IMG/VR virus record: IMGVR_UViG_3300020577_006545
Location: 1-64,000 of that record
Length of the DNA: 64,000 bases
Origin: a virus
Lineage: Duplodnaviria > Caudoviricetes
Direction: 5' to 3' (one strand)
In this document: positions 1-64,000 of the stretch, piece by piece
How positions within the stretch are numbered: position 1 is the first letter of the stretch
Layout of the letters: every line of letters begins with the position of its first letter
Notes under the pieces: generated by a model
Told to the model about the DNA's origin: nothing
The model's input: only the letters and a program-made list of their open reading frames with translations
Databases searched by the model: none
Translations under genes and position numbers: made by a program

Positions 1-1
1 T

Positions 2-2452
2 ATTATTTATGCTACATTTGCTGATTATACAGATGGAACAAATGGAAGAACAATGGCTGTTAAATTCAATTACGAAACTGTAGCTGAGGCCGGTGGTGCT
101 GTAACAAACCCAGCAGAATTTTCAAATAATGTAGAAGTGATATACCATTCTAATAGCACAAGTGGCGCTGTTACATCTATTGATTATATGGACGATAGAA
201 TATTTTTAAGTTTCTATGACAATATCAATAAATTCAAAATGGCAACATTAAAAAGAATGCCATTTAATCCTGACACTTCATTAACTGGTTTCTCAAATGA
301 TTGGTTCCCAGTTCTTGGGCAGAACGGACAAACTGATAGATTCATTGATTACACTGACTTGAACTACAATGGTATTAAAATGCCAATTAACAATCTTAAT
401 GCAGTTCAAAATCTAAGTATGGTATTCGCAAATACTGATAAAGGGTCTGTATTATTTAAATTCCCATTTGTAACAAAATCTAAATGGGAATCAAACATCA
501 AGCCAATTGTATTTAACGCTAACGCAGTTGCATTGGCTAGAGATGTATTTATCCAAAATGGTGATGTTACTGAAACTATTGATAGAAATGATAGTAAAAT
601 CAAATATCAAGGTTCATGGACTGAAGAAACTCCTTCTGTAGTCGTTCCTTTCTCTGCACCACTTTACGATAGAAGTATTGGTCTTAATGGTATGGGTGCT
701 AAACTTTCAAAATCGGATGGAACAAATATAGTAAGTGATTTCAAAAAATATCAACCATTTACATTTAGCACAGACGCTGGAATTTCAATTTTCTATGACG
801 GTGTTGATATTCAAGATTTAGCATATGATTATAATTCAAATGTTCTTATGACAGAGTATGCTGAACCAGTTAAAACATTTGATTTCTTTGATACAAATAG
901 TGCTGATTGGAAAACTACTTACAAGAATAGTAAACAAAGCACTATCACAATGAGAGATAGTGACACTACAGTTACATTCTTTAGTATGCAAAGTGGATCA
1001 CTTACAAACGCCACAATAGATCACCAATCTGAAGTTCTATACGAACTGAATGTAAGTCAAGTTCCTACAGTTTCTGTTTACGCTTTTGGTAAACAATTAG
1101 CTACAATTCAAAATGAAGAAACTATTGGACAGAGTTTAGCAACAACTCAAAAATTGCTTGAGATTACAAACCCTGATGGAACTAAGACTCCAGTAGATAG
1201 AGTTATTGTAAAAGGTAAAAATAACAAACCTGTTAAATCTGTTAAGGTAAGCACATATAATGTTTCTATTCCAAAAGAAATACAACAACAGTATACATAC
1301 ACTGTAGATGGTGGCACAACTTCATCATTTGAAGTTGTTGACCATGCATTCGGCGCATGGTTTTGGCCTATATGGGGATGGGTAAGCAAACCTAATCCAC
1401 CTATAACACTCACAGGTACTAAAATTATTCCAACTAAAACAAATATTAATGCTATAGTCATTAAGTTTAATTATGAAGACGGCTCAACAGAGTCCAAAAT
1501 ATACTTTGCTAAACAAGATGAAGCAACTGTTGAAAACCCAGTGACTTCTGCAATACCTATTAGAGCAGATGTATTCTTCGTTCAAGACGATGCAAGTGTT
1601 AATACAATTACAATTAACGGGTATGCAAAAATTCAGGCACCGGCAATTAAAAGTATACCAAAGTCTGATACAACTTCAAAAGCTGTTATAGACCTTGTTA
1701 AACCATCATCGGTAGCAGTTTATTTTGGATTTGAAAATCTTGCTGGTATTGCTGGTTACAATATCTACGAAAAAGAAACAGGTAAATTCCTTGTTCAATC
1801 AGGTGAAGTTGATTTGCATTCAACGTCTGACGCTCTTGTCTACACAAAAGGTGTAGAAATAGCAGACAACTTTGATAGTTCAAAAGACTATGTTCTTGAA
1901 ATTTATCATACTGGCAAAGCAACTAATGACCTTCTCTTAGACCATAAGATTTATGTTGGCGATGTTAAAATTCATAGATTTGCAGACGCTTCAAATTCAG
2001 TTGTTGAATTAATTTCAAACGACGGATTTATTAACAATTCATACACAGATGATGGATCAAGAAATTCTCTCACTGGTAGAAGAAACTATGTTGAATTCTT
2101 TGATACTCAGTTAGATGAATGTGACGGAAAACTTGACAGATTTGCTGTTAAAGCAGGCGCTAACAAAATATTGAAAGTTGAACTTAATAATGGTAGAGTG
2201 TTTAAAGAACTCAATCAATTTGTTGATTGGAATGTTGAGGTTGCTGAAGATGGCAGACTATATGTTAAATTAGCGTTTACTCCAAAGAATAAAGCAAAAT
2301 TAAGAACAACATATGAAACAACTTCAACAATATTGAAGAGAAAAATTATGTTGACACAACCTGTTACAACTAATGGAGATTACGATAGATACACAGATAT
2401 GTATGTCCAGAACGAAGCAGTTTATATGTCAATTCAATCTAAAACTGATTAA
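2..2452 (+). CDS. Large beta-rich putative virion/tail protein (5'-truncated by window)
   Basis: Frame is open from nt 2 (IIYATFADYTDGTNGRT) into the ORF-track Met at 53; Thr/Ser/Asn/Val-rich; structural context. Confidence 0.55.
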   Translation: MIYATFADYTDGTNGRTMAVKFNYETVAEAGGAVTNPAEFSNNVEVIYHSNSTSGAVTSIDYMDDRIFLSFYDNINKFKMATLKRMPFNPDTSLTGFSNDWFPVLGQNGQTDRFIDYTDLNYNGIKMPINNLNAVQNLSMVFANTDKGSVLFKFPFVTKSKWESNIKPIVFNANAVALARDVFIQNGDVTETIDRNDSKIKYQGSWTEETPSVVVPFSAPLYDRSIGLNGMGAKLSKSDGTNIVSDFKKYQPFTFSTDAGISIFYDGVDIQDLAYDYNSNVLMTEYAEPVKTFDFFDTNSADWKTTYKNSKQSTITMRDSDTTVTFFSMQSGSLTNATIDHQSEVLYELNVSQVPTVSVYAFGKQLATIQNEETIGQSLATTQKLLEITNPDGTKTPVDRVIVKGKNNKPVKSVKVSTYNVSIPKEIQQQYTYTVDGGTTSSFEVVDHAFGAWFWPIWGWVSKPNPPITLTGTKIIPTKTNINAIVIKFNYEDGSTESKIYFAKQDEATVENPVTSAIPIRADVFFVQDDASVNTITINGYAKIQAPAIKSIPKSDTTSKAVIDLVKPSSVAVYFGFENLAGIAGYNIYEKETGKFLVQSGEVDLHSTSDALVYTKGVEIADNFDSSKDYVLEIYHTGKATNDLLLDHKIYVGDVKIHRFADASNSVVELISNDGFINNSYTDDGSRNSLTGRRNYVEFFDTQLDECDGKLDRFAVKAGANKILKVELNNGRVFKELNQFVDWNVEVAEDGRLYVKLAFTPKNKAKLRTTYETTSTILKRKIMLTQPVTTNGDYDRYTDMYVQNEAVYMSIQSKTD

Positions 2453-2454
2453 TT

Positions 2455-2661
2455 ATGAGCGTTCTTAACAGACCAAGAGCTTTAGAAGTAAGGACTGCCG
2501 TTAAAAGGCAGTCCGAAACTGTTAAAGACGAAGGAACGAAAACTAAACTAATAAATATCAGAAATTCCTTAATAAATCTCCGCAACAATAAAGATAAAAG
2601 TATAGGAGAGTTGACCGACATCGTAATAGAATTGGTCAATGTATTAGAAAATGGGAAATAA
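2455..2661 (+). CDS. Hypothetical protein
   Basis: 68 aa ORF coupled to neighbours. Confidence 0.55.
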   Translation: MSVLNRPRALEVRTAVKRQSETVKDEGTKTKLINIRNSLINLRNNKDKSIGELTDIVIELVNVLENGK

Positions 2662-3106
2662 AACGGTTGAAAAATTACACGGTTTTTTCAGTATATTCGG
2701 CGGATTAGTCAATGGCTTAATTGTATTCCTAAATACAGCATTAGGCAATATAGGTAAACTTCTTTCTACAGCAGTAATACTATTCACAATGTATCTCATA
2801 TGGAGAGCATTCCAAGGCCAAATTGAAAACATTATTCCGTTTCCAGACATGAGTAAAGTTTCTGGTGACGAACTTGCAAAGGCGTTAGAGTTAAGAAGAA
2901 TGGTGTATAAAGGTGCAATTGAGAGTGTGTCTGCACCTCTTGCTACTTTATGCGGTGCTGTTGTTTCTGTAATCGGAATTGGTATCACCGTTCAAAAATT
3001 TATAGACAAAAATAAAAATGGGGTTGACGACAGACAGGAAACTCAGACACAGCCTCCTGTTGTAGCACCTGTTGACCCAACACAAAACACTGAGGTTAAG
3101 TATTAA
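2651..3106 (+). CDS. Membrane protein (2-3 TM segments)
   Basis: Hydrophobic segments FFSIFGGLVNGLIVFL, LLSTAVILFTMYLIW, LATLCGAVVSVIGIGITV. Confidence 0.6.
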   Translation: MGNKTVEKLHGFFSIFGGLVNGLIVFLNTALGNIGKLLSTAVILFTMYLIWRAFQGQIENIIPFPDMSKVSGDELAKALELRRMVYKGAIESVSAPLATLCGAVVSVIGIGITVQKFIDKNKNGVDDRQETQTQPPVVAPVDPTQNTEVKY

Positions 3107-3510
3107 TGAGCCATTTTTATAAACAATTAGAAGAAGCACAAATAAATGAATTAGCAGTACCGGCTGGCGGGATGGCTGCTGCAAGAGCAGGAGCAAATCT
3201 TGGTGCGGCAACAGGTATTGGCGCAAGAACTGGTGCCGGATTAGCAAATGCTGCTATGGGTGCCGCTAAATTTGCTGGTAATGTTAAAAATGTATTCGGG
3301 CAAATGAAACAGGCTTATCAAAAAGCTACTGGTGCATTACAGGGGTTGAACCCACAACAACAGCAATTAGTAAACCAAATTTCTGCTAATCCTAATGGTC
3401 CGTATGCTTCTTTGATTGTAGTATTACAAACAGCGCAATCTGATCCGCAATTCGCATCTATGGTGAAAAGTAAGTTAGGTGGAATACAAACACCAGGGGC
3501 ACAAAAGTAA
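3106..3510 (+). CDS. Ala/Gly-rich putative virion internal protein
   Basis: AAARAGANLGAATGIGA low-complexity stretch; N-terminal KQLEE..INE. Confidence 0.5.
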   Translation: MSHFYKQLEEAQINELAVPAGGMAAARAGANLGAATGIGARTGAGLANAAMGAAKFAGNVKNVFGQMKQAYQKATGALQGLNPQQQQLVNQISANPNGPYASLIVVLQTAQSDPQFASMVKSKLGGIQTPGAQK

Positions 3511-4016
3511 TGAACAAAAGATTGTTACAATTAGCTGGCCTTCTTAATGAAGAGGCACCACTTGATCTAAAAAATTTAGTAGATAAAACAACTGGAAAAC
3601 CAGTTACAGTTAACATTCAACCAGCTAATAATGGAAAAACTACACTTCCTCCTGGGACACCTCCAGCACAGGTAGCCGCAGGAACCCCCGTTAAGCCAGA
3701 AGCTGGAGCACCTGCACAACCAGCAACAAATATGGCTACTACTGGCGGGGTTTCACCAGCACAACCGAGTACTCAAGCGACACAAGAATTTAATAAAAGA
3801 GCAGAAGCCATCCCACAAAATATTGCTTTACAACAAGATAAAAAACCAAATGCGATGCATAATGATACACTTGATTTAGATGGTGTCCCTGGTAACGATG
3901 ACGAAGAAAAAATAGAAAATGTAAGAATGTTCTTAGGATTGAGACCAGGAAAAGGTTGGACTAAAAAAGCCCAGAGAAGATGGGAGCAATTCAAACAGTT
4001 TAGAGACGCACTATAA
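3510..4016 (+). CDS. Pro/Ala/Thr-rich putative virion internal protein
   Basis: N-terminus MNKRLLQLAGLLNEE. Confidence 0.5.
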   Translation: MNKRLLQLAGLLNEEAPLDLKNLVDKTTGKPVTVNIQPANNGKTTLPPGTPPAQVAAGTPVKPEAGAPAQPATNMATTGGVSPAQPSTQATQEFNKRAEAIPQNIALQQDKKPNAMHNDTLDLDGVPGNDDEEKIENVRMFLGLRPGKGWTKKAQRRWEQFKQFRDAL

Positions 4017-4063
4017 TTTTCTAAATTTAAGCAAAGATATTTGCTTTTATCAAAGTTAATAGT

Positions 4064-4384
4064 GTGTTAAATCAGCAACAAATAAAAATTCTTGAAATAG
4101 TAGAAAACCGTTTCATTAATGAAACATATTACGATAAAGACGGTGGGACTAAGCCTAAAGGTGGCTCTTACGCTTATGCAAAAAATGATGGTGATAATCC
4201 AATCGGTGAAATCGTAAATGACACAATCAAAAATGAAATAGCGTACAAGAACTTCTTTGAATATATAAAGAATAATTTTAACAGTTACGGTGCGAAAAAA
4301 GTAACTATTATTGAAGCAATTTTACACGCAATTGATGATGATGAAGAGTTTGATGCAATTAAGGAAGTGGTGACTAGAAAATGA
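4064..4384 (+). CDS. Hypothetical protein
   Basis: 106 aa ORF, GTG start. Confidence 0.55.
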   Translation: MLNQQQIKILEIVENRFINETYYDKDGGTKPKGGSYAYAKNDGDNPIGEIVNDTIKNEIAYKNFFEYIKNNFNSYGAKKVTIIEAILHAIDDDEEFDAIKEVVTRK

Positions 4385-4409
4385 GTATAAAAAGAATTAG
4401 AGGTGTTAT

Positions 4410-4607
4410 ATGAAATTAAAACAAATAAATGAAATTCTTGGCCATGTACCAAATTCAGACGATATACCGTCGTTACAAAATGATATATTAATAGCGATTG
4501 ATAACATAAAAAAGAAGGTTAAATTAATAATAAAATCAGATGCGTCTGATGAAGATAAATGTAAAGAATTAAGCTCATTATGGCTTAAATTAAAAAACTT
4601 GGCATAA
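4410..4607 (+). CDS. Hypothetical protein
   Basis: 65 aa; GAGGTG SD; MKLKQINE start. Confidence 0.55.
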   Translation: MKLKQINEILGHVPNSDDIPSLQNDILIAIDNIKKKVKLIIKSDASDEDKCKELSSLWLKLKNLA

Positions 4608-4611
4608 AACA

Positions 4612-6585
4612 ATGAGTATAGTAAATTCATTCATATTTGACAGTACAGATGAGCTTGTATATGACGCTTCTAAAATAGAAGTAATTACAACGATTGATGA
4701 TGAAACATCTTATAACCCATTCTCATTTTCTGGAAGTGTTGGAACATTCGGCTTCTCAGCATCGGGTTCTCCATATGTTTCTACAAGTGGAGAGATCATA
4801 TCATTTGATTTTTCAGAACCAAGAAAACTAAAAAGCATTACTATAGAACAAAGCCCTGTAGATTATGCAGTGTCATACAAAATTACAGGTGGACTTGCTT
4901 CAAGAAATGAAGTAACATTAATCAATGTAAGCGGATCAGTGAATAGTGGCGACATATACCATTTATTTTCAAATCCTCTTGAATTAAGATATGTAGATTT
5001 TATCGTTTATGAAGTTCCTGAGTTCAGTACTACATTTACAGTAATATCTGTAAGCGGAGAAGCAAACGCACCGTTCACAGAAGCTAAGATAACGTCTGCT
5101 CAAATTGAGACTATCACTGCTACATCTAATGTAGAGCCTGTTGAAAATCTATATGATGGTGATGCTCTAACATTCTGGCAGTCTAACAACTCATACCCAC
5201 AAGAAGTCATTTTCAAATTAAGAGATGTGACAAATCTATCTAAGTTTGAATATGTAGCAGAAGACAGCACAACATATCCAACAGCTTATACAATTTACAA
5301 ATCTCTTGATGGATCAACATACGATTCCATCTATTCTTCTGGTTCTATATCGGCAACATCAGGTTCTATCACATTTAATCCATTAGAAACTACAAAATAT
5401 CTAAAATGGAAGATCACTGGTGGCAACTCAAACAAAGTAAGAATTAGAGAAGTTTCTATATACAAGAAATCTTACGATACCATTGATGTAAATCAAGTAA
5501 GACTTAAAAAAACAGTTTCTGATGTAATGGCTCTTGTACCATCATTATCTTCAACAACTGCAAATGGTGCGAACGTAGTTTCTAATCTAATAGCAGGAGT
5601 TGATGGTTATTGGCAATCAACAAGCACATTTACACCTTCAAATAATTTCTTTGTTGGTTCTGAAAATATCACATTTACATTCACTTCAAGCACAACTATA
5701 GATAATATGGTGATTAAAGGATATGCTGACGACGGTCTTCCTGTAGATTTCCAATTACTGGCATCAGTAGATAACTCTACGTTTGATGTACTAGCAGATT
5801 ACACTGGTAACGTGCAAGAGAATGTTAAAATCGCGTTTGCAGAAACGGATCATAACGAATATATATTCTATAAACTAGTATTTACAAAATCAACAGACGC
5901 TTATGTTAAACTTAAGGAAATAAATTTCAATACAAGAACATATCCAACTCTAGCATCTGTAGTGTTACAGGGTATAGTAACTGACAGTATCAAGAGTGTC
6001 AATGTTACAACCTCAGATGTTGACTTAACCAACAGAGATATTAAATATACATTAAATATTGATAACAGAAATTTCTGGTTCGCTGGCAATGCTTTTGTTC
6101 AATCAAATGGGACATTTAATCAAGCAAATACGCTTGATGATCTAAACGCAAATTTTGAAGCATTAACATTAAATCAAAACTCAAAAGTTGCATTGAATGC
6201 AATTCTGTCTTCAAATGGTATGTCAACTCCAGTTATTGAATCCGCGTCAATGACAAGTAAAAATCTTGCTAATGCACCATTCATTCCGTCTGGACAAATC
6301 AGGATAAGGGGTTATATTGCAGGTCATGTTGGGAAGCCACTTGAGATGACTGTATCACTTAAAAGACCTGTTAAGATTGATGGGCAGATTGTAGCGTATT
6401 CAGCTAACATAATTAAGAGTGATAGTCAAGGATATTTTGATTTTACTCTACCTTGTACAGAAACAGCAGTTCCAGCAAAAGAGAAATTTGTTGTTGTTGC
6501 TCAACCTCTAAATTATAGAGTTGAAAGATACACACCAAATCAAACAGATATTGATCTCGCTCTATGGCTTGGAGGGACTTTTTGA
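4612..6585 (+). CDS. Discoidin/F5-8 type C domain-containing virion protein (receptor-binding/tail)
   Basis: Repeated discoidin-like units: NLYDGDALTFWQSNN..PQEVIF, NLIAGVDGYWQST, KYLKWKIT..VRIREV, FYKLVFT..VKLKEI. Confidence 0.65.
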   Translation: MSIVNSFIFDSTDELVYDASKIEVITTIDDETSYNPFSFSGSVGTFGFSASGSPYVSTSGEIISFDFSEPRKLKSITIEQSPVDYAVSYKITGGLASRNEVTLINVSGSVNSGDIYHLFSNPLELRYVDFIVYEVPEFSTTFTVISVSGEANAPFTEAKITSAQIETITATSNVEPVENLYDGDALTFWQSNNSYPQEVIFKLRDVTNLSKFEYVAEDSTTYPTAYTIYKSLDGSTYDSIYSSGSISATSGSITFNPLETTKYLKWKITGGNSNKVRIREVSIYKKSYDTIDVNQVRLKKTVSDVMALVPSLSSTTANGANVVSNLIAGVDGYWQSTSTFTPSNNFFVGSENITFTFTSSTTIDNMVIKGYADDGLPVDFQLLASVDNSTFDVLADYTGNVQENVKIAFAETDHNEYIFYKLVFTKSTDAYVKLKEINFNTRTYPTLASVVLQGIVTDSIKSVNVTTSDVDLTNRDIKYTLNIDNRNFWFAGNAFVQSNGTFNQANTLDDLNANFEALTLNQNSKVALNAILSSNGMSTPVIESASMTSKNLANAPFIPSGQIRIRGYIAGHVGKPLEMTVSLKRPVKIDGQIVAYSANIIKSDSQGYFDFTLPCTETAVPAKEKFVVVAQPLNYRVERYTPNQTDIDLALWLGGTF

Positions 6586-6799
6586 AGTGGTTAAAACAAT
6601 ATTTACAAAAAAGAACATAATCTTTTTTATCGTTTCATCAATATTCACTCTATTATTACAAATAGTTACATTTCTGAATATTGAAATAGAAACTGGTTCT
6701 ACAAAGTTCTGGATTATGATAGCGATCACAAACTTGATTGGGTTTGTTGTTGGACATTTCTTTAAAAAAAATTACAATTTATTTTTTAAAGAAAAGTAA
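6521..6799 (+). CDS. Small membrane protein
   Basis: Two hydrophobic helices; true start probably later than track start. Confidence 0.5.
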   Translation: MKDTHQIKQILISLYGLEGLFEVVKTIFTKKNIIFFIVSSIFTLLLQIVTFLNIEIETGSTKFWIMIAITNLIGFVVGHFFKKNYNLFFKEK

Positions 6800-6814
6800 T
6801 TTAAAGTTATCGGT

Positions 6815-7591
6815 ATGAAAAAATTCATATCGTCTTTATTGATATTACTTACCGCATCATTATGCGCTCCACATCACGAAACAGCGCAAGAGAAACAAAA
6901 AAGATTTTTTAAAGATATAATCATTGCGATGGCATTCCAAGCCGCTGCCCAAAATCCACCACAGTATGAACAATCTGATTGTACAAAATATTCTCCAGCA
7001 TTGAACGTAGCTTATCCTTTATATTGGCCTACTTTTCATGCTGACACCACCCAATACACAACAGTTATCATAGGAGACAGCACAATGGCTATAAATGGCT
7101 CCTACGCTGGTTTTAATGGCGCTGGGACACAGAATGTGGCTATTGGTGGTAATACATCATGTGATATGATTACTCAATTACCTGCTATAAACACAATTGC
7201 TCCAAGTGTTATTATAGTATCTACAAATGGTGGTAATGATATGCTAGCACAGGTTTCTGACACTAATGTCATCAATACAAATACTCTTCTTATTAAGAGA
7301 TTACATCAAAAATACCCAAATGCTAAACTAGTTGTTGTTGGTGTCCACCCTACAAAAAGCACTTATGGCAATGCTCATAAAGCGGCCATTAATACAGGAA
7401 CACAAAATGCTCTTAATGCAGAATACACAACTGCATCTCAAAGATGCTACGTTAATCCATTAACATTGTTTGGGGTTGCAGAAGGCCAAGCGGCCAATGA
7501 TAGCGATATGCTGGATCAAATTCACTACAATCAAGCGATGTCATTTTCTATTAAGAATAAGATACAAACGGATTGCGGGATAACTTTCTAA
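6815..7591 (+). CDS. SGNH/GDSL hydrolase family exported protein (possible lipoprotein)
   Basis: Signal peptide ending LC; block I IGDST, block III GGND, DQIHYN catalytic DxxH. Confidence 0.8.
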   Translation: MKKFISSLLILLTASLCAPHHETAQEKQKRFFKDIIIAMAFQAAAQNPPQYEQSDCTKYSPALNVAYPLYWPTFHADTTQYTTVIIGDSTMAINGSYAGFNGAGTQNVAIGGNTSCDMITQLPAINTIAPSVIIVSTNGGNDMLAQVSDTNVINTNTLLIKRLHQKYPNAKLVVVGVHPTKSTYGNAHKAAINTGTQNALNAEYTTASQRCYVNPLTLFGVAEGQAANDSDMLDQIHYNQAMSFSIKNKIQTDCGITF

Positions 7592-8049
7592 TCAGTTATT
7601 AGAAGTAATTTATATTTGTTATAAAACTTCTTATCATATTCACGAACATATTCGTTGAATATATAAGGAATTTTATCTTTTATGATGAATATAAGCGAAT
7701 CTAGATGCCCCATTTTTTCTTCATCTGTTTTTGGGTATTCTATTTTATTATTATATGGGTTTAAGAGTTTACCTCTATAACAATAAGTTTTATGTTTTTC
7801 ATTTCCATACCATACGATAGCAGGGCCATTTACTCTACTAACTTCACCATTTTGATACCATATTTTAGTTTTGTCTTTGTATATTAGGGCAGGTAAATCG
7901 TTATCTCTATGAAGAATACCTTCTCTATACCACTCTTTCGCACCAGATTTATAATAGACGGCTGGTTTAGCTTCAAAACTATGATAAACCAGCCTGAATT
8001 CGTCTAGATAAGTTGCTCTTACTACATTCTGATTATATATGCCTATCAC
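7588..8049 (-). CDS. MORN-variant repeat protein with C-terminal KY[KR]LL domain
   Basis: HRDNDLPALIY/RVNGPAIVWY repeats; ends FYNKYKLLLITD. Confidence 0.7.
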   Translation of the reverse strand: MIGIYNQNVVRATYLDEFRLVYHSFEAKPAVYYKSGAKEWYREGILHRDNDLPALIYKDKTKIWYQNGEVSRVNGPAIVWYGNEKHKTYCYRGKLLNPYNNKIEYPKTDEEKMGHLDSLIFIIKDKIPYIFNEYVREYDKKFYNKYKLLLITD

Positions 8050-8066
8050 TAGGCATTAACTTATTT

Positions 8067-8939
8067 TTAAAAGAAGTCAATAGAAGAAACTGTATTTTTT
8101 TCAAACTCTTGAATTGATCTGTTTTCGGTAAGAACAAAGATTTTTTCACTTGTTTGATAAATAACATTACCCTTTATTCTTGACCCGTTTTTCAGAACAA
8201 TGGCACTTTTAATCATTTCAGAATTTCTCGTAGAAGAATAGTTTGGGCTTCTGATGATTTCAATAGCTTCTTTTTCTGCCTTTCTAATTTTTTCCTGCGA
8301 TTCTGTTTCAAGCCCCTTGATATCACCTTCTGCCGCTCTATCAATATTTTCTTTACTGATTGTTACTAGAGTAACAATGTCTGTAACCTCTGAGACAGAA
8401 GGAATGTAATTTTCATTTACAACCTTTTCTGTTCCTGAACTACCTATCTCAACAGATTTTTTCTCTACAATCGTTCCCTGTGAACTGCTTCTACCGACAT
8501 AGATTGGCCCTTCGACAGAGTTGAAGATTGTGCTTTCTCTGCTTGAATAGACAAAGAATGTAGTTCCTCTAACGCCAGCGACCGCTGTTGGGGTTATGAT
8601 ATTGAATTCTGATCCAGTGTCAAGTTTATTAGAAACTCTGATAAGCATTGAGCCGTTAACAGTTTCAATGTTAGTCACTTTCTTATTAAGAGAAGCTACT
8701 CTAATTTTAGTAAATTCCTTTACTAAAATAGTAGCACCTTCCCGACTCTGTAGAGTCACTTTTCCATTCTCTGTTCTTACAATATCAGTTTGCCTTACGA
8801 TTTGTCCGACATGGACGCCATTATTTTCATTGATTAAAACGTCACCGTAAACTGACGTAATAACCATTCTTGCTTCTTCTGTCTCTTTTTTACAATAAAA
8901 AAGAGATAAAAAAATCGCTAATATCAATAGTTTTTTCAT
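8067..8939 (-). CDS. FecR-domain exported protein
   Basis: Signal MKKLLILAIFLSLFYC-KKE; IITPTAVAGVRGTTFFV FecR motif; start moved to 8939 to match promoter. Confidence 0.8.
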   Translation of the reverse strand: MKKLLILAIFLSLFYCKKETEEARMVITSVYGDVLINENNGVHVGQIVRQTDIVRTENGKVTLQSREGATILVKEFTKIRVASLNKKVTNIETVNGSMLIRVSNKLDTGSEFNIITPTAVAGVRGTTFFVYSSRESTIFNSVEGPIYVGRSSSQGTIVEKKSVEIGSSGTEKVVNENYIPSVSEVTDIVTLVTISKENIDRAAEGDIKGLETESQEKIRKAEKEAIEIIRSPNYSSTRNSEMIKSAIVLKNGSRIKGNVIYQTSEKIFVLTENRSIQEFEKNTVSSIDFF

Positions 8940-8947
8940 TTGGTATA

Positions 8948-8976
8948 AATATACCATGTTATGCGGTAGATGTCAA
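8948..8976 (-). promoter_or_regulatory. sigma70 promoter, leaderless FecR mRNA
   Basis: TTGACA-17-TATATT-8-ATG. Confidence 0.7.
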
Positions 8977-8979
8977 ATG

Positions 8980-9807
8980 TTATTTAGTAAATTCTAAACT
9001 GTCTATATAGTCATAAGTTATTACGCTATAATGCAAGTGAACGCCTTTTGAATACCCTGTGTTTCCCATATAGCCAACAACATCGCCCCTTCTAACAGTT
9101 TGACCGTATTTTGCTTTTGCATATAATAGGTGCGCGTACAATGTTTTGTAAAACCCATTACTTATTACTACAACATTCCCATAGCCTCCATATAGAGTAT
9201 CATACCCAGCATATCCAGAAAAGACAACTGTTCCTGTCATAGTTGATTTAATGGGCGTCCCTAAACCATTTGATATATCAATACCATAATGCATTGACAT
9301 TTTCCCTGTGAATGGGTCAGGGCGCATTCCGTAACCAGACATAAACCATCCTTGAGCTGGCATCCCTTGAGGAATACTGAATGTGGCTCTTAACCTTGAA
9401 TCTGGAACAGTATTTATAACTGTCCACATCATACAGTCTGCATTCCTGCATTTATCCAAATTTTCAGAAACATTCTCATCTATTTCGCTCTCTTCAAAAG
9501 CATCAACAAATCTTTTATTTATAGATTTAATCAATCTTTTCTTTTCTAACATTTCTTTATCATAGTCTGCCATTAATGAAGTTTGAGTAATGTATCTAGT
9601 TTTAGCATGTTCATATCTGTCTTTGAATAATGGGTGTACGATAAAAGAATATGATGTTATAGAAAATGTGATTATTAAAAGACTTATAAATATTCCTATT
9701 GTAATGAAATTCAATTTTAAAGTATAGACCATTTTATCCTTTACTAATTTAAATGTAATATAAGAAAACATCAAATTATCAAGCATTTTAGAGATTTTTT
9801 GGAACAT
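8980..9807 (-). CDS. M23 family metallopeptidase with N-terminal membrane anchor
   Basis: MHYGIDI (HxxxD), LYAHL, GPH-like GVHLHY motifs. Confidence 0.9.
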   Translation of the reverse strand: MFQKISKMLDNLMFSYITFKLVKDKMVYTLKLNFITIGIFISLLIITFSITSYSFIVHPLFKDRYEHAKTRYITQTSLMADYDKEMLEKKRLIKSINKRFVDAFEESEIDENVSENLDKCRNADCMMWTVINTVPDSRLRATFSIPQGMPAQGWFMSGYGMRPDPFTGKMSMHYGIDISNGLGTPIKSTMTGTVVFSGYAGYDTLYGGYGNVVVISNGFYKTLYAHLLYAKAKYGQTVRRGDVVGYMGNTGYSKGVHLHYSVITYDYIDSLEFTK

Positions 9808-9847
9808 TAGTATAGTATAACATACCTTTGTTAAAAGATAAAGTAAA

Positions 9848-10963
9848 ATGGATACATACTACTCAAAAAACAAGATAGTTCCACAGAGCATAGAACTTGA
9901 AAAAGTAAACTGGTTTAAAATGGCGTCTTCAAAAGATGCAATATTGCATTTGACTGGTGTATTCCAATTTGATTTATACCACGAAGCTGACAAAAATCTA
10001 TGGTTAAAGTATTTTGAAGTACTAAAACAAAAAACTGTATTAGGAACAGGTGCTGTTGGAATGGGTGATGAAGCATTTGCGGCAAGAGAAGCGTGGGTAA
10101 AAAATAAGATACAAAACTACGATCCTAATTCCGTTTTCTATCGTCAAATTCCTATTGATATGGTCGAATCACCTATTGCACATTTTTACAATGAAATAGT
10201 TGGAGAGATGAAATTAAAAAAGAATTATATATATCCATTATTGAGAGACAAAGGTTATTTTGCTCCGTTGTCAATTTTCACTGATGAACTATTCTTAAAA
10301 GTTGATGAAACATCATACCAAGTTGAAATCACAGAAATCCCATATGAATATTCAATGAAGAAGATTTTTCGTGTTAAATTCAATATGACATTTGATATTG
10401 GCAAATACATTGAATATATGATTGTAACCAAGATGGCAAAATTTAAACTTGATATCTTTCCAGTATTTCGTTTTAGAGTTTTGTATTTTCAAAACTTCCC
10501 AACATTTCTTAATCTTGATAAAACAAACTTCTTCAACTGGTTAAACAACCATATGCTTGATATTATGAGAAGGAACCCAAAAATACTTAAATATTGTTTT
10601 GAAAAAACAAAAGTAAGATTGGATTTGGTTCAAAGACTACATATTAAAACTGACCCGTTCTCAAAAGAATTTATAGTGACTACTGATGACTACCTTAATT
10701 TTGTTATTCAATTGGTAAAAGGGCAGGTGAACTTTGGTAGCGGATACTCGTATTTCACTATACAACAAATAGATAAGAACTTGATAAACACAAGAAGGAA
10801 TGAATTAAAAAGTAATTTCTTTGCCTTTATAATGTTCTTTTTGATTTACAGAAACGTGTATCAGGGTAAACTATTTAAAAGAACTTTAACATCTGAACAA
10901 TATGTAAATGAAGTTTACAAACTAATCAAAAGCGGGATGGTTCTTAAACTATTAGGATTTTAA
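9848..10963 (+). CDS. Hypothetical protein
   Basis: 371 aa ORF, no motif recognised. Confidence 0.65.
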   Translation: MDTYYSKNKIVPQSIELEKVNWFKMASSKDAILHLTGVFQFDLYHEADKNLWLKYFEVLKQKTVLGTGAVGMGDEAFAAREAWVKNKIQNYDPNSVFYRQIPIDMVESPIAHFYNEIVGEMKLKKNYIYPLLRDKGYFAPLSIFTDELFLKVDETSYQVEITEIPYEYSMKKIFRVKFNMTFDIGKYIEYMIVTKMAKFKLDIFPVFRFRVLYFQNFPTFLNLDKTNFFNWLNNHMLDIMRRNPKILKYCFEKTKVRLDLVQRLHIKTDPFSKEFIVTTDDYLNFVIQLVKGQVNFGSGYSYFTIQQIDKNLINTRRNELKSNFFAFIMFFLIYRNVYQGKLFKRTLTSEQYVNEVYKLIKSGMVLKLLGF

Positions 10964-10966
10964 TCT

Positions 10967-11257
10967 ATGCCAGACCAACCAAAAAAATTTAAACCTATAC
11001 TAGACGGTGATGATGCGCCTCCAAAGCCTTTTGTTGAGCCAAAGCCTGTTCAAACAACTACACCGACAGTTCCGCCAATTCAACCTGTAGTGCCTGTTAA
11101 ACTAGAGCCAACTCCTGATCCAAAACCAACAGTGCCACCACAAGTTATTAAAAAAGAGAAACACTACACAACAGCAATCACCCTAGAAGATGAACATATT
11201 ACAAAAATAAATATTAAATTACCTGTGGATTACCCACCTAAATATTTTAAACCTTAG
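10967..11257 (+). CDS. Pro-rich hypothetical protein
   Basis: 96 aa, PxP repeats. Confidence 0.55.
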   Translation: MPDQPKKFKPILDGDDAPPKPFVEPKPVQTTTPTVPPIQPVVPVKLEPTPDPKPTVPPQVIKKEKHYTTAITLEDEHITKINIKLPVDYPPKYFKP

Positions 11258-11396
11258 TTTTCAGGTATCTTTCATTTTCAAGGTCTGCTAGTTTTTTAAT
11301 CTGTTGTTCTACTAGCAACGCATCCACTTTCTTATTGTCAATTTGCTTTCTTATTTGACGGTCAAGTTCCTCTCTTAAAATTTGTTTTTCGTCCAT
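11247..11396 (-). CDS. Small coiled-coil protein (not in ORF track)
   Basis: MDEKQILREELDRQIRKQ...KTKV*, 49 aa, preceded by TTGATT-16-TATAAT-6-ATG. Confidence 0.55.
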   Translation of the reverse strand: MDEKQILREELDRQIRKQIDNKKVDALLVEQQIKKLADLENERYLKTKV

Positions 11397-11470
11397 TAAG
11401 CCATTATAAACTAATTCTTTTATAAATCAAATAATGGCTTGTTTTTTTTGATAATTTACAAACTATCCCA

Positions 11471-12193
11471 CTAATCTTTTAAATATTTCCAAATATAACC
11501 ATAAGCACTTTTTCTTCTACCTCTTGCACAACCTATAATTCCATTTTTACTATTTTGTGACAAACTTAAATAAGAGACTGCTTCATTTATGTAATTGAAT
11601 TCTCTGATAAAGTTATTATCCAAATCATATTGATATATCTTTCTTGCTTTTGGGTTATTTACACCATTACTTCTTAAGCGTAATTTCTTATTAGTTTCTT
11701 CTTCGTTCATTCGTATTTTTAAAGTACGACTTAATTTTAATTTTATTTTTTTTGCTTTTTGAACACCATATTGTTCTTCAAGAGTTTTATTTTTTTTAAT
11801 ACTATTATCTATACTCGCTTTATCAGCGATGTTTGTTAAAGTTCCTTTTTTGTCACATATTCTACCAATTGACTTTATAACATTTTCTTCATATTCGTTT
11901 AAATCGTTTCTATTATTTGAAAAATAAATTTTTTGTATAATTGGAAATTGGTCAAGTTGTTCGTGTATTTCTGTTATTTTTCTACATTTAATTGGATTTG
12001 ATTTCCATTCAATCAATGTTCTATTGCATTTAGGAGATGTTATTATTGATAAATGGTGTTTATGTCTATTCTTAGTTCCTTGCCCAACATAAAATGGTTG
12101 ATATAAAAAACATATATCAAGTCCGTCATAAAAAAATTTTCCAGATTTTCTTTGATCTAAATAAATATAAATAAACGATTGTTGAAGACGCAT
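11471..12193 (-). CDS. GIY-YIG-like homing endonuclease with NUMOD1/IENR1 C-terminal DNA-binding domain
   Basis: YIYIYLD..FYVGQG..R; C-term RKIYQYDLDNNFIREFNYINEA..I..CARG..KSAYGYIWKY. Confidence 0.8.
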   Translation of the reverse strand: MRLQQSFIYIYLDQRKSGKFFYDGLDICFLYQPFYVGQGTKNRHKHHLSIITSPKCNRTLIEWKSNPIKCRKITEIHEQLDQFPIIQKIYFSNNRNDLNEYEENVIKSIGRICDKKGTLTNIADKASIDNSIKKNKTLEEQYGVQKAKKIKLKLSRTLKIRMNEEETNKKLRLRSNGVNNPKARKIYQYDLDNNFIREFNYINEAVSYLSLSQNSKNGIIGCARGRRKSAYGYIWKYLKD

Positions 12194-12234
12194 AATTATA
12201 CCTTAGAAGACACGAAGAAAATAGCGATAAATTT

Positions 12235-12765
12235 TTAAACGCTACCAGTAAATCTATCAACTGCATTTATTATCTGCGCTCTATTAATCATCATATCAAT
12301 TTCCTGTTCTGAGTAAACTCCTTTAAATCTTTCCATTAATTTGTCTTTTGGTTCTATCATAATAGGTTGAATTTTTTCTTCTTTTGGAGGTTTTGGTGGC
12401 ATGTTATATCTATTAAGTGTATCAACATTTACATTTCTTTGCTGAATGATATTTTCATTTTGCTCATCTAATTTTTTTGCTTCATCAATTAATCCTCTCA
12501 TAAGGTCTGCTTGTTGTTTAGCATTGTCCTCTTCAAAATACAATACTAATTGCCCTTTAGGGTTCATAAGAACACCAACAAGAACTTTACCAAAAAGTTC
12601 TTTAAAACCAGTATCGCTTGTATATTTCTTCCTATTTTCTGAGTTCCTACCACTTATTGCGTAAACTACTTGTTGTGCGCTATCGGTTGTGAAAGGATCT
12701 TTATCGTAGTTTATAATTACTTTTGTTGTAGTGTCTTTTGTTCTTAGAATTTCTTCGTTATCCAT
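12235..12765 (-). CDS. Hypothetical protein
   Basis: 176 aa ORF. Confidence 0.6.
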   Translation of the reverse strand: MDNEEILRTKDTTTKVIINYDKDPFTTDSAQQVVYAISGRNSENRKKYTSDTGFKELFGKVLVGVLMNPKGQLVLYFEEDNAKQQADLMRGLIDEAKKLDEQNENIIQQRNVNVDTLNRYNMPPKPPKEEKIQPIMIEPKDKLMERFKGVYSEQEIDMMINRAQIINAVDRFTGSV

Positions 12766-12785
12766 ATAAGTAACTTTTTAAAGAC

Positions 12786-12816
12786 AAAAAAAGAGCAGGA
12801 GTTTTATCTCCTGCTC
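12786..12816 (-). terminator. Rho-independent terminator
   Basis: GAGCAGGAG/CTCCTGCTC 9-bp stem followed by T-run on minus strand (T-run also on plus). Confidence 0.8.
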
Positions 12817-12977
12817 CTTCTTTTTTTCTTTGATGATGCTTTAAACATCACCCCCTTTTTCTTTATTTTTTTCCTACTAACTTTTTGTGGTTCTTCGATA
12901 GAGAACCTGTAAAAAGGAAAACTTTTATACTGGACGACAACTGGAATTAGAAGTATTAATACATAAATGACAATCAT

Positions 12978-13172
12978 TTATTTCCAACCTTCTTTTCCAT
13001 TGCCGAGTCTCCCCGCTGGGACACTTACACCTCCAAGTGTATTCAATAATTTCTTCATACTGCTTTCTTCACAGAATTTACAGTAAAAACTTTCTGGCCA
13101 TTCTTGGCCGTGTGGTTTGTCATATTCTTTTTTAGAACCACAATGCTCACATTGATAAGTACCAATATTCAT
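12978..13172 (-). CDS. FmdB-like zinc-ribbon protein
   Basis: YQCEHCG...CKFC..MKKLL. Confidence 0.65.
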   Translation of the reverse strand: MNIGTYQCEHCGSKKEYDKPHGQEWPESFYCKFCEESSMKKLLNTLGGVSVPAGRLGNGKEGWK

Positions 13173-13178
13173 ATATTA

Positions 13179-13871
13179 TTAACTTATCCCAAACGCCTCC
13201 AATGAATATTTAAATCTGCCATCTTCATCAATAATTTTATACATAATCTCTGCACAATCATTAATCTCGCCTTGAGCGTCCGGTTTCTTTCTTAAAGAAA
13301 GAAAATTATATACTGCTTGAAATGATGCCGTCCAATAAAATTCTGTATAAATTGATAACGGCAAGATCATTCTTGCTTGTTCTTTAGCAACACCAATCTC
13401 TAATAATTTCTTATAAGTTGAGAACATTTCATTCATTAGATCGTCATATAATCTATTTGCCTCATCTTGTTTTTCTATAAGACCTTCGCTTGCTTGCTTA
13501 TTATTCTTACTTTGGGCACGCCATTCTGACGGTTTGAAAAATTCATCTTTAAGTTCAACATATCTTTGACTTATTTCATTCCATGCGTGATCTTTAGTAG
13601 CGTGTGTGGAAGTAGTTTCAATTCCAACCACATGCTTATACCATTGTCTTGCTATAAACTCTGGAATTTTAATTCTGAACTGTAACACAGAATGTCTAAA
13701 AGGTGAGTAATGTTTATTTTTAGCTAAAAATTTTATTAGCTTAATGTCACCTTCATCTAATTCTGTTTTTCTATTGCCAAATGAAACTCTTGCAGAATTA
13801 ACTACGGTTAGATCAGACCCTAACACATCAATTAATTCTATTTCTCCATGATTAAAAATTTTATGGATCAT
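13179..13871 (-). CDS. thyX: FAD-dependent thymidylate synthase
   Basis: DLTVVNSARVSF, HYSPFRH, ARQWYKH..WNEISQRY, GVAKEQARMILP, LSLR..DAQGEI; likely start MIHKIF at 13871. Confidence 0.95.
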   Translation of the reverse strand: MIHKIFNHGEIELIDVLGSDLTVVNSARVSFGNRKTELDEGDIKLIKFLAKNKHYSPFRHSVLQFRIKIPEFIARQWYKHVVGIETTSTHATKDHAWNEISQRYVELKDEFFKPSEWRAQSKNNKQASEGLIEKQDEANRLYDDLMNEMFSTYKKLLEIGVAKEQARMILPLSIYTEFYWTASFQAVYNFLSLRKKPDAQGEINDCAEIMYKIIDEDGRFKYSLEAFGIS

Positions 13872-13872
13872 T

Positions 13873-14100
13873 TTAATACCTGTCCTTATATGGAAAATTA
13901 CATACATCAGTTATGTTGTAATATGGATCGTTCTCTTTTTCTTCTTCTGTTATCTTATAAACTATATTAAAATTAGAAAAATCGTCCGCTATTTCCAATA
14001 GCATTCCTTCTAATTCACTATCTGTTGCGCTCATAACATGAGATAGAATAGCTTGTTGCGCTACCTGTCTCGTAATATTTTTAGTGCTTCTTACTCCCAC
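13873..14100 (-). CDS. Hypothetical protein
   Basis: 75 aa ORF in operon. Confidence 0.55.
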   Translation of the reverse strand: MGVRSTKNITRQVAQQAILSHVMSATDSELEGMLLEIADDFSNFNIVYKITEEEKENDPYYNITDVCNFPYKDRY

Positions 14101-14428
14101 TCTTCTTTCCTTTTTTTATTGGTTCAAAAACCAAATAATACTTTTTTATTTCTGTTGGAATAATTTCTTTCGTTTGAATTATCCCCAAAAATTTTCCTTC
14201 CTTAATATCTCTTGATTGAACTCTCTCCATTTCAAGTCTAACATCCCATCCACTTTTCTTAAATAATGGGATTGAGTTTTTTATTCCTTCTTCAAGGTCT
14301 TTTGGCCATTCAACAAGAATTCTTGCTCCTTCGTTTGTTTGAACCCATTCATCAAACAATCTTTTGATTTCTTCAACTCCTTCTCTAATTCTTTTACGCT
14401 CTATTTCCGCAGGTGTCAGTATTTTCAT
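14081..14428 (-). CDS. Hypothetical protein
   Basis: 115 aa ORF. Confidence 0.55.
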   Translation of the reverse strand: MKILTPAEIERKRIREGVEEIKRLFDEWVQTNEGARILVEWPKDLEEGIKNSIPLFKKSGWDVRLEMERVQSRDIKEGKFLGIIQTKEIIPTEIKKYYLVFEPIKKGKKSGSKKH

Positions 14429-14429
14429 T

Positions 14430-14957
14430 TTAGTCCCACCATAATTTTAACCAATCTTGGCCATCTATTTTAACAAACCTTATCTCGTCAGCCCTTCTAC
14501 AATCAAAGAAACTTTTTGCAATATCGTGAGTTCTTTTGTAATAGAATGTAGCATCGTTAATTAGTTCCACCATCTTTATTATATATGCTGTTTTTGTTTT
14601 AAATTTAAAGTATAATGCTCTGTCTGCACATCTCTTATCTGTCCAGCCTACAAACATATCTTTTACAAATGGATAATGTTTTTTAAAGTGTTGTTTCAGT
14701 GCAACATCAACTCTAACAATCTCATACATTTCATTTTCATCTTTAAATGTAGATTTATCAATATATGCATAATTTCTTACTAAACGCTTTGCTTCCGCAA
14801 GTGCTTGCAGTCTATCTTTTTCTGCTTTTTCTCTTTCAAGTTTCTCAAGTTCTGCTTTTTGCTTTTCTAACTTTCTAATCTTATCTACTAACTTATTCTT
14901 ATGAACTTGAACCTGCATTTTATCTTCAAGGTTTATCACCTTCATTTTCGTTCTCAT
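14430..14957 (-). CDS. Hypothetical protein with N-terminal coiled coil
   Basis: 175 aa ORF. Confidence 0.55.
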   Translation of the reverse strand: MRTKMKVINLEDKMQVQVHKNKLVDKIRKLEKQKAELEKLEREKAEKDRLQALAEAKRLVRNYAYIDKSTFKDENEMYEIVRVDVALKQHFKKHYPFVKDMFVGWTDKRCADRALYFKFKTKTAYIIKMVELINDATFYYKRTHDIAKSFFDCRRADEIRFVKIDGQDWLKLWWD

Positions 14958-14988
14958 ACATCAATGGTATCACTTATGATACATAAAG

Positions 14989-15342
14989 TCAAATAAGTTC
15001 TTTGATCTTTTTTTGTTCTTCAAGCATTATTAATCGTTCAAGGTTATTAAATAATTCTTCAAATGTGTCTTCGTCAAATAAAATCATTCCCTTACCATGA
15101 AATTCACCTATCTCAAATGTTGCACGGAAATATATGATCTTTTCTTCTGGAATGCGTTTGATAAAATCTATTGTGAAACATTTGCCATATTTCTTAACCA
15201 AATTATCATACATAAAAAGAACTTCCTCTTTTGATATTTTTTGTAAGAATGGCTTAAACTCTTTTATATTAACCTTATTCTTGTCATTGAACACTCTCTT
15301 CTTTGTAAAGAGATGCTGTATTTCTGTTGGTAAAGATTTCAT
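14989..15342 (-). CDS. Hypothetical protein
   Basis: 117 aa ORF. Confidence 0.55.
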   Translation of the reverse strand: MKSLPTEIQHLFTKKRVFNDKNKVNIKEFKPFLQKISKEEVLFMYDNLVKKYGKCFTIDFIKRIPEEKIIYFRATFEIGEFHGKGMILFDEDTFEELFNNLERLIMLEEQKKIKELI

Positions 15343-15419
15343 CTGAATTTATCTTTATCAGATAAAGCGAATTTAACTCTCTTAAATGCTATCTTTTACT
15401 TCTTTCGTGTAACTTTACA

Positions 15420-15839
15420 CTACACAAACATCATTTTAGCAAACAATGCAATACCAATGAATACGAATATAGAAAGACCAGCAAACATAGAAAAAATGAA
15501 AATCTGAACCGCTAGATCATACATCTTTTGCGGTGTTTTGATTGGCCAAAAGAATTTATACAGGTATTGTTTAGCCCATTTGTTCATATCTTCGTATTTC
15601 CATACTATTACAGATAATAGCAAAGATAAAACTGTTGACACGTAAAATGATGCAATTGACTCACGTCCCAATGAAAGTATCGGCATGATCCATAACCAAC
15701 CAATTACTATTGGGCGTATTAAAAATTTATATTTTGGAAGTCTATTAAGTAATTTAGTAAATGTTTTGTCTACTTTATCTACTTTACTGGTTTTGCCAGT
15801 ATCTTTAATAGTTTCCTTCTTATTTTTTTTAGAAAACAT
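15420..15839 (-). CDS. Membrane protein (3 TM)
   Basis: Three hydrophobic segments. Confidence 0.6.
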   Translation of the reverse strand: MFSKKNKKETIKDTGKTSKVDKVDKTFTKLLNRLPKYKFLIRPIVIGWLWIMPILSLGRESIASFYVSTVLSLLLSVIVWKYEDMNKWAKQYLYKFFWPIKTPQKMYDLAVQIFIFSMFAGLSIFVFIGIALFAKMMFV

Positions 15840-15850
15840 ACTCTACTAAC

Positions 15851-15894
15851 TTTAAAAAATGAGGTTACAATTTCTCATAACCTCATTTTTTAAA
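15851..15894. terminator. Bidirectional terminator-like hairpin after nrdJ
   Basis: 17-bp perfect inverted repeat TTTAAAAAATGAGGTTA/TAACCTCATTTTTTAAA. Confidence 0.75.
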
Positions 15895-15903
15895 TTTATA
15901 TAA

Positions 15904-18366
15904 TTAGCACTTTGAATATCCGCAACCGGAACAACGCAGACACCCTTCTTGGTACACAAGTTTGTCTTCACCACAGTTAGAACAAGTCTTACCATTTGCT
16001 GTCCCGTCTTTAACATAAGATTTCAATACTCTTGAAATTACTTTATTGAAAGAAAACAATGTATCATTATCAATTTTCTGTAATTGCTCAACGATATATT
16101 GAATTGGAATACCATGTCTTAAACTAAGCGAGATCAGTCTTGCGTGTGCGGCATAGTTCTCATTTTTAAAGTGGGAAACAATATCTTTATACACAATTTC
16201 GTCATCCTGATCTTTATTGAAATAAAGATCATACTTTGATTTTGTTCCAATCTTTCTTTTTACAATAGAACCGAATTTCAAATTCTTTGGTGGCAGAATA
16301 TTATCATCAAGTCCTGTGAATACTTCGTATGGACGCCCATCAAGAAGTGACACAAAACATACCCATTGTCCACCCTCCATTTTTGTTTTATGAATTTCAC
16401 ATTCAAGAATTGGTGGTCTTTTTGGAGCGTGACTATCTTTTATTGAATAATCGTTTGATTTTGTTTCAGAGGAAATAAGAACACCTGTTCTACTTTCATC
16501 ACGATAAACTGTAAAGCCTTTACAACCTTTTTCCCACGCTCTCATATAAACTTGCGCTACAAGTTCTTTAGTCGCAGTCTTTGGAAGATTGCAAGTTTTA
16601 GAAATTGCATGACAAATCCATTTTTGTGCAGACGCCTGCAAATCCACTGATTTCATCCAATCTACATCGTTTGATGATGCACCATGATAAGGTGATTTAG
16701 AAACATCTTTTTCACCTGTTACTTCCATCCATTTTTTAACACCGTGATGATAAATAGTAAACTCCTGCCACTTATCACCAAGTGCATCAATGAAATCTAC
16801 TTTGACATCTTTATCGTTCGGATTAATTTTCTTTCTTCTAACATAAGATGGAAGATAAACTGGTTCAATACCAGATGTAGTTTGTGTCATAATAGATACA
16901 GAACCAGTTGGTGCTGTAGTAGTCAACGCAATATTTCTTCTACCGTATTGTTTGTATAATTTATGTAATTCTTCATCCTGTTCCATTACTCTTTTAATAA
17001 ACGGATGGTTTTTTTCCATATCATAATTATAAACAGGAAACGCTCCTCTATCTCTTGCGAGAATACAAGTTTGTGTGTAAGCGGCAATTGCGAGATTTCT
17101 ATAAATCTCTTCTGTCATTTCAACACTTTGGTCGCTACCATATTTAATATTTAATGCCGCTAAGGTATCGCCAAGAGCAGTGATACCAAGTCCTGTTCTT
17201 CGTCCGCCTTCACAGGCTTTACGAATACTATTCCATAATAGTAATTCAGTCCTTTTTGTTTCTTCGTTTTCTGGATCATCTTTAATCTTCTCAAGTATTT
17301 TGTCAATTTGTTCAATCTCAAGATCAATCATATCGTCCATAAGTTTTTGAGCAACCATTACGACTTCTTTATATTTCACATAATCAAATCTAGCGTTATT
17401 TGTAAATGGATCAATTACAAAACTCAATAGATTAACAACAAGTAGTCTACAGCTATCGTAATTAGACAATACAATTTCACCACAAGGATTTGTAGATGTA
17501 CTTCTATAACCAAATTCGTGATAAATGTCCGATGGTGTATACTTTAAAGCAGTATCCCAAAACAAAAGACCTGGTTCTGCTGATTTCCATGCCGCTTCAA
17601 TGATTTCGTCCCAAAGTGCTTTAGCAGACACTTTGTCTTTAATAGAATGTTTCACATTCTTTTCAACCGGAAATCTTAATTCAACATCTGTTTCATTTTT
17701 AACGGCTTCCATAAATTCGTCAGTAAGACGGATTGATATGTTTGCGCCTGTTACTTTTTTCAGGTCTTCTTTAATGTGAATAAAAGTTCTGATTTCTGGA
17801 TGATGCACAGAGATCGTCAACATTAATGCACCACGGCGTCCACCCTGAGCTACCTCACGGCAAGTATTTGAAAATCTTTCCATGAATAAACCGATGCCAT
17901 CTGTTGTTTTAGCGGCATTCGCAGTTATCGCGCCTCTTGGACGAATTGTAGAAATATCAAATCCTACACCGCCTCTCCTTTTCATAATCTGCGCTTCTTC
18001 TTGATCTGTCCTCATAATACCAGAATAACTATCCTCTGGCGGAGTGATAACAAAACAGTTAGACGCTGACTGCACTTGAAAATTATTTCCAATAGCATTC
18101 ATTGGAGAACCTTGAGGAACTATGTATTTAAAATTTTTGAAATAGTTATATATACTTTCTTCATCAAAAGCAAAAGCATATTTCGCTTCTATTCTTGCGA
18201 ATTCTTTTGCAAGTCGTCTGTGCATTTTATCTGGAGTATCCTCATAATAATTTCCTTCTCTATCTTGGAGAGAATATTTGTCAACGAATGTCTTCGCCGC
18301 CATATCATCCCCATTAAAATATTCTAGTGATTTATTATAAACTTCTTCGTATGTATACTTCTTCAT
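15904..18366 (-). CDS. nrdJ: Class II (adenosylcobalamin-dependent) ribonucleotide reductase
   Basis: PQGSPM, SNCFV, STNPCGEI, TAPTGSVS, C-terminal zinc ribbon CSNCG..EGCLRCSGCGYSKC; no beta subunit nearby. Confidence 0.92.
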   Translation of the reverse strand: MKKYTYEEVYNKSLEYFNGDDMAAKTFVDKYSLQDREGNYYEDTPDKMHRRLAKEFARIEAKYAFAFDEESIYNYFKNFKYIVPQGSPMNAIGNNFQVQSASNCFVITPPEDSYSGIMRTDQEEAQIMKRRGGVGFDISTIRPRGAITANAAKTTDGIGLFMERFSNTCREVAQGGRRGALMLTISVHHPEIRTFIHIKEDLKKVTGANISIRLTDEFMEAVKNETDVELRFPVEKNVKHSIKDKVSAKALWDEIIEAAWKSAEPGLLFWDTALKYTPSDIYHEFGYRSTSTNPCGEIVLSNYDSCRLLVVNLLSFVIDPFTNNARFDYVKYKEVVMVAQKLMDDMIDLEIEQIDKILEKIKDDPENEETKRTELLLWNSIRKACEGGRRTGLGITALGDTLAALNIKYGSDQSVEMTEEIYRNLAIAAYTQTCILARDRGAFPVYNYDMEKNHPFIKRVMEQDEELHKLYKQYGRRNIALTTTAPTGSVSIMTQTTSGIEPVYLPSYVRRKKINPNDKDVKVDFIDALGDKWQEFTIYHHGVKKWMEVTGEKDVSKSPYHGASSNDVDWMKSVDLQASAQKWICHAISKTCNLPKTATKELVAQVYMRAWEKGCKGFTVYRDESRTGVLISSETKSNDYSIKDSHAPKRPPILECEIHKTKMEGGQWVCFVSLLDGRPYEVFTGLDDNILPPKNLKFGSIVKRKIGTKSKYDLYFNKDQDDEIVYKDIVSHFKNENYAAHARLISLSLRHGIPIQYIVEQLQKIDNDTLFSFNKVISRVLKSYVKDGTANGKTCSNCGEDKLVYQEGCLRCSGCGYSKC

Positions 18367-18374
18367 AGTTTTCC

Positions 18375-19106
18375 TCAGATTAGAAACTCAAACGTGACGT
18401 TCAAGAGTTCCTTTAACTTTCCACCTTTATTCAGTTCATTGTAGTGTTTTACATACACATCAATGGAATTATTTTGATTTTTTATCTTCAAAAATTTTGC
18501 AAACTTTAGTGTTTCTTCGTTGAGAAACAAAAGATATGGACTAATTATACCAAGTTTTAACATAACAATCCAGTCTGGATATTCCTTTCCTAAGTGATTT
18601 ATGTGAAAAAATTGTTTATGATAATCTTCTTCTTGATTTATATTATTATCATTTAAAAAGATTTCAATATTATGTTTTGTCTTATTGAAATTTTCAATGA
18701 ATAGTTCTTTATCAGGATCGTCACAAACCAATGTCTTAATGTATTCACTATAGAAGTGAAGATTAGTTTTTTTGTTTATGAAAGCGCACTCTGGTTTTGA
18801 TACAATAACCTTCTTACCGTCTGCATACATTGAATGAAAATAAAATCCAGGGAGCAGGTCGTGTGCCTTTGCAAGTTTAGTAAATTTATGCAAATGCTCA
18901 AAGTTAACACTCTTCTCTGGAGACTTCCTTGAGATGATTACTCTTGGCTCACCAGTTTGATAAAACTTAACTCTTTCGTATATAATACCAACATTCTTAA
19001 CCATTTCAATCTCTTCTGGAGAATGATGTTTAACTGGCTTTTCTATTTTCTTCGCTACTGTTTTCTTAGTAGTTTTTTTAGCGTTTTTTTTTACTGGTTT
19101 TTTCAT
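18375..19106 (-). CDS. Hypothetical protein
   Basis: 243 aa, Lys-rich N-terminus. Confidence 0.6.
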   Translation of the reverse strand: MKKPVKKNAKKTTKKTVAKKIEKPVKHHSPEEIEMVKNVGIIYERVKFYQTGEPRVIISRKSPEKSVNFEHLHKFTKLAKAHDLLPGFYFHSMYADGKKVIVSKPECAFINKKTNLHFYSEYIKTLVCDDPDKELFIENFNKTKHNIEIFLNDNNINQEEDYHKQFFHINHLGKEYPDWIVMLKLGIISPYLLFLNEETLKFAKFLKIKNQNNSIDVYVKHYNELNKGGKLKELLNVTFEFLI

Positions 19107-19372
19107 TCGTTACTACCCTCTATCAACAATCTATATTTTTCAATTAATTCTGGTTTCCATTCTTGAATGTAATCTTTTCCTTTGTGAAAAAGGACATTGC
19201 TTCTACTTTCAATTTTGATCTCATATTTTTCGTGTAATAACCCCTCATTTAAAATGAAGAACTCGTTCTTTCTTAACATCAAATCAAGTATTTGTTCTTC
19301 ACTATATGTGAGAAGTTCTGTTTCTGGAATTACTTTCGCCAATTCTCTTCTAATGTATTCTTTATCACTCAT
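19103..19372 (-). CDS. KY[KR]LL-domain family protein
   Basis: TYSEEQIL...WKPELIEKYRLLIE. Confidence 0.65.
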   Translation of the reverse strand: MSDKEYIRRELAKVIPETELLTYSEEQILDLMLRKNEFFILNEGLLHEKYEIKIESRSNVLFHKGKDYIQEWKPELIEKYRLLIEGSNE

Positions 19373-19616
19373 ATGAAAGCACTGACACTGCTTCCACTTT
19401 GTTTTTCAAAACTTCAGTGTTCCCTGGGACAATATTAACCTGAAATGTTTCCAGTGAAAGGCACATGACATCTGTTTTATTTAGTTTTAACTCAACTGCT
19501 CCAATTGCAGTTGGAGCCTTTACTCTAACGAAAACTTCACCTTCATGTTCAAAGGTTCCACCAACGTCAATTGCACTTGCTGGCACACCAGCCGATTTCT
19601 TATTTAATGTAAACAA
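19365..19616 (-). CDS. Small beta-rich hypothetical phage protein
   Basis: 83 aa, TTG start after GGAGG. Confidence 0.6.
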   Translation of the reverse strand: MFTLNKKSAGVPASAIDVGGTFEHEGEVFVRVKAPTAIGAVELKLNKTDVMCLSLETFQVNIVPGNTEVLKNKVEAVSVLSYE

Positions 19617-19639
19617 AATATTCTTTCCTCCGAGTACAC

Positions 19640-19668
19640 ATATTACCGTACAGTTTATAACAAGTCAA
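19640..19668 (-). promoter_or_regulatory. sigma70 promoter overlapping the dnaE-N stop codon
   Basis: TTGACT-17-TAATAT; the -35 box includes the TGA. Confidence 0.6.
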
Positions 19669-21011
19669 ATCTCAATGTCCATAATTTGATTTGAACGAGC
19701 CTCTGACAAAAACCTTTCAAATATTAAGTCATTCTTAATTGGATCAATTTTTGTGATGCTTAATAAATAAGCGGCAAGGCTTCCTGCGGCAGACCCACGA
19801 CCAACTGAAACGTGTTTCTCATCACCTAGAATGTTAATAATATCTGTGATCGTTCTTTGCGTTTCCAATAAATAATCTACATACTCTTTTCTAATTAGCA
19901 TATCTGTTTCATATGTTAATCTTTCTGCATACGTTTTCACTTTCTCTTTTGGAATATATCCATTCTTTACAAACAGTTTAAACTTTTCCTGTAGCAGACT
20001 TTCAAAGTATTCGTTTGAACTTTCAAATTGGCTTGGGTAGTCTGTAAACTTATTATAGTGTTTCTTGTTCAACTGCCAGTTAATATTCTCGCACTTATGT
20101 TTCCATTCGTGATTGTTGATTAAACTTTCAATTAACACATTTTGTGGAATATCATAACCATATTTTTTTGCATTATCAATGATCTCATTTGCCGTCTTCA
20201 TATAAAGAGTTTCTTCACTGATCCATTTAAGATAATCAGGAAGCCCACCCTCATCTTCTAAATCTTTTAGTGTAGTTTTTCTCTTATCAAGCAATTTAAT
20301 AATACGAAGAACATTATCTCCCTCATCTGCATAGTGACAATCCAAACTAAGAATTGTTTTAATACCTAACTCTTTTCCAAATTTCAACAGATAATTATTA
20401 ACTATTTTTTGGTCTGCTACTTGATTGATTTGCAACTCAATATAAAAGTCATCCTTAAATCTTTCTTTATATTGCGACAACCACCTTTTCGCTTCATCAA
20501 ATTTTTTTGCCATAATAAATCTTGATGCAACTCCAGCCAAACAAGCAGAAGACACTAACAAATCATCACCCATTTCAAATAATACTTTTGTAGTAGTTCT
20601 TGGTTTCCCGTGAAACCCATTTAATGTCGCTTCATTGTTGATTTTTATTAATGATTGAATACCCTTTTCTGTTTTAGCAACTGCAAGCAAATGATTATTA
20701 ACATTATCGTCTGGATTTAAATTTCCATCATCAGCGTCTCCGTCACCATCTGCATTTTTCTTTTTTTCTCTACCATCATTAAGATAAAGTTCAATCCCTA
20801 CCCCTGGGACTACATTTTTCTTTTTGCACATTTTGTAAAAATCAATAATACCATCAAGAGTACCGTGATTTGTTAATCCTATAAACCCAATATTATTAGA
20901 TACTGCCTTTTCAATATAACTTTCAGTTGTTGAACAACCGTCTGCGCTGAAGTCATTATGACAATGTATTAGCGATGTAGTTTCAAGTTCCGTGGAATAC
21001 AATTTTGACAT
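19665..21011 (-). CDS. dnaE: DNA polymerase III alpha subunit, N-terminal part only (PHP domain + start of palm)
   Basis: IHCHNDFS..DG, GLTNHG, HLLAVAK, FYIELQ, DCHY, VGRGSAAGSL..LSITKIDPI..LIFERFL; stops before the PDIDxD motif. Confidence 0.9.
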   Translation of the reverse strand: MSKLYSTELETTSLIHCHNDFSADGCSTTESYIEKAVSNNIGFIGLTNHGTLDGIIDFYKMCKKKNVVPGVGIELYLNDGREKKKNADGDGDADDGNLNPDDNVNNHLLAVAKTEKGIQSLIKINNEATLNGFHGKPRTTTKVLFEMGDDLLVSSACLAGVASRFIMAKKFDEAKRWLSQYKERFKDDFYIELQINQVADQKIVNNYLLKFGKELGIKTILSLDCHYADEGDNVLRIIKLLDKRKTTLKDLEDEGGLPDYLKWISEETLYMKTANEIIDNAKKYGYDIPQNVLIESLINNHEWKHKCENINWQLNKKHYNKFTDYPSQFESSNEYFESLLQEKFKLFVKNGYIPKEKVKTYAERLTYETDMLIRKEYVDYLLETQRTITDIINILGDEKHVSVGRGSAAGSLAAYLLSITKIDPIKNDLIFERFLSEARSNQIMDIEI

Positions 21012-21018
21012 AACAAAC

Positions 21019-21047
21019 AGTATACCGTACTAATCAGATAGTATCAA
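21019..21047 (-). promoter_or_regulatory. sigma70 promoter, leaderless dnaE-N mRNA
   Basis: TTGATA-17-TATACT-7-ATG. Confidence 0.7.
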
Positions 21048-21822
21048 GCAATATTTGTTCTATTTGTTTAAATTTAGTATAGGGAATTCTTATTAACTTA
21101 ATTTTATTCTTTTTAGCAAACTTATCTTTAATTTTATCTCTTTTTTTGGTTGATTTAAACGCTTCTTTGCCACCAAAGAATTCGTTTTCTTTAAAGTGAA
21201 ATTCACCGTCATATTCAATTAGTATATTTCTAATAGGCAAATAAAAGTCAAACTTCAATTTTTTTATATACTTACATTCATTAAATGTTTTCTGTTCTTC
21301 AAATGAAAAATTGTTTTTTGTTAAAAATTGTCTTATTCTTTCTTCACCTTTAGATGATTTACAAAATTTACAACCTTTGCCACATAAATGGTCATGTGGG
21401 GTTTGTTCAAATTCTCCACACTCCTTACAAAATATTTTTATTTTAGTATATGCACCTTTATATTCAACCATTGAGTAATCATATTTATTATTATGAATCT
21501 CTTTTGCTTTTTTAACAAACCTGTCCCTGTTAGACGAATTTACTTTACCAACATATTCTCTTGCACATTTTTGGCATCCGTATTTAAAATGATTTTGTGG
21601 TAATTGTTCAAATTTTCCATGAAATGGGCATATAATTGTAATTTTTTTATGCATATTATCATAGTTAACTAAACTATAATCGTATTTACTATTATGAATT
21701 TGTTTTGCTCTTACTACAAATTCATCAGTAGTTAACCTTATACCCATAGTACTTATCTTTGTCACAAAAGACATTATATTCCTTATTTTTATTAAATGGG
21801 CTTTTTGGTCTAAAATGAACAA
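21034..21822 (-). CDS. DUF723-repeat / PD-(D/E)XK (Vsr/DUF559-like) putative homing endonuclease
   Basis: Two HNxKYDYS.V.Y....KI.I.C..HG.F.Q.P..H..G repeats; SSKGEERI..FL, LKFDFYLP..ILIEYDGEFH, IKLIRIPY. Confidence 0.8.
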   Translation of the reverse strand: MFILDQKAHLIKIRNIMSFVTKISTMGIRLTTDEFVVRAKQIHNSKYDYSLVNYDNMHKKITIICPFHGKFEQLPQNHFKYGCQKCAREYVGKVNSSNRDRFVKKAKEIHNNKYDYSMVEYKGAYTKIKIFCKECGEFEQTPHDHLCGKGCKFCKSSKGEERIRQFLTKNNFSFEEQKTFNECKYIKKLKFDFYLPIRNILIEYDGEFHFKENEFFGGKEAFKSTKKRDKIKDKFAKKNKIKLIRIPYTKFKQIEQILLDTI

Positions 21823-21837
21823 AGTTAATATGTACCT

Positions 21838-22221
21838 ATGAACGACATGAGAGTATTACAGTTATCAGGTCTTATAACAGAAGATGAGATACTAACAGAA
21901 AAAAGAAAAACTGAAAAGGCTAAAAAAGAAGGCGAAGAAAGGATTAAAGATCGCTTCACTAAACAAGGCATTAAGGTTATTAGTGTTGATGATAATGGCC
22001 ATGAAGTTAAAGTAGTAATTGACAAAGATGATGCAAAAAAAATAAAAGTGTTAGATGTAAGAAAAATAACAGGAGCAAGACTTGCAAGACAGATTTCTAC
22101 AAACAGTTATGCTATATATCCTGATAAAGATGATGTTATCTACCGTCAAGCAACTAAGGATGATGACAAGGCTGGTGTCGTTAAGAGAGTAATGAATAGG
22201 CTATCCGCATTAGTTAGTTGA
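21838..22221 (+). CDS. Hypothetical protein with RxLQL[AS]G N-terminal motif
   Basis: MNDMRVLQLSGLITEDE resembles the 3510 ORF start. Confidence 0.6.
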   Translation: MNDMRVLQLSGLITEDEILTEKRKTEKAKKEGEERIKDRFTKQGIKVISVDDNGHEVKVVIDKDDAKKIKVLDVRKITGARLARQISTNSYAIYPDKDDVIYRQATKDDDKAGVVKRVMNRLSALVS

Positions 22222-22413
22222 CTAATCCATTTCTTTCCAAGCAGTAAAAGTTTTCATCCATTCTTCTGCATACAAATCTTTAATTCCAAGATTTTTCATA
22301 TTGGTTTTAAAATTTTCAATATCTCTCATTAGTTGATAAATAAAATCGTCAACATCCATTTTTTCTGGATACGACATTTCGCACATATCTGTGCATTCTC
22401 TATTATTCATCAT
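22222..22413 (-). CDS. Hypothetical protein
   Basis: 63 aa ORF. Confidence 0.55.
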   Translation of the reverse strand: MMNNRECTDMCEMSYPEKMDVDDFIYQLMRDIENFKTNMKNLGIKDLYAEEWMKTFTAWKEMD

Positions 22414-22567
22414 ATTTCCATTTTATTAAGTTTTTCATTTTGTTTGCCATAATCTCTCCAAACTCCCTAAAGAATTCAGGGTCTTTATTTAAGAGTAAAC
22501 TTACATTTTGAACTTCCAATCCTTCAAGGAGGGCAACCAACTTCTCCTTCCATTGTCCTTCTTCCAT
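22403..22567 (-). CDS. Hypothetical protein (leaderless; start MEEGQW)
   Basis: TTGACA(22603-22598)-17-TAATCT-7-ATG(22567). Confidence 0.6.
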   Translation of the reverse strand: MEEGQWKEKLVALLEGLEVQNVSLLLNKDPEFFREFGEIMANKMKNLIKWKYDE

Positions 22568-22604
22568 ATTTAAGAGATTAACATAACAACATTGCGTTGT
22601 CAAA

Positions 22605-22633
22605 TAAAAAGAGCCAGTATTTCTACTGGCTCT
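22605..22633 (-). terminator. Rho-independent terminator ending the Ro60/HNH unit
   Basis: AGAGCCAGTA-GAAA-TACTGGCTCT-TTTT. Confidence 0.85.
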
Positions 22634-22637
22634 ATGA

Positions 22638-22682
22638 TTAAAGTGGTAAATCCTTTTCGTGTGGTTTTACATTCCATCCGTC
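22638..22682 (-). pseudogene. Ghost (displaced) C-terminus of the 23425-23580 zinc-ribbon gene
   Basis: DGWNVKPHEKDLPL* vs DGWEILPREFNKEL*: same length, 6/14 identical, both end CTT TAA. Confidence 0.7.
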
Positions 22683-22683
22683 T

Positions 22684-23385
22684 TTATAATTCATTTTGTT
22701 TTTTAAAGTCATTAAATCCTTTATAATCAAAAAATTTCCATTTTCTTTGGATAGTAGTTCTTGAGATTTTTAATATTTTTGATAAATCTTTTTCCATTAA
22801 ATTTGGGTTTTCTTTTAATATTTTTAATATCTCTTTTTCAGTAACATCCAAATATGTTGAAGAATAGTATTTCTTCCCAATTTTTTTAAGCCTTAAATCT
22901 TTTATATTTTTATATCCAAAACTCTTTATTCTTCTTCTAAGCGTATTGGTTCCTACATTTAAAGATTTTGCTAATTGCTCTTCGGTTAAATTTGAATTTT
23001 TTGAGAGTAATTTTGTGATGTCGTCTTCCAATATTTCTTTAATATTTTTTTTATTCATTTCAATTAAAAAATTTTTAGAAAATTGATATCCACGAGAATT
23101 ACTATATCTATTTTGATTTTTATTTTTACTTGTATTCATTCTTAAAAACGCAAAGGACATTCTGCGTTTATTTATACCGTTTGTAAATTTTGTTAATAAC
23201 CAATGTGACACATAATGCTCTCTTGCAGAGAGCGTCACCAAATTTTCTTTTTTATTTGTCCCACCTAGACTTTTAGGGATTATATGATGTTTTTCAAAAT
23301 ACTTATTTTGAAAAACATTTCTTTTAAGGGCATTATCTATAATTTTATTATACCAATTATAATATTTATTTTCAATAAAATACAT
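22684..23385 (-). CDS. HNH homing endonuclease with C-terminal HTH repeats
   Basis: EKHHIIPKSLGG..NLVTLSAREHYVSHWLL; two HTH-like segments. Confidence 0.88.
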   Translation of the reverse strand: MYFIENKYYNWYNKIIDNALKRNVFQNKYFEKHHIIPKSLGGTNKKENLVTLSAREHYVSHWLLTKFTNGINKRRMSFAFLRMNTSKNKNQNRYSNSRGYQFSKNFLIEMNKKNIKEILEDDITKLLSKNSNLTEEQLAKSLNVGTNTLRRRIKSFGYKNIKDLRLKKIGKKYYSSTYLDVTEKEILKILKENPNLMEKDLSKILKISRTTIQRKWKFFDYKGFNDFKKQNEL

Positions 23386-23424
23386 TGTAATAATATCTTG
23401 TGTAAAAATTAAAATTTTGCCTAG

Positions 23425-23580
23425 TTAAAGTTCTTTATTGAATTCTCTAGGCAAAATTTCCCACCCGTCATTGAACTTACAAAGAGGGCAATTTTCTTCT
23501 TGTTGCCACTCTTCGTAAGTGTAGTGATGGTCGCATTCTGGACAGACCAGAGTTTTTGTATCTCTAATCTTATCCGTCAT
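23425..23580 (-). CDS. Small zinc-ribbon protein coupled to Ro60 (not in ORF track)
   Basis: MTDKIRDTKTLVCPECDHHY..ENCPLCKFNDGW.. 51 aa; ATG 1 nt after the Ro60 stop. Confidence 0.7.
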   Translation of the reverse strand: MTDKIRDTKTLVCPECDHHYTYEEWQQEENCPLCKFNDGWEILPREFNKEL

Positions 23581-23581
23581 A

Positions 23582-25048
23582 CTAAATCTCTACTTGATGA
23601 ACTGCATTCAACAGTGCTTCTTTGTCTTGCTCAAGAAGTTTCATTACATCAAAAATCTTTTCACTGAAACCAGCAAGTGCGAACACTTTGTTTTCAGGAA
23701 ATTGAAGACTTCCATAACCTTGCAAGTCAAAACTATAGATGTAAGGGTCGCTTCCAACCGATTTCTTATAGTTCTGGAAAGATGCATCTGGTCTGTTACT
23801 TCTGTAACCACCTGTCACCCACGCTTGCATGTCTGACAAGACAATAATTCTGTCAAACTTCAATTTCTTTTCTGTAATCTTATCAAAGATACAGTTGAAG
23901 TTCGTTCCCCCACCGTGAAAACCAATTGCGTCTACAATTGATTTGAGGCTGTTGCCAGCGTCAATTCTTTTGATAGTTGCACTGTCGTCAAATGTTAGAA
24001 CAACAGAAGTATCTGGATTTCTCTTGTGAATAGCGGCGGCAAATAGAGAACCAATTTCACTTGGCTTTCCACTCATTGAACCTGAAACATCAAGAGCGAT
24101 TAAAGTTTCACCTTCAAGTTCTGGAACATTGTTCACAGAAATATCAAGTGCTTTACTCAATGCGTTCAAAACTTTTTTTGAAAGTTTCACATCTGCATCA
24201 TAAACTTTTTCAATCTCTTTGATTGCTGTCATAAATCTAAATGGTAGAATTAAGGATTTCTTAATTGCTACTTCATTAGTTAATTGACGGCAAGCCTCAT
24301 CAACCATTTCTGGTGCTTGAGTAATTATGTTTCTCAGGTTTCTAAGAAGAGCGAATATACCAAGTTTTTTAGTCTCAAGCAATTCTTTCCAAGCCTTACC
24401 TTTCAGTTCGGCTACTTCTTCTTCACCTTCTGCTTTACCAGCCTCACTCAACATTGCTTCCCAAGTATCAACATTCTTGAGTTTTCCAGACATTAAGTCT
24501 TTGAACACTTGAACATTTTTTTCACTTGGCTTTGGGTGAATGAGGTTGAAAGCATCAACCATTCCAAGTTCTTTTCCAGAACCAGCGTATTTAGCAAGTT
24601 GATAACCATCAAACTTGTTCAACGCTCTTGCCAAACCATCTTTCAATGAATTTGGAAGTGGCTTACCATACTTATTCATGTAATAAGCGAGAATTTCAGT
24701 AATATCGTCTGCACGATACACAACCTTTTCATAGAAAGGTCTTGTCCATTGCTCACCTTTTACTTGTTTTGCAATCTCACCTGCTACTGCGTGTGTGATT
24801 GAGCGCATACCAAACTGTGTTCTTGCAAACACTGCGGCCTTTGCCGCAAATTTCTTGTCTTTCAACTGTGAAATTAGTTGTGAAACTTTCTCAAGAGTTT
24901 CGTTAGAACCTCTATAAAATTGTTCACCTGCGAATGAAGTCAAGAGAATAGAAATTAATTCCAACTCTGCACTTTCTTGATGCGCGTCGCCACCAGCATA
25001 GTTTTGTATTGCTGGTGCCTTTTGTCTCGTTTTGTTAAACTTTGACAT
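23582..25048 (-). CDS. rsr: Ro60 / TROVE-domain RNA-binding protein with vWA domain
   Basis: NYAGG.A, RTQFGMRS, LPNSLKDGLARA..KFDGYQLAKY, ALLRNLRNI, LPFRFMTA, vWA DVSGSM MIDAS, IVLSDMQ. Confidence 0.95.
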   Translation of the reverse strand: MSKFNKTRQKAPAIQNYAGGDAHQESAELELISILLTSFAGEQFYRGSNETLEKVSQLISQLKDKKFAAKAAVFARTQFGMRSITHAVAGEIAKQVKGEQWTRPFYEKVVYRADDITEILAYYMNKYGKPLPNSLKDGLARALNKFDGYQLAKYAGSGKELGMVDAFNLIHPKPSEKNVQVFKDLMSGKLKNVDTWEAMLSEAGKAEGEEEVAELKGKAWKELLETKKLGIFALLRNLRNIITQAPEMVDEACRQLTNEVAIKKSLILPFRFMTAIKEIEKVYDADVKLSKKVLNALSKALDISVNNVPELEGETLIALDVSGSMSGKPSEIGSLFAAAIHKRNPDTSVVLTFDDSATIKRIDAGNSLKSIVDAIGFHGGGTNFNCIFDKITEKKLKFDRIIVLSDMQAWVTGGYRSNRPDASFQNYKKSVGSDPYIYSFDLQGYGSLQFPENKVFALAGFSEKIFDVMKLLEQDKEALLNAVHQVEI

Positions 25049-25095
25049 ATCTTACCTCCAGTTCCCTTTCGGGACAAATTAGAACAAATAATAAT

Positions 25096-25159
25096 GTGGA
25101 GAAAACCAAGAAGGGGGTTTTTCTATTAATGGTTGAAGTATCCCTTCTTTCACTACCAC
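25096..25159 (-). ncRNA. Y RNA-like copy 4 (minimal, 64 nt)
   Basis: GUGGUAGUGAAAGAAGGGAUACUUCAA...CCCCUUCUUGGUUUUCUCCAC; ends pair; shares motif with other copies. Confidence 0.75.
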
Positions 25160-25176
25160 TTTTATTAGTGCAAAAT

Positions 25177-25267
25177 ACGGAGAAAATCTATAAGAGAATT
25201 TTTTAAGGAGTTGAACCTTAAACCATTATGAGTGGTTTAACCGAAGTATCTCTTATATTACTGCCGT
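25177..25267 (-). ncRNA. Y RNA-like copy 3 (91 nt) with anticodon-arm + T-arm insert
   Basis: Same terminal stem; insert AAACCA-CUCAUAA-UGGUUU then AAGG-UUCAACU-CCUU. Confidence 0.75.
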
Positions 25268-25293
25268 TTTATTTAGTACATTCACAAACTAAT

Positions 25294-25420
25294 GCGGAGA
25301 AAATTGTAAAGGAAATTTTTTAGGCGCTCTACCAACTGAGCTACATACCTTTCGGTATGACAGGACTTGAACCTGCGACTTCCCGCTTAATAGGCGATGA
25401 AATCCTTTACTTACTACCGT
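25294..25420 (-). ncRNA. YrlA-like Y RNA copy 2 (127 nt) with permuted tRNA domain
   Basis: T arm GCAGG-UUCAAGU-CCUGU, acceptor closed by GAAA (CAUACC/GGUAUG), D arm GCUC-AGUUGGUA-GAGC, inside a Ro-type terminal stem. Confidence 0.85.
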
Positions 25421-25436
25421 CTTTAATTAGTGCATT

Positions 25437-25500
25437 GCGAAGAAAAACGAGAAGAGAGTTTTTTTTCACCAAATTGAAGTAACCCTTCTCTTACTGTCGC
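25437..25500 (-). ncRNA. Y RNA-like copy 1 (minimal, 64 nt)
   Basis: GCGACAGUAAGAGAAGGGUUACUUCAA...CUCUCUUCUCGUUUUUCUUCGC; begins 7 nt after the -10 box. Confidence 0.75.
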
Positions 25501-25507
25501 AATTATT

Positions 25508-25536
25508 ATCTTACCCCATATGTAAGAATGCGTCAA
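25508..25536 (-). promoter_or_regulatory. sigma70 promoter of the Y RNA-Ro60 operon
   Basis: TTGACG-17-TAAGAT, +1 predicted at or near 25500. Confidence 0.8.
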
Positions 25537-25590
25537 ATGAAATTTAATTTTTTTTATTTTTTTCTTTTAATTAAGGAAAATGCACATCAC

Positions 25591-25619
25591 TTGACGAGAA
25601 ATCAAAAAGCCCTTATAAT
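25591..25619 (+). promoter_or_regulatory. Divergent sigma70 promoter
   Basis: TTGACG-17-TATAAT. Confidence 0.8.
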
Positions 25620-25671
25620 TGAACCCGTCAGGGTGATAAGGAACAAGTGTACTGTACAGTACAGGAAAACT

Positions 25672-25908
25672 ATGAGCGAAAAACAGTTTAAAATAGGCGA
25701 CAAAGTAATTGTGATAGGCAAATATGAAGCAGATAACTTTTGGGTTGGTGATATAGAACAAATAGATGAAAATCAAATTTATATAAAAGTTGGAAATCAA
25801 GGATTGGGAGTTGATATAAATGATTTAGAACATTATGATAAGAATATCAATTGGGTAGAGTTTTATAAAAATAAATACCCTCACCCAGAATTCTGGGAAG
25901 GAGATTGA
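25672..25908 (+). CDS. Small SH3/KOW-like hypothetical protein
   Basis: MSEKQFKIGDKVIVIG; start moved downstream of promoter (track start 25528 overlaps promoters). Confidence 0.6.
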   Translation: MSEKQFKIGDKVIVIGKYEADNFWVGDIEQIDENQIYIKVGNQGLGVDINDLEHYDKNINWVEFYKNKYPHPEFWEGD

Positions 25909-25909
25909 A

Positions 25910-26215
25910 ATGAGTTTTGAAGAAAGAAAAATAATAAAATATGGAATTAAATTTTCTATAGATGTAACTGATATGTCTATAGATGAGGATGGCACTCCTA
26001 CAGCAAACATTGCTCTTAAAAAAGAGCAAATACCTATTTTATATATTACACCAAAACATCAAGAAGAAGTTCATTTCATTAGAATGCAGTTAAAAGCGAT
26101 TGCTGAAATGACCTGTGAAGGTAAAAAAGCACATAGAAAATATGAATTAGAATTGATGGATAGGTTAGCGGAGATTACAGACACTATGTTTAATAAAAGA
26201 AAAGACTTGCAATAA
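25910..26215 (+). CDS. Hypothetical protein
   Basis: 101 aa ORF. Confidence 0.55.
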   Translation: MSFEERKIIKYGIKFSIDVTDMSIDEDGTPTANIALKKEQIPILYITPKHQEEVHFIRMQLKAIAEMTCEGKKAHRKYELELMDRLAEITDTMFNKRKDLQ

Positions 26216-26235
26216 TTAAAACAATCATTTATAAT
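26207..26235 (+). promoter_or_regulatory. sigma70 promoter, leaderless primase mRNA
   Basis: TTGCAA-17-TATAAT-7-ATG. Confidence 0.75.
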
Positions 26236-26242
26236 TTCCTTT

Positions 26243-27259
26243 ATGGGAATTGCTTGGGACAGAATTGTTGTTGAAAATGCACTCCAAGAAATTCTTGGCG
26301 AGCCGAAGATTTCTAAAAACGGTAAAGAATGGCAATATAACTCACATTACACAAGTGATAATAAAAGAAAACTTTATGTTAATGTGGAAAAGCACGGCGT
26401 ATTCAACGATTTCAAATCAGGCGAAAAAGGTTCGTTTGAAAGATTGATCGCAGATTACAATGGCTGGTCAGAGGATGAAGCAATCCGTCATCTTATAGCA
26501 AATTTCGCCTCTAAAATGAATGGTGTAACAATGATTGGCACCACTATAAAGAAAAAAGACCCTGTTGTAAAAAATGGTAATTTACCAGAACATTCCTACA
26601 AAATAAAACATAACGATAAGTATTCTCTTCCTTATATTAAGTATTTGCAGAGCAGAGGAATGCCAGATAGTTTCATCTATAATTGTTATTATTCTATTGC
26701 TAAAGTGATGAATGGCAAACCATTTGAAATGAAAAATTATGTAATTATTCCGTATCTTGATGAGTTTGATAAAGTGATTTATTGGACTGGAAGATGTATA
26801 TATGAAAACAAACGGCCAAAATATTACAATTGTCCAGAAGCAGATGCATCACACTTTGTTTACAATGTGTTCACTGATGTACTTGAAGTTGTTATCACAG
26901 AGGGTGTTCTTGATGCTATCAAGTTTGGTAAAAATGGTATAGCAACTGGTGGTAAATCAGTAAGTGATTTTCAAATTGACGCTATAGTGGCAAGAAATTT
27001 TAAGAGAATTATTCTTGTTCCAGACAATGAAGAATATGAGAAAGGACCAAAAGCAACTATTGAATTATTCAAAAAATTAAGAGAGCGTGGACAAAATGTA
27101 TTCATCTTTAATTGGATTTCTTATGGTAAGAAGATTAGATTAAAAGTGAAAGACTTCGCTTCATTTACTGAGATAGAACATTTTAAGGTTAAAGACCTTG
27201 AGAAACATTTGATTGATAATGATTTTGAAGCACAAACAATTTATATGGTGAGGGACTAA
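26243..27259 (+). CDS. Phage DNA primase (TOPRIM)
   Basis: YLQSRG, IIPY..YWTGR..PKYYN, VITEGVLDA, IILVPDNE. Confidence 0.88.
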   Translation: MGIAWDRIVVENALQEILGEPKISKNGKEWQYNSHYTSDNKRKLYVNVEKHGVFNDFKSGEKGSFERLIADYNGWSEDEAIRHLIANFASKMNGVTMIGTTIKKKDPVVKNGNLPEHSYKIKHNDKYSLPYIKYLQSRGMPDSFIYNCYYSIAKVMNGKPFEMKNYVIIPYLDEFDKVIYWTGRCIYENKRPKYYNCPEADASHFVYNVFTDVLEVVITEGVLDAIKFGKNGIATGGKSVSDFQIDAIVARNFKRIILVPDNEEYEKGPKATIELFKKLRERGQNVFIFNWISYGKKIRLKVKDFASFTEIEHFKVKDLEKHLIDNDFEAQTIYMVRD

Positions 27260-27261
27260 TT

Positions 27262-27480
27262 ATGATGCCGTGTTGCGATTTATGTTACAAAAAGTATTTA
27301 GAAGAAGATGGAAGTCTTGATGAGAAAGCATATCAAGACGCACTTGGAGAATTTGCTGTGTGGCTCTCTGAGCAAAGAAAAACAAAGAAAACTGTTGGAT
27401 TTGACACAAGACTTGATGAAGCGAAGAATAGGAAGTGCAGATGTGCTTGTCATGTTAAGGGGAGAAATATTCTGCATTAA
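27262..27480 (+). CDS. Cys-rich hypothetical protein
   Basis: CCDLC...CRCACH. Confidence 0.6.
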   Translation: MMPCCDLCYKKYLEEDGSLDEKAYQDALGEFAVWLSEQRKTKKTVGFDTRLDEAKNRKCRCACHVKGRNILH

Positions 27481-27489
27481 GGAGTAAAT

Positions 27490-27660
27490 ATGAAAATTAC
27501 ATTAACACATCAAGAAATTCAAGAAGCGTGTATTAGTTGGTTGAATGAAAAGAAAATTAATTTACCAAAAGATGCTGTAGTTGATTTTACTGATACTAAC
27601 TACGACGATAGAAAAGTTGAATACGGGTATTTGATTGCGTCTGTTGATACGGATTTGTAA
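27490..27660 (+). CDS. Small hypothetical protein (not in ORF track)
   Basis: MKITLTHQEIQEACISWL.. 56 aa after AAGGAG SD. Confidence 0.6.
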   Translation: MKITLTHQEIQEACISWLNEKKINLPKDAVVDFTDTNYDDRKVEYGYLIASVDTDL

Positions 27661-27662
27661 AA

Positions 27663-28052
27663 ATGAAATTAATACAAAAAATTTTATATAAAAGAAAGAA
27701 ATGGTATGTTAAGAGAAATCGTTATAAAAGAAAACGCAGGATGTCGTTTAGAGAAATAAAAGTGTTGTGGGATAAAATCAATAATACGCAATATAATAAT
27801 GACGAATACTATTATGGACTTAGAAGTGTGTCGGATATTCTAACACAAATTCTTATTTCAAATCAAAAAAGTTTTCGTATATATTATTTTGATGATAATG
27901 ATGTTTTTGATATGATTAAGATTATAGAAACAGTTAGAAATAGAGATGTATTAAGAAAAACGCTTACTGGTGGTATGATTTGCTTTAAATTCATTAGTGA
28001 TTTAAGAATCACTAATAGTGAATTGTATTTGAAATACAGGCTTTTATTATAA
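27663..28052 (+). CDS. KY[KR]LL-domain family protein
   Basis: ends ELYLKYRLLL*. Confidence 0.65.
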   Translation: MKLIQKILYKRKKWYVKRNRYKRKRRMSFREIKVLWDKINNTQYNNDEYYYGLRSVSDILTQILISNQKSFRIYYFDDNDVFDMIKIIETVRNRDVLRKTLTGGMICFKFISDLRITNSELYLKYRLLL

Positions 28053-28429
28053 TGGTAAATCATAAAATTTTAAAAATAAAAGGAACGGAGAACTCATTTA
28101 TTCTTTCATCTGATGACACTAATACAATAAAAGTATTAATAAATAATGCTAATGATATTGCACTTGTTATTACAGATATGATGAAACGGTTTGAAGAAAG
28201 TAGATTTCAAACTGAAATTTTGGGGTTTAAGGCAGATGCAGATGGAGTAGTGAAGTTTACTATGGAGTTTACGATAGGAGAGACATTTGGAGAAATGACA
28301 GAAGACAAATTTCTTGAGTATTTGAATATCTATAGTGATGTTAAATATAAAAATTTTGTAAGAGCAATTAGAAATGCATCTGTGCAATTTGATAAAATGT
28401 GCGAGAAATATAAACTATTAATTGAGTGA
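28052..28429 (+). CDS. KY[KR]LL-domain family protein
   Basis: MTEDKFLEYL...MCEKYKLLIE*. Confidence 0.65.
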   Translation: MVNHKILKIKGTENSFILSSDDTNTIKVLINNANDIALVITDMMKRFEESRFQTEILGFKADADGVVKFTMEFTIGETFGEMTEDKFLEYLNIYSDVKYKNFVRAIRNASVQFDKMCEKYKLLIE

Positions 28430-28808
28430 AATTATGATTAAAGGAATGACTATAAGAACTTTTAACGAACTTGAAAAAGTTGTAAAATCATATTCTTCAT
28501 TTTATGGGGAAGATGTTGATTTTAGAGTTGAAGAAATAGGAATTGGACATATTGAATTAACTTTCATTTTTTATGAATTTAAGAGTGTTGAACTAATTAA
28601 AGAAGTGATGAAGGCAGTTAAACCTAACATAGTTATTAGTGTTAGATGTGATTGGCGTTTGTTTTTAGTTGCAACAGATTTTACAGAAGAAGATTTTATA
28701 CAATTTCTTACTGAAGAAAAACCAGATGAATGGGTGTTAAAATCAATTGCAGAAAATAATAAAAGAGTTGCTCTTTTGTGTGAAAAGTATAAACTATTAG
28801 TGGGGTAA
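28422..28808 (+). CDS. KY[KR]LL-domain family protein
   Basis: FTEEDFIQFL...LCEKYKLLVG*. Confidence 0.65.
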   Translation: MSEIMIKGMTIRTFNELEKVVKSYSSFYGEDVDFRVEEIGIGHIELTFIFYEFKSVELIKEVMKAVKPNIVISVRCDWRLFLVATDFTEEDFIQFLTEEKPDEWVLKSIAENNKRVALLCEKYKLLVG

Positions 28809-28811
28809 AAT

Positions 28812-29078
28812 ATGAAAAAAATAATTTTAGTAATAATTCTATTAACATCTTGTGGTCTACCAAAACCAGATTGTACTAAGATTGGTGATAGTTATGACGA
28901 TGTTGTTAAGAACTGTGGTAGACCGGATAAAATTGAATATAGAAATAGGTATGTTTCTTTCATAAATTATTATGAAGGAGTATATTATTTAACAATTGGT
29001 TTTGATAGAGACATTGTAAATCAAATTCGTTATGATAATGGTAAAACAAAAACTGTAGATTATGGTAAGGAGGAATAG
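28812..29078 (+). CDS. Small lipoprotein
   Basis: MKKIILVIILLTS-C lipobox. Confidence 0.7.
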   Translation: MKKIILVIILLTSCGLPKPDCTKIGDSYDDVVKNCGRPDKIEYRNRYVSFINYYEGVYYLTIGFDRDIVNQIRYDNGKTKTVDYGKEE

Positions 29079-29080
29079 AA

Positions 29081-29398
29081 ATGCATATGATAGAAGAAAA
29101 AACAAAAGAGCAATTTAAAAAACAATTACAACTTACGCAAACAAATCTTACAGAAGAAGAATTGGAAAGAATTTCCAATTTTGCTATAAATTATTTTAGT
29201 AATCATTTACAATGTGTTAGAGAGATAGACGGATTTTTGCAATATGCTTTTAGATGGGGAATGTTAGATAATCCTTGGAAGACATTTGAAGATGAAAGAA
29301 TTGGTGAAGACCAAAAAAGAAGTTGGAAAAATATTGAAGAATTGAGTATTAAATGCAGACAAGTGCATACCCCAAGTAATGGATTTAGTATAATTTAA
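29081..29398 (+). CDS. Hypothetical protein
   Basis: 105 aa ORF. Confidence 0.55.
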   Translation: MHMIEEKTKEQFKKQLQLTQTNLTEEELERISNFAINYFSNHLQCVREIDGFLQYAFRWGMLDNPWKTFEDERIGEDQKRSWKNIEELSIKCRQVHTPSNGFSII

Positions 29399-29408
29399 GG
29401 AGAATTAA

Positions 29409-29819
29409 ATGAACGCAATGGAAATGGAAAGTGCAATGATTGGTTATGAAGCCGCTCAACAAGTAGCGATGATGCTTGGAAGAGATTTGATTGCTTATAA
29501 AAATAAAGAAAATGAAAATTTTAAAATTGAAAAATGGGATTGGGGTGGAGTTGAATACGATCAAGGCGATCAGCATGTTCAAGTATATATTGAGAGATAT
29601 TGTTGTGGTGAAAGTGACACAGAATGGATTAATATTCCATTTGAATGGTTTGATATGAAAAGAGAAGACATTTACGCTATTATTGATAAAGAAAGAGAAG
29701 AGAAAAAAAGAATAGAAAAAGAAAGAGTTGAAGCGATGAAAAAACAAATGGAAGAAGAAACGCTTGCTGGCGAGAGAAGATTATACGAAAGTTTAAAAAG
29801 GAAATTTGAAAATGTTTGA
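29409..29819 (+). CDS. Hypothetical protein
   Basis: 136 aa ORF, GGAG SD. Confidence 0.6.
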   Translation: MNAMEMESAMIGYEAAQQVAMMLGRDLIAYKNKENENFKIEKWDWGGVEYDQGDQHVQVYIERYCCGESDTEWINIPFEWFDMKREDIYAIIDKEREEKKRIEKERVEAMKKQMEEETLAGERRLYESLKRKFENV

Positions 29820-31134
29820 AAAATTATTGAGTTTGATTAACACAAACCAGTTTCTAACTGGTGGTTTTATATTAGGATTACTTGGAGGTATCGCCGTCTA
29901 TCTGAGAAGCGTTCCTGCAAACATATTATATTTTATAAGAAGGAGAATTGTGTTCTCTGTTGAAATTGAGAACCATTATGCTTCTTTCCATATGTTCTCA
30001 TACTGGCTTCAAAAACAGAAACCAGTATTTAAGAATAAGAATTTCTTCTTGAGAGAAGAACAGAGGATTTCAAGAAATGTTGAATTTGATGATGACGATG
30101 ACGATGAGTTTGGCAATACAACTGGAAAAGAAAAAAGAAAAAATAAAATTTTCTATGTTCCATCAAGTGGGCTTCATTTCTTTAAATACAACAAGAAACT
30201 TCTTATTATCTATTTCTATAGAAAAGAAGTGAATAACACGAACTCGTCTCCAGAATTTGAAAGCCCATTCCGTTATTCATATACAATTTATATGTTTGGT
30301 AAAAACGAAGAATGCCAAAAAACTATTGATATGATTGTTGAAGAGAGTGGGGCAGAACTATCTAAAAAGACAGATGGAAAAATCAAAATCCGCGCATCTG
30401 CTAATATTATAAGATATGGAGAAAATACATTTAACTGGAAACTTTCTGCATACAAACACCCAAGAACAAAAGAAACACTTGTTTTTGATGATGGTTTCTA
30501 TGAAGATATTGAAAGTGATATTGATAAATTTCTTCATAATAAACAATGGTATAAAGAGAAAGGAATTCCTTGGAGAAGAGGTTATCTCCTTCACGGTGTC
30601 CCAGGTGGTGGTAAGACTACTCTTATTGAAACTATTGCTGGTAGATTTAATTTCAACATCAATATTCTTGATTTAATGAATGATAAACTGACAGACCAAT
30701 ATTTAATTGAATTGTTTGCTTCTAATAAAGACAATTCAATTATTGTTGTTGAAGACATTGACACAATCTTTGAGAAAAGAACGCCGACAAGTGATAAAGT
30801 AAAAATAACTTTTAGCGGTTTGTTAAACGCTATTGATGGCATTGCGTCTAAAGATGGGCAGATTATTTTTATGACCACAAATAACATTGAAGTCCTTGAC
30901 GATGCACTCAAACGGTCAGGTCGCCTTGACAAACACATTGAATTTGATTATGCAAGTGAACAACAAAAGAGAAAGATGTTTCTTAAATTCTTTAAAGAGG
31001 ATGAGTTGAATGCTAATAAATTTATGGATATAATGAAAGGGGTAAATATATCTATGGCTAAATTACAGGAACATTTCGTTCTTTACTCTTATGATGTAAA
31101 TGCTATTTTTGAAAACATTGGAGAATTAAAATGA
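29806..31134 (+). CDS. BCS1-like AAA+ ATPase with N-terminal membrane anchor
   Basis: WYKEKGIPWRRGYLLHGVPGGGKT, IVVEDID, ITFSGLLNAIDG, MTTN..LDDALKRSGRLD. Confidence 0.88.
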   Translation: MKMFEKLLSLINTNQFLTGGFILGLLGGIAVYLRSVPANILYFIRRRIVFSVEIENHYASFHMFSYWLQKQKPVFKNKNFFLREEQRISRNVEFDDDDDDEFGNTTGKEKRKNKIFYVPSSGLHFFKYNKKLLIIYFYRKEVNNTNSSPEFESPFRYSYTIYMFGKNEECQKTIDMIVEESGAELSKKTDGKIKIRASANIIRYGENTFNWKLSAYKHPRTKETLVFDDGFYEDIESDIDKFLHNKQWYKEKGIPWRRGYLLHGVPGGGKTTLIETIAGRFNFNINILDLMNDKLTDQYLIELFASNKDNSIIVVEDIDTIFEKRTPTSDKVKITFSGLLNAIDGIASKDGQIIFMTTNNIEVLDDALKRSGRLDKHIEFDYASEQQKRKMFLKFFKEDELNANKFMDIMKGVNISMAKLQEHFVLYSYDVNAIFENIGELK

Positions 31135-32192
31135 TTAAACTATATAAAACAAATGTAAATGGATCAACCCAAATGTGGGAGGCTTTCTGTGAAGGAAATA
31201 CTCTCACTGTTAGATGGGGGCAAGTAGATGGTAAAATTCAAGAGAAGGTTACTGTTTATAAAGAAGGGAAAAATAAAAATCGTGCTAACGCCACGACGCC
31301 TGAGCAACAAGCTATCCTTGAAATGAATTCTACTGCTCAGAAAAAAAGAGATAAAGGATACAGTGAAAAGATTGGAGAGAGTTCAAGAAAAGTTCCTCTC
31401 CCAATGCTTGCTAAAGTTCTTGATGATAAAACTAAATTGACTAAAACAGTTTTTGTTCAACCTAAACTTGATGGCATTAGATGTCTTGCCGACCCAAAGA
31501 CAGGAGAACTATTTACAAGAAACGGTAAGAAACTTGTTGGGCTTGAGCATATTGAAGAAGCAGTAAAATCATTGAAATCAAGAGTATGGTTGGATGGTGA
31601 ACTTTACACTCATGGCATGACATTTCAAGAACTTGCGTCTGCCATCAAAAGAATTAAAACAGTATCAGAGAAAGCAAAAGATGTTAAGTATGTTTTATTT
31701 GATGCGATCAATGACGATAAATATCTTGATCGTCTTATGTATTTAAGAAGTATAGTAAATGGCGATTGTCTTGAAATAGTTGGTTGTAAAACAGTTAATG
31801 GAACAAGAGACGAAATAAACAAAGCTCATTCTGAATTTATTGAAGATGGATACGAAGGAACTATGGTTCGTCTTAACGATGAAACAGGATACGAAATAGC
31901 AAGAAGAAGTAAAACACTTCTAAAGAAAAAAGATTTTCTTGATGCTGAATTTACCGTTGTTGGAACAAAAGCGGAAGAGAACAGGGATGATATCCTTGGT
32001 TCTTTTATACTTGAAATGGAAGATGGTAAAACTTTTGATGGACGACCTGCTTGCACTATGGAAGAAAGAAAGAATATGTGGAAAAATAGAAAAGACTATA
32101 TAGGGCAGAGAATGACTGTGAAATTTCAGCAATTTTCAGATGATGGAATTCCCCGTTTCCCTGTGGTGATGGGTATTAGAGAAGTAGATTAG
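31131..32192 (+). CDS. ATP-dependent DNA ligase with N-terminal WGR-like domain
   Basis: QPKLDGIRC (motif I), LDGELY, EGTMVR, LLKKK, OB-fold end DGIPRFPV. Confidence 0.92.
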   Translation: MIKLYKTNVNGSTQMWEAFCEGNTLTVRWGQVDGKIQEKVTVYKEGKNKNRANATTPEQQAILEMNSTAQKKRDKGYSEKIGESSRKVPLPMLAKVLDDKTKLTKTVFVQPKLDGIRCLADPKTGELFTRNGKKLVGLEHIEEAVKSLKSRVWLDGELYTHGMTFQELASAIKRIKTVSEKAKDVKYVLFDAINDDKYLDRLMYLRSIVNGDCLEIVGCKTVNGTRDEINKAHSEFIEDGYEGTMVRLNDETGYEIARRSKTLLKKKDFLDAEFTVVGTKAEENRDDILGSFILEMEDGKTFDGRPACTMEERKNMWKNRKDYIGQRMTVKFQQFSDDGIPRFPVVMGIREVD

Positions 32193-33121
32193 TGAAAAAA
32201 TGACAGTATACTAAGATTTCCATATAAGATAATATCATGTATGTTTATGCACTTATGAATATAATAAACGGTAAATTATATGTTGGTAAGACTACTAATA
32301 TTGTAGCAAGGTTAAGAGTGCATAAACATAATGGTAAAAACAAGTCTAAACATAAATTAAATATTTATTTATATAACGCAATTCATAAATATGGGTGGGA
32401 AAATTTTAATTTTTGTATCCTTTCCGAATGTAAATCTGATAATGAATTATCTAAAAAAGAATTATTTTGGATTGATTATTTCTCATCATCCGATAGGAGT
32501 TTTGGATATAATATAGTCAAAAGCGATAGTGGGTTTTACAGACACTCTGCTGAAACAAAAAATAAAATAAGTAAAATAAACAAAGGTAGAAAACGTACAA
32601 AAGAACAATGTGATAAAAACAAATTATTGCAAAAAAATATATGGGATAATCTTTCTTCTTCAGAAAAAATGGAAAGGCAAATTAAGGCGTATGCTGGTAA
32701 AAAAATAAAAGTTAGAAAATTTTATATAAAAAAAATACATAGGATAAGACAATTTTTAAAACTTTTAAGTAAAGACGAAATCAAAATGATAGGCGGTGTT
32801 AAAAGAATAATTGCGTGGAGAAATGGAAATAAAAATCCATTTAGTAAAAATGAAGTATCACTTTTAATATCAAAATTAAAAAAAGGTAAACCATTGAAAA
32901 TAAATACAAAAGAAAAAATAAGAAAGAAAATACTTGGCTCAAAAAGACCAAAACAAATGGTTCAAGTCTTAGAGTACGATAAAAATATGAATGTTATTAA
33001 CAGTTATAGTTCTATAACAGAAGCAAGTCTTATGACTGGATGTTCCTCTTCAAAAATATGTGATGTGTGCAAAGGGAATAGAAAATCAACTAAGGGGAAA
33101 ATATTTGGCTATGGAGATGGA
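32142..33121 (+). mobile_element. Homing-endonuclease cassette: replacement ligase 3' end + promoter + GIY-YIG
   Basis: Ligase terminal 16 codons are duplicated either side of the GIY-YIG gene. Confidence 0.75.
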
Positions 33122-33175
33122 GATGGAAAACCACGCTTTCCAGTAGTTCTTGGTATAAGGGAGATTGACAAATGA
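32237..33175 (+). CDS. GIY-YIG homing endonuclease (NUMOD3/NUMOD1) fused in frame to a ghost ligase C-terminus
   Basis: YVYALMNIINGKLYVGKT..R..H..Y.AIHKYGWENF; RHSAETKNKISK; ends DGKPRFPVVLGIREIDK*. Confidence 0.9.
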   Translation: MYVYALMNIINGKLYVGKTTNIVARLRVHKHNGKNKSKHKLNIYLYNAIHKYGWENFNFCILSECKSDNELSKKELFWIDYFSSSDRSFGYNIVKSDSGFYRHSAETKNKISKINKGRKRTKEQCDKNKLLQKNIWDNLSSSEKMERQIKAYAGKKIKVRKFYIKKIHRIRQFLKLLSKDEIKMIGGVKRIIAWRNGNKNPFSKNEVSLLISKLKKGKPLKINTKEKIRKKILGSKRPKQMVQVLEYDKNMNVINSYSSITEASLMTGCSSSKICDVCKGNRKSTKGKIFGYGDGDGKPRFPVVLGIREIDK

Positions 33176-33276
33176 AAGAAAAGTTTGACAAAAATAGTGG
33201 CAATGGTATTATGTTCGTTGCCTTTGGTTTTGTATTATTAGTTTCAGCTTTGTTAATTTTGTTAAAAATGAATTAA
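33172..33276 (+). CDS. Small membrane peptide (not in ORF track)
   Basis: ATGA overlap with preceding stop; 34 aa with one TM. Confidence 0.5.
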   Translation: MKEKFDKNSGNGIMFVAFGFVLLVSALLILLKMN

Positions 33277-33286
33277 AGTTACCAGT

Positions 33287-33478
33287 GTGTTCTGGAACTT
33301 ATTTGAAGCAATACTCATAATATTCGCTGTTTGCTTTACATCTTATGAATTTGAGATGTTTCAACAGGCTTCAGTTAATATTATGGTATTGCTTTCTGTG
33401 TTTATATTCACATTTCCTGTAGTTCTGTTTTTTTATTTGGTTTATAGATTTTTGGTTAGAAAAATAAAAAGTTATTAA
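33287..33478 (+). CDS. Small membrane protein
   Basis: Two TM segments, GTG start. Confidence 0.55.
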   Translation: MFWNLFEAILIIFAVCFTSYEFEMFQQASVNIMVLLSVFIFTFPVVLFFYLVYRFLVRKIKSY

Positions 33479-33489
33479 TAACAAAAGAG

Positions 33490-33672
33490 ATGGAAGCGTT
33501 TATTTTATATATTATTATAGTAATGCACGGGTCAATTACAATTAATACTGAAAAGTATGATACATACGAAACTTGTGCAACCGCTAAAAAGTTTGCCGGT
33601 CAATTATTACGCGATATTGCTAAAAAAGAAGGCGAAAACAACGAAGTTTACACATTCTGCACAAAGAAATGA
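33490..33672 (+). CDS. Small exported/membrane protein
   Basis: Hydrophobic N-terminus, two Cys. Confidence 0.55.
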   Translation: MEAFILYIIIVMHGSITINTEKYDTYETCATAKKFAGQLLRDIAKKEGENNEVYTFCTKK

Positions 33673-33824
33673 AACCGTATCCAAAAACAAAATGGGAACA
33701 TATAGTGTTTACATTTACTGACCACGATAGTTTTATTGGGTTTGTAAAAATTGCTGTATTAACATTACCGTTATTAGGATCATTATATTTATTGTATTTT
33801 TTACTTGCTGTGTGGAAATTTTAA
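33669..33824 (+). CDS. Small membrane protein (not in ORF track)
   Basis: ATGA overlap; 51 aa with C-terminal TM. Confidence 0.5.
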   Translation: MKPYPKTKWEHIVFTFTDHDSFIGFVKIAVLTLPLLGSLYLLYFLLAVWKF

Positions 33825-33839
33825 TTAAAATTGAATAAT

Positions 33840-33855
33840 CTGGCACGGTTATTGC
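33840..33855 (+). promoter_or_regulatory. sigma54 (RpoN) -24/-12 promoter
   Basis: CTGGCACG-GTTA-TTGC matches YTGGCACG-N4-TTGC, intergenic. Confidence 0.65.
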
Positions 33856-33923
33856 CTTACCAATCTCAAAAAAAGTTAAAAAGTGACTTTACTTAGTTTA
33901 TAATACGAAAGATAATAAATAGT

Positions 33924-34118
33924 ATGGAAAAGACTTTAAAAGTTTATGGATTTTGCCGTGAAAAATGCTGTCCTGTTGTTGTGGATAATGGAACAGAAAT
34001 CGTTATTGGCGAAGAAAAAACTGAAAACGGGCTTGGTGGATTTACTGCTATGAGCAGACAACAATTTAAAGACTTTGTTGACGCCGCTAAAGCCGGTAAG
34101 TTTGATGAGGTATTGTAA
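33924..34118 (+). CDS. Small Cys-containing hypothetical protein
   Basis: 64 aa, FCREKCCPVV. Confidence 0.6.
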   Translation: MEKTLKVYGFCREKCCPVVVDNGTEIVIGEEKTENGLGGFTAMSRQQFKDFVDAAKAGKFDEVL

Positions 34119-34189
34119 TAGTACTACAACATCTTGAACTAGCGTTAATTTCAGCGTTTGCAACTTTTATTTTTGTGAGGGGTTTATGA
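34118..34189 (+). pseudogene. Ghost N-terminus of the 35004 membrane-protein gene
   Basis: (I)VLQHLELALISAFATFIFVRGL* aligns with LKSLEILVVTACATFIVVFSRL; start appears degraded TAATG>TAATA. Confidence 0.7.
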
Positions 34190-35007
34190 ACAAAAAGCCT
34201 TTCACAGAAAGAGAAAAAAAACAAATAATTGATTGGTATGTTAAAGACAATTTATCAATTAATAAAATAGTTGAAAAAACAAATATTTGGAAACCAAGAA
34301 TAACTTCTTTATTAAAAGAGAATAATATTTTTATAAATTATGATAGAAAAAATCATAAATATAAATATAACGAAAATTTTTTTTCCAATATAGACACACA
34401 AGACAAGGCATATATTTTAGGTTTGTTATTTGCTGATGGATGTGTTCATTCAAAAAGAAACGCTGTTTCTTTAGGTCTTCAAGAAGTAGATAAAAATATT
34501 TTGGAACAAATTACTAAATGTTTAGTAGTTGGCAACAAAAATTTGAGGTTTACAAATAACACTATAAAAAATCATAAAAATGTTGTTAGTAGAAAAAATA
34601 CTTACATATTTGAAATAAATAATGAGAAAATAAAAGATGATTTAATTAGATTAGGATGCACACCAAAAAAAAGTTTTACATTGAAATTCCCAAACATTGA
34701 TAAAAAATTACAAAATCATTTTATAAGAGGATATTTTGATGGTGATGGGTGTATGTGGGTTAGTAAAAAAAATAAAATAGATTGTGTTTTTAGTATTTTA
34801 GGTACTTTTGAGTTTTTAGAAACTATCCAAAATATTTTATATACAGAATGCGGGTTAAATAAAACTAAAATACAAAAACAAAGCAGTATTTTTAGATTAC
34901 AATATGGAAGAAAAAAATCTTGTGATAAATTTAAAGATTATATTTATCAAGATGCTAATATGTTCTTAAAAAGAAAATATGATAAGTTTTTGGAGATTTC
35001 GGGATGA
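34186..35007 (+). CDS. LAGLIDADG homing endonuclease (two motifs) with N-terminal HTH
   Basis: AYILGLLFADG and HFIRGYFDGDG. Confidence 0.92.
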   Translation: MNKKPFTEREKKQIIDWYVKDNLSINKIVEKTNIWKPRITSLLKENNIFINYDRKNHKYKYNENFFSNIDTQDKAYILGLLFADGCVHSKRNAVSLGLQEVDKNILEQITKCLVVGNKNLRFTNNTIKNHKNVVSRKNTYIFEINNEKIKDDLIRLGCTPKKSFTLKFPNIDKKLQNHFIRGYFDGDGCMWVSKKNKIDCVFSILGTFEFLETIQNILYTECGLNKTKIQKQSSIFRLQYGRKKSCDKFKDYIYQDANMFLKRKYDKFLEISG

Positions 35008-35282
35008 GTATTTTTGATTTAAAATCATTAGAGATATTAGTTGTAACAGCGTGTGCAACTTTCATAGTCGTGTTCAGCAGACTATTCAAGCCTTTAAGAG
35101 AAAGAATTGAGTTTTTTAGATGTTCGCTTTGTGTAGCATTTTGGGTAGGCATTATATTTGCCGCGACAGACCTGATCTACTATAAATCGCCCTTTGACAT
35201 ACTTTATGTATTCAAAATGGGCATCGCCTCATCAGTTCTTTCTTTTTTAACTTACAATTTACTACACAAACTGGAGCGTTAA
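35004..35282 (+). CDS. Membrane protein, holin candidate
   Basis: 3 hydrophobic segments, directly upstream of lytic transglycosylase. Confidence 0.55.
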   Translation: MSIFDLKSLEILVVTACATFIVVFSRLFKPLRERIEFFRCSLCVAFWVGIIFAATDLIYYKSPFDILYVFKMGIASSVLSFLTYNLLHKLER

Positions 35283-35337
35283 GAGCAGAATTAAATTCTG
35301 TACCCTTATCATATCTATTTGTTGGGAGGAAACGAAA

Positions 35338-36141
35338 ATGACAAAGACAATGAAGAAAGTAAAAAAACTAAATCTTGGAAGGATATTTACAATCCCTTTT
35401 CTATTTATAGGACTTACATTTATGTATGCAAACCTATTTAGCCAGGATTTACAATTAAAAAATTATATTGCAGATGTTAAAAACGATAAAACATCTATTG
35501 CATTTCCAAAAATAAGAGAAAGTATCACAAGAGATTGGGACAATGCCATAAGAAATGGTAGCGTTTCATCGTTGTCATATTCTGATGGAAATGTTAGTGA
35601 AGCAGAAGTTCGTGACGATTTAATTAGAACAATCAATTATCATGGTAATATGAATGCATGGAAATTATCAGATATTAAAGCAGTTACGCAGGCTTTACAA
35701 TTTGGACATAACCATAAAGATTTTAGAATAAATTATAAGGTTGCATTGGCAATTATGTCTATTGAAAGTGAGATGAACCCGTATGCAACAGGACACAACA
35801 CAAATGGTACAACTGATTATGGTTTAGGGCAACATAATTCATGTTGCATTCTTACAAGGTATGCTCAAGCAGTAAGACTTGAAAGAGAATATAAAATCTC
35901 AACTGTTAGAAGTGCAACTATGGATAGATATGATCCATTAACAAACGCAATTTCTACGTTACTTTATTTAAGAGATAACCGAACTGCTTTTGAACAAGTC
36001 GCAAAAACAAATAAAAAATTCATTCCATTGAAAACTGTGGTTGTAGCATACAATAGAGGATTTAATGGTGCGTTGTATGTTGGTAATGAGCAGGTAAAAT
36101 ATTTTGACAAATTTATGGTCGTTTACTCAAGATTGAACTAA
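35338..36141 (+). CDS. Lytic transglycosylase (SLT/lysozyme-like) with N-terminal anchor; endolysin candidate
   Basis: ALAIMSIESEMNPYA..NTNGTTDYGLGQHN, DP..N, VVAYNRG. Confidence 0.8.
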   Translation: MTKTMKKVKKLNLGRIFTIPFLFIGLTFMYANLFSQDLQLKNYIADVKNDKTSIAFPKIRESITRDWDNAIRNGSVSSLSYSDGNVSEAEVRDDLIRTINYHGNMNAWKLSDIKAVTQALQFGHNHKDFRINYKVALAIMSIESEMNPYATGHNTNGTTDYGLGQHNSCCILTRYAQAVRLEREYKISTVRSATMDRYDPLTNAISTLLYLRDNRTAFEQVAKTNKKFIPLKTVVVAYNRGFNGALYVGNEQVKYFDKFMVVYSRLN

Positions 36142-36161
36142 CAAAATTTTACTTTCCTTGC

Positions 36162-36190
36162 TTGATTTTTCCTCAATCAAATTATACAAT
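36162..36190 (+). promoter_or_regulatory. sigma70 promoter at the start of the glycosylation island, flanked by a 12-bp inverted repeat
   Basis: TTGATT-17-TACAAT; TTGCTTGATTTT/AAAATCAAGCAA. Confidence 0.65.
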
Positions 36191-36224
36191 ATGATTGTAA
36201 GGTAAAATCAAGCAAAGGAGAGAG

Positions 36225-37553
36225 ATGAGTAATATTCAAAATGGACAAGTAGCTTTTGTTGTAGGGGATGGATACTTCGGTCTGTCAAACCCAGCGGCAA
36301 TAAATAACAATCCTGCATTAGCAGTTGATAGCGGTCTAACAAAGATCGCAAAAAATATGAAACGAATACTTGAGAAGATGGGTTTCTCAAGAGTTGTGTA
36401 TGTGTCAGTATCTGGACACCCACACGCTCCACTTGAAGGGATCGCTTATCACATTGGTAATCAACTAGGCAACCCAAACCATCAAGACCCATTTGAAAGA
36501 TTAAATCCAGTTGAAAAATTTGACAGACTTGTAGAACAATTCAGGCCGACACTAGTTGTATCTGTTCACGATCTATGGATGCTATTCACACCGTTCTTAT
36601 CAGCATATAGAGAAAACTTTACGTGGGTTCAATATGATCCAGTAGAAGCAGATTATTATCCACAAACAGTAGTATATTCTCTTCCAACTAACCCAGCAAT
36701 ACAACCAATTCCAATCGCAGACGTTTTGAAAAACGCAAACTATGTAATTGCATATAATACATTTGGCGCACAGGGATTAAAAGCGATGGGGAGAGAACCA
36801 AATAAATGTATTCATAATGGTTTAAATCCAAGAGAAATTTATGAAATAGAAAATAGACAGGTTTGTCTTGATAGAAGACGAGCGATTGGCATTCAAGATG
36901 ATTGGACTATGTTTTTTCACATGGGGAGAAACTCGGTTAGAAAGCGTCCAGATATTATGTTAGAAGCATGGTTTAAATTTACTCAATTAGTTGAAAAAAC
37001 TGGTAAACCACTTAAAGCAAAATTCTATGTTCATACAGACAGATATTCATTTAATGGATTTGATATTCCATCAATCATAAAAAGACTTGGTATTGAAAAA
37101 TCAGTAGTTATGCCAAGTGAATTGAATTTCAGTTTAGATGATTTGAATATCTTCTATAATGCAAGCGATATCTATGTGGGTCTTCCAGGTGGCGAAGGGC
37201 ACGGTCTTGGTTTTAGTGAAGCGATGTATCTTGGTAAACCATTAGTGTATGGGTGTTATGGTGGTCATATAACTTATTGCAAAGGCGCTGGTATTGAAAT
37301 TCCAGCGATACAATTTTTAAGTGAACAGAATATTGATGCACCAAGAGCAGTAATCAGTTCTACTAAAGCGGCTCAGGCTATGTTTGATTTATACAGTTCA
37401 CCCGAATTAAGAAAACAATATGGAGATGTTGGCAGAGAAATTGCTAAGAAAGAATTAACATGGGATGTGTTGGATAGCAAATTTGAAGAAGCGTTTAATG
37501 AAGCATTAAGTGGTGCAAGAAATTCTTCTATCTTTGCTAAGAAAGTTGTATGA
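36225..37553 (+). CDS. GT4 family glycosyltransferase
   Basis: MGRNSVRKRPD, YNASDIYV..GEGHGLGFSEAM..GKP. Confidence 0.88.
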   Translation: MSNIQNGQVAFVVGDGYFGLSNPAAINNNPALAVDSGLTKIAKNMKRILEKMGFSRVVYVSVSGHPHAPLEGIAYHIGNQLGNPNHQDPFERLNPVEKFDRLVEQFRPTLVVSVHDLWMLFTPFLSAYRENFTWVQYDPVEADYYPQTVVYSLPTNPAIQPIPIADVLKNANYVIAYNTFGAQGLKAMGREPNKCIHNGLNPREIYEIENRQVCLDRRRAIGIQDDWTMFFHMGRNSVRKRPDIMLEAWFKFTQLVEKTGKPLKAKFYVHTDRYSFNGFDIPSIIKRLGIEKSVVMPSELNFSLDDLNIFYNASDIYVGLPGGEGHGLGFSEAMYLGKPLVYGCYGGHITYCKGAGIEIPAIQFLSEQNIDAPRAVISSTKAAQAMFDLYSSPELRKQYGDVGREIAKKELTWDVLDSKFEEAFNEALSGARNSSIFAKKVV

Positions 37554-37825
37554 AAGGTATTTTCAAATATCCCAAGAAATCAAGCGACGATAACGATAAG
37601 AAATGTAAAGATTTTCTAATGACGAATTATAATTGCAGTGATGATGATGCAAACAAGAGAACTGAGGCGATAAAAGAAATTTGTATTGACGTTATGAATA
37701 AATTGTTATTAACACAATTGAAGATTGAAACGAGAGCAGACTTAATAAATCTTGTTAAACAATACAACACAATATCTAATGCAAAGATTATAGAATATTT
37801 GGAGAGAGAATTTGGCAAAGACTAA
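37550..37825 (+). CDS. Hypothetical protein
   Basis: 91 aa ORF. Confidence 0.5.
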   Translation: MKGIFKYPKKSSDDNDKKCKDFLMTNYNCSDDDANKRTEAIKEICIDVMNKLLLTQLKIETRADLINLVKQYNTISNAKIIEYLEREFGKD

Positions 37826-38003
37826 GAAATGTCCTGATTGTGATGGAAGAGGCGAGAAGTACATCGTTGGCTTTGGCTTAGTCAGTAGATTTGTTGATGA
37901 AGCTACTAAATGTGAGAAATGTAATGGGTCTGGTAAAGTATTATATAAAAATTCAATACTTGAATTTTGGAAGAGAATGAGAAATTTTGGGAGAAGTGAA
38001 TGA
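37812..38003 (+). CDS. DnaJ-type zinc-finger small protein
   Basis: CPDCDGRG and CEKCNGSG. Confidence 0.7.
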   Translation: MAKTKKCPDCDGRGEKYIVGFGLVSRFVDEATKCEKCNGSGKVLYKNSILEFWKRMRNFGRSE

Positions 38004-38215
38004 TTGATAAAATATTTGAAGGGACACATATAGAAAAAATATTTGAAAAAATAGAACAGGATATAAATAGAATAACATGCAATGTTACTGAACATGATTA
38101 TGAAAAACCAGATTACATTAAAATGTTAGGAAGTGAACATTCAATTTATGGTAAAAAATGTAAGAGATGCAATGCATTTGAATTTGTGGCAGACCCAAAC
38201 AAGGAGACTAAATGA
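38000..38215 (+). CDS. Hypothetical protein
   Basis: 71 aa, C..HD...CKRC. Confidence 0.55.
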   Translation: MIDKIFEGTHIEKIFEKIEQDINRITCNVTEHDYEKPDYIKMLGSEHSIYGKKCKRCNAFEFVADPNKETK

Positions 38216-39345
38216 AAAAAGTTTTATATATGGCAATTAAAGCGGATAACGGATACGGTATATCTGCTAAATCAATTTTGGATACTTTCTATAAAATGAA
38301 AGATGTTCAAGTTGACGTTCTTTATTTAAATGATCCGACATTCCGTAATCAGAAACTTGCAGATGAATATGATATAGCTGTTCATCATACAGCACCAAAC
38401 AATTTAATTCAGGATTATCAAAATAATGGATACATCAAGATGGCTATGTCAAGAGCAAAAAAGAAATACCAATATATTCTTTGGGAAAGTGACAGACTTC
38501 CATCAGGATTAACGGAATTTTTTAAATCAGATGTTCTTGATGGTTTTATTTGTCCTTCGCATTTTACAGAAGGGTTGGTTAAAGGATTTGGAAAAGAAGT
38601 TCATTATATTCCGATCACACAGGACGATATAAATTATCATCCTGATAAAAGACCAAAGAATAGTCCTACATTTAATGTAGTAACAGTCGCACAACTATCT
38701 GTTAGAAAAGCGATAGATGTATCGGTTTGTGCTTTTGTAAATGCATTTAAAGACATTCCAGATAAAGTGAAGTATTATATTAAGATTGGTGAGAAACTTG
38801 AGAACACTGACATCAATCAATTAATTAAAGGAAACATTGGGAGAAGTTTATTACCAAATAGAGGCAATATATATGTCATTGATAGATTACTATCACAATC
38901 TGATTTAGAAAATCTATACCTCAATTCACATTGTTATCTTCATCTTTCTAGAGGCGAAGGATTTGGTATGACGCCGTTAACAGCGATCAATTACGGGCTT
39001 CCAGTTGTCTACAGTGATTGGTCTGCACATACAGAATTTTTAAGTAAAGACAAAAAGTCATTGCCAGTAGATGGTAGATTGGACTTTGCACATTCAATGG
39101 ATGTTAGATTTGGATTTGAAGCAGGTATGAAATGGTATGAGTGTAATGTAAGCGATGCCGCTGATAAACTGAGGGCAATGTATGATAAATGGGCTGGTGG
39201 AAGATTAAAATTTAATGCTCCTGATGTAGTTAATGAATATAAAGAAGAGGCTGTAATCTCAAACATTGCTAAATTAATCGGTATTGAAAAAGTAGAATTC
39301 AAAGCGATCCAAATGGTTGGTGGAATAAATATGGTGGAGGTTTAA
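38212..39345 (+). CDS. GT4 family glycosyltransferase
   Basis: RKAID, SRGEGFGMTPLTAI..GLPVVYS. Confidence 0.88.
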   Translation: MKKVLYMAIKADNGYGISAKSILDTFYKMKDVQVDVLYLNDPTFRNQKLADEYDIAVHHTAPNNLIQDYQNNGYIKMAMSRAKKKYQYILWESDRLPSGLTEFFKSDVLDGFICPSHFTEGLVKGFGKEVHYIPITQDDINYHPDKRPKNSPTFNVVTVAQLSVRKAIDVSVCAFVNAFKDIPDKVKYYIKIGEKLENTDINQLIKGNIGRSLLPNRGNIYVIDRLLSQSDLENLYLNSHCYLHLSRGEGFGMTPLTAINYGLPVVYSDWSAHTEFLSKDKKSLPVDGRLDFAHSMDVRFGFEAGMKWYECNVSDAADKLRAMYDKWAGGRLKFNAPDVVNEYKEEAVISNIAKLIGIEKVEFKAIQMVGGINMVEV

Positions 39346-39346
39346 G

Positions 39347-39964
39347 ATGACTATAAAAATAATAGACAAATGTAATGATTGTGGACATTATAGTAATGCT
39401 GAAAATTTTAGAATGATATTTGGTAATTTTTTAATCGGCAGAAGTAAATGTCCTAATTGTAAATCCAAAAATATAGAACAAAATTGGTGTCCTCCAAAAC
39501 CAAAAGCACCTCCGCCAGGCCAAGGAATTAAAAAAAATAAAAAAAAATAATGGAAAAACCAAAACCACCAATAGGTAAGGTTTTTTATGAAGGTGATGAG
39601 CCAAGAGTTTTAGCAAGATACATTTATGAAAATGAAATTCATATGTTTAGTACACTATGTCCAAAGTGTGGCTCTTCTTTAAAAAAGAAATTTTTATTTT
39701 TTCGTTCAAAACATTGCATACAATGGAGATGTAGTAACTATTATGGAAACCATCAAAGTAAATAAAAAGGTATGGTTAGTGTTTGATAGATACCCACAAT
39801 CACCAGAGTTAAGTGTTGTTTGCTTTACATCAAAAGTAAAAGCAAAGAAATGGATGGATGAAATGAATGGATTAGTTGATGATGATGAAAGAAATTTTTA
39901 CAATTTAAAAGAAGATGAGATGCAATTTTATGGACCATTTCCATTTAAGTTAAAAGGCGAATAA
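39347..39964 (+). other. Three small hypothetical ORFs (39347-39550 and 39550-39765 zinc ribbons; 39743-39964)
   Basis: CxxC pairs in the first two; translational overlaps. Confidence 0.55.
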
Positions 39965-40035
39965 TTTTTAATATCGCTTGCTTTATGGCGATGCTTATGA
40001 TAAGATATATTATATTCTCATCAAACGCAAGTTGA

Positions 40036-40251
40036 ATGTCTGAAAGTAATTTCATAGATTATTATCGTATTCTTGAATTATTAGAAGATGAAGATAAGTT
40101 TGTTGATTTTCTTATAGAAAATCAAAAGCTACATCCGATAAGCGTTATCGTAATGAGTGCATTACGCCCACCCGATATAATTCCACTGAGTTTTTTCGTT
40201 GAACGACATAAACCGGAATTGTATGAGAAATATAAATTATTATTAACGTAA
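40036..40251 (+). CDS. KY[KR]LL-domain family protein (minimal, domain only)
   Basis: EDEDKFVDFL...HKPELYEKYKLLLT*; promoter TTGCTT-17-TAAGAT at 39978-40006. Confidence 0.7.
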   Translation: MSESNFIDYYRILELLEDEDKFVDFLIENQKLHPISVIVMSALRPPDIIPLSFFVERHKPELYEKYKLLLT

Positions 40252-40252
40252 A

Positions 40253-40435
40253 ATGATTAGTATTGTATTCACAATTATATTGTTAAAAATTATTTTCTTT
40301 AGAGATTTGAACTATAAATGGTTTAATGGTGGTAATTGTCTTTGTGGCGGTAAATTTAAATTGCTTCATCAAAGTAAAATTAGAAAAGACTATCAATGTA
40401 ATATTTGTAAAATGGTAGTAGTGAGGAACTTTTGA
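40253..40435 (+). CDS. Small membrane-anchored zinc-finger protein
   Basis: TM then CLCGG...CNIC. Confidence 0.55.
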   Translation: MISIVFTIILLKIIFFRDLNYKWFNGGNCLCGGKFKLLHQSKIRKDYQCNICKMVVVRNF

Positions 40436-41568
40436 AAATTAGAATTATTGGCAACTATAGAAAAATTCCAGATGGATACGGGACGATGTGCCTTGAATAC
40501 ATTAGGGCATTGATAGAAAACGACTTTAAGGATTTTACGTTGCATCAGGCATTTACAGGAAATTGGCCAGAAGCAGAAAAAGATATACAACAATACGAAA
40601 ATAAAAATTTAGATTATGATGTTAATTTGATAATGTTGACTGCCGATAATGTCAACGTATTTTGTGAACCAAATAAAAAAAATATTTTATTTACTATGTG
40701 GGAGACTGATCGCATACCGTCTCACTGGACAGAATTATGTAATAGATGTGATGCGGTTGTAGTTCCGTCAACATTCTGTCAGGATGTGTTTAAAAAATCT
40801 GGTGTCACAGTCCCAGTTCATATCCTTCCAATTCCAACTGATGTACATAAATTTGAAAAAGTGCAGGTAAATCCAGACCTTGTTGAAATGACAGAGGGTA
40901 AACTAATCTTTTATTCAATTTTTCAATGGGGTGAGAGGAAAAATCCAAAAGCATTATTGAATTCTTATTATTCATCTTTTGGTAGTAAAGATGATGTTCT
41001 TCTTATAATAAAAACACATATTAATGGAACTGATAACGAGCATCTTGAAGTAGAAAACAAGGTTAAATCAATTAGAAATAACATAAAAAGAAATGGTAGT
41101 GATTATCCTAAAGTAATGTTGATTTCAAATAATCTAAACGAAGATCAAATAGCACAAATGCATAAGGTTGGAAATATATATCTTTCATCAACAAGAGGTG
41201 AAGGATGGAATTTGCCGGCGTTTGATGCAGCTCTTGCAGGTAATCATATAATAGCAACTGCTTTTAGTTCTCATATGGATTTTATAGATACTTATAATCA
41301 TTTTAAATATCAAATATATAATAGAGTTCCATTCCAATTAGAACACTGTCATAATGCTGGTCAACTATATACAGCAAATCAAAAATGGGCAAGTGTAAAC
41401 ATACATGAATTTTCAAACAGAATGAAAATGGCGTATGAAGATTGGAAACAAAATGGCAAATTAACCCTTCAAAATAGAAGAGATGAATACTCAAATTACC
41501 TAAAAACTCGTTACTCACGAAAGGAAATAGGACAAAAATTACTTGCAATTATTAAAGAAATAGCATAG
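40432..41568 (+). CDS. GT4 family glycosyltransferase
   Basis: FYSIFQWGERKNP, STRGEGWNLPAFDAA. Confidence 0.88.
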   Translation: MKIRIIGNYRKIPDGYGTMCLEYIRALIENDFKDFTLHQAFTGNWPEAEKDIQQYENKNLDYDVNLIMLTADNVNVFCEPNKKNILFTMWETDRIPSHWTELCNRCDAVVVPSTFCQDVFKKSGVTVPVHILPIPTDVHKFEKVQVNPDLVEMTEGKLIFYSIFQWGERKNPKALLNSYYSSFGSKDDVLLIIKTHINGTDNEHLEVENKVKSIRNNIKRNGSDYPKVMLISNNLNEDQIAQMHKVGNIYLSSTRGEGWNLPAFDAALAGNHIIATAFSSHMDFIDTYNHFKYQIYNRVPFQLEHCHNAGQLYTANQKWASVNIHEFSNRMKMAYEDWKQNGKLTLQNRRDEYSNYLKTRYSRKEIGQKLLAIIKEIA

Positions 41569-41571
41569 AAT
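41543..41571 (+). promoter_or_regulatory. sigma70 promoter, leaderless
   Basis: TTGCAA-17-TAGAAT-7-ATG. Confidence 0.7.
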
Positions 41572-41578
41572 ATACTTT

Positions 41579-42196
41579 ATGTTATACCGTGTAAACCTTG
41601 AATTTAAACCCACCAAAATTCAATTACTTTCTGGTGTAGTTAGTTTTAACACTAATTGGATTTTAGACAGACAAAAATTTATTGATTGGATTTATAAAGA
41701 ACCAATTCTGGTTGATCCGATGAAGCCTAATTCATCTTATCAACATGATATTAGGCAAAAAATGAGGGACGCTGGCAGTAACGGGTACAGCCACAGCGGA
41801 ATGTTTAAAGTAGATAGTATAGAAATCTCATCAAATATTGATGAGAAAGAACTGACTGCTGACAAATTGAAAAATTTACAAGGTGAGTATGTTGAAATAG
41901 CGTGTAAATTAAATTCTAAGTGTGAAAAGGTGTATGTATCGTTTTTAATTAATGTTGATTTATATGAAGGTATTCACCGTCTTTTTAGAAGTTTGTTTGT
42001 TATCCCTAATGATTGGCTGATTGAAGAAAAAGGTTTCCCTTTAAATGAATATTCTTTAAGAGAAGAATGTTATCAAGAACTTATTGCGAAAGAAGTTAAT
42101 TTGGTTGCGTATGGTTATGCAATCACACAAAAGGATACATTTTTGCAAATAATGAATCCATCGCTTTATGAAAAATATGCGTTATTGAGAAATTGA
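41579..42196 (+). CDS. KY[KR]LL-domain family protein (long N-terminus)
   Basis: ends MNPSLYEKYALLRN*. Confidence 0.65.
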   Translation: MLYRVNLEFKPTKIQLLSGVVSFNTNWILDRQKFIDWIYKEPILVDPMKPNSSYQHDIRQKMRDAGSNGYSHSGMFKVDSIEISSNIDEKELTADKLKNLQGEYVEIACKLNSKCEKVYVSFLINVDLYEGIHRLFRSLFVIPNDWLIEEKGFPLNEYSLREECYQELIAKEVNLVAYGYAITQKDTFLQIMNPSLYEKYALLRN

Positions 42197-42197
42197 T

Positions 42198-42431
42198 ATG
42201 AACAAATATGTAAAAGAAACTATAGAATTGATTAAATCACTTGAAGAAGAAGAGATACTTGAAATTCTTCTCTCTGAAAAGAGAGACAATCCTGTTGAAC
42301 TAATGCCATTTATCAACAGGGACAAAGTTACTTTAGGGATTATTGTTCATAAGTTTCGTCCAGAAGTTGTAGAGAAATATAAGTTACTAATAGATGAGAA
42401 AGAAGATGAAGAACAATACTACGACGATTGA
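42198..42431 (+). CDS. KY[KR]LL-domain family protein
   Basis: SLEEEEIL...FRPEVVEKYKLLID. Confidence 0.65.
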   Translation: MNKYVKETIELIKSLEEEEILEILLSEKRDNPVELMPFINRDKVTLGIIVHKFRPEVVEKYKLLIDEKEDEEQYYDD

Positions 42432-42675
42432 TGAATTTAATACTACTCCATCAAGATTGCTTAGAAATTGTCTTGAGAATTTTAATAGTGGGTCGTATCT
42501 TATTTATAGATTTGGTAGAGAATTTTTGTCTTTAAGCGAAGATGAGAAAATAGAATTTATTATTTTATTAAATCAAACAGAAGATATTAAAAACACATAT
42601 TTATCAAGTCTAACAGCATTGATTATGGCAAGCGATATGGAGTTTTATGAGAAATACAAAGTTATCATTAACTGA
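42394..42675 (+). CDS. KY[KR]LL-domain family protein
   Basis: LSEDEKIEFI...EFYEKYKVIIN*. Confidence 0.6.
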   Translation: MRKKMKNNTTTIDEFNTTPSRLLRNCLENFNSGSYLIYRFGREFLSLSEDEKIEFIILLNQTEDIKNTYLSSLTALIMASDMEFYEKYKVIIN

Positions 42676-42994
42676 TATTAAAAGATACGGATTTAAGTAT
42701 TTTCTACTTGAGTCGGATCATCCTGAGAATAAGGAAGGAAGTTTTGCGTGGAGTAAACTAAAATTTGTTTATGCAAACAAAGGGAAGGTGTATGTGGAAA
42801 ATCAAATAGATTTATTAGATTTTGAAAAAATGCTTAAAGAAGCAACAGAAGAAGAATTGATAGAGTTCGTCACTACTGCGAAACTTGTTTTTATTAATCT
42901 AAAAGCAAGAGAGATGTATGGGGAAAGAGGTGAGAAATATTTTGCCGCTGTGATACCAAAGTTCTATAAAAAATATAAGTTACTATTTGCATGA
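42647..42994 (+). CDS. KY[KR]LL-domain family protein
   Basis: ATEEELIEFV...PKFYKKYKLLFA*. Confidence 0.65.
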   Translation: MRNTKLSLTDIKRYGFKYFLLESDHPENKEGSFAWSKLKFVYANKGKVYVENQIDLLDFEKMLKEATEEELIEFVTTAKLVFINLKAREMYGERGEKYFAAVIPKFYKKYKLLFA

Positions 42995-43599
42995 TAGGAA
43001 ACAACATAAAACTCGTTATATTTGATCTTTACAATACTCTTGTCGTCCCAGGGCGACAGGCTAATAGCCCATATGAAAGACTATTTAAAGCCGCTGAATT
43101 GCCAAGAGAAGAAGCCACTAAACTTAGAACAGTATTACTAACACAAAAATTTCTATTTGATGATTTTGTTAAAAAATTTTTACCACAAATTCCACAACAA
43201 CAGGTCTTGATGATTAGAGACTATCTTGAAAAAGAATTAGCCAATACAAAACTTTTTCCAGAAGTAAATGAAGTGTTGGAGAAATTATATACTAAATATG
43301 ATCTTTGTTTGATATCAAATGCGTCAGCAGATTTTAAAAGACCTTTCTTTAGGTTAGGACTTGATAAATATTTTGATAAGGTTATATTTTCGTGTGACGT
43401 TGGTTACACGAAGCCAAATCCAGAAATATATAAAATGGGAATGATGGGACATAGACCTGACGAAATACTAATGATTGGCGACAGTATTAAATCTGATTAT
43501 AATGGACCAAAAGCTGTAGGGTTTCATGCAAAAGTTATTGACAGAAAAGGAGTTAAAGATGTCAAAAATAAAATCACTAATTTAACAGAACTTACTTGA
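42991..43599 (+). CDS. HAD-superfamily hydrolase
   Basis: VIFDLYNTL, ISN, KPNPEIY, MIGDS..SD..GP..VG. Confidence 0.9.
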   Translation: MIGNNIKLVIFDLYNTLVVPGRQANSPYERLFKAAELPREEATKLRTVLLTQKFLFDDFVKKFLPQIPQQQVLMIRDYLEKELANTKLFPEVNEVLEKLYTKYDLCLISNASADFKRPFFRLGLDKYFDKVIFSCDVGYTKPNPEIYKMGMMGHRPDEILMIGDSIKSDYNGPKAVGFHAKVIDRKGVKDVKNKITNLTELT

Positions 43600-43624
43600 T
43601 TTTACATACCTTTGCCGATATAAT
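43596..43624 (+). promoter_or_regulatory. sigma70 promoter, leaderless
   Basis: TTGATT-17-TATAAT-7-GTG. Confidence 0.75.
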
Positions 43625-43631
43625 TTAAACG

Positions 43632-44768
43632 GTGAAGGTAATTGGAATAAAGTACTATGGGGCTTTCTATGACAATAGCGGATATGGCGAAGCCGCTAGA
43701 TATAATGTCAAAGCAATTAATGAATTAGGCATTCCAATTAAAATAACAAATGTTTCATTTGCGCCACAACCTTCCTTATTTAAGGAGGACGTTCAATTGT
43801 TTGAAGAACTTTCAAACAGAAACATAGAATATAATCTTTGTATTTATCATTTTACTCCTGAGAATGTCCCGCGTTTTCTTGAAAAAGACAAAATTAATGT
43901 TATACATACTACATGGGAAACGAATAGGTTACACCCACATTGGGTTCCTATTTGTAATTCAGTAAACGCAATTCTTGTTCCTTCTTCTTGGAATATTGAA
44001 GTGTTTAAAAATTCCGGTGTTACTGTCCCTATACTAAAATTCCCACATATATTTAATGTGAACAAATTTGATGGAGTTGAACCATTAAAAGCATTTGAAC
44101 GATTTGATAATACTTTAAAATTTTATTCTGTATTTCAATGGAGCGAAAGAAAAAATCCGTATGGACTGATTAGAACATATTTGTCAGAGTTTGATGAAAA
44201 AGACGACGTTGTTCTTTTCCTTAAAACTTATGTTGTAAATGGGACAAGAAAAGATGCTCTGTGGGTTATTGACGAAATTAATAATATTAAAAGTTCTATA
44301 ACAAAAGATGTTGGGCAGGGTTTTCCAAAGATGGTTGCGCTTACGGATATAATGGATGAAAAGATGTTAAACTCTCTTCATAAATCTATGGATGTTTATC
44401 TTGCTCCTGTAAGGGGAGAGGGGTTTGGTATGCCAATTCTTGATGCTGTATTAGCAGAAAGAAATATAATAGCTACGGGATATTCAGCACAGACTGATTT
44501 TCTAAATAGAGACATTCATTCTCTATTAAATTACCAGTTAACAACTGTTTGCGACATGAATTGGATACCGTGGTATTTAAGCGATCAGTACTGGGCTGAA
44601 CCTAACCTTGCACAATTTGCTGAAAAAATGAGGTGGTATTATATGTCTTGGAAAGATGGAGGTTTACCATTTAAAGAAGAAATAAAAGAATATGCAAAAT
44701 TCATTAAGAATGTTTATTCAAAAGAAAGTATTATTGAAACATTACTATTACAATTGGAGGAAATTTAG
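43632..44768 (+). CDS. GT4 family glycosyltransferase (paralog of 40432)
   Basis: FYSVFQWSERKNP, VRGEGFGMPILDAV. Confidence 0.88.
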   Translation: MKVIGIKYYGAFYDNSGYGEAARYNVKAINELGIPIKITNVSFAPQPSLFKEDVQLFEELSNRNIEYNLCIYHFTPENVPRFLEKDKINVIHTTWETNRLHPHWVPICNSVNAILVPSSWNIEVFKNSGVTVPILKFPHIFNVNKFDGVEPLKAFERFDNTLKFYSVFQWSERKNPYGLIRTYLSEFDEKDDVVLFLKTYVVNGTRKDALWVIDEINNIKSSITKDVGQGFPKMVALTDIMDEKMLNSLHKSMDVYLAPVRGEGFGMPILDAVLAERNIIATGYSAQTDFLNRDIHSLLNYQLTTVCDMNWIPWYLSDQYWAEPNLAQFAEKMRWYYMSWKDGGLPFKEEIKEYAKFIKNVYSKESIIETLLLQLEEI

Positions 44769-45640
44769 TGTTACCACTAGTTAAAAAATTTGAATATAAC
44801 AAGGATAGTCAGAATAAAGTTCTGATTATATCTGGTGCCCACGGAGATGAATTAACGCCGTTAAGAACAGTGTGGCTTTTAAATGATTATTTCGGAAAAG
44901 AAAAAGATGCTAGATTTGTTAATATACATCATATAACAACTGTAATGGGGGCTAACCATACAGGTTTGAAAAATAATGAAAGAAAATTAGTACCAGATAG
45001 TCATAAAGGTGATATGAATAGAATGTTTGATGAGGAATATGATTATGATGCTCACGAAGAATTAAAGAAACTAATTGACGATCACAATATTATAATTGAT
45101 GTTCACTCATCACCAAGAGTGAATGAGTTTGTATTGGTTGATATAGACGGCTATACGGAATTTATTCTAAAATGGTTAAAGAAAGCCAATGTGAATTATG
45201 GGTGCAGGTTCCCAGTTTCAAACGGCACAATCAAGAAATATGCTTTAAAGAATAATAAAGTTGGGTTGACTATTGAACTAAATGCACTGGATAAAATTGA
45301 TTATTCATCTGCAAGTAAAGGTGAAATGATGATATTCAATCTTCTTGATAATATTAAATTTGAAATGAAAGAAGATTTTAAAATACCTTATAACATTGGT
45401 TATGTTGATGAAGCAATAGAGATGGAAGATATTAAAGCTGGATGCGAAGGTATCTTAATGGAAAAATTTCAAGGTGGCGAAATGGTTAAAAGAGGTACAT
45501 TGCTTGCAGAAGTCGTTGACTATGAGATGAAACCTATAAGAGAAATTTTTGCTAAATACGATGCATTTATTGTATCTTTACCGTCGTATCATTATGTCAC
45601 TCCTAGTTCAGTTACATATACTTTAATGAGGATTAAGTAA
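44768..45640 (+). CDS. Succinylglutamate desuccinylase/aspartoacylase-like (M14) hydrolase
   Basis: ISGAHGDE, DMNRMF, IDVHSS, LTIEL; biotinyl-lipoyl-like C-terminus. Confidence 0.8.
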   Translation: MLPLVKKFEYNKDSQNKVLIISGAHGDELTPLRTVWLLNDYFGKEKDARFVNIHHITTVMGANHTGLKNNERKLVPDSHKGDMNRMFDEEYDYDAHEELKKLIDDHNIIIDVHSSPRVNEFVLVDIDGYTEFILKWLKKANVNYGCRFPVSNGTIKKYALKNNKVGLTIELNALDKIDYSSASKGEMMIFNLLDNIKFEMKEDFKIPYNIGYVDEAIEMEDIKAGCEGILMEKFQGGEMVKRGTLLAEVVDYEMKPIREIFAKYDAFIVSLPSYHYVTPSSVTYTLMRIK

Positions 45641-46312
45641 ATGCTTGAAATTTGTATGACATTATATAACCGTGTTGGGTACACAATGAAAGGAATTAAT
45701 TCTCTTCATAAAGTAATCAATAATGAGATTAAAGTCAATTTTATTGACGATTGTTCTACACCAATGAATACAGGTGCAATAAAAGAGATCATTAAAGAAT
45801 GCGGTATGACGAACTATTCATATTACTTAAATGAAAGAAATCTTGGTATTGAAAGAAATATATTTTTCGTGCCTTATGTAACGAATAGTGAGTATCTGTT
45901 TTTAACTGATAACGATATTGTATACAGTTCAAAGTTTCTAGAACAATTAAAGAAAGGTGTTGGGTTTATAGGTTCAGGCAATAACTCAATAATAACTTTT
46001 TTTGATACACCATCGCATAAAATTATTGATGAATATGACGAAAATTATAATCTAAAACAAAGTGTTGGGGGTGCGTCTTTATTATTAAAAACAAATACTA
46101 TGTTTAACGCTTTAAAATATACCTTAAAAAATGGTTATACTGACAGTGCAAAAACTTCATGGGATTGGGGGATGGTAAATTATTGTAAAGAAAACAACAT
46201 TAAAATACTTTCAACAAAAAATAGTTATGTTCAACATATAGGAATTGATGGAGTACACTCACGAAGCAATTTGCCTAATTCGTTTGATGAGGCAAAAAAT
46301 TTTATAGAATAA
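45641..46312 (+). CDS. GT2 family glycosyltransferase
   Basis: YNR..YT, FIDDCS, FLTDND, SYVQHIG. Confidence 0.85.
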   Translation: MLEICMTLYNRVGYTMKGINSLHKVINNEIKVNFIDDCSTPMNTGAIKEIIKECGMTNYSYYLNERNLGIERNIFFVPYVTNSEYLFLTDNDIVYSSKFLEQLKKGVGFIGSGNNSIITFFDTPSHKIIDEYDENYNLKQSVGGASLLLKTNTMFNALKYTLKNGYTDSAKTSWDWGMVNYCKENNIKILSTKNSYVQHIGIDGVHSRSNLPNSFDEAKNFIE

Positions 46313-46356
46313 ATAAAAAATGCAATGCATTTTGAAATGCAATATAAGATAACAAT

Positions 46357-46518
46357 ATGGAGACTAAATTTTCAAAAAAACAAAAAAAAGAAAGACAAGT
46401 ATCTTTCAGGATACAAGAAGAATTATATGAATGGTTGGAGGCTATTTCTAAAAAAGAAAAGAAAACTAAAACTCAATATATAATTGATTTACTCGCAAAA
46501 GAATGGAGTAAGAAATGA
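46357..46518 (+). CDS. Ribbon-helix-helix DNA-binding protein (not in ORF track)
   Basis: RQVSFRIQEELYEWLEAISKKEKKTKTQYIIDLL; ATGA overlap with HNH start. Confidence 0.75.
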   Translation: METKFSKKQKKERQVSFRIQEELYEWLEAISKKEKKTKTQYIIDLLAKEWSKK

Positions 46519-47189
46519 ATACTTGTAAATATTGTAATCTTATTGGTGAAGAGAGTTTGTTTAGAAGTAAAAATATTTGTAAAGAATGTAATAATAAAAA
46601 TGCTGTAATTTTAAGCAGGCGGTACAGAAAAGATAATAAAGAAATAATATCTAACCGTGCTAAAATATATTATGAACTAAACAAAGAAAAGAAAAGACAA
46701 AGTAAAAAGAAATATTATGAAAATAATAAAGAAAGGTTAAAAGAAAAACAAAGGGTTTATAACAAAACACATAAGGAACAAATATCAAAAAGTAAAAAAT
46801 TATATACCCCCAAAAGAAACGAACTAAATAAAATTAAATACAAAACAGATAATCTGTTTAGAATAAACAGATTAATTAAAAGAGGTTTTTTAAAAGGTAT
46901 AAAAACATATTCTAAAACTGGTAAAACGAAAGCGTTAAAGGAATATGGAATTAACATAAGAGCAATAGTAGAGAAATTAGGAGAACCACCAAAAGATGGT
47001 AAAGAATGGCATATAGACCACGTATTGCCTGTGTCTGCTTTTGACTTAACGAAGCCAGAACATATAAAAGCTTGCTGGCATCCAGACAATTTAAGATGGT
47101 TAGAGGCAAGTGAGAATATTAAGAAGAGTAATAAATATGATAAAGAAGAATTTGAGAAGTATTTAAATGAACATATAGAGGTGAAGTAA
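46515..47189 (+). CDS. HNH homing endonuclease
   Basis: N-terminal CxxC; WHIDHVLPVSAF..WHPDNLRWL...NIKKSNK. Confidence 0.88.
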   Translation: MNTCKYCNLIGEESLFRSKNICKECNNKNAVILSRRYRKDNKEIISNRAKIYYELNKEKKRQSKKKYYENNKERLKEKQRVYNKTHKEQISKSKKLYTPKRNELNKIKYKTDNLFRINRLIKRGFLKGIKTYSKTGKTKALKEYGINIRAIVEKLGEPPKDGKEWHIDHVLPVSAFDLTKPEHIKACWHPDNLRWLEASENIKKSNKYDKEEFEKYLNEHIEVK

Positions 47190-47969
47190 ATGGCTTGGAA
47201 AGCGGTATATAGTGTATACAATGAAGCAAAGTTTTTAGAAAAATCAATTATGAATATAATTGATGAGATGGATAAAATCATTATAGTTGAGGGGTGTTGG
47301 TTAAATGGGGAGAAAATTACTGGCAGTTTAAGAAGCACCGATGGTACTATAGAGATTTTAGAAAGACTAAAAAAAACATACCCAAATAAATTTGAAATTT
47401 GTTATGAAAATAAATTAAATGAACAACGACAACGAGATAACTATTTAGAAAAACTTGAAGATGGTGATAATGTTCTATGGCTTGATGGAGATGAAATTCT
47501 TATTAAGAAAGAATTAAAAGAAGCAAAGACGTATGTTGAACATATGTTCAAGATAGGGCATCAAATGTTATTTGCACATTACATAAATGTGTTTGATGCA
47601 GGTGCAGTCAAAGACACTCATTTACGTGGCTTGTTTTTTAAATTTAGAAGCGATATAAGGTATCTTGATAATGAAAGGGCTAAAGGAAGTCCTGGTGAAG
47701 TTTATCTATTTGAAAATTATGGTAAAGGAAATCTCTATAACAAATCAATGCCAGTAATTGATTGGGATATAGTTAAGGTTTTTCATTTTAAATATTGTAA
47801 AGACCTTGATAAACTTGTTGAAAGAAGATTGATGTATGAGAGTGTTTGGAGGCAGTTACCAGATGAAAAATTAGAAGAAACAAGGATTTCATTAGAAGAG
47901 GAATATAAAACAAAATATAAATCAGGGTTAAAATTTGAAAATGTATATGAAGGAGAACTACCTATATGA
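47190..47969 (+). CDS. GT2-like glycosyltransferase
   Basis: VYNE..FLEKSI, IIIVEG, WLDGDE, VFHF. Confidence 0.8.
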   Translation: MAWKAVYSVYNEAKFLEKSIMNIIDEMDKIIIVEGCWLNGEKITGSLRSTDGTIEILERLKKTYPNKFEICYENKLNEQRQRDNYLEKLEDGDNVLWLDGDEILIKKELKEAKTYVEHMFKIGHQMLFAHYINVFDAGAVKDTHLRGLFFKFRSDIRYLDNERAKGSPGEVYLFENYGKGNLYNKSMPVIDWDIVKVFHFKYCKDLDKLVERRLMYESVWRQLPDEKLEETRISLEEEYKTKYKSGLKFENVYEGELPI

Positions 47970-48292
47970 TGATTACAAGTATAAATAGAGCAACTGTTGA
48001 AATGAGATTGAATCCAGATGAATACGAAGCTTTAATGCAATTGTTTAGGAACTCATACAATGGGGCTATTGGCGGTATGGATTACAATAGTATAAAGTTT
48101 GCAAATTTTGTGACTAATACATTAACTGCTGATATTATTGAAAGTAATAAATGTAATGAAGATTTTCTATTATCACTTTTAAATGGTTCAACATCAGTAA
48201 TTGTTGATGGCAATACTGTTGATTTTAAATATTATGCAAAATCTCGTCTACCTGAATTTTCAGAGAAATACAAGTTATTATTGAATGAATAA
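47966..48292 (+). CDS. KY[KR]LL-domain family protein
   Basis: CNEDFLL...RLPEFSEKYKLLLNE*. Confidence 0.65.
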   Translation: MMITSINRATVEMRLNPDEYEALMQLFRNSYNGAIGGMDYNSIKFANFVTNTLTADIIESNKCNEDFLLSLLNGSTSVIVDGNTVDFKYYAKSRLPEFSEKYKLLLNE

Positions 48293-48575
48293 TTTTAGTT
48301 TTACAACTTCCATATCGTCATCAGTAATTGATGGTATGGATGAGGACAGATTGTTAGAAGAAGTTTTATTAGCGATTAAAAATGACAATTTAAATCATTT
48401 TGCAGTTACAGTTGCCACATTAGTTGAATACGATAGTAATAACGATATTTATGAAAGGCAATCTGTTTTAGAACATCACGATGAAAGTTTTGACATATCT
48501 TATTATGCCTTATCAGAGTATCTACAAAAATTTAGAAAAGAATTTTATGAAAAGTATAAATTATTATTGGAGTGA
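48285..48575 (+). CDS. KY[KR]LL-domain family protein
   Basis: MDEDRLL...RKEFYEKYKLLLE*. Confidence 0.65.
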   Translation: MNNFSFTTSISSSVIDGMDEDRLLEEVLLAIKNDNLNHFAVTVATLVEYDSNNDIYERQSVLEHHDESFDISYYALSEYLQKFRKEFYEKYKLLLE

Positions 48576-48841
48576 CTATGTGGTTTAATGAAACGAAAAA
48601 ACCAAAAGATATTTTGTCAAGTGTAAAAATAAGAGAGATTACAGAGGATAACTTTCTTTTATGGATAATGACGATCAATAATCATCCAGAATTAGATATT
48701 AGAAAATATCAAGTTCAAATTGAAGATGTTGACGAAGTAATTGAACAAAAATTTTCATTATTTCAATTGGTACCATTAGCAGAATATTTAAAAGAAAGCC
48801 GTCCTGATTTTTATGAAAAGTATAGACTATTATTGGAGTGA
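48572..48841 (+). CDS. KY[KR]LL-domain family protein
   Basis: ITEDNFL...RPDFYEKYRLLLE*. Confidence 0.65.
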   Translation: MTMWFNETKKPKDILSSVKIREITEDNFLLWIMTINNHPELDIRKYQVQIEDVDEVIEQKFSLFQLVPLAEYLKESRPDFYEKYRLLLE

Positions 48842-49608
48842 GTATGTTAAAAAATGACGTAATAATTGTAATTCCAACCTGGAATGCTAAAAATTTAATA
48901 TTGAAAGCGGTTAATTCCGTTATTGCACAAGAAAGAAAGAACTTTAGTCTTGGTATTATTATTAGAGATGATTTAAGTGACGACGGGACGTATCAGGAAT
49001 TAACAAATTTTTTCAAAATGGGTGCAATAAACGAAGAATACTTTAAAATAGATGACGTTGATTTTGTTTTCAAAAGAAATGCAGAAAAACTGTATGCTCC
49101 TGGTAACATTTATGAAAGTGTTTTAGACTATGTTGATAATGATGAGGCAATAATAGGAACATTAGATGGTGATGATAGTCTTATTGGGACAACTGTTCTT
49201 AAAGAAATTTACGATATATATCAAAAACATAATCCATTAGTTGTTTATACACAATACAAAAACAATTCAGGTGGAATAGGACATTGTGCAAGAATAGAAG
49301 ACACTGCAAATTATAGAAGCAGAGGACAATGGTGCAGTTCTCATTTTAGAACAGCAAAAGCGCACCTGTATAAGAAGATAATAAAAGAGGACTTGATGTA
49401 TAACGGTGACTATTTTAAACAGGGTGGAGATTTGGCATTAGTATATCCACTGGTTGAGATGGCTGGCAATGATAGAACAATATTCTACGATAAAGTTTGT
49501 TATTTATATAACAATAACCTACCAACAAATGACCATAATATGAATTTAAACGGTCAGAGACAAATGGCTAAAATTATACAATCAAAAGAACCTTACGCCC
49601 AATTATGA
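48838..49608 (+). CDS. GT2 family glycosyltransferase
   Basis: IVIPTWN, DDLSDDGT, LDGDD, SHFRT, GDLAL. Confidence 0.88.
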   Translation: MSMLKNDVIIVIPTWNAKNLILKAVNSVIAQERKNFSLGIIIRDDLSDDGTYQELTNFFKMGAINEEYFKIDDVDFVFKRNAEKLYAPGNIYESVLDYVDNDEAIIGTLDGDDSLIGTTVLKEIYDIYQKHNPLVVYTQYKNNSGGIGHCARIEDTANYRSRGQWCSSHFRTAKAHLYKKIIKEDLMYNGDYFKQGGDLALVYPLVEMAGNDRTIFYDKVCYLYNNNLPTNDHNMNLNGQRQMAKIIQSKEPYAQL

Positions 49609-49916
49609 TAGAGACAGGACGAAAATATATATCAATATCTAAAAATTTAATGGTGTTACGTTTTGAGGTAACTCTGTATGATCCAGAAAACCTTGAACCA
49701 AAAGAAGTTAAAAGACTTCAAGTTTCGGACACACAATTGAACGAATGTAGTGAAGATGATTTTATAGCATTAGTGTCTTATTTTAATCAGAACCCAGGGT
49801 TCATTTATGAAATACATGAAATGTCTAGTCCATCAAGAAAAACTTTTTTTGCAGATTGGGTGAAAAAATATAAAATCAGTTGGTATGAAAAGTACCGATT
49901 GTTAATACCGGAGTAA
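49605..49916 (+). CDS. KY[KR]LL-domain family protein
   Basis: CSEDDFIAL...WYEKYRLLIPE*. Confidence 0.65.
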   Translation: MIETGRKYISISKNLMVLRFEVTLYDPENLEPKEVKRLQVSDTQLNECSEDDFIALVSYFNQNPGFIYEIHEMSSPSRKTFFADWVKKYKISWYEKYRLLIPE

Positions 49917-49920
49917 TACT

Positions 49921-50526
49921 ATGTCACAATTTGAATTAAAAAAATGGCAAATGATAGATGGGGACAACACTCTGTCATACAATTTTATTGATCTAAAAGA
50001 TACTTCCGTTGTAGTTGACACAAGTGGAGTATCTGGAAATTGGGGATATAATATGCATAAGAAATATGGTTGTACAGTTTATATATTTGAACCAGCTAGA
50101 CGATATTTTAATGTAATTAAAAAGAAGTTTTTAGAAAATGATAAAATCATTCCTGTTAAGGCAATGTTGTCTAATAGGAGTGAAAAAGGGATAATGTATT
50201 TAAAAGAAGAAGCGTCATCATCACATCTGGCAGTAAGTAATGTGCAAGAGGAAATAGATTTTCTTGACATATCAGAGTTTAGACGAAAGGAACAAATTGG
50301 TATTATTGATGTGTTAAGACTTAATGTAAATGGTGAGGAATATAATATTTTTGAAAGAATGTTTGAAAAAATGATACATCATAAAGTAAAATACATTATG
50401 GTTCAGTTCGCACCTTATGTTGAAGGTGCGATTGAAAAGAGAGATAGTATCAGAAAAAGATTAGCGAAAACTCACAAAGAAATTTACAATTATGAATTTA
50501 TTTGGGAGTTGTGGCGGTTAAAATAG
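49921..50526 (+). CDS. FkbM-family methyltransferase (degenerate motif I)
   Basis: YIFEP, IDVLRLNVNGEEY..F, YIMVQF. Confidence 0.75.
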   Translation: MSQFELKKWQMIDGDNTLSYNFIDLKDTSVVVDTSGVSGNWGYNMHKKYGCTVYIFEPARRYFNVIKKKFLENDKIIPVKAMLSNRSEKGIMYLKEEASSSHLAVSNVQEEIDFLDISEFRRKEQIGIIDVLRLNVNGEEYNIFERMFEKMIHHKVKYIMVQFAPYVEGAIEKRDSIRKRLAKTHKEIYNYEFIWELWRLK

Positions 50527-51290
50527 TTTAGGTACATATAGTCTTCTGGAACAAGTAATTTATTCGCTCTTTCAAAATTATCATTTATAGCATTTATTTT
50601 TGATGCGTATAGTTCTGGTGTCAGCATATCTAAACTGAAATTATCATCTAGCATTATTATTCCATCCATATTAAAATACTTTCCAATGTCTGGAGTGCCA
50701 AAATAAATTGGGATAGTTCCTGTGGCAAAACAATCTGTGATTTTTTCTGTTATATTATAGTCGTAAACAGAATTCTCCATAGCAAAAGAAAACATATAGT
50801 CCACCAATCCATCTTCTTTCCTATTTATTGGGTTTGATCCATGACCATACATATCCACTAGAGAAGAAAATTTCTTTATCCATTTTTGTCTTTCATATCC
50901 TTTATTAGACGCAATCATAGAAACTAATTTTGTTTTAGGATATACTTTTCTTTCAACCACCCAAGGTACTGCGTTTATAATAAATTTCATTTTGTCACCT
51001 AATTGTAACAATCGTTTATCGTGTGTGAAGATTGCTTCATAGTGTGGTGAAATTCTATCATAGTATTTTGTAAATTCTGCTATTACTTGAGGGATAACAA
51101 TGTCAGCTTCAAGTATCCAACCGTATTTTATTTTTGGCAAATTAAAATTAAAAATTCCGTGGTCAATATGAACAGAAACTTCTGCACTTAAATCTTTTAC
51201 CCATTCTACATATTGTGGATTTACATACTTAGCAGAACCAAGTTGATGCTGAAACCCGCCAGCAATCATATTCAATTTCATTTTATTCAC
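50490..51290 (-). CDS. GT10 (alpha-1,3-fucosyltransferase-like) glycosyltransferase
   Basis: DYMFSFAMENS..ITEKITDCFATGTIPIYFG. Confidence 0.85.
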   Translation of the reverse strand: MNKMKLNMIAGGFQHQLGSAKYVNPQYVEWVKDLSAEVSVHIDHGIFNFNLPKIKYGWILEADIVIPQVIAEFTKYYDRISPHYEAIFTHDKRLLQLGDKMKFIINAVPWVVERKVYPKTKLVSMIASNKGYERQKWIKKFSSLVDMYGHGSNPINRKEDGLVDYMFSFAMENSVYDYNITEKITDCFATGTIPIYFGTPDIGKYFNMDGIIMLDDNFSLDMLTPELYASKINAINDNFERANKLLVPEDYMYLNYFNRHNSQINS

Positions 51291-51308
51291 GAAATAATTC
51301 TATGTCAT

Positions 51309-51337
51309 TTGACAGAAAAAATCAAGTAAAGTACAAT
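51309..51337 (+). promoter_or_regulatory. sigma70 promoter
   Basis: TTGACA-17-TACAAT. Confidence 0.8.
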
Positions 51338-51348
51338 TAAAAGACCTG

Positions 51349-52104
51349 ATGAACAAAAAGAATATAATTGCCAATATAGTAACACAAGCATACTTAAAGA
51401 AAGAAGGTCACATACCAAGTTCATTATCAATTTTAGATATTCTATTTATCCTATACGATGAAATCCTTGATATACAAAGCATTAAAGATGAAGCAGACGA
51501 CAGGGACAGATTTGTCCTTAGTAAAGGACACGCATCACTTGGGTTGTATGCAGTTCTTAATGAATTTGGCCTTTTGAACGAGCCACTTGAAAATTTTGCC
51601 GACCCAACATCACTGCTTGGGGGACATCCGACAGATAAATTAAAATATGTTGAAGCATCAACAGGCTCTCTTGGACACGGATTACCTATGGCTGTTGGCA
51701 TGGCATTAGGATATAAAATTCGTGGCTTTAAAAGTAAGGTCTATTGTTTGATAGGTGATGGCGAAGCAAATGAAGGGACTGTTTGGGAAAGTGCATTACT
51801 TGCGGCTCATCATAGATTAGATAATCTATATTGCATTATGGATCATAATCGCTCAGGTGACAGAGCTTTAATAATAGATGACGTTGTTGAAAAGTTTAAA
51901 GCCTTTAACTGGCTTTCTGTTCCAATTGATGGGCACGACGATGTTCAAATAAGAACTGCTTTGAAAATCAAAACACAATCACCACATTTTATTTGTGCTC
52001 ATACAATCAAAGGGAAAGGAATTCCAATGATGGAAAACAATCCAGAATGGCACCACAAGATGCCTTCTAAAGAAGAGTTAGATTTTATTTTAAAAAATTT
52101 ATAA
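51349..52104 (+). CDS. Transketolase, N-terminal (ThDP-binding) subunit
   Basis: GHIPSSLS, DRFVLSKGHA, STGSLGHGL, GDGEANEG..WE..DHN, TIKGKG. Confidence 0.92.
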   Translation: MNKKNIIANIVTQAYLKKEGHIPSSLSILDILFILYDEILDIQSIKDEADDRDRFVLSKGHASLGLYAVLNEFGLLNEPLENFADPTSLLGGHPTDKLKYVEASTGSLGHGLPMAVGMALGYKIRGFKSKVYCLIGDGEANEGTVWESALLAAHHRLDNLYCIMDHNRSGDRALIIDDVVEKFKAFNWLSVPIDGHDDVQIRTALKIKTQSPHFICAHTIKGKGIPMMENNPEWHHKMPSKEELDFILKNL

Positions 52105-52147
52105 AAATTAATCAAAAATTACAATGCCAATATAAGTTAATGATGGA

Positions 52148-52306
52148 ATGAGTAAAACAGATAAAACTGAAATGATTAGAATAAATGTAGATATAGAAAA
52201 AAACAAACATAAGAGATTGAAATTGATATTGGTACAAAATGATAAATCAATTAAAGATTTTCTGCATGAAGCAGTAGAAAAATATTTATTAGAAAATGAT
52301 GGCTGA
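52148..52306 (+). CDS. Ribbon-helix-helix (ParG-like) DNA-binding protein (not in ORF track)
   Basis: MIRINVDIEKNKHKRLKLILVQNDKSIKDFLHEAVEKYL; overlaps HNH start. Confidence 0.75.
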   Translation: MSKTDKTEMIRINVDIEKNKHKRLKLILVQNDKSIKDFLHEAVEKYLLENDG

Positions 52307-53111
52307 GTATAATACAACTATGAAAGAGTGTAGTAAATGTACGATTAAAAAAACATTTAATAATTTTTATAATGATAAATCACATAATGACGGTTATATG
52401 TCTGTCTGTAAAGAATGTATTAAAAAAAATAAAAACAAAAGAACGAAAGAAAGAACTGCGATAAGATTGACGCTACAACCTGTAGTGCAGAAAATTTGTT
52501 CTACTTGCAAAATTAAAAAGCAAATTCTCCATTTTTATAAACTGGCATCTACAGTGGACGGGTATAACACCGAATGCAAACAGTGTTCTAATAACAGAAG
52601 TAAAAAAATAATTATAAGGTTGGCAAATAATGGACCATCTATTATTAGGTTTGAAAAAATATGTTATAAATGTAAAGTTAAAAAACATATTAGCTCTTTC
52701 ACAAAAAATAGATGCAGACCAGATGGATACCACACTAAATGTAAACAATGCAAATATTCAGAACAAAAAAAAGATTTAAGAGAAAATTTACGAAATGCTG
52801 TGTACAAAGCAATAACTCAATATTCAGAGCGTGGTAAAGTTAAAACAATACTTGAATATGGTATAGATATAAAAAAAATTATTGATTATATTGGCGAAAG
52901 ACCGTCAAAAGATCATCATCTTGACCATATAATACCTATTAGTGCTTTTAATTATAATTTAGATTGGCAAATCGCAGCTTCTTGGCATCCACAAAATTTA
53001 CAATGGTTGTTAGCTGAACAAAATCTTAGTAAGCATAACAAATATGAGCAGGAAGAACTTTCATTATATTTAGAAAATTTTAAAATTCCCAGCAAACGAA
53101 GAAGAACTTAA
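52296..53111 (+). CDS. HNH homing endonuclease with tandem zinc-finger repeats
   Basis: Three C..C...K...F......DG....CK.C repeats; HHLDHIIPISAF..WHPQNLQWL...NLSKHNK. Confidence 0.88.
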   Translation: MMAEYNTTMKECSKCTIKKTFNNFYNDKSHNDGYMSVCKECIKKNKNKRTKERTAIRLTLQPVVQKICSTCKIKKQILHFYKLASTVDGYNTECKQCSNNRSKKIIIRLANNGPSIIRFEKICYKCKVKKHISSFTKNRCRPDGYHTKCKQCKYSEQKKDLRENLRNAVYKAITQYSERGKVKTILEYGIDIKKIIDYIGERPSKDHHLDHIIPISAFNYNLDWQIAASWHPQNLQWLLAEQNLSKHNKYEQEELSLYLENFKIPSKRRRT

Positions 53112-53139
53112 CAAAATACTTGGAGAACTAAATGATTAA
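53083..53139 (+). pseudogene. Ghost C-terminus of transketolase N subunit
   Basis: +1 frame KFPANEEELNKILGELND* vs KMPSKEELDFILKNL* at 52057-52104. Confidence 0.65.
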
Positions 53140-53875
53140 TTACGAAAACAAAAAGAATGATGACTTTGATTGGGAGACGTATTTCATAGAATACGGTAAT
53201 CAAATTGAAGCAGAGAAAAATCACAAGCATATAATTGAAAAAGATCAATATCATTTTGATGGAACTACTTTAAGAAACACTCAAAGACTTGGTGTTCATC
53301 CAAATTGGAGGCTATTATACGAGACTATTCTTCAATTGAACCCAAAAACAGTTCTTGAATGTGGTTGTGGTTTTGGCGATAGTGTCGCAAATATAAAAGT
53401 ATTAAAACCAGATATTCATATCGTTGGTAAGGATATTGGAGAAGGGCAATTATACAAAGCGAAGAAAAGACATCCAGAAATTGATACATACCAGCATCAG
53501 GATATGACTGCACCTCTTCCAGACGGCCACGAAGTCTATGATCTTGTATACACACAAGCGGTTTTAATGCATATGAATACAAATGAAAATTGGAAGGATG
53601 CTATGTTCAATGTATTTAAGTATTCTACAAAATATGTTCTTATGATGGAAAATTGGACTAAACACGAATTCTTTGACGATGCTCAAGAGATTATTTCTAA
53701 ACTGCCTGAATGGAAAGATGCAAAATTCTATTTCAGGAGATCACCAGAATATAACAATAAACCACATCTAATGGTTGTATCAAAAAATATTCTTGAGTAC
53801 GAGCCATTGTTAGACTACGACACATTACTTGGTACAGTAACGCAGACAATGACAGAATATAAAACCGAAATATGA
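53132..53875 (+). CDS. Class I SAM-dependent methyltransferase
   Basis: VLECGCGFG, GKDI, DLVYTQAVLMH. Confidence 0.88.
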   Translation: MINYENKKNDDFDWETYFIEYGNQIEAEKNHKHIIEKDQYHFDGTTLRNTQRLGVHPNWRLLYETILQLNPKTVLECGCGFGDSVANIKVLKPDIHIVGKDIGEGQLYKAKKRHPEIDTYQHQDMTAPLPDGHEVYDLVYTQAVLMHMNTNENWKDAMFNVFKYSTKYVLMMENWTKHEFFDDAQEIISKLPEWKDAKFYFRRSPEYNNKPHLMVVSKNILEYEPLLDYDTLLGTVTQTMTEYKTEI

Positions 53876-54750
53876 GAAAACAATTTACAAAAACAATAGA
53901 GGAAATAGTAGCGACTGACGAAAAGTCTGTATTGCTTTTAGGTGATATAGGCGTGTTTGGTTTTCGTAATTCATTAGAAAAGTACCCAGCCAGAGCATAC
54001 AATATAGGTATATTAGAACAAGCGACAATAAGTATGGCCGCTGGATTGGCAAAAACAGGGTTAATACCTATTGTCCATACAATTGCACCTTTTATTGTTG
54101 AAAGAGCATTTGAACAATTAAAAGATGACTTTGGATATCAACAACTTGGTGGGAACTTTATAAGTGTTGGTGCGTCTTACGATTACACAGCACTTGGGGC
54201 AACACATCATTGTCCAGGGGATGTGGCATTAATGAATACGATCCCTGGAATGGAAATATTAGTTCCTGGAAACTCAAATGAAGTAGACAAGTTGTTAAAA
54301 GCAACTTACAATAATGGAAAGCCTACATACACAAGATTGAGTGAGTATGAACATAAAGAAAATATTAATGTTGAATTTGGAAAAGCAAACGTAATAAAAA
54401 AAGGCGGGAATGTAACTATCGTTTGTTTTGGGAATATGTTAACAAATGTAATTGAGGCAACGAAAGACATAGATTCGACTATTCTGTATTACTCTACGGT
54501 CAAACCATTTGATAGCGAGACATTAAAAGAAAATTGTAATGATATATTAATAGTTGTAGAACCATTTTACGAAGGCTCTGTAAATTATTTAATAACAAAA
54601 GCCTTAACAGATAAGGCAATTTTCGTTTACAATCTTGGTATTCCAAATGAGTTTATAAGAGAGTATGGTAAAAAAGAGGATCAAGACACTAAATTGAGAC
54701 TTGATGTTAAATCTTTGAGAGAAGATATAATTAGAATATGTTCAGTATAA
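53872..54750 (+). CDS. Transketolase, C-terminal (pyrimidine-binding) subunit
   Basis: NIGILEQ..ISMAAGLA, RAFEQL.DD, LGATHH..D, PTYTRL. Confidence 0.92.
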   Translation: MRKQFTKTIEEIVATDEKSVLLLGDIGVFGFRNSLEKYPARAYNIGILEQATISMAAGLAKTGLIPIVHTIAPFIVERAFEQLKDDFGYQQLGGNFISVGASYDYTALGATHHCPGDVALMNTIPGMEILVPGNSNEVDKLLKATYNNGKPTYTRLSEYEHKENINVEFGKANVIKKGGNVTIVCFGNMLTNVIEATKDIDSTILYYSTVKPFDSETLKENCNDILIVVEPFYEGSVNYLITKALTDKAIFVYNLGIPNEFIREYGKKEDQDTKLRLDVKSLREDIIRICSV

Positions 54751-55757
54751 TTGAAGAAGACGTAATACCCACAGTAAACAAAATAGATTTTTCGCAACTG
54801 GAGAACAAGAATGTGCTTGTTACAGGCGCAACAGGGATTGTAGGGATTTATATGTTGGCTTGTCTTGCACAAGTTCAAAAGAAATATAATATCAAAATCT
54901 ATATCTGGAATAAAAATGAAATTCCAGCATATCTAAGAAGTAGTTTCAGGTTTGAGCATGTTAAAATAACATATGATTTAACAGAGGAAAAATCATTTGA
55001 AAATCTGATGAACTTTGATTACATAATTCATGCCGCAGGATATGGGCAACCTGCAAAATTTTTAGATGATAAAATAAAAACTATAAAACTCAATACATCA
55101 TCCACAATAGGATTATTAAATAAACTGAGTAAGGATGGCAAGTTCTTATTTGTAAGCACAAGTGAATTATATAATGGATTAGAAAAAGAATTTGTAACTG
55201 AAAATGACATTGGGTCAACGTCACCTGATAACCCAAGAGCCTGTTACATAGAAGGTAAAAGAACTGGCGAAACGATATGTCATTCTTATATAGAAAAAGG
55301 TTATAATGTTAAAATAGCAAGATTGAGTTTAGGGTATGGGCCAGGAACAAAAACTGGTGACGGTAGAGTTCTAAATTCGTTTATAGAAAAAGGCATTAAG
55401 AATAATAAAATAACTTTAATGGACGCTGGGCAGGCTATCAGAACTTATTGTTATATAACAGATGTTGTAGAAATGTTTTGGAATATCCTACTATTTGGTA
55501 AAGAACATACTTATAATGTTGGTGGTAAAAGTGAAATTACGATTGATGGTCTTGCGAAAATGATTGGAAATAAAATGAATAAGGAAGTGATATTTCCAAA
55601 AGTAACTCAATCAATGAAAGGTGCCCCAGGAATTGTAAGAATTTCAATTGACAGATATTTAAAAGAATTTAACAAAAAGGATTTTGTTTCTCTAGATTAC
55701 GGACTTGATAGAACAATAGCGTGGCAAAAATACATTTATAACTATGACGGAATTTAA
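54738..55757 (+). CDS. NAD-dependent epimerase/dehydratase (UDP-glucuronate decarboxylase-like)
   Basis: VTGATGIVG, FVSTSELY, RACYIEGKR.GE, RTYCYITD. Confidence 0.88.
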   Translation: MFSIIEEDVIPTVNKIDFSQLENKNVLVTGATGIVGIYMLACLAQVQKKYNIKIYIWNKNEIPAYLRSSFRFEHVKITYDLTEEKSFENLMNFDYIIHAAGYGQPAKFLDDKIKTIKLNTSSTIGLLNKLSKDGKFLFVSTSELYNGLEKEFVTENDIGSTSPDNPRACYIEGKRTGETICHSYIEKGYNVKIARLSLGYGPGTKTGDGRVLNSFIEKGIKNNKITLMDAGQAIRTYCYITDVVEMFWNILLFGKEHTYNVGGKSEITIDGLAKMIGNKMNKEVIFPKVTQSMKGAPGIVRISIDRYLKEFNKKDFVSLDYGLDRTIAWQKYIYNYDGI

Positions 55758-56616
55758 CAAAACATTACTAATAATAGGAAGACACGCTGGCTTCTTTTCA
55801 AATGTTCTACACATTGTAGACAATTTGCAATATGCAGATAGAAATGGTTACAAGCCAGTAATTAATATGGATAGCGATAGACGTTTTCCATATTCAGATA
55901 GACGACAGGATATATGGAGCCATTACTTTAAACCAATTAATGATGGAGTTGAAGTAGGACAGGTTACTGTATCAAACATATTCAGCACAATTTCACCAAA
56001 CATAAAACCGTCTCCAAATACTAATCTAAATGATTTTGTTTTGGGTTTTGATGGCAGATCAATGTTATGGAATTTTAAACAAAGAAATGATATTGAAATG
56101 GAAAGATTCAATAGGCAAGAAATTGCAAAAGTAGTAAGCAAATACATAAAGTTATCAGATAATATGCAGGCTATTGTTGATGATTTTTATAATAAAAATT
56201 TTGGACAAAAAACACTTGGCATTCATGTTAGAGGCACAGACTATCAATTCCACGACTTTATGTCTTATGTCAGTGCTGTTAACAAACATAAAGATCAATA
56301 TGATAAAATATACCTTGCAACAGACAATAACGAAACAATAGTAAGAATGAAGGAATTATATGGGGATAAGATTTGTTTTTATGATACAACAATTAGAGCA
56401 AATAATTTTGTTGATAAGGTTGTAGTTTTTGACGATAGACTTATAAAAAACGATCAAGATAAGGTTAAACATGGAGAAGACGTTCTTATAGAGGCTTATT
56501 TATTGTCTAAGTGCGATCATTTGATTTGCATTAATTCAAATGTGCCATTGGCATCACTATACATAAACCCAAATTCTACATTTGATCTATTAGGAAGGAC
56601 AGCAATCGGAGGATAA
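55744..56616 (+). CDS. NodZ/GT23-like fucosyltransferase
   Basis: AGFFSN, LGIHVRGTD, IYLATDN, VLIEAYLLSKCDHLICINSNV. Confidence 0.8.
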   Translation: MTEFNKTLLIIGRHAGFFSNVLHIVDNLQYADRNGYKPVINMDSDRRFPYSDRRQDIWSHYFKPINDGVEVGQVTVSNIFSTISPNIKPSPNTNLNDFVLGFDGRSMLWNFKQRNDIEMERFNRQEIAKVVSKYIKLSDNMQAIVDDFYNKNFGQKTLGIHVRGTDYQFHDFMSYVSAVNKHKDQYDKIYLATDNNETIVRMKELYGDKICFYDTTIRANNFVDKVVVFDDRLIKNDQDKVKHGEDVLIEAYLLSKCDHLICINSNVPLASLYINPNSTFDLLGRTAIGG

Positions 56617-57477
56617 ATGGAAAAAACATTATTAATTACATCAAGGAACTGTGGTTTCTTTTCAAATTTTATGCACATTGTAGATAATCTACAATGGTGT
56701 GACGACAATGGGTATAAGCCGGTTATTCAGTTAGAGTACAGACCAGTTCTTCCACTACATCAAGGATGGCAATATTCTGACGGTAGACCAGATGTTTGGA
56801 ATTATTTCTTTAAACCAGTGAGTGATAATATTGAAACTGGCAATGTTGAGTATTCTTATTTCTTTAAACTGTCAAACTATATTATGCATGATGGCTGGGA
56901 CAATGGACAGAACAAGGGATATATTTGGGATTTAACACAACAAGGAAGGACGGACGAAATTCTTGCTAATAGAAAGAGAGTTCACGCAACTATAGAAAAA
57001 TATATAAAACCGTCTGATATCACTGCACAAATAATAAATGATTTTAAAGCAAAACATTTTACTGGCAAAGTTCTTGGCGTTCATGTCAGAGGAACTGACT
57101 ATCGTTTCCATGATTTTGATGCCTATGTAAATGCAATTAGACAATATGAAAAAGATTATGATAAGATTTATGTTGCCACAGATAATAAAGAAACAATTAC
57201 AAGAATGAAAGAACTTTTTGGTGATAAAGTTTGTTATTATGAAACAGAATTAAGATCGGAAAAATTCATTGATAAGGTTGTTGTATTTAATGGTGATGTT
57301 TTAAAAACAGGGGCAGATCATTTGAAACATGGGCAGGATGTGCTTGTTGAAGCATTATTGTGCTCCAGTTGCGACAGATTTATATGTATTAACTCTGGTG
57401 TTGCCTGCTCAGTGCTGTACCTGTCAGACCCTGAAATGCCTTATACAATGGTAGGGAGAACAAGTATAGGAGGATAA
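56617..57477 (+). CDS. NodZ/GT23-like fucosyltransferase (tandem paralog)
   Basis: CGFFSN, LGVHVRGTD, IYVATDN, VLVEALLCSSCDRFICINSGV. Confidence 0.8.
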   Translation: MEKTLLITSRNCGFFSNFMHIVDNLQWCDDNGYKPVIQLEYRPVLPLHQGWQYSDGRPDVWNYFFKPVSDNIETGNVEYSYFFKLSNYIMHDGWDNGQNKGYIWDLTQQGRTDEILANRKRVHATIEKYIKPSDITAQIINDFKAKHFTGKVLGVHVRGTDYRFHDFDAYVNAIRQYEKDYDKIYVATDNKETITRMKELFGDKVCYYETELRSEKFIDKVVVFNGDVLKTGADHLKHGQDVLVEALLCSSCDRFICINSGVACSVLYLSDPEMPYTMVGRTSIGG

Positions 57478-58089
57478 ATGGAAATAAATTTACAAAGACA
57501 AAAAGTGCAAGGTGTAGACTTCTTATCAATAGATGGTAAAAGACATGCAATGCAATCATATAATGTATTGCATGATTTAAAATTATTGAAAGAGCAGTAT
57601 GACGCAGATTACATTATAGAAATAGGAACGTCGTTTGGTATATTGACATTGATATTAGCACAGATGTTTGATAAAGCAAAATTAATATCGTTTGATATTA
57701 ACAATGGTATTTTTGACAAAGAGATAGAAGATGCACTTCACGCACAAGAAAATGTGGAATTGGTTATTGAAGATTGTTTCACGGAGAACAGTGTAAAAAG
57801 GATCACAGATATTATAAACAGTCATAAAAAAGTTATCATTATGTGTGACGGTGGAGACAAACCAAGAGAATTCAACCTGTTCAGCAAACTAATGCAAAGT
57901 GGTCATATTATAATGGCTCACGATTATATCAAAGACCATAGTTTAAGTGGTGAATACAGAAATAAAATATGGAATTGGTTTGAGACTACTGAAAGTGACA
58001 TTACAAACGCCTGTAAAGAAAATAATTTGAAAGAATTTTTACAGGAAGATTTTTACGATTCCGTTTGGGCGATAAGAGTTAAAGAATGA
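57478..58089 (+). CDS. Class I methyltransferase (CmcI/Methyltransf_24-like)
   Basis: IIEIGTSFG, SFDI, CDGG, IMAHD. Confidence 0.8.
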   Translation: MEINLQRQKVQGVDFLSIDGKRHAMQSYNVLHDLKLLKEQYDADYIIEIGTSFGILTLILAQMFDKAKLISFDINNGIFDKEIEDALHAQENVELVIEDCFTENSVKRITDIINSHKKVIIMCDGGDKPREFNLFSKLMQSGHIIMAHDYIKDHSLSGEYRNKIWNWFETTESDITNACKENNLKEFLQEDFYDSVWAIRVKE

Positions 58090-58694
58090 GTATAGGTCAT
58101 TATTATAATTATTTAAGAACAAACCAAATTATTGAAAATAATTTGGTTGTTAGTGGAGGGATACTATTAACAGAAGCAGAAGCAAAAAATATTTGTAAAT
58201 TAATAGAAACAGTTTCGTCTATTGATGGCAATATTATTGAAGTAGGAACATTTAACGGTGGCAGTGCTTTTTTGATGAGTAAAGCTACTAATAAACAAAT
58301 TTATACTATTGATACATTTGAAGGGTTAGCAGACGTTAATTCTAAAATTGATGGTGGTTTAAAAAATAAAACGATTGCTTCAAAATACGAAAATACTATT
58401 TCGTTATTAAGTGATTGTAAAAATGTAGAAGTGATAAGAGGGTACTTTCCAGACGTTGTGAGAGAACGATTTCAAAATGAAAAATTTTCTTTTGTCCATT
58501 TAGATGTGGATACATTTCTATCAACACTAAACTCATTGAAATATTTGTATAGTAAAGTAACAAAAGGCGGGATAATTTTAACACACGATTACAAAACATT
58601 ATCTGGAGTTGCTAAAGCATTTGATTTCTTTTTTAGAAGAAGAGAAAAAATTCAAACAGGTTCAGATTCGCAGGCTTGGATTGTAAAAGAATAA
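58086..58694 (+). CDS. TylF/MycF-family O-methyltransferase
   Basis: IIEVGTFNGG, IDTFEGL, RGYFPD, FSFVHLDVD..ST, GGIILTHDY. Confidence 0.88.
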   Translation: MSIGHYYNYLRTNQIIENNLVVSGGILLTEAEAKNICKLIETVSSIDGNIIEVGTFNGGSAFLMSKATNKQIYTIDTFEGLADVNSKIDGGLKNKTIASKYENTISLLSDCKNVEVIRGYFPDVVRERFQNEKFSFVHLDVDTFLSTLNSLKYLYSKVTKGGIILTHDYKTLSGVAKAFDFFFRRREKIQTGSDSQAWIVKE

Positions 58695-58707
58695 AAAAGG
58701 TAAATAT

Positions 58708-59622
58708 ATGAGTATAATAATAAACAGTGCAGATATAGAAGACATTTTAAGATTTAAAATAAGTAATAGATCAAGGGAAATGGCTTTAGATTTTGATATG
58801 AAGTTTGAGAATTTAACGGATGAAGAATACGTTCAATATATTTATAATGTTAGAGATGTTCTTTTAAAAGACATCGTATACAGCGGTGAACATAGAGCAG
58901 GACAATGGGATGATGGATGGAGAGAAAATCTAAATTTATTTCTTGAGACAAAAGATTTAAATTTATTAATACCGAAGTATCACGGGAAATACAATCTGTT
59001 AAGATGGAAGGGAAATGTTGTAAGGGCAGTAACTAAAAATCTTGATTACAAATTGCATATCTGTTTTGTAGACGCGATAACGGACCACTATCTAAAAGAC
59101 TGTAATCATATTTGGGAATTTGGTTGTGGACCAGCATATCATTTAATCAGAAGACAATTAAGTGGAGACACACGCAATCTTTATGGATGTGATTGGGCTA
59201 AGTCATCACAGGAAATAATTGAAGAAGTGAATAAAGCAATAGGCACTACAATTAAAGGACATAATCTTGATTTCTTTAAACCTGATTATTCTATAGAAGT
59301 TCCAGAGAATAGCGGGTTTTACACAGTAGCCGCACTTGAACAGGTGGGTGAAAAATACAAAGAGTTTGTAGATTGGATATTGAAAAAGAAACCGTCTATT
59401 GTTGTTAACATTGAACCTATTGACGAACTTCTAAATCCAAGAAATCTTCTTGACTTTCTTTCTATAATGTATTTTAGAAAGAGAAAATATCTTGATAAAT
59501 ATTTACCGTATCTTGAGCAACTTGAGAAAGAAGGTAAAATAGAAATAATTAAAAAACAAAGAACGTTCACTGGATCGTATTTTGTGGATGGTCATTCACT
59601 AATAGTATGGAGGGTAAAATGA
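58708..59622 (+). CDS. Class I SAM-dependent methyltransferase-like protein
   Basis: WEFGCGP, YGCDWA, TVAALEQ, NIEPI.E. Confidence 0.75.
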   Translation: MSIIINSADIEDILRFKISNRSREMALDFDMKFENLTDEEYVQYIYNVRDVLLKDIVYSGEHRAGQWDDGWRENLNLFLETKDLNLLIPKYHGKYNLLRWKGNVVRAVTKNLDYKLHICFVDAITDHYLKDCNHIWEFGCGPAYHLIRRQLSGDTRNLYGCDWAKSSQEIIEEVNKAIGTTIKGHNLDFFKPDYSIEVPENSGFYTVAALEQVGEKYKEFVDWILKKKPSIVVNIEPIDELLNPRNLLDFLSIMYFRKRKYLDKYLPYLEQLEKEGKIEIIKKQRTFTGSYFVDGHSLIVWRVK

Positions 59623-60542
59623 GAGTATTAATAACTGGTGGAGCTGGGTACAAAGGAGTTGTATTAACAAAAAAATTATTAGACGCAGGGCATGATGTGA
59701 CTATCCTTGATAACTTTATGTATGGATACAGTAGTGTTATGCACCTTGTTAACCATCCTAAATTTTCAGTATTGAAAGTTGATGTAAGAAATTTAAAAGA
59801 GAAAGATATAAGTGGTTATGATGTTGTCTATCACCTTGCTGGTATTTCTGGTATGCCTGCATGTGCCGCCAACCCTGCTTCGGCTGAAGCAATTAATGTT
59901 CACTCAACAAGACAGCTAGTAAAATTTCTCTCAAAAGATCAAATTCTGATTAACGCATCAACAACATCAATGTATGGTGCTAATGATAAAATATGTGACG
60001 AGAACACAAATATTGAACCAGAGAAACTAAGCCTTTATGGTAAAACAAAGTATGAAGCAGAAAGGATTGTTCAAGAAAGAGAAGGGAGCATTTCTTTAAG
60101 ATTTGCTACTGTATTTGGCGTTTCACCAAGGATGAGAAATGAACTCCTCCCAAATGACTTTGTTTATAAGGCAATTAATGATAGAAGTATTGTTATGTTT
60201 GCAAGTAATTCAAAGAGAACATTCGTTCATATTACAGATGCTATCAACGCTTATGCTTTCGCTCTTGAAAACTACGATAAAATGAAAGGCGAAGTATATA
60301 ATGTCGGAACAGCAAAAATGAATTTGTCAAAAATGGACATTGCTCTTGAGATTAGCAAATACATTAAATGCGAATTGATTGACAGTTCGCTTCCAGATGC
60401 TGATATTAGAAACTTTGAAATCTCGTTTGACAAATTACATTCTTTAGGGTATGATGTTAAGTACACATTTGAAGATGGTATAAAGGAATTGGTAAAACTT
60501 TATTCATTCTATGTGCAATATCTACCTTACCAAATAATTTAG
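59607..60542 (+). CDS. NAD-dependent epimerase/dehydratase
   Basis: ITGGAGYKG, YHLA, YGKTKYEAE, LRFATVFG.SPRMR; probable start 59619. Confidence 0.9.
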   Translation: MEGKMRVLITGGAGYKGVVLTKKLLDAGHDVTILDNFMYGYSSVMHLVNHPKFSVLKVDVRNLKEKDISGYDVVYHLAGISGMPACAANPASAEAINVHSTRQLVKFLSKDQILINASTTSMYGANDKICDENTNIEPEKLSLYGKTKYEAERIVQEREGSISLRFATVFGVSPRMRNELLPNDFVYKAINDRSIVMFASNSKRTFVHITDAINAYAFALENYDKMKGEVYNVGTAKMNLSKMDIALEISKYIKCELIDSSLPDADIRNFEISFDKLHSLGYDVKYTFEDGIKELVKLYSFYVQYLPYQII

Positions 60543-60543
60543 A

Positions 60544-61056
60544 ATGGTTTATTACAGTAGCAACGGGAACATATCACATATAGATTTAGAAAGAGAAAGT
60601 TCCCCTGACTACATTTTAGAAGCAGTTAAAAGCGGATACAAAGTAAGATTTTGTATCCGCTTAATGAGTGACGATAATCTCTGGATAGGTGAACATGAGG
60701 CAAAGTATAAAATAGAAGACATTGATTTTCTATTTAAAAATTCAAAACATTTCTTAATACATTGTAAGAACATAAGTTCATTACATAAATTACGTGAGAT
60801 TGATTTAAAAAAACAGTTGCATTATTATTATCATGCAACAGATAATGTATCAATTTCTTCAAAAGGATATTTCTTAATAGATTATGGTAAACGGCCTCTT
60901 GGAGAAAATGTTATTGCGATGTTTCCAGAAGACACAGATTATCAGATAAGTGATTTGAAAAAATGTTTTGGTGTATGTTCAGGCAACATAGAATTCTATA
61001 AGAAATTAATTGAAAATGAAACATCTGGAAGTAATACAAAATCAATATCTGCCTGA
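60544..61056 (+). CDS. Degenerate PLC-like/glycerophosphodiesterase-fold protein
   Basis: ESSPDYILEAV..GY, IHCKN, YYYH..D, ..GVCS. Confidence 0.5.
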   Translation: MVYYSSNGNISHIDLERESSPDYILEAVKSGYKVRFCIRLMSDDNLWIGEHEAKYKIEDIDFLFKNSKHFLIHCKNISSLHKLREIDLKKQLHYYYHATDNVSISSKGYFLIDYGKRPLGENVIAMFPEDTDYQISDLKKCFGVCSGNIEFYKKLIENETSGSNTKSISA

Positions 61057-61513
61057 AAATTTAGAAGAAGTGATGGAGGTAGTTATTGATACTATTCCTA
61101 AATTATCATTTCTTGATAAAACGACAAAAATTGATGTTAAATTTGACGCGCAAGCGATTAGAGCATCAGTGTTTAAAAGTAATAATATGGACACATTTAT
61201 GTCAAAAATTGTAGTTAATCTATATCCATATTTGAACGATTTAAAATTATATTTTGCAAGAAGAAGAGTTGGAGAACACTTTACTCTTTCTATTGAGGAT
61301 GTAGCGGATTACCATAGATTTCATATTATAGTTCCTTATTATCTTCTTGATTTTAAAGCATTAACAGAAGAAGAAAAAATTTACTGTGTTGAACAAATAG
61401 GTAAACACTACAAGTTTAATCTAACATTAGACCCGCACGACATTGGTAATGTTATGTGGATAAAGGAACATGATTTTGAATTCTATCACAAATACAGGTT
61501 ACTATTACAATGA
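61010..61513 (+). CDS. KY[KR]LL-domain family protein
   Basis: LTEEEKIY...FEFYHKYRLLLQ*. Confidence 0.65.
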   Translation: MKMKHLEVIQNQYLPENLEEVMEVVIDTIPKLSFLDKTTKIDVKFDAQAIRASVFKSNNMDTFMSKIVVNLYPYLNDLKLYFARRRVGEHFTLSIEDVADYHRFHIIVPYYLLDFKALTEEEKIYCVEQIGKHYKFNLTLDPHDIGNVMWIKEHDFEFYHKYRLLLQ

Positions 61514-62124
61514 ATATAAATTTTACAAATGAGAAGACTTTACAAGGTCTTAAGCTATCAAACTTTCTTCATATCAAAGAAAGGAGGTTTGTCAATTCTG
61601 TTAAAGAAAAAATAGTAAGTGTTATTAATGATAAACTACAAAAACAGGAATTATTTACTTTATGTGAAATTGAGTTTGATAATGATTTTACTAAATTAGA
61701 AAGTTTATCAAATGAGAAAAAAATGATTTTGTCAGTGTTTCACGAAACAGAAGTTGAAAATAACATACTCCCAATCTATGTGACGTTGCATCTGTTTACA
61801 AAAAATTTGAAAATGTATTTGTTTAATAGAACACTGTTAAAAGAACAAATTGCAAGATTTTTTACATACGAAGAAAAATTTTTTTATGAAAAAACTGAAT
61901 ACCTTCTAACTATGATGACAGGGGCATTCTGCCTTGATTTTAAAGAATTGCCAGAAGAAGAAAAATTAACTGCACTTGATATATGCAAAGATACCCCATT
62001 GTTTTTATATCCTCCTAATATTGGCTCTCCAGTTTTTCATAATGTAAGACCCACTCTTGATATAGATTGGGTAAGACAAAATGATACCCTATTTTATCAA
62101 AAATACCGATTATTATTTGAGTAA
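61510..62124 (+). CDS. KY[KR]LL-domain family protein
   Basis: LPEEEKLT...TLFYQKYRLLFE*. Confidence 0.65.
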   Translation: MNINFTNEKTLQGLKLSNFLHIKERRFVNSVKEKIVSVINDKLQKQELFTLCEIEFDNDFTKLESLSNEKKMILSVFHETEVENNILPIYVTLHLFTKNLKMYLFNRTLLKEQIARFFTYEEKFFYEKTEYLLTMMTGAFCLDFKELPEEEKLTALDICKDTPLFLYPPNIGSPVFHNVRPTLDIDWVRQNDTLFYQKYRLLFE

Positions 62125-62145
62125 TCTTAAAAGATAGTAGAGACA

Positions 62146-63051
62146 ATGAAACTCCTATGGATTGTGTCCTACAAACAAGAAGATAGCTTTGAAAAAGCAA
62201 TCTTCGATCTCCCTTTCAAAAACTATTTAGATAAAAATAAAATAGAATATGTTAGATACGACTACTATACTCAAGAAAAAACATTAAAGAAGTTCGTAAA
62301 TGAATATTCAAAAGATGAAAGTTTTGACTTCATTGTAATACCAGTTAGTGAAAATGATTTTCAACAAGTAGACCTCTCTAATAAAAAGGCTAATTCACAC
62401 ACAAAGATCATCTATGTTGTTACGGGTGAAGGTGAGAAACTTGTAGACGAGTTTGCCGGTATAACATTAAGAGACGCAGAAGACACAACTATTGTTACTC
62501 TTGAAGCAACACAAGGAAGATACTTGAAACATACTGTCTTTACTGAAAAAGTAAAACTTAATTATTTTGTAAATGAGTATGTTTTTGAAAAAGACAATAA
62601 TGACTACAAAAATAAAAACGTAGACGTTTCTTTCTTTGGTTCAAAGAATAAGAAGAGAGAAAAAATCATTCAAGAGTTGAAAAATAATAATATAAATGTT
62701 GTATGTTATGGTGATGGGTGGGAATTTCCAAGGCATAACTTGAATTTCCAGAAAAATGTATTAAACCGTTCGTGGTTAACGGTTGTCACAGACAATAGAC
62801 TTAAACCATTACATCTTGAAGCTATAGCGTGTGGTTCATTACCAATTGCTAAGAAATGCGCCCAATATATCAAAATGTTCAATAAAATAGATAATCTTCC
62901 TATATATAAGGATGAAGAAGAATTAGTCAAAATCGTAAAAGAGTATCTGAGTAATAAAGATAAGATCAAGCAGACCGAAATCCTGCTTGGGATTACGAAC
63001 AAGAAATATGTCTCAGATTTGTTTTTTAAAAGACTTTTCAAAAAACTATGA
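62146..63051 (+). CDS. CgeB-like (GT-B) glycosyltransferase
   Basis: DVSFFGS..KKREK, VVCYGDGW, HLEAIACG. Confidence 0.75.
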   Translation: MKLLWIVSYKQEDSFEKAIFDLPFKNYLDKNKIEYVRYDYYTQEKTLKKFVNEYSKDESFDFIVIPVSENDFQQVDLSNKKANSHTKIIYVVTGEGEKLVDEFAGITLRDAEDTTIVTLEATQGRYLKHTVFTEKVKLNYFVNEYVFEKDNNDYKNKNVDVSFFGSKNKKREKIIQELKNNNINVVCYGDGWEFPRHNLNFQKNVLNRSWLTVVTDNRLKPLHLEAIACGSLPIAKKCAQYIKMFNKIDNLPIYKDEEELVKIVKEYLSNKDKIKQTEILLGITNKKYVSDLFFKRLFKKL

Positions 63052-63346
63052 TGACGTATTATTTTATCATTTTGGCGAATTAGAAATACACTCACCGTAT
63101 AAGAATTTATATGAAGCAAACGGGTTCATATTTAAGAAAGATAAACTATATATATTTAGGGCAGAGGTTTATTTATTTCAGGGTGTTAACATACAATTGG
63201 ATGTCTATCTCGTTATAGAAGACAGAACACATCCAGCAAAGACATTTAATGATTTTGATGAAGATGAATATTTTGATACGATAAATTATGAAGAATATCT
63301 TCTACCATTTATTATCAAGACGATTGACAATGAAAACTTGCCCTGA
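62987..63346 (+). CDS. Hypothetical protein
   Basis: ORF between CgeB-like gene and promoter; start uncertain. Confidence 0.45.
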   Translation: MGLRTRNMSQICFLKDFSKNYDDVLFYHFGELEIHSPYKNLYEANGFIFKKDKLYIFRAEVYLFQGVNIQLDVYLVIEDRTHPAKTFNDFDEDEYFDTINYEEYLLPFIIKTIDNENLP

Positions 63347-63352
63347 TATAAT
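63324..63352 (+). promoter_or_regulatory. Consensus sigma70 promoter
   Basis: TTGACA-17-TATAAT, followed by GGAGG SD. Confidence 0.9.
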
Positions 63353-63370
63353 AAACAAATTGGAGGAATA

Positions 63371-64000
63371 ATGAAAAAGATATTGATTACCGGAACTTCA
63401 GGATTTTTAGGACGAAATGTTTTAAAAGAATTCAAGGAAACAGAATATGATCTACTTGTGCCTAAAAGTAAGCAGTTGAACTTATTAGATGAAAATAAAA
63501 CGAAGAAGTATCTACAGAAATTTAAACCAGATACGGTTATCCATCTTGCCGGTTCCGTAGGCGGAATTGGTGCTAATAAAGTAAACCCAGGGAAATTCTT
63601 TTACGAAAATATGAAAATGGGTATGAACCTAATTCACCTATCAAAAGAATGTGGTGTTAAACATTTTGTTATGACAGGAACTATCTGTTCGTATCCTGGA
63701 AATACTCCAGTGCCATTTAAAGAAGACAATCTATGGAATGGATACCCTGAGCCAACTAATGCTCCTTACGGAATTGCAAAAAAAGCATTATTAGTTATGT
63801 TGCAATCATATAAACAACAATATGATTTTAATTTCGTTAATATTCTTCCAGTGAATATGGCTGGTGAATACGATCACTTTGATCTTGAAAATTCTCATGT
63901 TATTCCAGCGATGATTAGAAAAATTCAATCAGCAATTGATGCTGGTGAACAATACATTACTCTTTGGGGTGACGGAAGTCCAACAAGAGAATTTATTGAT
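63371..64000 (+). CDS. fcl: GDP-L-fucose synthase (3'-truncated by window; not in ORF track)
   Basis: ITGTSGFLG, HLAGSVGGIGAN, ICSYP, EPTNAPYGIAK, SHVIPAMIRK, LWGDGSPTREFI. Confidence 0.93.
   Translation, partial: MKKILITGTSGFLGRNVLKEFKETEYDLLVPKSKQLNLLDENKTKKYLQKFKPDTVIHLAGSVGGIGANKVNPGKFFYENMKMGMNLIHLSKECGVKHFVMTGTICSYPGNTPVPFKEDNLWNGYPEPTNAPYGIAKKALLVMLQSYKQQYDFNFVNILPVNMAGEYDHFDLENSHVIPAMIRKIQSAIDAGEQYITLWGDGSPTREFID

What the first reader, a model, noticed from the sequence alone, without database searches (positions are those of the whole stretch)
7588..62124. Sixteen ORFs share a C-terminal domain ending in KY[KR]LL behind unrelated N-termini
Seen: ORFs at 7588, 19103, 27663, 28052, 28422, 40036, 41579, 42198, 42394, 42647, 47966, 48285, 48572, 49605, 61010 and 61510 all end within a few residues of (F/L/W)(Y/x)(E/x)KY(K/R)LL(L/I/F). 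Many have Y/F/W-x4-P(E/D) just before it, and an acidic (S/T)E(E/D)(E/D)-hydrophobic helix about 30-45 aa upstream. Codons vary synonymously (Arg as AGG/AGA/CGA, Tyr TAT/TAC), so selection is on the protein. The smallest members (71-77 aa) are almost domain-only; others add 50-150 aa unrelated N-termini, including MORN-like repeats. They occur singly or in tandem runs between replication and glycosylation genes, on both strands. Inference: a modular adaptor system with a constant C-terminal docking or targeting tag and variable N-terminal recognition modules. It might deliver cargo to a protease/ATPase, a phage compartment or the capsid, loosely analogous to F-box/SOCS-box adaptors.
Basis: partly seen in the sequence, partly recalled or inferred. 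Interest (0 to 1): 0.85.

Follow-up and report, generated by a model that had tools for sequence, protein, structure and literature searches.

The report
Expanded small-domain protein family, jumbo phage
An uncultured giant phage carries dozens of copies of one undescribed small protein domain whose last helix reads "...FYEKY(K/R)LL"; the family is real and under selection, but it is one more lineage-specific gene expansion of the kind already known from jumbo phages, and its function is untested.

Summary
All 16 ORFs end in the motif: 14 have strict KY[KR]LL, one has KYALL and one KYKVI. Nine more lie in the rest of the 87-kb record, and at least 8 more in the next 20 kb of a near-identical 356-kb metagenome contig. 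Chance predicts about one motif in this record. Codon use and dN/dS (0.04 in the tail) show selection on the protein, not the DNA.

The motif is not a loose tag. AlphaFold2 puts it in the last helix of a compact ~60-70-residue alpha/beta domain (pLDDT 88.6), together with the conserved (T/S)EE(E/D) helix. About 15% of family members have 12-55 residues after the motif, so a free C-terminus is not required. About half of this phage's members are little more than the domain.

Pfam, PHROGs, NCBIfam, PADLOC, PDB and BFVD give no match. A profile search of 1.84 billion proteins finds 62 clusters, all unnamed metagenomic proteins of 67-204 aa. Related phage contigs carry tandem arrays of 9-13.

Most likely these are soluble, mostly acidic accessory proteins built on one scaffold. 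This scan noted the same family in an overlapping window, and other expanded families in other jumbo phages.

The parts
7588..8049 (-). Family member, 153 aa. GTG start is uncertain. Long N-terminal extension with beta-hairpin-like repeats.
   Evidence: Ends ...KFYNKYKLLLITD. External profile E 6.7e-12. AlphaFold2: C-terminal residues 102-153 have pLDDT 80-96 with the helix-strand-strand-helix-helix core; the N-terminus is below 50.
19103..19372 (-). Family member, 89 aa, between the ribonucleotide reductase and DNA polymerase III alpha genes.
   Evidence: Ends ...ELIEKYRLLIEGSNE. Profile E 3.9e-11.
27663..28052 (+). Family member, 129 aa, with a very basic N-terminus (net charge +16).
   Evidence: Ends ...ELYLKYRLLL. 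Profile E 1.6e-4. Charge.
28052..28429 (+). Family member, 125 aa.
   Evidence: Ends ...MCEKYKLLIE. Profile E 2.3e-4.
28422..28808 (+). Family member, 128 aa from TTG, or 124 aa from the ATG at 28434. The most divergent member.
   Evidence: Ends ...LCEKYKLLVG. Profile E 8.4e-3. Matches database protein P0035 of 124 aa.
40036..40251 (+). Smallest member, 71 aa, domain only. Used as the structure-prediction target.
   Evidence: AlphaFold2 pLDDT 88.6, pTM 0.73. Strand 5-8, helices 9-17 and 19-28, strands 35-39 and 47-50, helices 51-58 and 60-70. KYKLL lies at residues 65-69 in the last helix.
41579..42196 (+). Family member, 205 aa, variant motif KYALL, N-terminal extension of about 145 aa.
   Evidence: Profile E 5.8e-4. 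Syntenic orthologue in L013 at 52% identity.
42198..42431 (+). Family member, 77 aa, with an acidic 13-residue tail after the motif.
   Evidence: Profile E 1.1e-10. Orthologue in L013 at 78% identity.
42394..42675 (+). Family member, 93 aa, variant motif KYKVI.
   Evidence: Profile E 2.2e-9. Orthologue in L013.
42647..42994 (+). Family member, 115 aa.
   Evidence: Profile E 1.1e-8. Orthologue in L013.
47966..48292 (+). Family member, 108 aa. Its start overlaps the stop of the upstream glycosyltransferase-like gene.
   Evidence: Profile E 1.1e-15. Orthologue in L013.
48285..48575 (+). Family member, 96 aa.
   Evidence: Profile E 2.9e-10. Orthologue in L013.
48572..48841 (+). Family member, 89 aa from GTG, or 87 aa from the ATG at 48578. 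Absent from the L013 lineage.
   Evidence: Profile E 6.5e-13. Near-identical to database protein P0003 on the 356-kb contig. No counterpart in L013.
49605..49916 (+). Family member, 103 aa, directly after a GT2 glycosyltransferase gene.
   Evidence: Profile E 7.6e-14. Orthologue P0005 occurs on at least 24 contigs.
61010..61513 (+). Family member, 167 aa from TTG, or 165 aa from the ATG at 61016. Its N-terminal part is paralogous to that of the next gene.
   Evidence: With tails removed, phmmer against the 61510 protein gives E 6e-7. Profile E 2.8e-9.
61510..62124 (+). Family member, 204 aa.
   Evidence: Profile E 2.1e-5. N-terminal residues 1-140 have only near-identical orthologues in 5.8 billion proteins.

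Best explanation
These genes encode a lineage-specific, heavily duplicated family of small, soluble, mostly acidic proteins. All are built on one compact alpha/beta domain of about 60-70 residues, with the order strand, helix, helix, strand, strand, helix, helix.

Shown or predicted: the '(F/L)Y(E/N)KY(K/R)LL(I/F/L)(E/D)' string is the last helix of that domain. The '(T/S)EE(E/D)xL' string is the start of its second helix. Together they are the best-conserved parts of the fold. The copies are old and individually maintained: there is one-to-one synteny between two phage lineages whose silent sites are saturated, and all parts are under purifying selection. They occupy about a tenth of this 87-kb stretch. 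They are scattered singly and in tandem runs among replication, recombination and sugar-modification genes, often with overlapping stop and start codons.

Inferred: they act inside the infected cell as small binding proteins, for host takeover or counter-defence. Specificity would come from the variable N-terminal extension, the first helix and the strand hairpin. The nearly invariant polar residues (Glu at the start of helix 2; Lys-Tyr-Lys/Arg in the last helix) would either lock the fold by salt bridges or form one shared contact surface. The function is untested. I put about 0.95 on 'real, undescribed, folded-domain family' and about 0.5 on 'intracellular host-interaction binders'.
For: The motif count far exceeds chance. 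Codon usage at invariant positions equals genome usage. Across seven orthologue pairs, window versus L013, dS is above 1.5 with dN/dS 0.18 (N-terminal parts), 0.18 (domain) and 0.04 (tail).

AlphaFold2 on the 71-aa member gives pLDDT 88.6 and pTM 0.73, with the motif in helix 60-70. The same helix-strand-strand-helix-helix core appears at pLDDT 80-96 in the 153-aa member. The ESM Atlas single-sequence model of the 71-aa protein has pLDDT 0.76.

A profile built only from sequences outside this genome finds all 25 members at E<=8e-3, one domain each, scoring up to 62 bits, which is more than a 12-residue tail can give. A tail-less profile from a distant clade ranks 17 members in the top 25 of 1,106 sequences, Mann-Whitney p 2.6e-13.

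There are 62 clusters at E<=1e-3 in 1.84 billion proteins, all 67-204 aa, with no fusions to large proteins. Related contigs carry tandem arrays of 13 and 9-11. At least 8 more members lie in the next 20 kb of the 356-kb contig. Median pI is 5.1 and no member has a membrane-like segment. There is no recurrent hit in Pfam, PHROGs, NCBIfam, PADLOC, PDB sequences, PDB folds or BFVD.
Against: Nothing here bears directly on function. There are no expression, localisation or interaction data, the host is unknown and no cultured relative exists. Sequence similarity upstream of the tail is weak for single members. With tails removed, only one paralogue pair is detectable pairwise, and a leave-one-out profile from this genome alone mostly fails. 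The common-fold claim therefore rests mainly on AlphaFold2 models made from an alignment of the family itself. Old, stably kept paralogues under purifying selection fit an arms-race role less well than fast-turnover families do. The nearly invariant polar Lys-Tyr-Lys/Arg could mean a shared partner or ligand, which would favour the adaptor rival.
Confidence: 0.6

Rival explanations
1. Adaptor network. The conserved domain, through its invariant Glu / Lys-Tyr-Lys/Arg surface, docks every member onto one common hub. Candidates are the phage BCS1-like AAA ATPase, a Clp-type protease or adaptor, tubulin, or a host machine. The variable N-termini would bring different cargo, as F-box or SOCS-box proteins do.
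For: Almost the whole last helix is conserved, polar residues included: K 98%, Y 100%, K/R 97%. That is more than burial of one helix face needs. N-terminal extensions are variable yet under purifying selection, dN/dS 0.18. Three members sit within 1-2 kb upstream of the BCS1-like ATPase gene. A related contig encodes ClpS.
Against: About half of the members are domain-only, with no cargo-binding module. The motif lies inside a folded domain and can be followed by 12-55 residues. No partner gene is a consistent neighbour across lineages. The tested N-terminal module has no independent relatives.
Confidence: 0.15
2. Accessory subunits of the sugar-modification pathway. The small proteins pair with the neighbouring glycosyltransferases and methyltransferases as docking, chaperone or acceptor proteins, and so assemble a multi-enzyme complex.
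For: Ten of the 16 window members lie inside the 36-63 kb glycosylation island. Several have stop/start overlaps with transferase genes, for example 47190-47969 / 47966-48292 and 48572-48841 / 48838-49608 / 49605-49916. This order is kept in a second lineage.
Against: The other 15 members of the record, the 8 in L028 and the 9-13-gene arrays in L020 and L021 sit next to replication, tubulin or capsid genes with no transferases. Overlapping stops and starts are the general gene layout here.
Confidence: 0.1
3. Antitoxin-like neutralisers. The domain is a distant Phd/YefM-type fold, and the paralogues bind and block host toxins of abortive-infection systems.
For: The order of secondary-structure elements matches Phd/YefM. 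Phd/YefM chains top the Foldseek PDB list and the Atlas structure list. VIA-align gives YefM 2a6q_A Z 2.8, rmsd 2.7 A over 42 residues. The proteins are small and acidic, as antitoxins are.
Against: All scores are at noise level: Foldseek E about 1, TM 0.27-0.43, Z 2.8. The Pfam Phd/YefM model finds nothing in the record even at E<=10, and none of 90 members hits it at E<=0.05. Here the C-terminal part is the constant one, the reverse of Phd/YefM families. No toxin gene is adjacent.
Confidence: 0.05
4. The C-terminal string is a free terminal signal (degron, secretion signal, capsid-packaging signal or clamp-binding tail), or it is a DNA-level element such as a promoter or recombination site at gene ends.
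For: 63% of family sequences stop 2-3 residues after LL. The coding DNA contains TATAAA-like strings.
Against: The string is predicted as a packed helix at pLDDT above 90. 15% of members carry 12-55 further residues. Synonymous sites vary freely and silent sites are saturated between orthologues while the peptide is kept. Promoter-like and terminator-like sites are not enriched.
Confidence: 0.03

Closest known systems
Lineage-specific tandem expansions of small genes in jumbo phages. [quoted passage not shown] 2017, PMC5646251, read). Also the non-essential hyperplastic regions of T4-type phages (Arbiol et al. 2010, PMC2839356, abstract read).
   Same: There are many copies of one uncharacterised small protein in a giant phage genome. 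They sit in tandem runs between core genes, are interpreted as products of duplication, and have unknown function.
   Different: This is a different protein family with no sequence match to PHROGs. The copies are highly diverged (about 20-30% identity) and scattered as well as tandem. Individual copies are conserved one-to-one between lineages. No PeSL-like promoter/terminator cassettes were seen.
F-box / SOCS-box substrate adaptors
   Same: A constant small helical module sits at one end, with variable sequence at the other, in a multi-copy family.
   Different: There is no sequence or fold match. Many members consist of the constant module alone. No hub partner is known, and binding was not tested.
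Phd/YefM antitoxin fold (Pfam PF02604; PDB 2a6q, 3k33).
   Same: Small acidic proteins with the same order of strand and helix elements. Weak top-ranked structural rows.
   Different: Scores are at noise level (Z 2.8 over 42 residues; TM at most 0.43). There is no sequence match. The conserved part is the C-terminal helix pair, not the N-terminal dimerisation domain.
A pair of ankyrin repeats (for example PDB 4ot9, 1nfi, 5vrq, 3kea).
   Same: Two helix-turn-helix units are joined by a hairpin. About 18 of the top 50 rows of the Foldseek-independent search are ankyrin proteins, aligned over 54-61 residues at rmsd 2.4-2.9 A.
   Different: The best Z is only 4.3, below what unrelated models usually reach. 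No ankyrin Pfam hit was found, and there is no TPLH-type repeat signature.

Membership tests
Pfam / PHROGs / NCBIfam / PADLOC families (any) | Significant match of members to a curated family model, recurring across the family. | tested here: not met
   16 or 90 members were scanned. No family was hit by more than one member, and the best E-values were 8e-4 to 0.05.
MORN repeat proteins (N-terminus of the ORF at 7588) | Match to Pfam MORN models. | tested here: not met
   No MORN hit at E<=0.1 or 0.01. AlphaFold2 shows short strands but pLDDT below 50.
Phd/YefM antitoxins (PF02604) | Sequence match to PF02604. | tested here: not met
   No match in the 87-kb record at E<=10. PF02604 is not among the hits of 90 members at E<=0.05.
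Phd/YefM antitoxins (PF02604) | Shared three-dimensional fold. | tested here: inconclusive
   YefM 2a6q_A Z 2.8, rmsd 2.7 A, 42 residues. Foldseek E about 1. Atlas TM 0.43.
Phd/YefM antitoxins (PF02604) | An adjacent cognate toxin gene (Doc or YoeB type), and dimeric DNA binding. | not tested
   Only some neighbouring genes were scanned against family models, and none of those hits was Doc- or YoeB-like. No dedicated search for a toxin gene was run.
Ankyrin repeats | Sequence match to ankyrin models, and a structural match well above background. | tested here: inconclusive
   No Pfam ankyrin hit. The best VIA-align Z is 4.3, within the range of chance arrangements.
F-box / SOCS-box-type adaptors | The constant module binds a common hub, and the variable module binds substrates. 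| not testable with these tools
Domain-only members argue against a general two-module design.
Expanded paralogous small-protein families of jumbo phages (a kind of phenomenon, not a homology family) | Many diverged copies of one small protein in a genome above 200 kb, protein-level selection, and restriction to one phage lineage. | tested here: met
   25 copies in 87 kb plus 8 in the next 20 kb of a 356-kb contig. dN/dS 0.04-0.18. All 62 clusters are unnamed metagenomic proteins. Related phage-like contigs of 115-203 kb carry arrays.

The most novel reading that the evidence does not exclude
The invariant Glu / Lys-Tyr-Lys/Arg surface of the domain is a docking site for one shared hub, whether a phage or host AAA+ machine, a protease adaptor, or the phage tubulin or compartment. 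On this reading, the 30 or more paralogues form a phage-encoded adaptor or decoy network that routes or blocks many different targets. This would be a bacterial-virus counterpart of the F-box/SOCS-box logic.
Probability: 0.12. Interest if true: 0.8.

Novelty: new member of a known kind. Interest (0 to 1): 0.42.

Why it matters
Jumbo phages spend a large share of their coding capacity on expanded families of small proteins that nobody has characterised. This family takes about 10% of the stretch examined and has at least 33 copies. It has a confidently predicted fold with no clear structural relative. It also has a sharply conserved helix that makes it easy to find and to mutate. It is therefore a tractable entry point: small, soluble, probably easy to express. 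It could show what such expansions do, such as host takeover, counter-defence or assembly. As found here, though, it adds a new family to a known phenomenon and not a new principle.

Tried and rejected
- **Near-identical and protein searches of 50,697 cultured phage records:** no relative of the region or of a member. The Pol III alpha fragment is only about 30% identical to Bacillus-type phage genes.
- **The search for related loci in IMG/VR:** three attempts (alignment, single member, canonical sub-alignment).
- **Exact DNA-pattern scan of IMG/VR for EFYEKY[KR]LL:** four contigs, none a family member. They included a DNA polymerase and a 234-aa ORF that happens to end with the string.
- **Leave-one-out tail-less profile from this genome alone:** mostly insignificant. 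Replaced by profiles from external sequences.
- **Fold searches:** Foldseek PDB and BFVD gave nothing at E<=0.001. VIA-align wide gave a best Z of 4.3. The second look gave a best Z of 2.8.
- **PDB sequence profile search:** best E 0.048 on a 19-residue stretch. A weak EF-hand-like row (caltractin, E 0.47) was rejected because the predicted topology differs.
- **ESM Atlas:** no usable feature hit.
- **Paper searches** for the phenomenon and for the sample accessions: nothing relevant.
- **Other checks:** promoter/terminator scan showed no enrichment. DNA repeats are only the motif-coding segments. No tRNAs in the window.
- **T4 prohead-protease site (L-x-E) and clamp-binding tail readings of the terminal LL(I/F/L)E:** considered and dropped. 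The string is a packed helix, and the residue after it varies (E/D/N/Q/T/G).

Full report
**1. The observation**

The window is AT-rich (about 31% G+C). It is the first 64 kb of an 87,073-nt IMG/VR virus record judged 36% complete.

Translating the 16 listed ORFs shows that each ends 1-13 residues after a (F/L/W)(Y/x)(E/x)KY(K/R)LL(L/I/F) string. There are two variants: KYALL in the ORF at 41579 and KYKVI in the ORF at 42394.

A six-frame scan of the window finds the pattern nowhere else. In the whole record, strict KY[KR]LL occurs 22 times, 19 of them within 15 residues of a stop in an ORF of at least 40 aa. Shuffled sequence gives 0.9 and 0.02.

Five more C-terminal members lie beyond the window, at record coordinates:
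- 71891-72253
- 83441-83803
- 83800-84111
- 84168-84428
- 86237-86578

A tandem run of four at 79334-80423 carries the motif internally, followed by 17-32 residues. That makes 25 members, 9.9% of the record.

**2. Protein-level or DNA-level conservation**

Codons at the invariant Lys, Tyr and Leu positions follow the genome's own synonymous usage. Seven members have syntenic orthologues in a second phage lineage (locus L013, from a 183-kb contig). For these pairs, silent sites are saturated (dS above 1.5), while dN/dS is 0.18 in the N-terminal parts, 0.18 in the domain and 0.04 in the tail.

Promoter-like and terminator-like sites are not enriched. The only DNA repeats are the motif-coding segments. 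So these are real, individually maintained protein-coding genes, and selection acts on the peptide.

**3. Tag or domain**

- *Sequence tests within this genome.* With the last 9 or more residues (from four residues before the KY, through the C-terminus) removed, pairwise searches detect only one paralogue pair, 61010/61510. A leave-one-out profile from this genome alone is mostly insignificant.
- *Profiles from external sequences.* A profile built only from sequences outside this genome recovers all 25 members at E<=8e-3, with one domain each. Scores reach 62 bits over 60-75 residues. A tail-less profile from a distant clade alone (23 sequences from L020 and L021) puts 17 members in the top 25 of 1,106 sequences, Mann-Whitney p 2.6e-13.
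- *Structure prediction.* AlphaFold2 on the 71-aa member with a 28-sequence family alignment gives pLDDT 88.6 and pTM 0.73. The order is strand 5-8, helix 9-17, helix 19-28, strands 35-39 and 47-50, helix 51-58, helix 60-70. KYKLL occupies residues 65-69 of the last helix, and the (T/S)EE(E/D) string starts helix 2. The 153-aa member shows the same helix-strand-strand-helix-helix core at pLDDT 80-96, while its N-terminal 100 residues are unresolved. The ESM Atlas single-sequence model of the 71-aa protein is also fairly confident, pLDDT 0.76.
- *Position of the motif.* Over 89 family sequences, 63% stop 2-3 residues after LL, but 15% continue for 12-55 residues.

The motif is therefore the terminal helix of a small folded domain, not a free tag.

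**4. Conservation pattern**

Over 96 sequences there are two conserved blocks:
- [TS]-E(89%)-[ED]-[ED]-x-[LI]-x-x-[ILV]
- [FL]-x-x-[YFW]-[IVL]-x4-P(45%)-[ED]-[FL]-Y(79%)-[ENK]-K(98%)-Y(100%)-[KR]-L-L-[IFL]-[ED]

Nearly the whole last helix is conserved, polar residues included. This could reflect salt bridges to the acidic start of helix 2, or a shared contact surface.

The proteins are mostly acidic (median pI 5.1) and have no membrane-like segments.

**5. Distribution**

A profile search of 1.84 billion cluster representatives gives 62 hits at E<=1e-3. All are 67-204 aa, all unnamed metagenomic proteins, and none is fused to a larger protein.

- A near-identical 356,254-nt ENA contig is probably the full genome. 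Its next 20 kb after the record's end holds at least 8 more members near Pol III alpha, tubulin, a GGDEF-EAL protein and an SbcC-like gene. That makes at least 33 copies in about 107 kb.
- Two contigs from another sample carry arrays. L020 (115 kb) has 12 consecutive members plus one, between Pol III alpha and Mre11-like/tubulin/SbcC genes, syntenic with L028. L021 (203 kb) has 9-11 members just downstream of T4-type portal, prohead protease and gp23 capsid genes.
- No cultured phage has a relative. IMG/VR pattern hits were chance matches.

**6. Comparison with known families**

No member matches Pfam, PHROGs, NCBIfam or PADLOC in a recurrent way. The PDB sequence profile search is empty. Foldseek against PDB and BFVD gives nothing at E<=0.001.

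The Foldseek-independent search is dominated by pairs of ankyrin repeats, but at Z<=4.3. Phd/YefM antitoxins head the Foldseek and Atlas lists and share the element order, but VIA-align gives only Z 2.8 over 42 residues, and PF02604 finds nothing. Both are leads, not memberships.

The 'MORN-like' N-terminus of the ORF at 7588 is not confirmed. The N-terminal 140 residues of the ORF at 61510 have only near-identical orthologues.

**7. Context**

The surrounding genes are those of a jumbo phage:
- ribonucleotide reductase, a split Pol III alpha, a Ro60/TROVE protein, a BCS1-like AAA ATPase and primase;
- many glycosyltransferases, methyltransferases and sugar-nucleotide enzymes;
- DnaB-like helicase, a RecA/UvsX-like protein and homing endonucleases.

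Ten window members lie in the glycosylation island, often with overlapping stops and starts. The remaining members, and the arrays in other lineages, do not. No single neighbour is constant.

**8. Interpretation**

- *Best supported.* This is an undescribed, anciently expanded family of a small autonomous domain, probably intracellular binding proteins. The conserved helices form the scaffold, and the variable extension and hairpin give specificity.
It is weakened by the domain-only members, the internal placement of the motif and the lack of a candidate hub.
- *Other rivals.* Glycosylation accessory subunits, antitoxin-like neutralisers, and terminal-signal or DNA-element readings are less likely, for the reasons given under the rivals.

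**9. Novelty**

Tandem expansions of small genes are a recognised feature of jumbo phages. Hua et al. 2017 (PMC5646251) report arrays of more than 30 similar genes in phage G and 121Q. T4-type hyperplastic regions are described by Arbiol et al. 2010 (PMC2839356).

This scan has already reported several other such families in other jumbo phages, and noted this same family in an overlapping window of this genome. The family itself is new to the libraries searched, so I file it as a new member of a known kind, of moderate interest.

Noticed in passing
window 23582-25048 (-): A phage-encoded Ro60/TROVE protein with a vWA domain (Pfam E 3e-17). Earlier notes of this scan describe Y-RNA-like units next to it.
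   Followed up: no
window 29806-31134 (+): A BCS1-like AAA ATPase with BCS1_N, AAA and BCS1 lid domains (PHROG 7485, function unknown). It lies 1 kb downstream of three family members. It is a candidate partner, but this was not tested.
   Followed up: partly
window 19665-21011 (-) and L028 1858-4221: DNA polymerase III alpha is split. The PHP plus start of the NTPase domain is in the window, and the remainder lies about 70 kb away in the 356-kb contig next to a DUF723 endonuclease-like gene. L020 shows a similar split.
   Followed up: no
L028 11938-13056 and 14156-15586 (356-kb contig, beyond the record): A phage tubulin homologue and a GGDEF-EAL (cyclic-di-GMP turnover) protein lie among further family members.
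   Followed up: no
L021 409-4068: In a related 203-kb contig the T4-type portal gene is interrupted. A 276-aa portal fragment is followed by an 856-aa ORF with intein-splicing and homing-endonuclease domains plus portal sequence. The same locus encodes a ClpS homologue (19390-19683, minus strand).
   Followed up: no
record 64258-64422 (just past the window end): A 54-aa ORF matches only the acidic-helix part of the family profile (E 1e-3). It may be a truncated remnant of a member.
   Followed up: no
window 39347-40251 versus L012/L013 155-1912: Where the window has several small ORFs, including the 71-aa member at 40036, the second lineage has two GIY-YIG/NUMOD3 homing-endonuclease genes instead. 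The member at 48572 is also absent there. So some gain and loss of members occurs despite overall synteny.
   Followed up: partly
window 8980-9807 (-): A 275-aa protein with a metallo-endopeptidase (M23-like) C-terminal domain of the kind found in endolysins and tape-measure proteins (PHROG E 4e-20). A 657-aa protein with an F5/8 type C (discoidin) domain is at 4612-6585.
   Followed up: no

Follow-up and report, generated by a model that had tools for sequence, protein, structure and literature searches.

In an uncultured large phage (Duplodnaviria; Caudoviricetes; IMG/VR record IMGVR_UViG_3300020577_006545), four free-standing endonuclease genes each lie between two diverged copies of one terminus of a neighbouring gene. 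We read this arrangement in a 64,000-nt stretch of the record (positions 1 to 64,000; hereafter the window, to which all coordinates refer), and nuclease-free relatives confirm that it is real. At each site the proximal copy completes the host gene and the distal copy, here termed the ghost, lies on the far side of the nuclease gene. The ghost is the native copy, matching nuclease-free alleles, at the ligase and transketolase sites described below and at an epimerase and a fucosyltransferase site in a sister lineage. We consider it probable that these loci are free-standing homing endonuclease cassettes that bring replacement ends, most likely foreign, to gene boundaries in a densely packed phage genome where neighbouring genes often overlap, following the design of the mobile ORF elements (mORFs) of fungal mitochondria.

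The paired termini that a preliminary description of this DNA had reported could be read at all four sites. Each terminus was scored against the sequence surrounding the far end of the nuclease gene and against dinucleotide shuffles of that sequence. No shuffle of 1000 matched the score of the ligase or the membrane-protein terminus; the zinc ribbon gave p = 0.001 and the transketolase p = 0.005. When all neighbouring gene triplets in the window were compared, the nuclease cases ranked high and only tandem paralogues reached comparable scores.

At the first site, an ATP-dependent DNA ligase gene (31131-32192, plus strand; Pfam DNA_ligase_A_M and OB_2) ends in a divergent proximal terminus (32130-32192) and is followed by a gene for a GIY-YIG endonuclease with a NUMOD-like domain (32237-33175, plus strand; Pfam GIY-YIG, E=2.7e-13; PHROG 314, E=5e-31). 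The native ligase end is translated in frame as the last ~24 codons of the nuclease ORF (33104-33175), and this ghost forms an ATGA overlap with a small membrane ORF (33172-33276, plus strand). In the empty allele, the same overlap is made by the ligase itself: a 361-aa ligase encoded without a GIY-YIG gene, found in L005 and in 24 sister-lineage contigs, has the ghost-type end and its own ATGA overlap with the small membrane ORF. Across a 13-residue core, the proximal and distal ends share 11 residues, 10 of them encoded by different codons; only one of the 13 codons is the same, versus nine of 13 between the ghost and the empty-allele ligase. Alignment to L005 bounds the insertion, with window positions 31587-32128 corresponding to L005 positions 2-546 and window positions 33115-33423 to L005 positions 568-877.

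At the second site, a gene for a transketolase N-terminal subunit (51349-52104, plus strand; Pfam Transketolase_N, E=3.9e-36) has its proximal terminus at 52060-52104. It precedes a ribbon-helix-helix (RHH) gene (52148-52306, plus strand; Pfam ParG, E=5.7e-6) that overlaps the start of a nuclease gene with repeated zinc-finger modules (52296-53111, plus strand). The preliminary description had named three nuclease families, GIY-YIG, HNH and LAGLIDADG, and all three stand if the second is taken as HNH-type; the 52296-53111 product, called HNH there, matches the endonuclease VII family PHROG 1035 (E=2.9e-32) and has no match to Pfam HNH or any other Pfam family. Its last nine codons overlap the transketolase ghost (53083-53139, plus strand) in another frame. 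The ghost contains a GGAG ribosome-binding site and overlaps the ATG of a methyltransferase gene (53132) by 8 nt. In L010-L016 the transketolase gene overlaps the methyltransferase gene directly, with neither an RHH nor an HNH gene between them. The 92%-identical transketolase P0006 (L016) ends exactly as the ghost does, with 60 of 60 nucleotides identical, and the 77%-identical P0007 has nearly the same end. Window segments 51195-52076 and 53083-53450 align side by side on an uninterrupted stretch of L016, where they overlap by 20 nt. The top-scoring segment in the shuffle test was not in the ghost frame, so the transketolase case rests on these relatives and not on similarity. Together with the ligase alleles, they supply the predicted empty state, in which the host gene is joined directly to a ghost-type terminus, in metagenomic relatives at two of the four sites.

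The transketolase alignment also bears on where the proximal ends came from. Identity to L016 falls to 76% in the last 42 nt before the junction, from 95-100% in the preceding 240 nt, so that a short tract of raised divergence reaches from the strongly diverged proximal copy into the gene body; an imported tract in this gene probably starts near 52035. The proximal ends had originally been described as synonymously recoded, and one could suppose a local duplication at insertion, by staggered-break fill-in or template switching, after which the proximal copy was recoded in place to escape the nuclease and to prevent deletion between the repeats. The mostly synonymous differences in the ligase core (different codons for nearly all identical residues) would fit such recoding, diverged repeats would stabilise the cassette, and no donor with proximal-type ends was found among the relatives searched. 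For the transketolase, none of the 52 ends inspected among the 120 homologues listed was of the proximal type, and two more belonged to longer fused proteins. Against recoding in place, the transketolase ghost is fully identical to the empty relative within flanks that differ by 4-9%, while the proximal copy carries an indel and many substitutions; divergence of one copy alone in so short a time is implausible. Raised synonymous divergence also reaches back ~45 nt into the body of the gene, as a co-converted donor tract would, and fungal mobile ORF elements show the same pattern, interpreted there as foreign ends. We therefore judge recoding in place unlikely. Import from a diverged donor allele better accounts for the divergence, and the proximal ends most likely come from a foreign allele and arrived with the nuclease.

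Occupancy runs in both directions between the two lineages. At three further sites, the sister lineage carries a nuclease or other insert and the window holds the empty allele: the 3' end of an epimerase gene, a minimal three-codon 3' case, and the 5' end of a fucosyltransferase gene. The native epimerase end lies at 55725-55757 (plus strand) in the window. L010 has an endonuclease VII-like gene at this position; its epimerase gene is completed by a diverged proximal end, equal in length at 10 codons, and the nuclease ORF runs in frame into the native-type end. Precisely at the L010 junction, the native tail of the endonuclease VII-like family and the epimerase end have an 8-nt sequence in common, AAATACAT. 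The fucosyltransferase gene (50490-51290, minus strand), whose native 5' end spans 51246-51290 in the window, is interrupted in L010 after codon 15 by a DUF4379 zinc-finger gene with no recognisable nuclease domain. There, the ghost lies upstream and a diverged new 5' end downstream; the ghost and the window share 13 of 13 residues, which the proximal copy encodes with other codons. This site verifies the mirror-image form of the arrangement, in which a 5' end is replaced.

The same comparisons speak to the direction of change. If the occupied state were ancestral, the nuclease-free alleles would be deletions between the two terminus copies. Decay of such loci does occur: L041 retains a ghost and 84 nt of a LAGLIDADG gene, and the LAGLIDADG gene of the sister lineage is internally deleted. 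The empty alleles, however, are of the ghost type over the entire duplicated stretch and show no hybrid junction. The two copies differ too much for homologous recombination to delete the cassette efficiently, and the ghost-type transketolase end fits the wider family pattern better than the proximal end does. Occupancy is, in addition, patchy and reciprocal between the two lineages. Secondary loss as the source of the empty alleles is accordingly very improbable.

The two remaining sites are suggested by similarity (shuffle p of about 0.001 or less); for neither was an empty allele found among the relatives searched. The first involves a 51-aa zinc-ribbon gene (23425-23580, minus strand; identified from its ORF and translation, with a Pfam zinc-finger match) that directly follows a Ro60/TROVE gene and whose proximal terminus comprises the last ~17 codons (23425-23478). 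It is followed by a gene for an HNH endonuclease with C-terminal helix-turn-helix domains (22684-23385, minus strand; Pfam HNH, E=1.2e-5, 25.8 bits against a cut-off of 21.4, plus helix-turn-helix families; PHROG 655 'homing endonuclease', E=1.8e-32). Beyond it, an 18-codon ORF that begins with an ATG overlapping the HNH stop codon is the putative ghost of the zinc-ribbon C-terminus (22638-22694, minus strand; shuffle p about 0.001). The two copies have equal numbers of codons before the stop and, aligned at the stop, match at 28 of 51 bases and six of 17 residues. The preliminary description held that every ghost remains positioned to couple translation to the next gene. This holds for the ligase and transketolase ghosts, which overlap the next start, and for the LAGLIDADG site, where the TGA of the probable ghost overlaps the nuclease ATG; it fails for the zinc ribbon, whose ghost is followed by an intrinsic terminator hairpin (~22602-22632) and no coupled gene. 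Searches with the zinc-ribbon protein returned only an identical protein, and every contig carrying the zinc-ribbon gene also has the HNH gene. TROVE relatives (43-52% identity) have no zinc-ribbon gene downstream. The sister lineage encodes an 81-aa zinc protein of faint similarity in this slot (E=0.007-0.02); we considered it as an empty allele and rejected it, as the slot holds another nuclease (340 aa, DUF7487 and MTES_1575).

The second of these sites would be a 5'-end case. A LAGLIDADG endonuclease gene (34186-35007, plus strand; Pfam, E=1.9e-10; PHROG 4645, E=1.4e-66), with two LAGLIDADG_3 domains (34402-34527 and 34711-34944), precedes a gene for a 92-aa membrane protein, earlier called holin-like (35004-35282, plus strand), whose ATG overlaps the LAGLIDADG stop codon. 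The proximal 5' end of the membrane-protein gene comprises its first ~26 codons (35004-35081), and its probable ghost lies upstream of the nuclease gene (34109-34189, plus strand; local alignment score 43, 0 of 1000 shuffles). The ghost has no canonical start codon, and the two copies agree at nine of 26 residues in a hydrophobic segment. We found 36 representatives of the membrane-protein family and inspected the N-termini of nine; an HMM of the family did not significantly detect the ghost (E=0.22). Two candidate alleles were rejected: P0161, with a different N-terminus, reflects a start-codon call on an occupied contig, and L041, which seemed empty, arose by deletion: it still has the ghost, but of the LAGLIDADG gene no more than the first 84 nt. 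The sister lineage has LAGLIDADG at the same site without the ghost, which was either deleted there or never present.

For these two sites, the resemblance could be due to chance or low complexity, with no ghost at all. The matches are short, the membrane-protein segment is hydrophobic, and both the HMM result and the ghost-free LAGLIDADG locus of the sister lineage would agree with this reading. The shuffle p values (about 0.001 and below 0.001) argue the other way, as does the position of both segments, which abut the nuclease boundary precisely and are either aligned at the stop or adjacent to the start. Five other sites in the two lineages, moreover, verify this architecture. Chance resemblance strikes us as the less likely reading for this pair, and a true duplicated terminus as the better one.

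Nucleases of these families are usually borne by introns or inteins, and the cassettes might in principle be removed at the RNA or protein level. The absence of an intron between the copies, noted before, is borne out: an Rfam scan of 21-55 kb gave no group I or group II match, even at E<=1. The host genes reach their stop codons ahead of the nuclease ORFs, and the latter are distinct ORFs that do not continue the host reading frame. Removal by splicing is hardly credible, and the loci are better read as free-standing cassettes.

We propose a model in which each cassette consists of a replacement host-gene terminus and a nuclease gene, joined in two cases by a small RHH gene. The replacement end completes the host gene, and the native end, pushed to the far side, persists as the ghost. 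In that position it still contains signals of the next gene (ribosome-binding site, start codon or stop-start overlap), or it contributes the start region or tail of the nuclease ORF. The nuclease is predicted to cut the empty allele at or near the junction of gene body and terminus. Repair of the break from an occupied genome, with the gene body as one arm and the ghost plus downstream gene as the other, would copy end and nuclease together. The proximal end would then derive from the same gene in a diverged donor phage and have entered by co-conversion, rather than being recoded in place, and the far junction may first have been made by joining at a short microhomology inside the 3' tail of the nuclease gene.

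The preliminary description could match this system to no described one. That claim does not hold, as a terminus-carrying design of this kind has been described already in fungal mitochondrial mORFs. Examples given in PMC3630166 and papers cited there include Allomyces macrogynus atp6, Glomus sp. atp6, atp9, cox2 and nad3, Rhizopus atp9 and Mortierella cox2. In these elements, a free-standing LAGLIDADG or GIY-YIG ORF lies near the 3' end of a conserved gene, which is completed by a diverged C-terminus; the native C-terminus, found downstream, resembles nuclease-free relatives, with 91-98% nucleotide identity for native ends and 64-81% for inserted ends (PMC3630166). Some of the nuclease ORFs share the reading frame of adjoining coding sequence, and several genes per genome are affected (PMC3630166). 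The phage cassettes share the free-standing nuclease ORF, the diverged completing end, the native end downstream and the use of multiple genes. They differ in that the host is a phage rather than an organelle, in including HNH-type nucleases and 5'-end mirror cases, and in having shorter ghosts (10-25 codons), which extend into the region where translation of the next gene starts. For the fungal elements, both expression and cleavage have been demonstrated, whereas the phage cassettes are known here from their sequence.

Among phages, we found a comparable design only for the T4 MobA element and, unremarked, at T4 mobC. The classical Seg/Mob genes of T4 likewise lie free-standing between or overlapping phage genes, are variably present and co-convert their flanks; they differ in being described as intergenic, with immunity arising from target-gene polymorphisms, and the text of a review on them makes no mention of duplicated termini (PMC2988022). 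In T4 itself, the opening seven codons of nrdG are repeated at the start of mobC, so that two copies flank mobC, and relatives that lack mobC are identical to T4 as far as the last of these codons; mobC shows the 5' form of the design. The same test found no duplicated termini at segF, segA, mobB or mobA. MobA is an HNH cassette with a homologous copy (HomR) of the host-gene segment that holds the nick site, and host function is kept (bioRxiv 10.1101/2022.08.31.505936). It differs in that the native segment was deleted rather than kept as a ghost, and in that its host gene is split in two, with added extensions and translational bypass, while the host genes here are whole (bioRxiv 10.1101/2022.08.31.505936). 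Our literature searches, which are no proof of absence, found no phage paper describing flanking terminus duplications. Prophages and islands in the 3' ends of tRNA genes carry a copy of the interrupted gene end, so that the gene stays intact. Such target-regenerating integrative elements use site-specific recombinases and identical cores; here there is no integrase, and the copies are strongly diverged.

Megablast of the region against a cultured phage collection gave no match, tblastn with the GIY-YIG and ligase proteins found only distant relatives among cultured phages (below 42% identity), and IMG/VR scans with the ligase, TROVE, transglycosylase and GIY-YIG proteins returned distant loci or none.

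With at least seven sites, occupied or empty, that involve nucleases of three families and either end of a gene, the two related jumbo-phage lineages form a natural experiment in how selfish nucleases can occupy compact, overlapping operons without breaking either neighbour. For annotation and phylogeny, host genes beside such nucleases are to be treated as chimeras with a foreign end, nuclease ORFs may begin or end in sequence derived from the host gene, and the short ORFs formed by ghosts are not to be counted as genes. Target sites of the nucleases can be predicted precisely from the ghost boundaries, and an observation from fungal mitochondria is now connected with phage biology. We are evenly divided on whether terminus replacement is a general route by which free-standing homing endonucleases of all families enter overlapping or coupled phage junctions at 3' and 5' ends, with a microhomology far junction and a nuclease ORF that captures the host start region or stop. 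Were it general, phage genomes would hold many unrecognised chimeric ends and ghost termini (T4 mobC/nrdG included), marking past homing and exact cut sites.

Other nuclease genes of this genome, beyond the window at ~72.4-73.1 kb and ~80.4-81.1 kb, showed no clear duplicated termini. Within the window, an RHH gene (46357-46518) and an endonuclease VII-like gene (46515-47189) form a clean insertion (46313-47189, plus strand) with no duplicated terminus. Compared with L010, window position 46303 corresponds to 5662 and 47189 to 5673, and the insertion lies between two genes. A replacement end is therefore not obligatory, because this nuclease, of the same family as that at the transketolase site, is a plain intergenic insertion. 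Its gene was also among those first read as HNH; the product matches PHROG 1035 'endonuclease VII' (E=8e-9) and has no Pfam match, to HNH or otherwise.

We read directly the arrangement around each of four nuclease genes that a preliminary description had reported as flanked by diverged duplicates of a neighboring gene's end, and the analysis confirmed and extended the claim. In each case a proximal end completes the host gene, and a second copy, the ghost, lies on the far side of the nuclease gene. The window (~30% G+C) makes up the first 64 kb of an 87-kb IMG/VR record that is ~36% complete by CheckV, and its genes are closely packed with frequent overlaps. They encode, among others, a Ro60/TROVE protein, a BCS1-like AAA ATPase, an ATP-dependent DNA ligase, many glycosyltransferases, and a split transketolase. 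No cultured phage proved close to the window, and the relatives found are metagenomic contigs.

The ligase gene (31131-32192) is followed by a GIY-YIG nuclease gene (32237-33175, plus strand; Pfam GIY-YIG and a NUMOD-like domain). A 13-residue core from the ligase terminus reappears in frame as the extreme end of the nuclease ORF, with 11 of 13 residues but only one codon identical, and the nuclease stop overlaps the ATG of a small membrane ORF. In the metagenomic locus L005, a ligase with 82% identity continues directly into an end of ghost type, with an ATGA overlap onto the homologous small membrane ORF. Window positions 31587-32128 and 33115-33423 align to L005 2-546 and 568-877, respectively, identifying window ~32129-33114, comprising the proximal end and the GIY-YIG body, as an insertion. 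Contigs of a sister lineage repeat this empty structure with a 361-aa ligase.

At the second site, the transketolase N subunit gene (51349-52104) is followed by a ribbon-helix-helix gene (52148-52306) and an endonuclease VII-like gene (52296-53111, plus strand). A second transketolase end at 53083-53139 is out of frame with the nuclease tail and overlaps the methyltransferase start. Among the 120 closest proteins listed, ends were inspected for the first 54, two of them longer fused proteins with different ends. One homologue, P0006 (92% identity), ends exactly in the window's ghost sequence, and a second, P0007 (77% identity), nearly so; both are 254 aa long, versus 251 aa for the window protein. 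Their contigs have no ribbon-helix-helix or nuclease gene between the transketolase and methyltransferase genes, which overlap directly. A single continuous stretch of L016, the P0006 locus, aligns to window 51195-52076 and 53083-53450 with a 20-nt overlap. The ghost is identical to L016 at 60 of 60 positions, whereas the proximal copy shows an indel and many substitutions. The 42 nt preceding the junction are 76% identical to L016, compared to 95-100% for the previous 240 nt.

Alignment of the window to L010, a sister-lineage locus, revealed nuclease genes absent from the window. The L010 epimerase gene terminates in ten diverged codons followed by an endonuclease VII-like ORF, whose final codons form a native-type epimerase end in frame; the next gene's start falls within this ghost. 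The window's epimerase gene has the native-type end and no nuclease. At a second L010 3' site, replacement is limited to the last three codons. In the L010 fucosyltransferase gene, a DUF4379 zinc-finger gene is placed after codon 15; the upstream ghost and the intact window gene share 13 of 13 residues, and the downstream replacement 5' end uses different codons. This site verifies the mirror-image 5' form, which the preliminary description had proposed for the LAGLIDADG case. The same alignment shows that a ribbon-helix-helix and endonuclease VII-like pair in the window (46313-47189) is a clean intergenic insertion without duplication. Its nuclease (46515-47189, plus strand), like that at the transketolase site, matches PHROG 1035 (annotated endonuclease VII), has repeated zinc-finger modules, and gave no Pfam match. 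Separately, the sister-lineage locus L050 carries a GIY-YIG/NUMOD3 gene (228 aa) and a NUMOD3 gene (280 aa) at 17667-19424, after a glycosyltransferase matching window 38212-39345; the window counterpart carries small ORFs instead.

On the minus strand, a nuclease gene with Pfam HNH and HTH domains (22684-23385) comes after a 51-aa zinc-ribbon gene (23425-23580). Beyond the nuclease gene, an 18-codon ORF (22638-22694, minus strand) resembles the zinc-ribbon end, with an equal codon count before the stop, and is followed by a terminator hairpin. We found no HNH-free contig for this case: all contigs with an identical zinc-ribbon protein also have the HNH gene. In the sister lineage, this slot downstream of TROVE holds a different nuclease gene of 340 aa (L050 327-1349, minus strand) with DUF7487 repeats and an MTES_1575/DUF559-type nuclease end, after which a different small zinc protein (81 aa) is encoded; the slot looks like a nuclease-gene hot spot.

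The LAGLIDADG gene (34186-35007, plus strand; two Pfam LAGLIDADG_3 domains) directly precedes a membrane-protein gene (35004-35282, plus strand), and the open frame upstream of it (34109-34189) resembles the membrane-protein gene's first ~26 codons. The membrane-protein family HMM matches this ghost only at E=0.22. The alleles fell into three states, none of them a naive empty allele: ghost with full nuclease (the window and L036, and seen in part in L026 and L037-L040), ghost with a nuclease gene cut down to its first 84 nt (L041), and an internally deleted nuclease without ghost (sister lineage). Aligned to window 33797-35615, L041 (a metagenomic locus, Logan SRR20718482) lacks 34270-35003 and retains both the ghost and the proximal 5' end. 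Identity to the window is 99% on the left side of the deletion and falls to 91.5% on the right, marking this site as a recombination boundary.

In shuffling tests, the duplications gave p values of 0/1000 for both ligase and membrane protein, 0.001 for zinc ribbon, and 0.005 for transketolase, the last with a top-scoring segment that is not the ghost frame. Across all neighboring gene triplets in the window, only tandem paralogues equaled the nuclease cases in score. Based on these statistics, the exact position of the copies, and verification of the pattern at five other sites, we consider the zinc-ribbon and membrane-protein cases each quite probably real. At every site where relatives allowed comparison, the empty allele joins the host gene to the ghost-type end, as had been predicted. 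The claim that no intron separates the copies also held, with no group I or II intron match in an Rfam scan of 21-55 kb at E<=1.

The cassette consists of a replacement end and a nuclease, the distal copy is the native one, and cassette presence differs among relatives. Adjacent genes show overlap or coupling of 4, 8, or 14 nt, and the ghosts carry the ribosome-binding site and start of the gene that comes next. An insertion at such a boundary must duplicate the overlap or break one gene, which would explain why the ghost is kept. The preliminary description took the proximal end to be synonymously recoded. Recoding in place fits poorly with the transketolase site, where identity of the ghost to L016, divergence of the proximal copy, and the 42-nt tract instead favor import by co-conversion; the proximal end would then derive from a diverged donor allele. 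The tail typical of their family is missing from the nuclease ORFs, which continue into the ghost either in frame or out of it. In L010, the junction at the epimerase site falls in an 8-nt string common to the native nuclease tail and the epimerase end, suggesting that the far junction may arise by a microhomology join. Given the near-identity of ghost and empty allele, the putative recognition site cannot lie wholly within the ghost, and is predicted to span the body/terminus junction or to lie upstream of it.

The preliminary description could match the system to none described, but the cassettes share the design of fungal mitochondrial mobile ORF elements, differing in having a phage host. 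Four Glomus sp. genes, atp6, atp9, cox2, and nad3, show this layout, with an inserted C-terminus, a LAGLIDADG or GIY-YIG ORF, and the native C-terminus downstream; identity to a relative is 91-98% for native and 64-81% for inserted copies (PMC3630166). Allomyces atp6, Rhizopus atp9, and Mortierella cox2 are cited there as further cases (PMC3630166). The host type here is new, and the collection of sites is unusually rich and includes a 5' variant that was verified. In phage T4, the MobA element is reported to replace 55-75 nt of the topoisomerase gene with an element-borne homologous region that contains the nick site (bioRxiv 10.1101/2022.08.31.505936). Our flank test on the first 50 kb of T4 showed that mobC (NC_000866 42906-43538) opens with the seven initial codons of nrdG (19 of 21 bases identical). 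T-even relatives lacking mobC, with nrdD and nrdG adjacent, match T4 exactly until the end of these seven codons, and megablast gave no match in them to the first ~217 nt of T4 nrdG, suggesting import of this tract. The test found no duplicated termini at segF, segA, mobB, or mobA, and the text of a T4 homing endonuclease review does not mention such duplications (PMC2988022).

Several other features were observed. A Y RNA-like (YrlA) match at 25304-25409 (minus strand; 44.8 bits, E=5.4e-7, under the Rfam threshold of 69) sits upstream of the Ro60/TROVE gene (23582-25048), and the flank test also gave a short tandem similarity at 25042-25323. Window genes 55744-56616 and 56617-57477 are tandem paralogues with 47% identity across 292 residues. 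A family of small, often tandemly arranged proteins with an F-Y-E-K-Y-K-L-L-type C-terminal motif occurs at 28052-28808, 41579-42994, and 47966-48841, and beyond the window in the same record at ~71.9-72.3 kb and ~79.3-80.4 kb. Comparable tails, E-F-x-K-Y-L/I, occur in the endonuclease VII-like nucleases, some of which adjoin family members. Finally, another nuclease-like gene (21034-21822, minus strand; match to PHROG 559, annotated HNH endonuclease, E=1.9e-66; weak matches to DUF723, CapR, and DUF4379) immediately precedes a 448-aa ORF (19665-21011, minus strand) whose homologue in locus L017 bears PHP and DNA polymerase III alpha domain annotations; this region may represent a polymerase gene in pieces.

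What the first reader, a model, noticed from the sequence alone, without database searches (positions are those of the whole stretch)
23582..25536. Phage Ro60 operon led by an array of four Y-RNA-like genes
Seen: one sigma70 promoter (TTGACG-17-TAAGAT) starts at the first of four units (64, 127, 91, 64 nt). All share paired ends: 5' G/C-G-G/A-Y-AGU(A/G)A...GA/GU-U(A)-Y-UUC and 3' ...UUUUCU(C/U)C(G/A)Y. Short spacers carry a conserved UG(C/U)ACUAA(U/A)(U/A)AAA just before units 2-4, suggesting processing from one precursor that continues through a GAAA hairpin and GGAGG into Ro60. Established: Ro60/Rsr binds Y RNAs; YrlA mimics tRNA; Ro60-Y RNA pairs occur in some phages. Unusual: four structurally different RNAs on a common Ro-binding stem, placed 5' of rsr, with no rtcB/rtcA in view and a small zinc-ribbon partner gene.
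Basis: partly seen in the sequence, partly recalled or inferred. Interest (0 to 1): 0.8.

Follow-up and report, generated by a model that had tools for sequence, protein, structure and literature searches.

The report
Jumbo-phage Ro60 with four Y RNAs
A large phage carries the gene for the ring-shaped RNA-binding protein Ro60 behind four small RNA genes that share one conserved "handle" but differ inside (one is a rearranged tRNA look-alike). The same layout recurs in over a hundred related phage fragments and in Bacteroidota bacteria, so it is a real, widespread, unannotated branch of the known Ro60/Y-RNA system.

Summary
On the minus strand, a sigma70-like promoter is followed by four structured RNA units (about 70, 133, 97 and 70 nt), a GAAA-capped hairpin, a GGAGG ribosome-binding site, a 488-aa Ro60 (TROVE + vWA) gene, a 51-aa zinc-ribbon ORF and a terminator-like hairpin.

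All four units share a two-helix handle: P1, 1-nt bulge, AG:CU, asymmetric loop U(G/A)A versus UUUU, P2, then (U/A)UACUUC.
- A covariance model of the handle finds 239 copies beside Ro60 homologues in about 120 phage and metagenome loci, every one on the Ro60 strand. Covariation is heavy.
- Unit 2, left out of a second model's seed, scores 102 bits as a YrlA-type permuted tRNA mimic with V, T, acceptor-like and D arms.

These are therefore Y RNAs of a divergent YrlA/YrlB lineage. The handle carries AGURA instead of the canonical CGAA, and every copy falls below Rfam's YrlA threshold. I also found related arrays downstream of chromosomal rsr in Bacteroidota isolates.

The zinc-ribbon "partner" is not conserved in any related locus. 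No RtcB was found in the 87-kb record. Arrays upstream of rsr have published precedents.

Earlier notes of this scan describe similar handle-bearing arrays on other DNA.

Verdict: real, and a new variant of a known kind.

The parts
25508..25536 (-). sigma70-like promoter: TTGACG, 17-nt spacer, TAAGAT. The -10 ends 4 nt before the U1 model start.
   Evidence: 9 of 12 matches, not above shuffles alone. The closest relative L087 keeps TTGACA-17-TAAGAT with a diverged spacer. The same 4-5 nt gap to the first unit is seen in L098, L067, L121 and L015.
25434..25503 (-). U1: short handle-only Y RNA (YrlB-like), core 25437-25500.
   Evidence: R1 73.2 bits. 93% identical to the L087 orthologue, versus 75.5% for the Ro60 coding sequence.
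25422..25433 (-). Spacer motif GCACTAATTAAA, 5' of U2.
25291..25423 (-). U2: YrlA-type Y RNA. Handle plus permuted tRNA-like domain: V hairpin with 7-nt loop CUAUUAA, T arm, GAAA-capped acceptor-like stem, D arm.
   Evidence: R2 102.1 bits, E 4e-22, with U2 not in the seed. Rfam YrlA 44.8 bits, E 1.3e-8, below GA 69. Fold z-score -2.9. Compensatory changes against L087.
25268..25279 (-). Spacer motif GTACTAAATAAA, 5' of U3.
25174..25270 (-). U3: handle plus two hairpins, one with anticodon-like 7-nt loop CUCAUAA and one T-arm-like (loop UUCAACU).
   Evidence: R1 51.0 bits, not in the seed. R2 51.4 bits. Fold z-score -2.6. Loop kept and stems compensated in L087.
25160..25171 (-). Spacer motif GCACTAATAAAA, 5' of U4.
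25093..25162 (-). U4: short handle-only Y RNA, core 25096-25159.
   Evidence: R1 72.3 bits. P1 and P2 changes against L087 are compensatory.
25055..25074 (-). Leader: 4-bp GAAA-capped hairpin (25063-25074), then GGAGG (25055-25059), 6 nt before the ATG.
   Evidence: Identical in L087. Not seen in more distant loci.
23582..25048 (-). Ro60/Rsr homologue, 488 aa: TROVE ring plus vWA domain with DxSGS at residues 320-324.
   Evidence: Pfam TROVE 63.2 bits, vWA_Ro60 25.3 bits. PDB 9KOP/9L5Y phiLo Ro60 E 9e-22, X. laevis Ro60 E 3e-7. Invariant D320, S322, S324 in A1.
23425..23580 (-). 51-aa CxxC...CxxC zinc-ribbon ORF, starting 1 nt after the Ro60 stop. Co-transcribed, but specific to this lineage.
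   Evidence: Pfam zinc-finger match E 1e-6. No tblastn hit in about 120 related loci.
23403..23460 (-). Terminator-like hairpin (14-bp stem) overlapping the zinc-ribbon stop codon, followed by a U-rich tail. Probable operon end.
   Evidence: -18.2 kcal/mol, z-score -4.65, 0 of 200 shuffles as stable.

Best explanation
This is a phage Ro60/Y-RNA ribonucleoprotein operon.

Proposed mechanism:
1. One sigma70-type promoter starts transcription at the 5' end of U1. The transcript runs through U1-U4 into the Ro60 and zinc-ribbon genes and ends at the hairpin after the zinc-ribbon stop (inferred).
2. Host RNases release four discrete RNAs, each closed by its own terminal stem. The Ro60 mRNA is left with a GAAA-capped 5' hairpin (inferred).
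3. Each RNA carries the same two-helix handle: P1, bulge, AG:CU, U(G/A)A/UUUU internal loop, P2, UACUUC. This is the lineage's version of the YrlA Ro60-binding stem and docks on the outer surface of the Ro60 ring. The inference rests on homology and on strict linkage with Ro60.
4. The variable interior of each RNA is an adaptor module. U2 holds a complete permuted tRNA mimic. U3 holds an anticodon-arm-like plus a T-arm-like hairpin. U1 and U4 hold only a short A-rich loop.
5. By analogy with D. radiodurans and Salmonella Rsr and with phage phiLo Ro60, the RNPs probably tether Ro60 to host enzymes. Candidates are PNPase and, for the tRNA-like module, tRNA-recognising enzymes. This would remodel or degrade structured RNA during infection (inferred).

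The host is probably a member of the Bacteroidota (inferred).
For: Shown here:
- Ro60 identity.
- The handle has 18 pairs, 13 with compensatory changes, in 36 short units aligned by MAFFT.
- 239 R1 hits at E<=1e-3 in about 120 Ro60 loci, all on the Ro60 strand. Of the best 150, 145 lie upstream of Ro60.
- 94.5% of cells are paired, against 65% when shuffled and 44-60% when slid.
- In the long units all six helices (P1, P2, V, T, acceptor-like, D) are supported on a MAFFT alignment: 95.9% paired against 67.8% shuffled.
- U2, outside the seed, scores 102.1 bits. Rfam YrlA gives E 1.3e-8.
- No other copy exists in the 87-kb record.
- The L087 orthologues keep the structures through compensatory changes. 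U1 is more conserved (93%) than the Ro60 coding sequence (75.5%).
- The promoter hexamers are conserved across a diverged spacer.
- Only 44 nt separate U4 from the ATG, which leaves no room for a separate Ro60 promoter.
- A terminator-like hairpin follows the zinc-ribbon ORF.
- Handle variants grade into the published motif: GYCGUA in Bacteroidota rsr loci, GGUGUA in Xanthomonas phage 10KY502B, GGCGAAG in Microcystis phage Mvi-JY20.

From the literature:
- YrlA/YrlB lie within 4 kb of Ro60 and on the same strand. M. smegmatis YrlA and YrlB come from one precursor upstream of rsr. A conserved YUAY begins the V loop (PMC4201824).
- phiLo Ro60 binds two upstream Yrl RNAs and host PNPase (PMC12135203).
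Against: - There are no expression or binding data.
- The literal Ro-binding motif GNCGAAN0-1G is absent; AGURA stands in its place.
- Rfam YrlA is below the gathering score (44.8 against 69).
- U2's P1 stem has only 3 bp plus an A-C mismatch, and R1 alone does not detect U2.
- The promoter matches only 9 of 12 positions.
- The conserved motif 5' of U2-U4 could be an internal promoter rather than a processing site.
- Alignments A3 and A6 are fitted to the models. Many loci are related or duplicated, which inflates cell counts.
- PNPase tethering is purely by analogy.
- phiLo's own Yrl RNAs do not match this handle.
Confidence: 0.8

Rival explanations
1. Each unit is its own transcription unit. 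The motif TG(C/T)ACTAA(W), 5-7 nt before U2, U3 and U4, would be an extended -10-like internal promoter, so the array is not processed from one precursor.
For: The motif sits immediately 5' of three units and nowhere else in the window. In L087 a similar motif still precedes the U2 and U4 orthologues although ORFs have been inserted in front of them. TGn plus ACTAAT lies 5-6 nt before the stems of U2 and U4.
Against: ACTAAT/ACTAAA lacks the conserved A at position 2, and in U3 also the T at position 6, of a -10 box. No -35 is present. The motif is not conserved in the wider clade, where flanks are merely A/U-rich. Spacers of 10-25 nt are typical of processed arrays. Published precedent exists for polycistronic Y RNAs (PMC4201824).
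Confidence: 0.2
2. The handles act mainly in cis. Ro60 binds the unprocessed leader of its own mRNA and autoregulates its translation or stability. Free Y RNAs would be by-products.
For: U4 ends 44 nt before the Ro60 ATG. In most related loci the last unit ends 5-80 nt before the start codon.
Against: Units are discrete closed modules. Arrays lie downstream of Ro60 in L051, L053, L064 and in Bacteroidota chromosomes. In L087, ORFs separate units from Ro60. Known Y RNAs act in trans.
Confidence: 0.08
3. The array is a decayed tRNA gene cluster (pseudo-tRNAs) with no link to Ro60.
For: T-arm and D-arm sequences in U2 match real tRNAs (blastn hit to a phage tRNA-Ser). Related loci carry tRNA arrays next to the units.
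Against: ARAGORN finds no tRNA. The Rfam tRNA model gives 21.6 bits, below 29. U1 and U4 have no tRNA part. The handle covaries and is strictly linked to Ro60 by strand and position.
Confidence: 0.02

Closest known systems
Bacterial Rsr (Ro60) with YrlA/YrlB Y RNAs: Salmonella, M. smegmatis, 254 bacteria and 22 phages (Chen et al. 2014, PMC4201824; Rfam RF02553)
   Same: Same strand as Ro60 and within 4 kb. Terminal stem, asymmetric internal loop and second stem. U2 has V, T, acceptor-like and D arms in the YrlA order. A YUAY-type element (UUAC) follows P2. A short YrlB-like partner RNA is present. In M. smegmatis both RNAs lie upstream of rsr on one precursor.
   Different: AGURA replaces GNCGAAN0-1G. 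UACUUC is near-invariant even in handle-only units. The clade has four units here and up to six elsewhere. The V arm has an anticodon-loop signature. All copies score below Rfam's gathering threshold. No rtcBA was found nearby.
Thermus phage phiLo Ro60 with Yrl1/Yrl2 (PMC12135203; PDB 9KOP, 9L5Y)
   Same: Best solved relative of the protein (E 9e-22). Phage-encoded. The RNAs lie upstream of Ro60. Binding to Ro60 and to host PNPase was shown experimentally there.
   Different: The phiLo Yrl RNAs were defined by CGAA motifs and do not match R1 or R2. There are two RNAs rather than four, and no tRNA-like module is described.
D. radiodurans Yrn1/Yrn2 and RNAs a-e upstream of rsr; the Ro60-Y RNA-PNPase (RYPER) machine
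   Same: Several small RNAs encoded upstream of rsr, some polycistronic. T-arm-like elements. The Y RNA acts as a tether between Ro60 and an exoribonuclease.
   Different: No sequence relation to this handle was tested here. The tRNA-like parts are arranged differently (PMC4201824). It is a cellular, stress-induced system.
Chromosomal rsr loci of Bacteroidota isolates (Rapidithrix, Pedobacter, Chryseobacterium, Flavobacterium, Emticicia, Chryseolinea), found here
   Same: Ro60 32-36% identical. Arrays of 2-5 R2-positive long units at 50-90 bits. Same handle architecture with GUUACUUCG.
   Different: The arrays lie downstream of rsr. The handle reads GY-CGUA / GCCUNUU-RC, closer to the canonical CGAA. 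Fewer short units were detected by R1.

Membership tests
Y RNA of the YrlA/YrlB type (Rfam RF02553; Chen et al. 2014) | Encoded within about 4 kb of a Ro60/TROVE gene and on the same strand | tested here: met
   U1-U4 lie 45-455 nt upstream of Ro60 on the same strand. All 239 R1 hits in related loci are on the Ro60 strand.
Y RNA of the YrlA/YrlB type (Rfam RF02553; Chen et al. 2014) | 5' and 3' ends pair into a stem with an internal loop or bulge, which forms the Ro60 binding site | tested here: met
   P1, bulge, internal loop and P2 are supported by covariation.
Y RNA of the YrlA/YrlB type (Rfam RF02553; Chen et al. 2014) | Literal 5'-strand motif GNCGAAN0-1G | tested here: not met
   The units read G-Y-AG-U(G/A)A. 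Graded intermediates exist: GYCGUA in Bacteroidota and GGCGAAG in Microcystis phage Mvi-JY20.
Y RNA of the YrlA/YrlB type (Rfam RF02553; Chen et al. 2014) | At least one RNA per locus with a tRNA-like domain (T arm, acceptor-like stem, D arm, often a V arm) | tested here: met
   U2: Rfam YrlA alignment, R2 102.1 bits full length, helices supported in A5.
Y RNA of the YrlA/YrlB type (Rfam RF02553; Chen et al. 2014) | Score at or above the Rfam gathering threshold (69 bits) | tested here: not met
   44.8 bits. Relatives score 33-56 bits.
Y RNA of the YrlA/YrlB type (Rfam RF02553; Chen et al. 2014) | Physical association with Ro60 (the functional definition of a Y RNA) | not testable with these tools
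   Needs RIP or EMSA.
Ro60/Rsr (TROVE ring + vWA) | TROVE domain above the Pfam cut-off | tested here: met
   63.2 bits against a cut-off of 23.
Ro60/Rsr (TROVE ring + vWA) | C-terminal vWA domain with a MIDAS DxSxS motif | tested here: inconclusive
   vWA_Ro60 25.3 bits, below the 27.7 cut-off. D320-x-S322-G-S324 is invariant in the clade alignment. No structural model was made.
Ro60/Rsr (TROVE ring + vWA) | Full-length similarity to a solved Ro60 | tested here: met
   9KOP/9L5Y E 9e-22 over residues 14-481; 1YVP E 3e-7; 2NVO E 2e-4.
rsr-yrlBA-rtcBA RNA-repair operon | RtcB/RtcA encoded next to rsr | tested here: not met
   No RtcB and no RNA_ligase domain in the 87-kb record. No conserved neighbour gene in the clade. 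The record is only 36% complete.
tRNA gene | Cloverleaf recognised by tRNA finders | tested here: not met
   ARAGORN finds 0 genes. Rfam tRNA 21.6 bits, below 29. No tRNA in the record.

The most novel reading that the evidence does not exclude
The shared handle may be a docking tag that loads interchangeable cargo onto phage Ro60, and the cargo of the long units may be a full tRNA mimic whose V arm copies an anticodon arm.

In 52 of 72 long units the V loop has 7 nt, with U33 in 50, R37 in 49 and A38 in 49, but 24 different 'anticodons' (GUU, GCU, UGU, UUG, UAU, GAU and others). Here the loops carry AUU in U2 and CAU in U3.

The RNP could then act as a decoy or sensor for host tRNA-targeting defence nucleases. 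Alternatively it could deliver cleaved tRNAs to PNPase. On that reading the arrays are a diversifying anti-defence repertoire.
Probability: 0.12. Interest if true: 0.85.

Novelty: new variant of a known kind. Interest (0 to 1): 0.55.

Why it matters
Ro60/Y-RNA particles are conserved from bacteria to humans, yet their function is still poorly defined. This locus belongs to a large lineage, in jumbo and huge phages and their probable Bacteroidota hosts, that the curated Rfam model does not annotate. In it, one sharply conserved handle carries modular interiors in arrays of up to six.

That gives three things to work with:
- A clean sequence definition of a Ro60-docking element to test: AG:CU, the U(G/A)A/UUUU loop and UACUUC.
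- Natural "cargo swap" series that can show what the variable module recruits.
- Cultured entry points, namely Xanthomonas phages of the 10KY502B/Usme group, Arthrobacter phage Atuin, and Chryseobacterium, Pedobacter and Flavobacterium isolates.

It also flags probable mis-annotation, since a "tRNA-Thr" in the Xanthomonas phage lies inside a Y RNA match.

Tried and rejected
- Rfam at gathering thresholds over the whole window gave no hit. ARAGORN found no tRNA or tmRNA.
- Zinc-ribbon ORF as a Ro60 partner: no homologue in about 120 related loci. Rejected as a conserved partner.
- Any conserved neighbour gene: the best non-Ro60 cluster occurs in 17 of 107 loci. Neighbours are RNR, methylases and RecA, not RNA-repair genes.
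- RtcB and RNA ligase in the record: none.
- Spacer motif as a general phage promoter: exact copies occur only in the array, and hits at 1 mismatch are not enriched. Flanks across the clade are only A/U-rich.
- Pairing of AGURA with UUACU (5 bp possible): AGCGA and AGCAA variants keep UUACU, so there is no covariation. Not supported.
- R1 alone does not detect U2 (5.5 bits). This was resolved with R2.
- phiLo Yrl RNAs sharing this handle: no significant R1 or R2 hit upstream of phiLo Ro60. No R1 or R2 hits beside the Ro60 genes of Vibrio phiTY18, HGTV-1 or RsoM2USA.
- Literature: three searches found no description of multi-unit handle arrays in jumbo or huge phages. The 2020 Annual Review (PMC10870794) and the Chen 2014 supplements were not available.
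Full report
**What is in the sequence**

Everything below is on the minus strand.
- A sigma70-like promoter: TTGACG at 25536-25531, 17 nt, TAAGAT at 25513-25508.
- Four RNA units. Cores are U1 25437-25500, U2 25294-25420, U3 25177-25267 and U4 25096-25159. With the full terminal stem they are about 70, 133, 97 and 70 nt.
- A 4-bp GAAA-capped hairpin at 25063-25074, then GGAGG at 25055-25059.
- A 488-aa ORF at 23582-25048.
- A 51-aa CxxC...CxxC ORF that starts 1 nt after that ORF's stop codon (23425-23580).
- A 14-bp hairpin with a U-rich tail that overlaps the small ORF's stop codon (z-score -4.65).

An HNH + HTH ORF with its own strong promoter follows. The large ORF is a Ro60:
- Pfam TROVE 63.2 bits and a sub-threshold vWA_Ro60 match.
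- Full-length similarity to the crystal structure of Thermus phage phiLo Ro60, E 9e-22.
- DxSGS invariant in the clade alignment.

The record is an 87-kb IMG/VR virus fragment, 36% complete by CheckV. It also encodes ribonucleotide reductase, DNA polymerase, primase and many glycosyltransferases. It is therefore a piece of a jumbo phage.

**The shared module**

All four units have the same handle:
- a terminal stem P1 of 4-7 bp;
- a 1-nt bulge;
- two pairs AG:CU;
- an asymmetric internal loop, U(G/A)A on the 5' side and NN-UUUU on the 3' side;
- a second stem P2 of 8-9 bp;
- then (U/A)UACUUC. In U2 this element is UUUCAUC.

MFE folds of U2, U3 and U4 reproduce this shape. The combined 5' motif has three exact hits in 64 kb, all in the array.

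**Comparative test**

Ro60 homologues at 40-75% identity were collected from viral contigs, metagenomes and one named record, the 634-kb uncultured phage LR745206.1. Contigs reach 483 kb.
- By eye, the same handle precedes Ro60 in L001-L004.
- A MAFFT alignment of 36 short units gives an RNAalifold consensus of 18 pairs. Thirteen have compensatory changes, and P1 positions are never broken.
- The covariance model R1 finds U1 (73.2 bits), U4 (72.3) and U3 (51.0, not in the seed). It finds nothing else in the window or the 87-kb record.
- Over about 120 loci R1 finds 170 + 69 hits at E<=1e-3, every one on the Ro60 strand.
- Of the best 150 hits in a de-duplicated set, 145 lie upstream of Ro60.
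- Lengths are bimodal, at 60-80 and 120-140 nt. Arrays hold 1-6 units; these counts are lower bounds.
- On those 150 hits, 94.5% of cells pair, against 65% after shuffling and 44-60% after sliding. This alignment is model-fitted and the loci are related, so the MAFFT result is the cleaner evidence.

**Unit 2**

R1 misses U2. Its P1 has 3 bp plus an A-C mismatch, and its UACUUC element has diverged.

I therefore aligned 17 long units from other loci with MAFFT. Six helices are supported: P1, P2, V, T, acceptor-like and D. Pairing is 95.9%, against 67.8% shuffled and 41-51% slid.

Model R2 was built from that alignment. It scores U2 at 102.1 bits (E 4e-22, full length) and its L087 orthologue at 84.9 bits. 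Rfam's YrlA model also hits U2, at 44.8 bits and E 1.3e-8, below its gathering score of 69.

The order is V hairpin, T arm, capped acceptor-like stem, then D arm. This is the YrlA arrangement described by Chen et al. 2014 (PMC4201824, section 6). Their conserved YUAY at the start of the V region corresponds to UUAC here.

**Closest relative**

L087 has a Ro60 that is 75% identical at the amino-acid level.
- It keeps the promoter hexamers (TTGACA-17-TAAGAT) across a diverged spacer. It also keeps the GAAA hairpin and the Shine-Dalgarno sequence, and it has orthologues of all four units.
- The order differs: U1, U3, an inserted HNH ORF, U2, a 76-aa ORF, U4.
- Unit identities are 93% (U1), 79% (U3), 74% (U4) and 65% (U2), against 75.5% for the coding sequence. 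Stem differences are compensatory.
- The motif 5' of the units, GYACTAAWWAAA in the window, is recognisable 5' of the L087 units even behind the inserted ORFs. It is not conserved in the wider clade.

The motif is therefore either a lineage-specific processing signal or an internal promoter. I cannot tell which.

**Promoter**

The promoter alone is not significant (9 of 12). Three observations support it:
- its conservation in L087;
- the recurrence of TTGACA-type promoters whose -10 ends 4-10 nt before the first unit, in 11 of 77 loci against 2% of control windows;
- the lack of space for a separate Ro60 promoter.

Together these support co-transcription from U1 onward.

**Relation to the canonical Ro-binding site**

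The literal GNCGAAN0-1G motif (PMC4201824) is absent. The same architecture with intermediate sequences occurs elsewhere:
- GY-CGUA with GUUACUUCG in the chromosomal rsr loci of Bacteroidota isolates;
- GG-UGUA in Xanthomonas phage 10KY502B;
- GGCGAAG plus GGUUACUUCA in Microcystis phage Mvi-JY20.

The window's AGURA handle is thus a diverged form of the YrlA binding stem, not an unrelated element. All of these relatives score 33-56 bits with Rfam YrlA, below the gathering score.

**Wider distribution**

R2 finds 72 long units in 100 loci. It also finds:
- three units in the 43-kb Xanthomonas phage, one of them annotated as tRNA-Thr;
- three units downstream of the Ro-like gene of Arthrobacter phage Atuin;
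- arrays of 2-5 units downstream of rsr in Rapidithrix, Pedobacter, Chryseobacterium, Flavobacterium, Emticicia, Chryseolinea and others.

The nearest Ro60 proteins in genome assemblies (44-53% identity) sit on MAG contigs labelled mostly Bacteroidota. Chromosomal Bacteroidota Rsr follows at 32-36%. This suggests a Bacteroidota host, with the caveat that MAG binning may be wrong.

There are no R1 or R2 hits beside the Ro60 genes of phiLo, Vibrio phiTY18, HGTV-1 or RsoM2USA.

**What does not hold**

- The zinc-ribbon ORF has no homologue in any related locus, and no other neighbour is conserved. It is co-transcribed here but is not a family partner.
- RtcB and RNA ligase are absent from the record. 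The record is incomplete.
- Arrays upstream of rsr and polycistronic Y RNAs are already published (PMC4201824, PMC12135203).

**Mechanism**

Shown:
- four structured, covarying RNA genes with a common handle;
- strict linkage to Ro60;
- a YrlA-type tRNA mimic in U2.

Inferred:
- transcription from one promoter;
- RNase processing into four RNAs;
- docking of the handle on Ro60;
- variable interiors acting as adaptors to host enzymes, namely PNPase by analogy with D. radiodurans and phiLo, and tRNA enzymes for U2.

**A further observation**

The V arm of the long units has an anticodon-loop signature. In 52 of 72 units the loop is 7 nt, with U33 in 50, purine 37 in 49 and A38 in 49, yet 24 different central triplets. 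U3 carries CUCAUAA beside a T arm, and this is conserved in L087. This is compatible with a tRNA-decoy or tRNA-sensor role, but nothing here tests it.

**Prior art**

Searches of the held literature found four relevant items:
- Ro60/TROVE noted in jumbo phages (PMC7824862);
- YrlA-like RNAs in 22 phages (PMC4201824);
- the phiLo Yrl1/Yrl2 study (PMC12135203);
- no description of this handle or of multi-unit arrays in jumbo phages.

Earlier notes of this scan describe similar handle-bearing arrays beside Ro60-like genes on other DNA. Within the scan this is therefore a recurrent finding.

**Verdict**

The locus is real and well supported. It is a new variant of the known Ro60/Y-RNA kind, of moderate interest.

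Noticed in passing
window 25291-25423 and 25174-25270; alignment A6: The V hairpin of long units looks like an anticodon arm. It has a 5-bp stem, whose 5' strand is the UUC of UACUUC, and a 7-nt loop. U33 occurs in 50 of 52, R37 in 49 of 52 and A38 in 49 of 52, with 24 different middle triplets. The window has CUAUUAA (U2) and CUCAUAA (U3).
   Followed up: partly
L141:2203-2336 (Xanthomonas phage 10KY502B, OQ622092.1): An annotated 'tRNA-Thr' (L141:2208-2275) lies inside a 106.5-bit R2 match. Two more unannotated long units precede it, upstream of the Ro60-like ORF. This is probably a Y RNA mis-called as a tRNA, in a cultured 43-kb phage.
   Followed up: partly
L136:2138-2268 and 2284-2415 (phage csAssE-Sib): Annotated tRNA-Tyr and tRNA-Lys just upstream of the 'Ro sixty-related protein' gene lie inside weak R2 matches (34 and 33 bits). 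A 61-bit unit precedes them. It is unclear whether these are tRNAs or Y RNAs.
   Followed up: no
L175, L179, L182, L197, L201, L222 (Bacteroidota isolates): Chromosomal rsr genes are followed, not preceded, by arrays of 2-5 YrlA-like units at 50-90 bits with R2. All are below the Rfam YrlA gathering score.
   Followed up: partly
L087:678-1289 and window 22684-23385: HNH endonuclease ORFs move around this operon. One sits inside the array, between the U3 and U2 orthologues, in L087. Another (HNH + HTH, own 11-of-12 promoter) sits after the terminator in the window. The U2/U3 order is swapped between the two phages.
   Followed up: partly
L135:3016-3081 (Thermus phage phiLo): A weak R1 match (11 bits, E 0.09) lies directly downstream of phiLo Ro60. 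It has a terminal stem, a 9-10 bp second stem and GGGUACUUC, and it overlaps the start of annotated CDS phiLo_25. It may be an overlooked handle-type RNA or a chance match.
   Followed up: no
L009:2019-2093; also L015, L059, L086, L089: Bona fide tRNA genes adjoin or interleave the Y RNA arrays. In L009 a tRNA sits between two long units. This fits shared transcription and processing.
   Followed up: no
window 25476-25495 and alignment A2: AGU(G/A)A could pair with UUACU over 5 bp, which would exclude P2. Variants AGCGA and AGCAA keep UUACU, so there is no covariation. Conservation is more likely due to protein contacts.
   Followed up: yes
handle motif, alignment A2 columns 20-30: The 11-nt stretch gGUUACUUCAa has U, C, C at positions 3, 6 and 9, and often A at position 10. 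These are among the positions reported as near-invariant in the 11-nt motif of Dictyostelium Class I RNAs (PMC7919456). Those RNAs also have a terminal stem next to the motif. The lead comes from an earlier scan note. The resemblance is short and untested.
   Followed up: partly
window 25591-25619 (+): A divergent 11-of-12 promoter, TTGACG-17-TATAAT, faces the neighbouring plus-strand gene across an A/T-rich tract shared with the array promoter.
   Followed up: no
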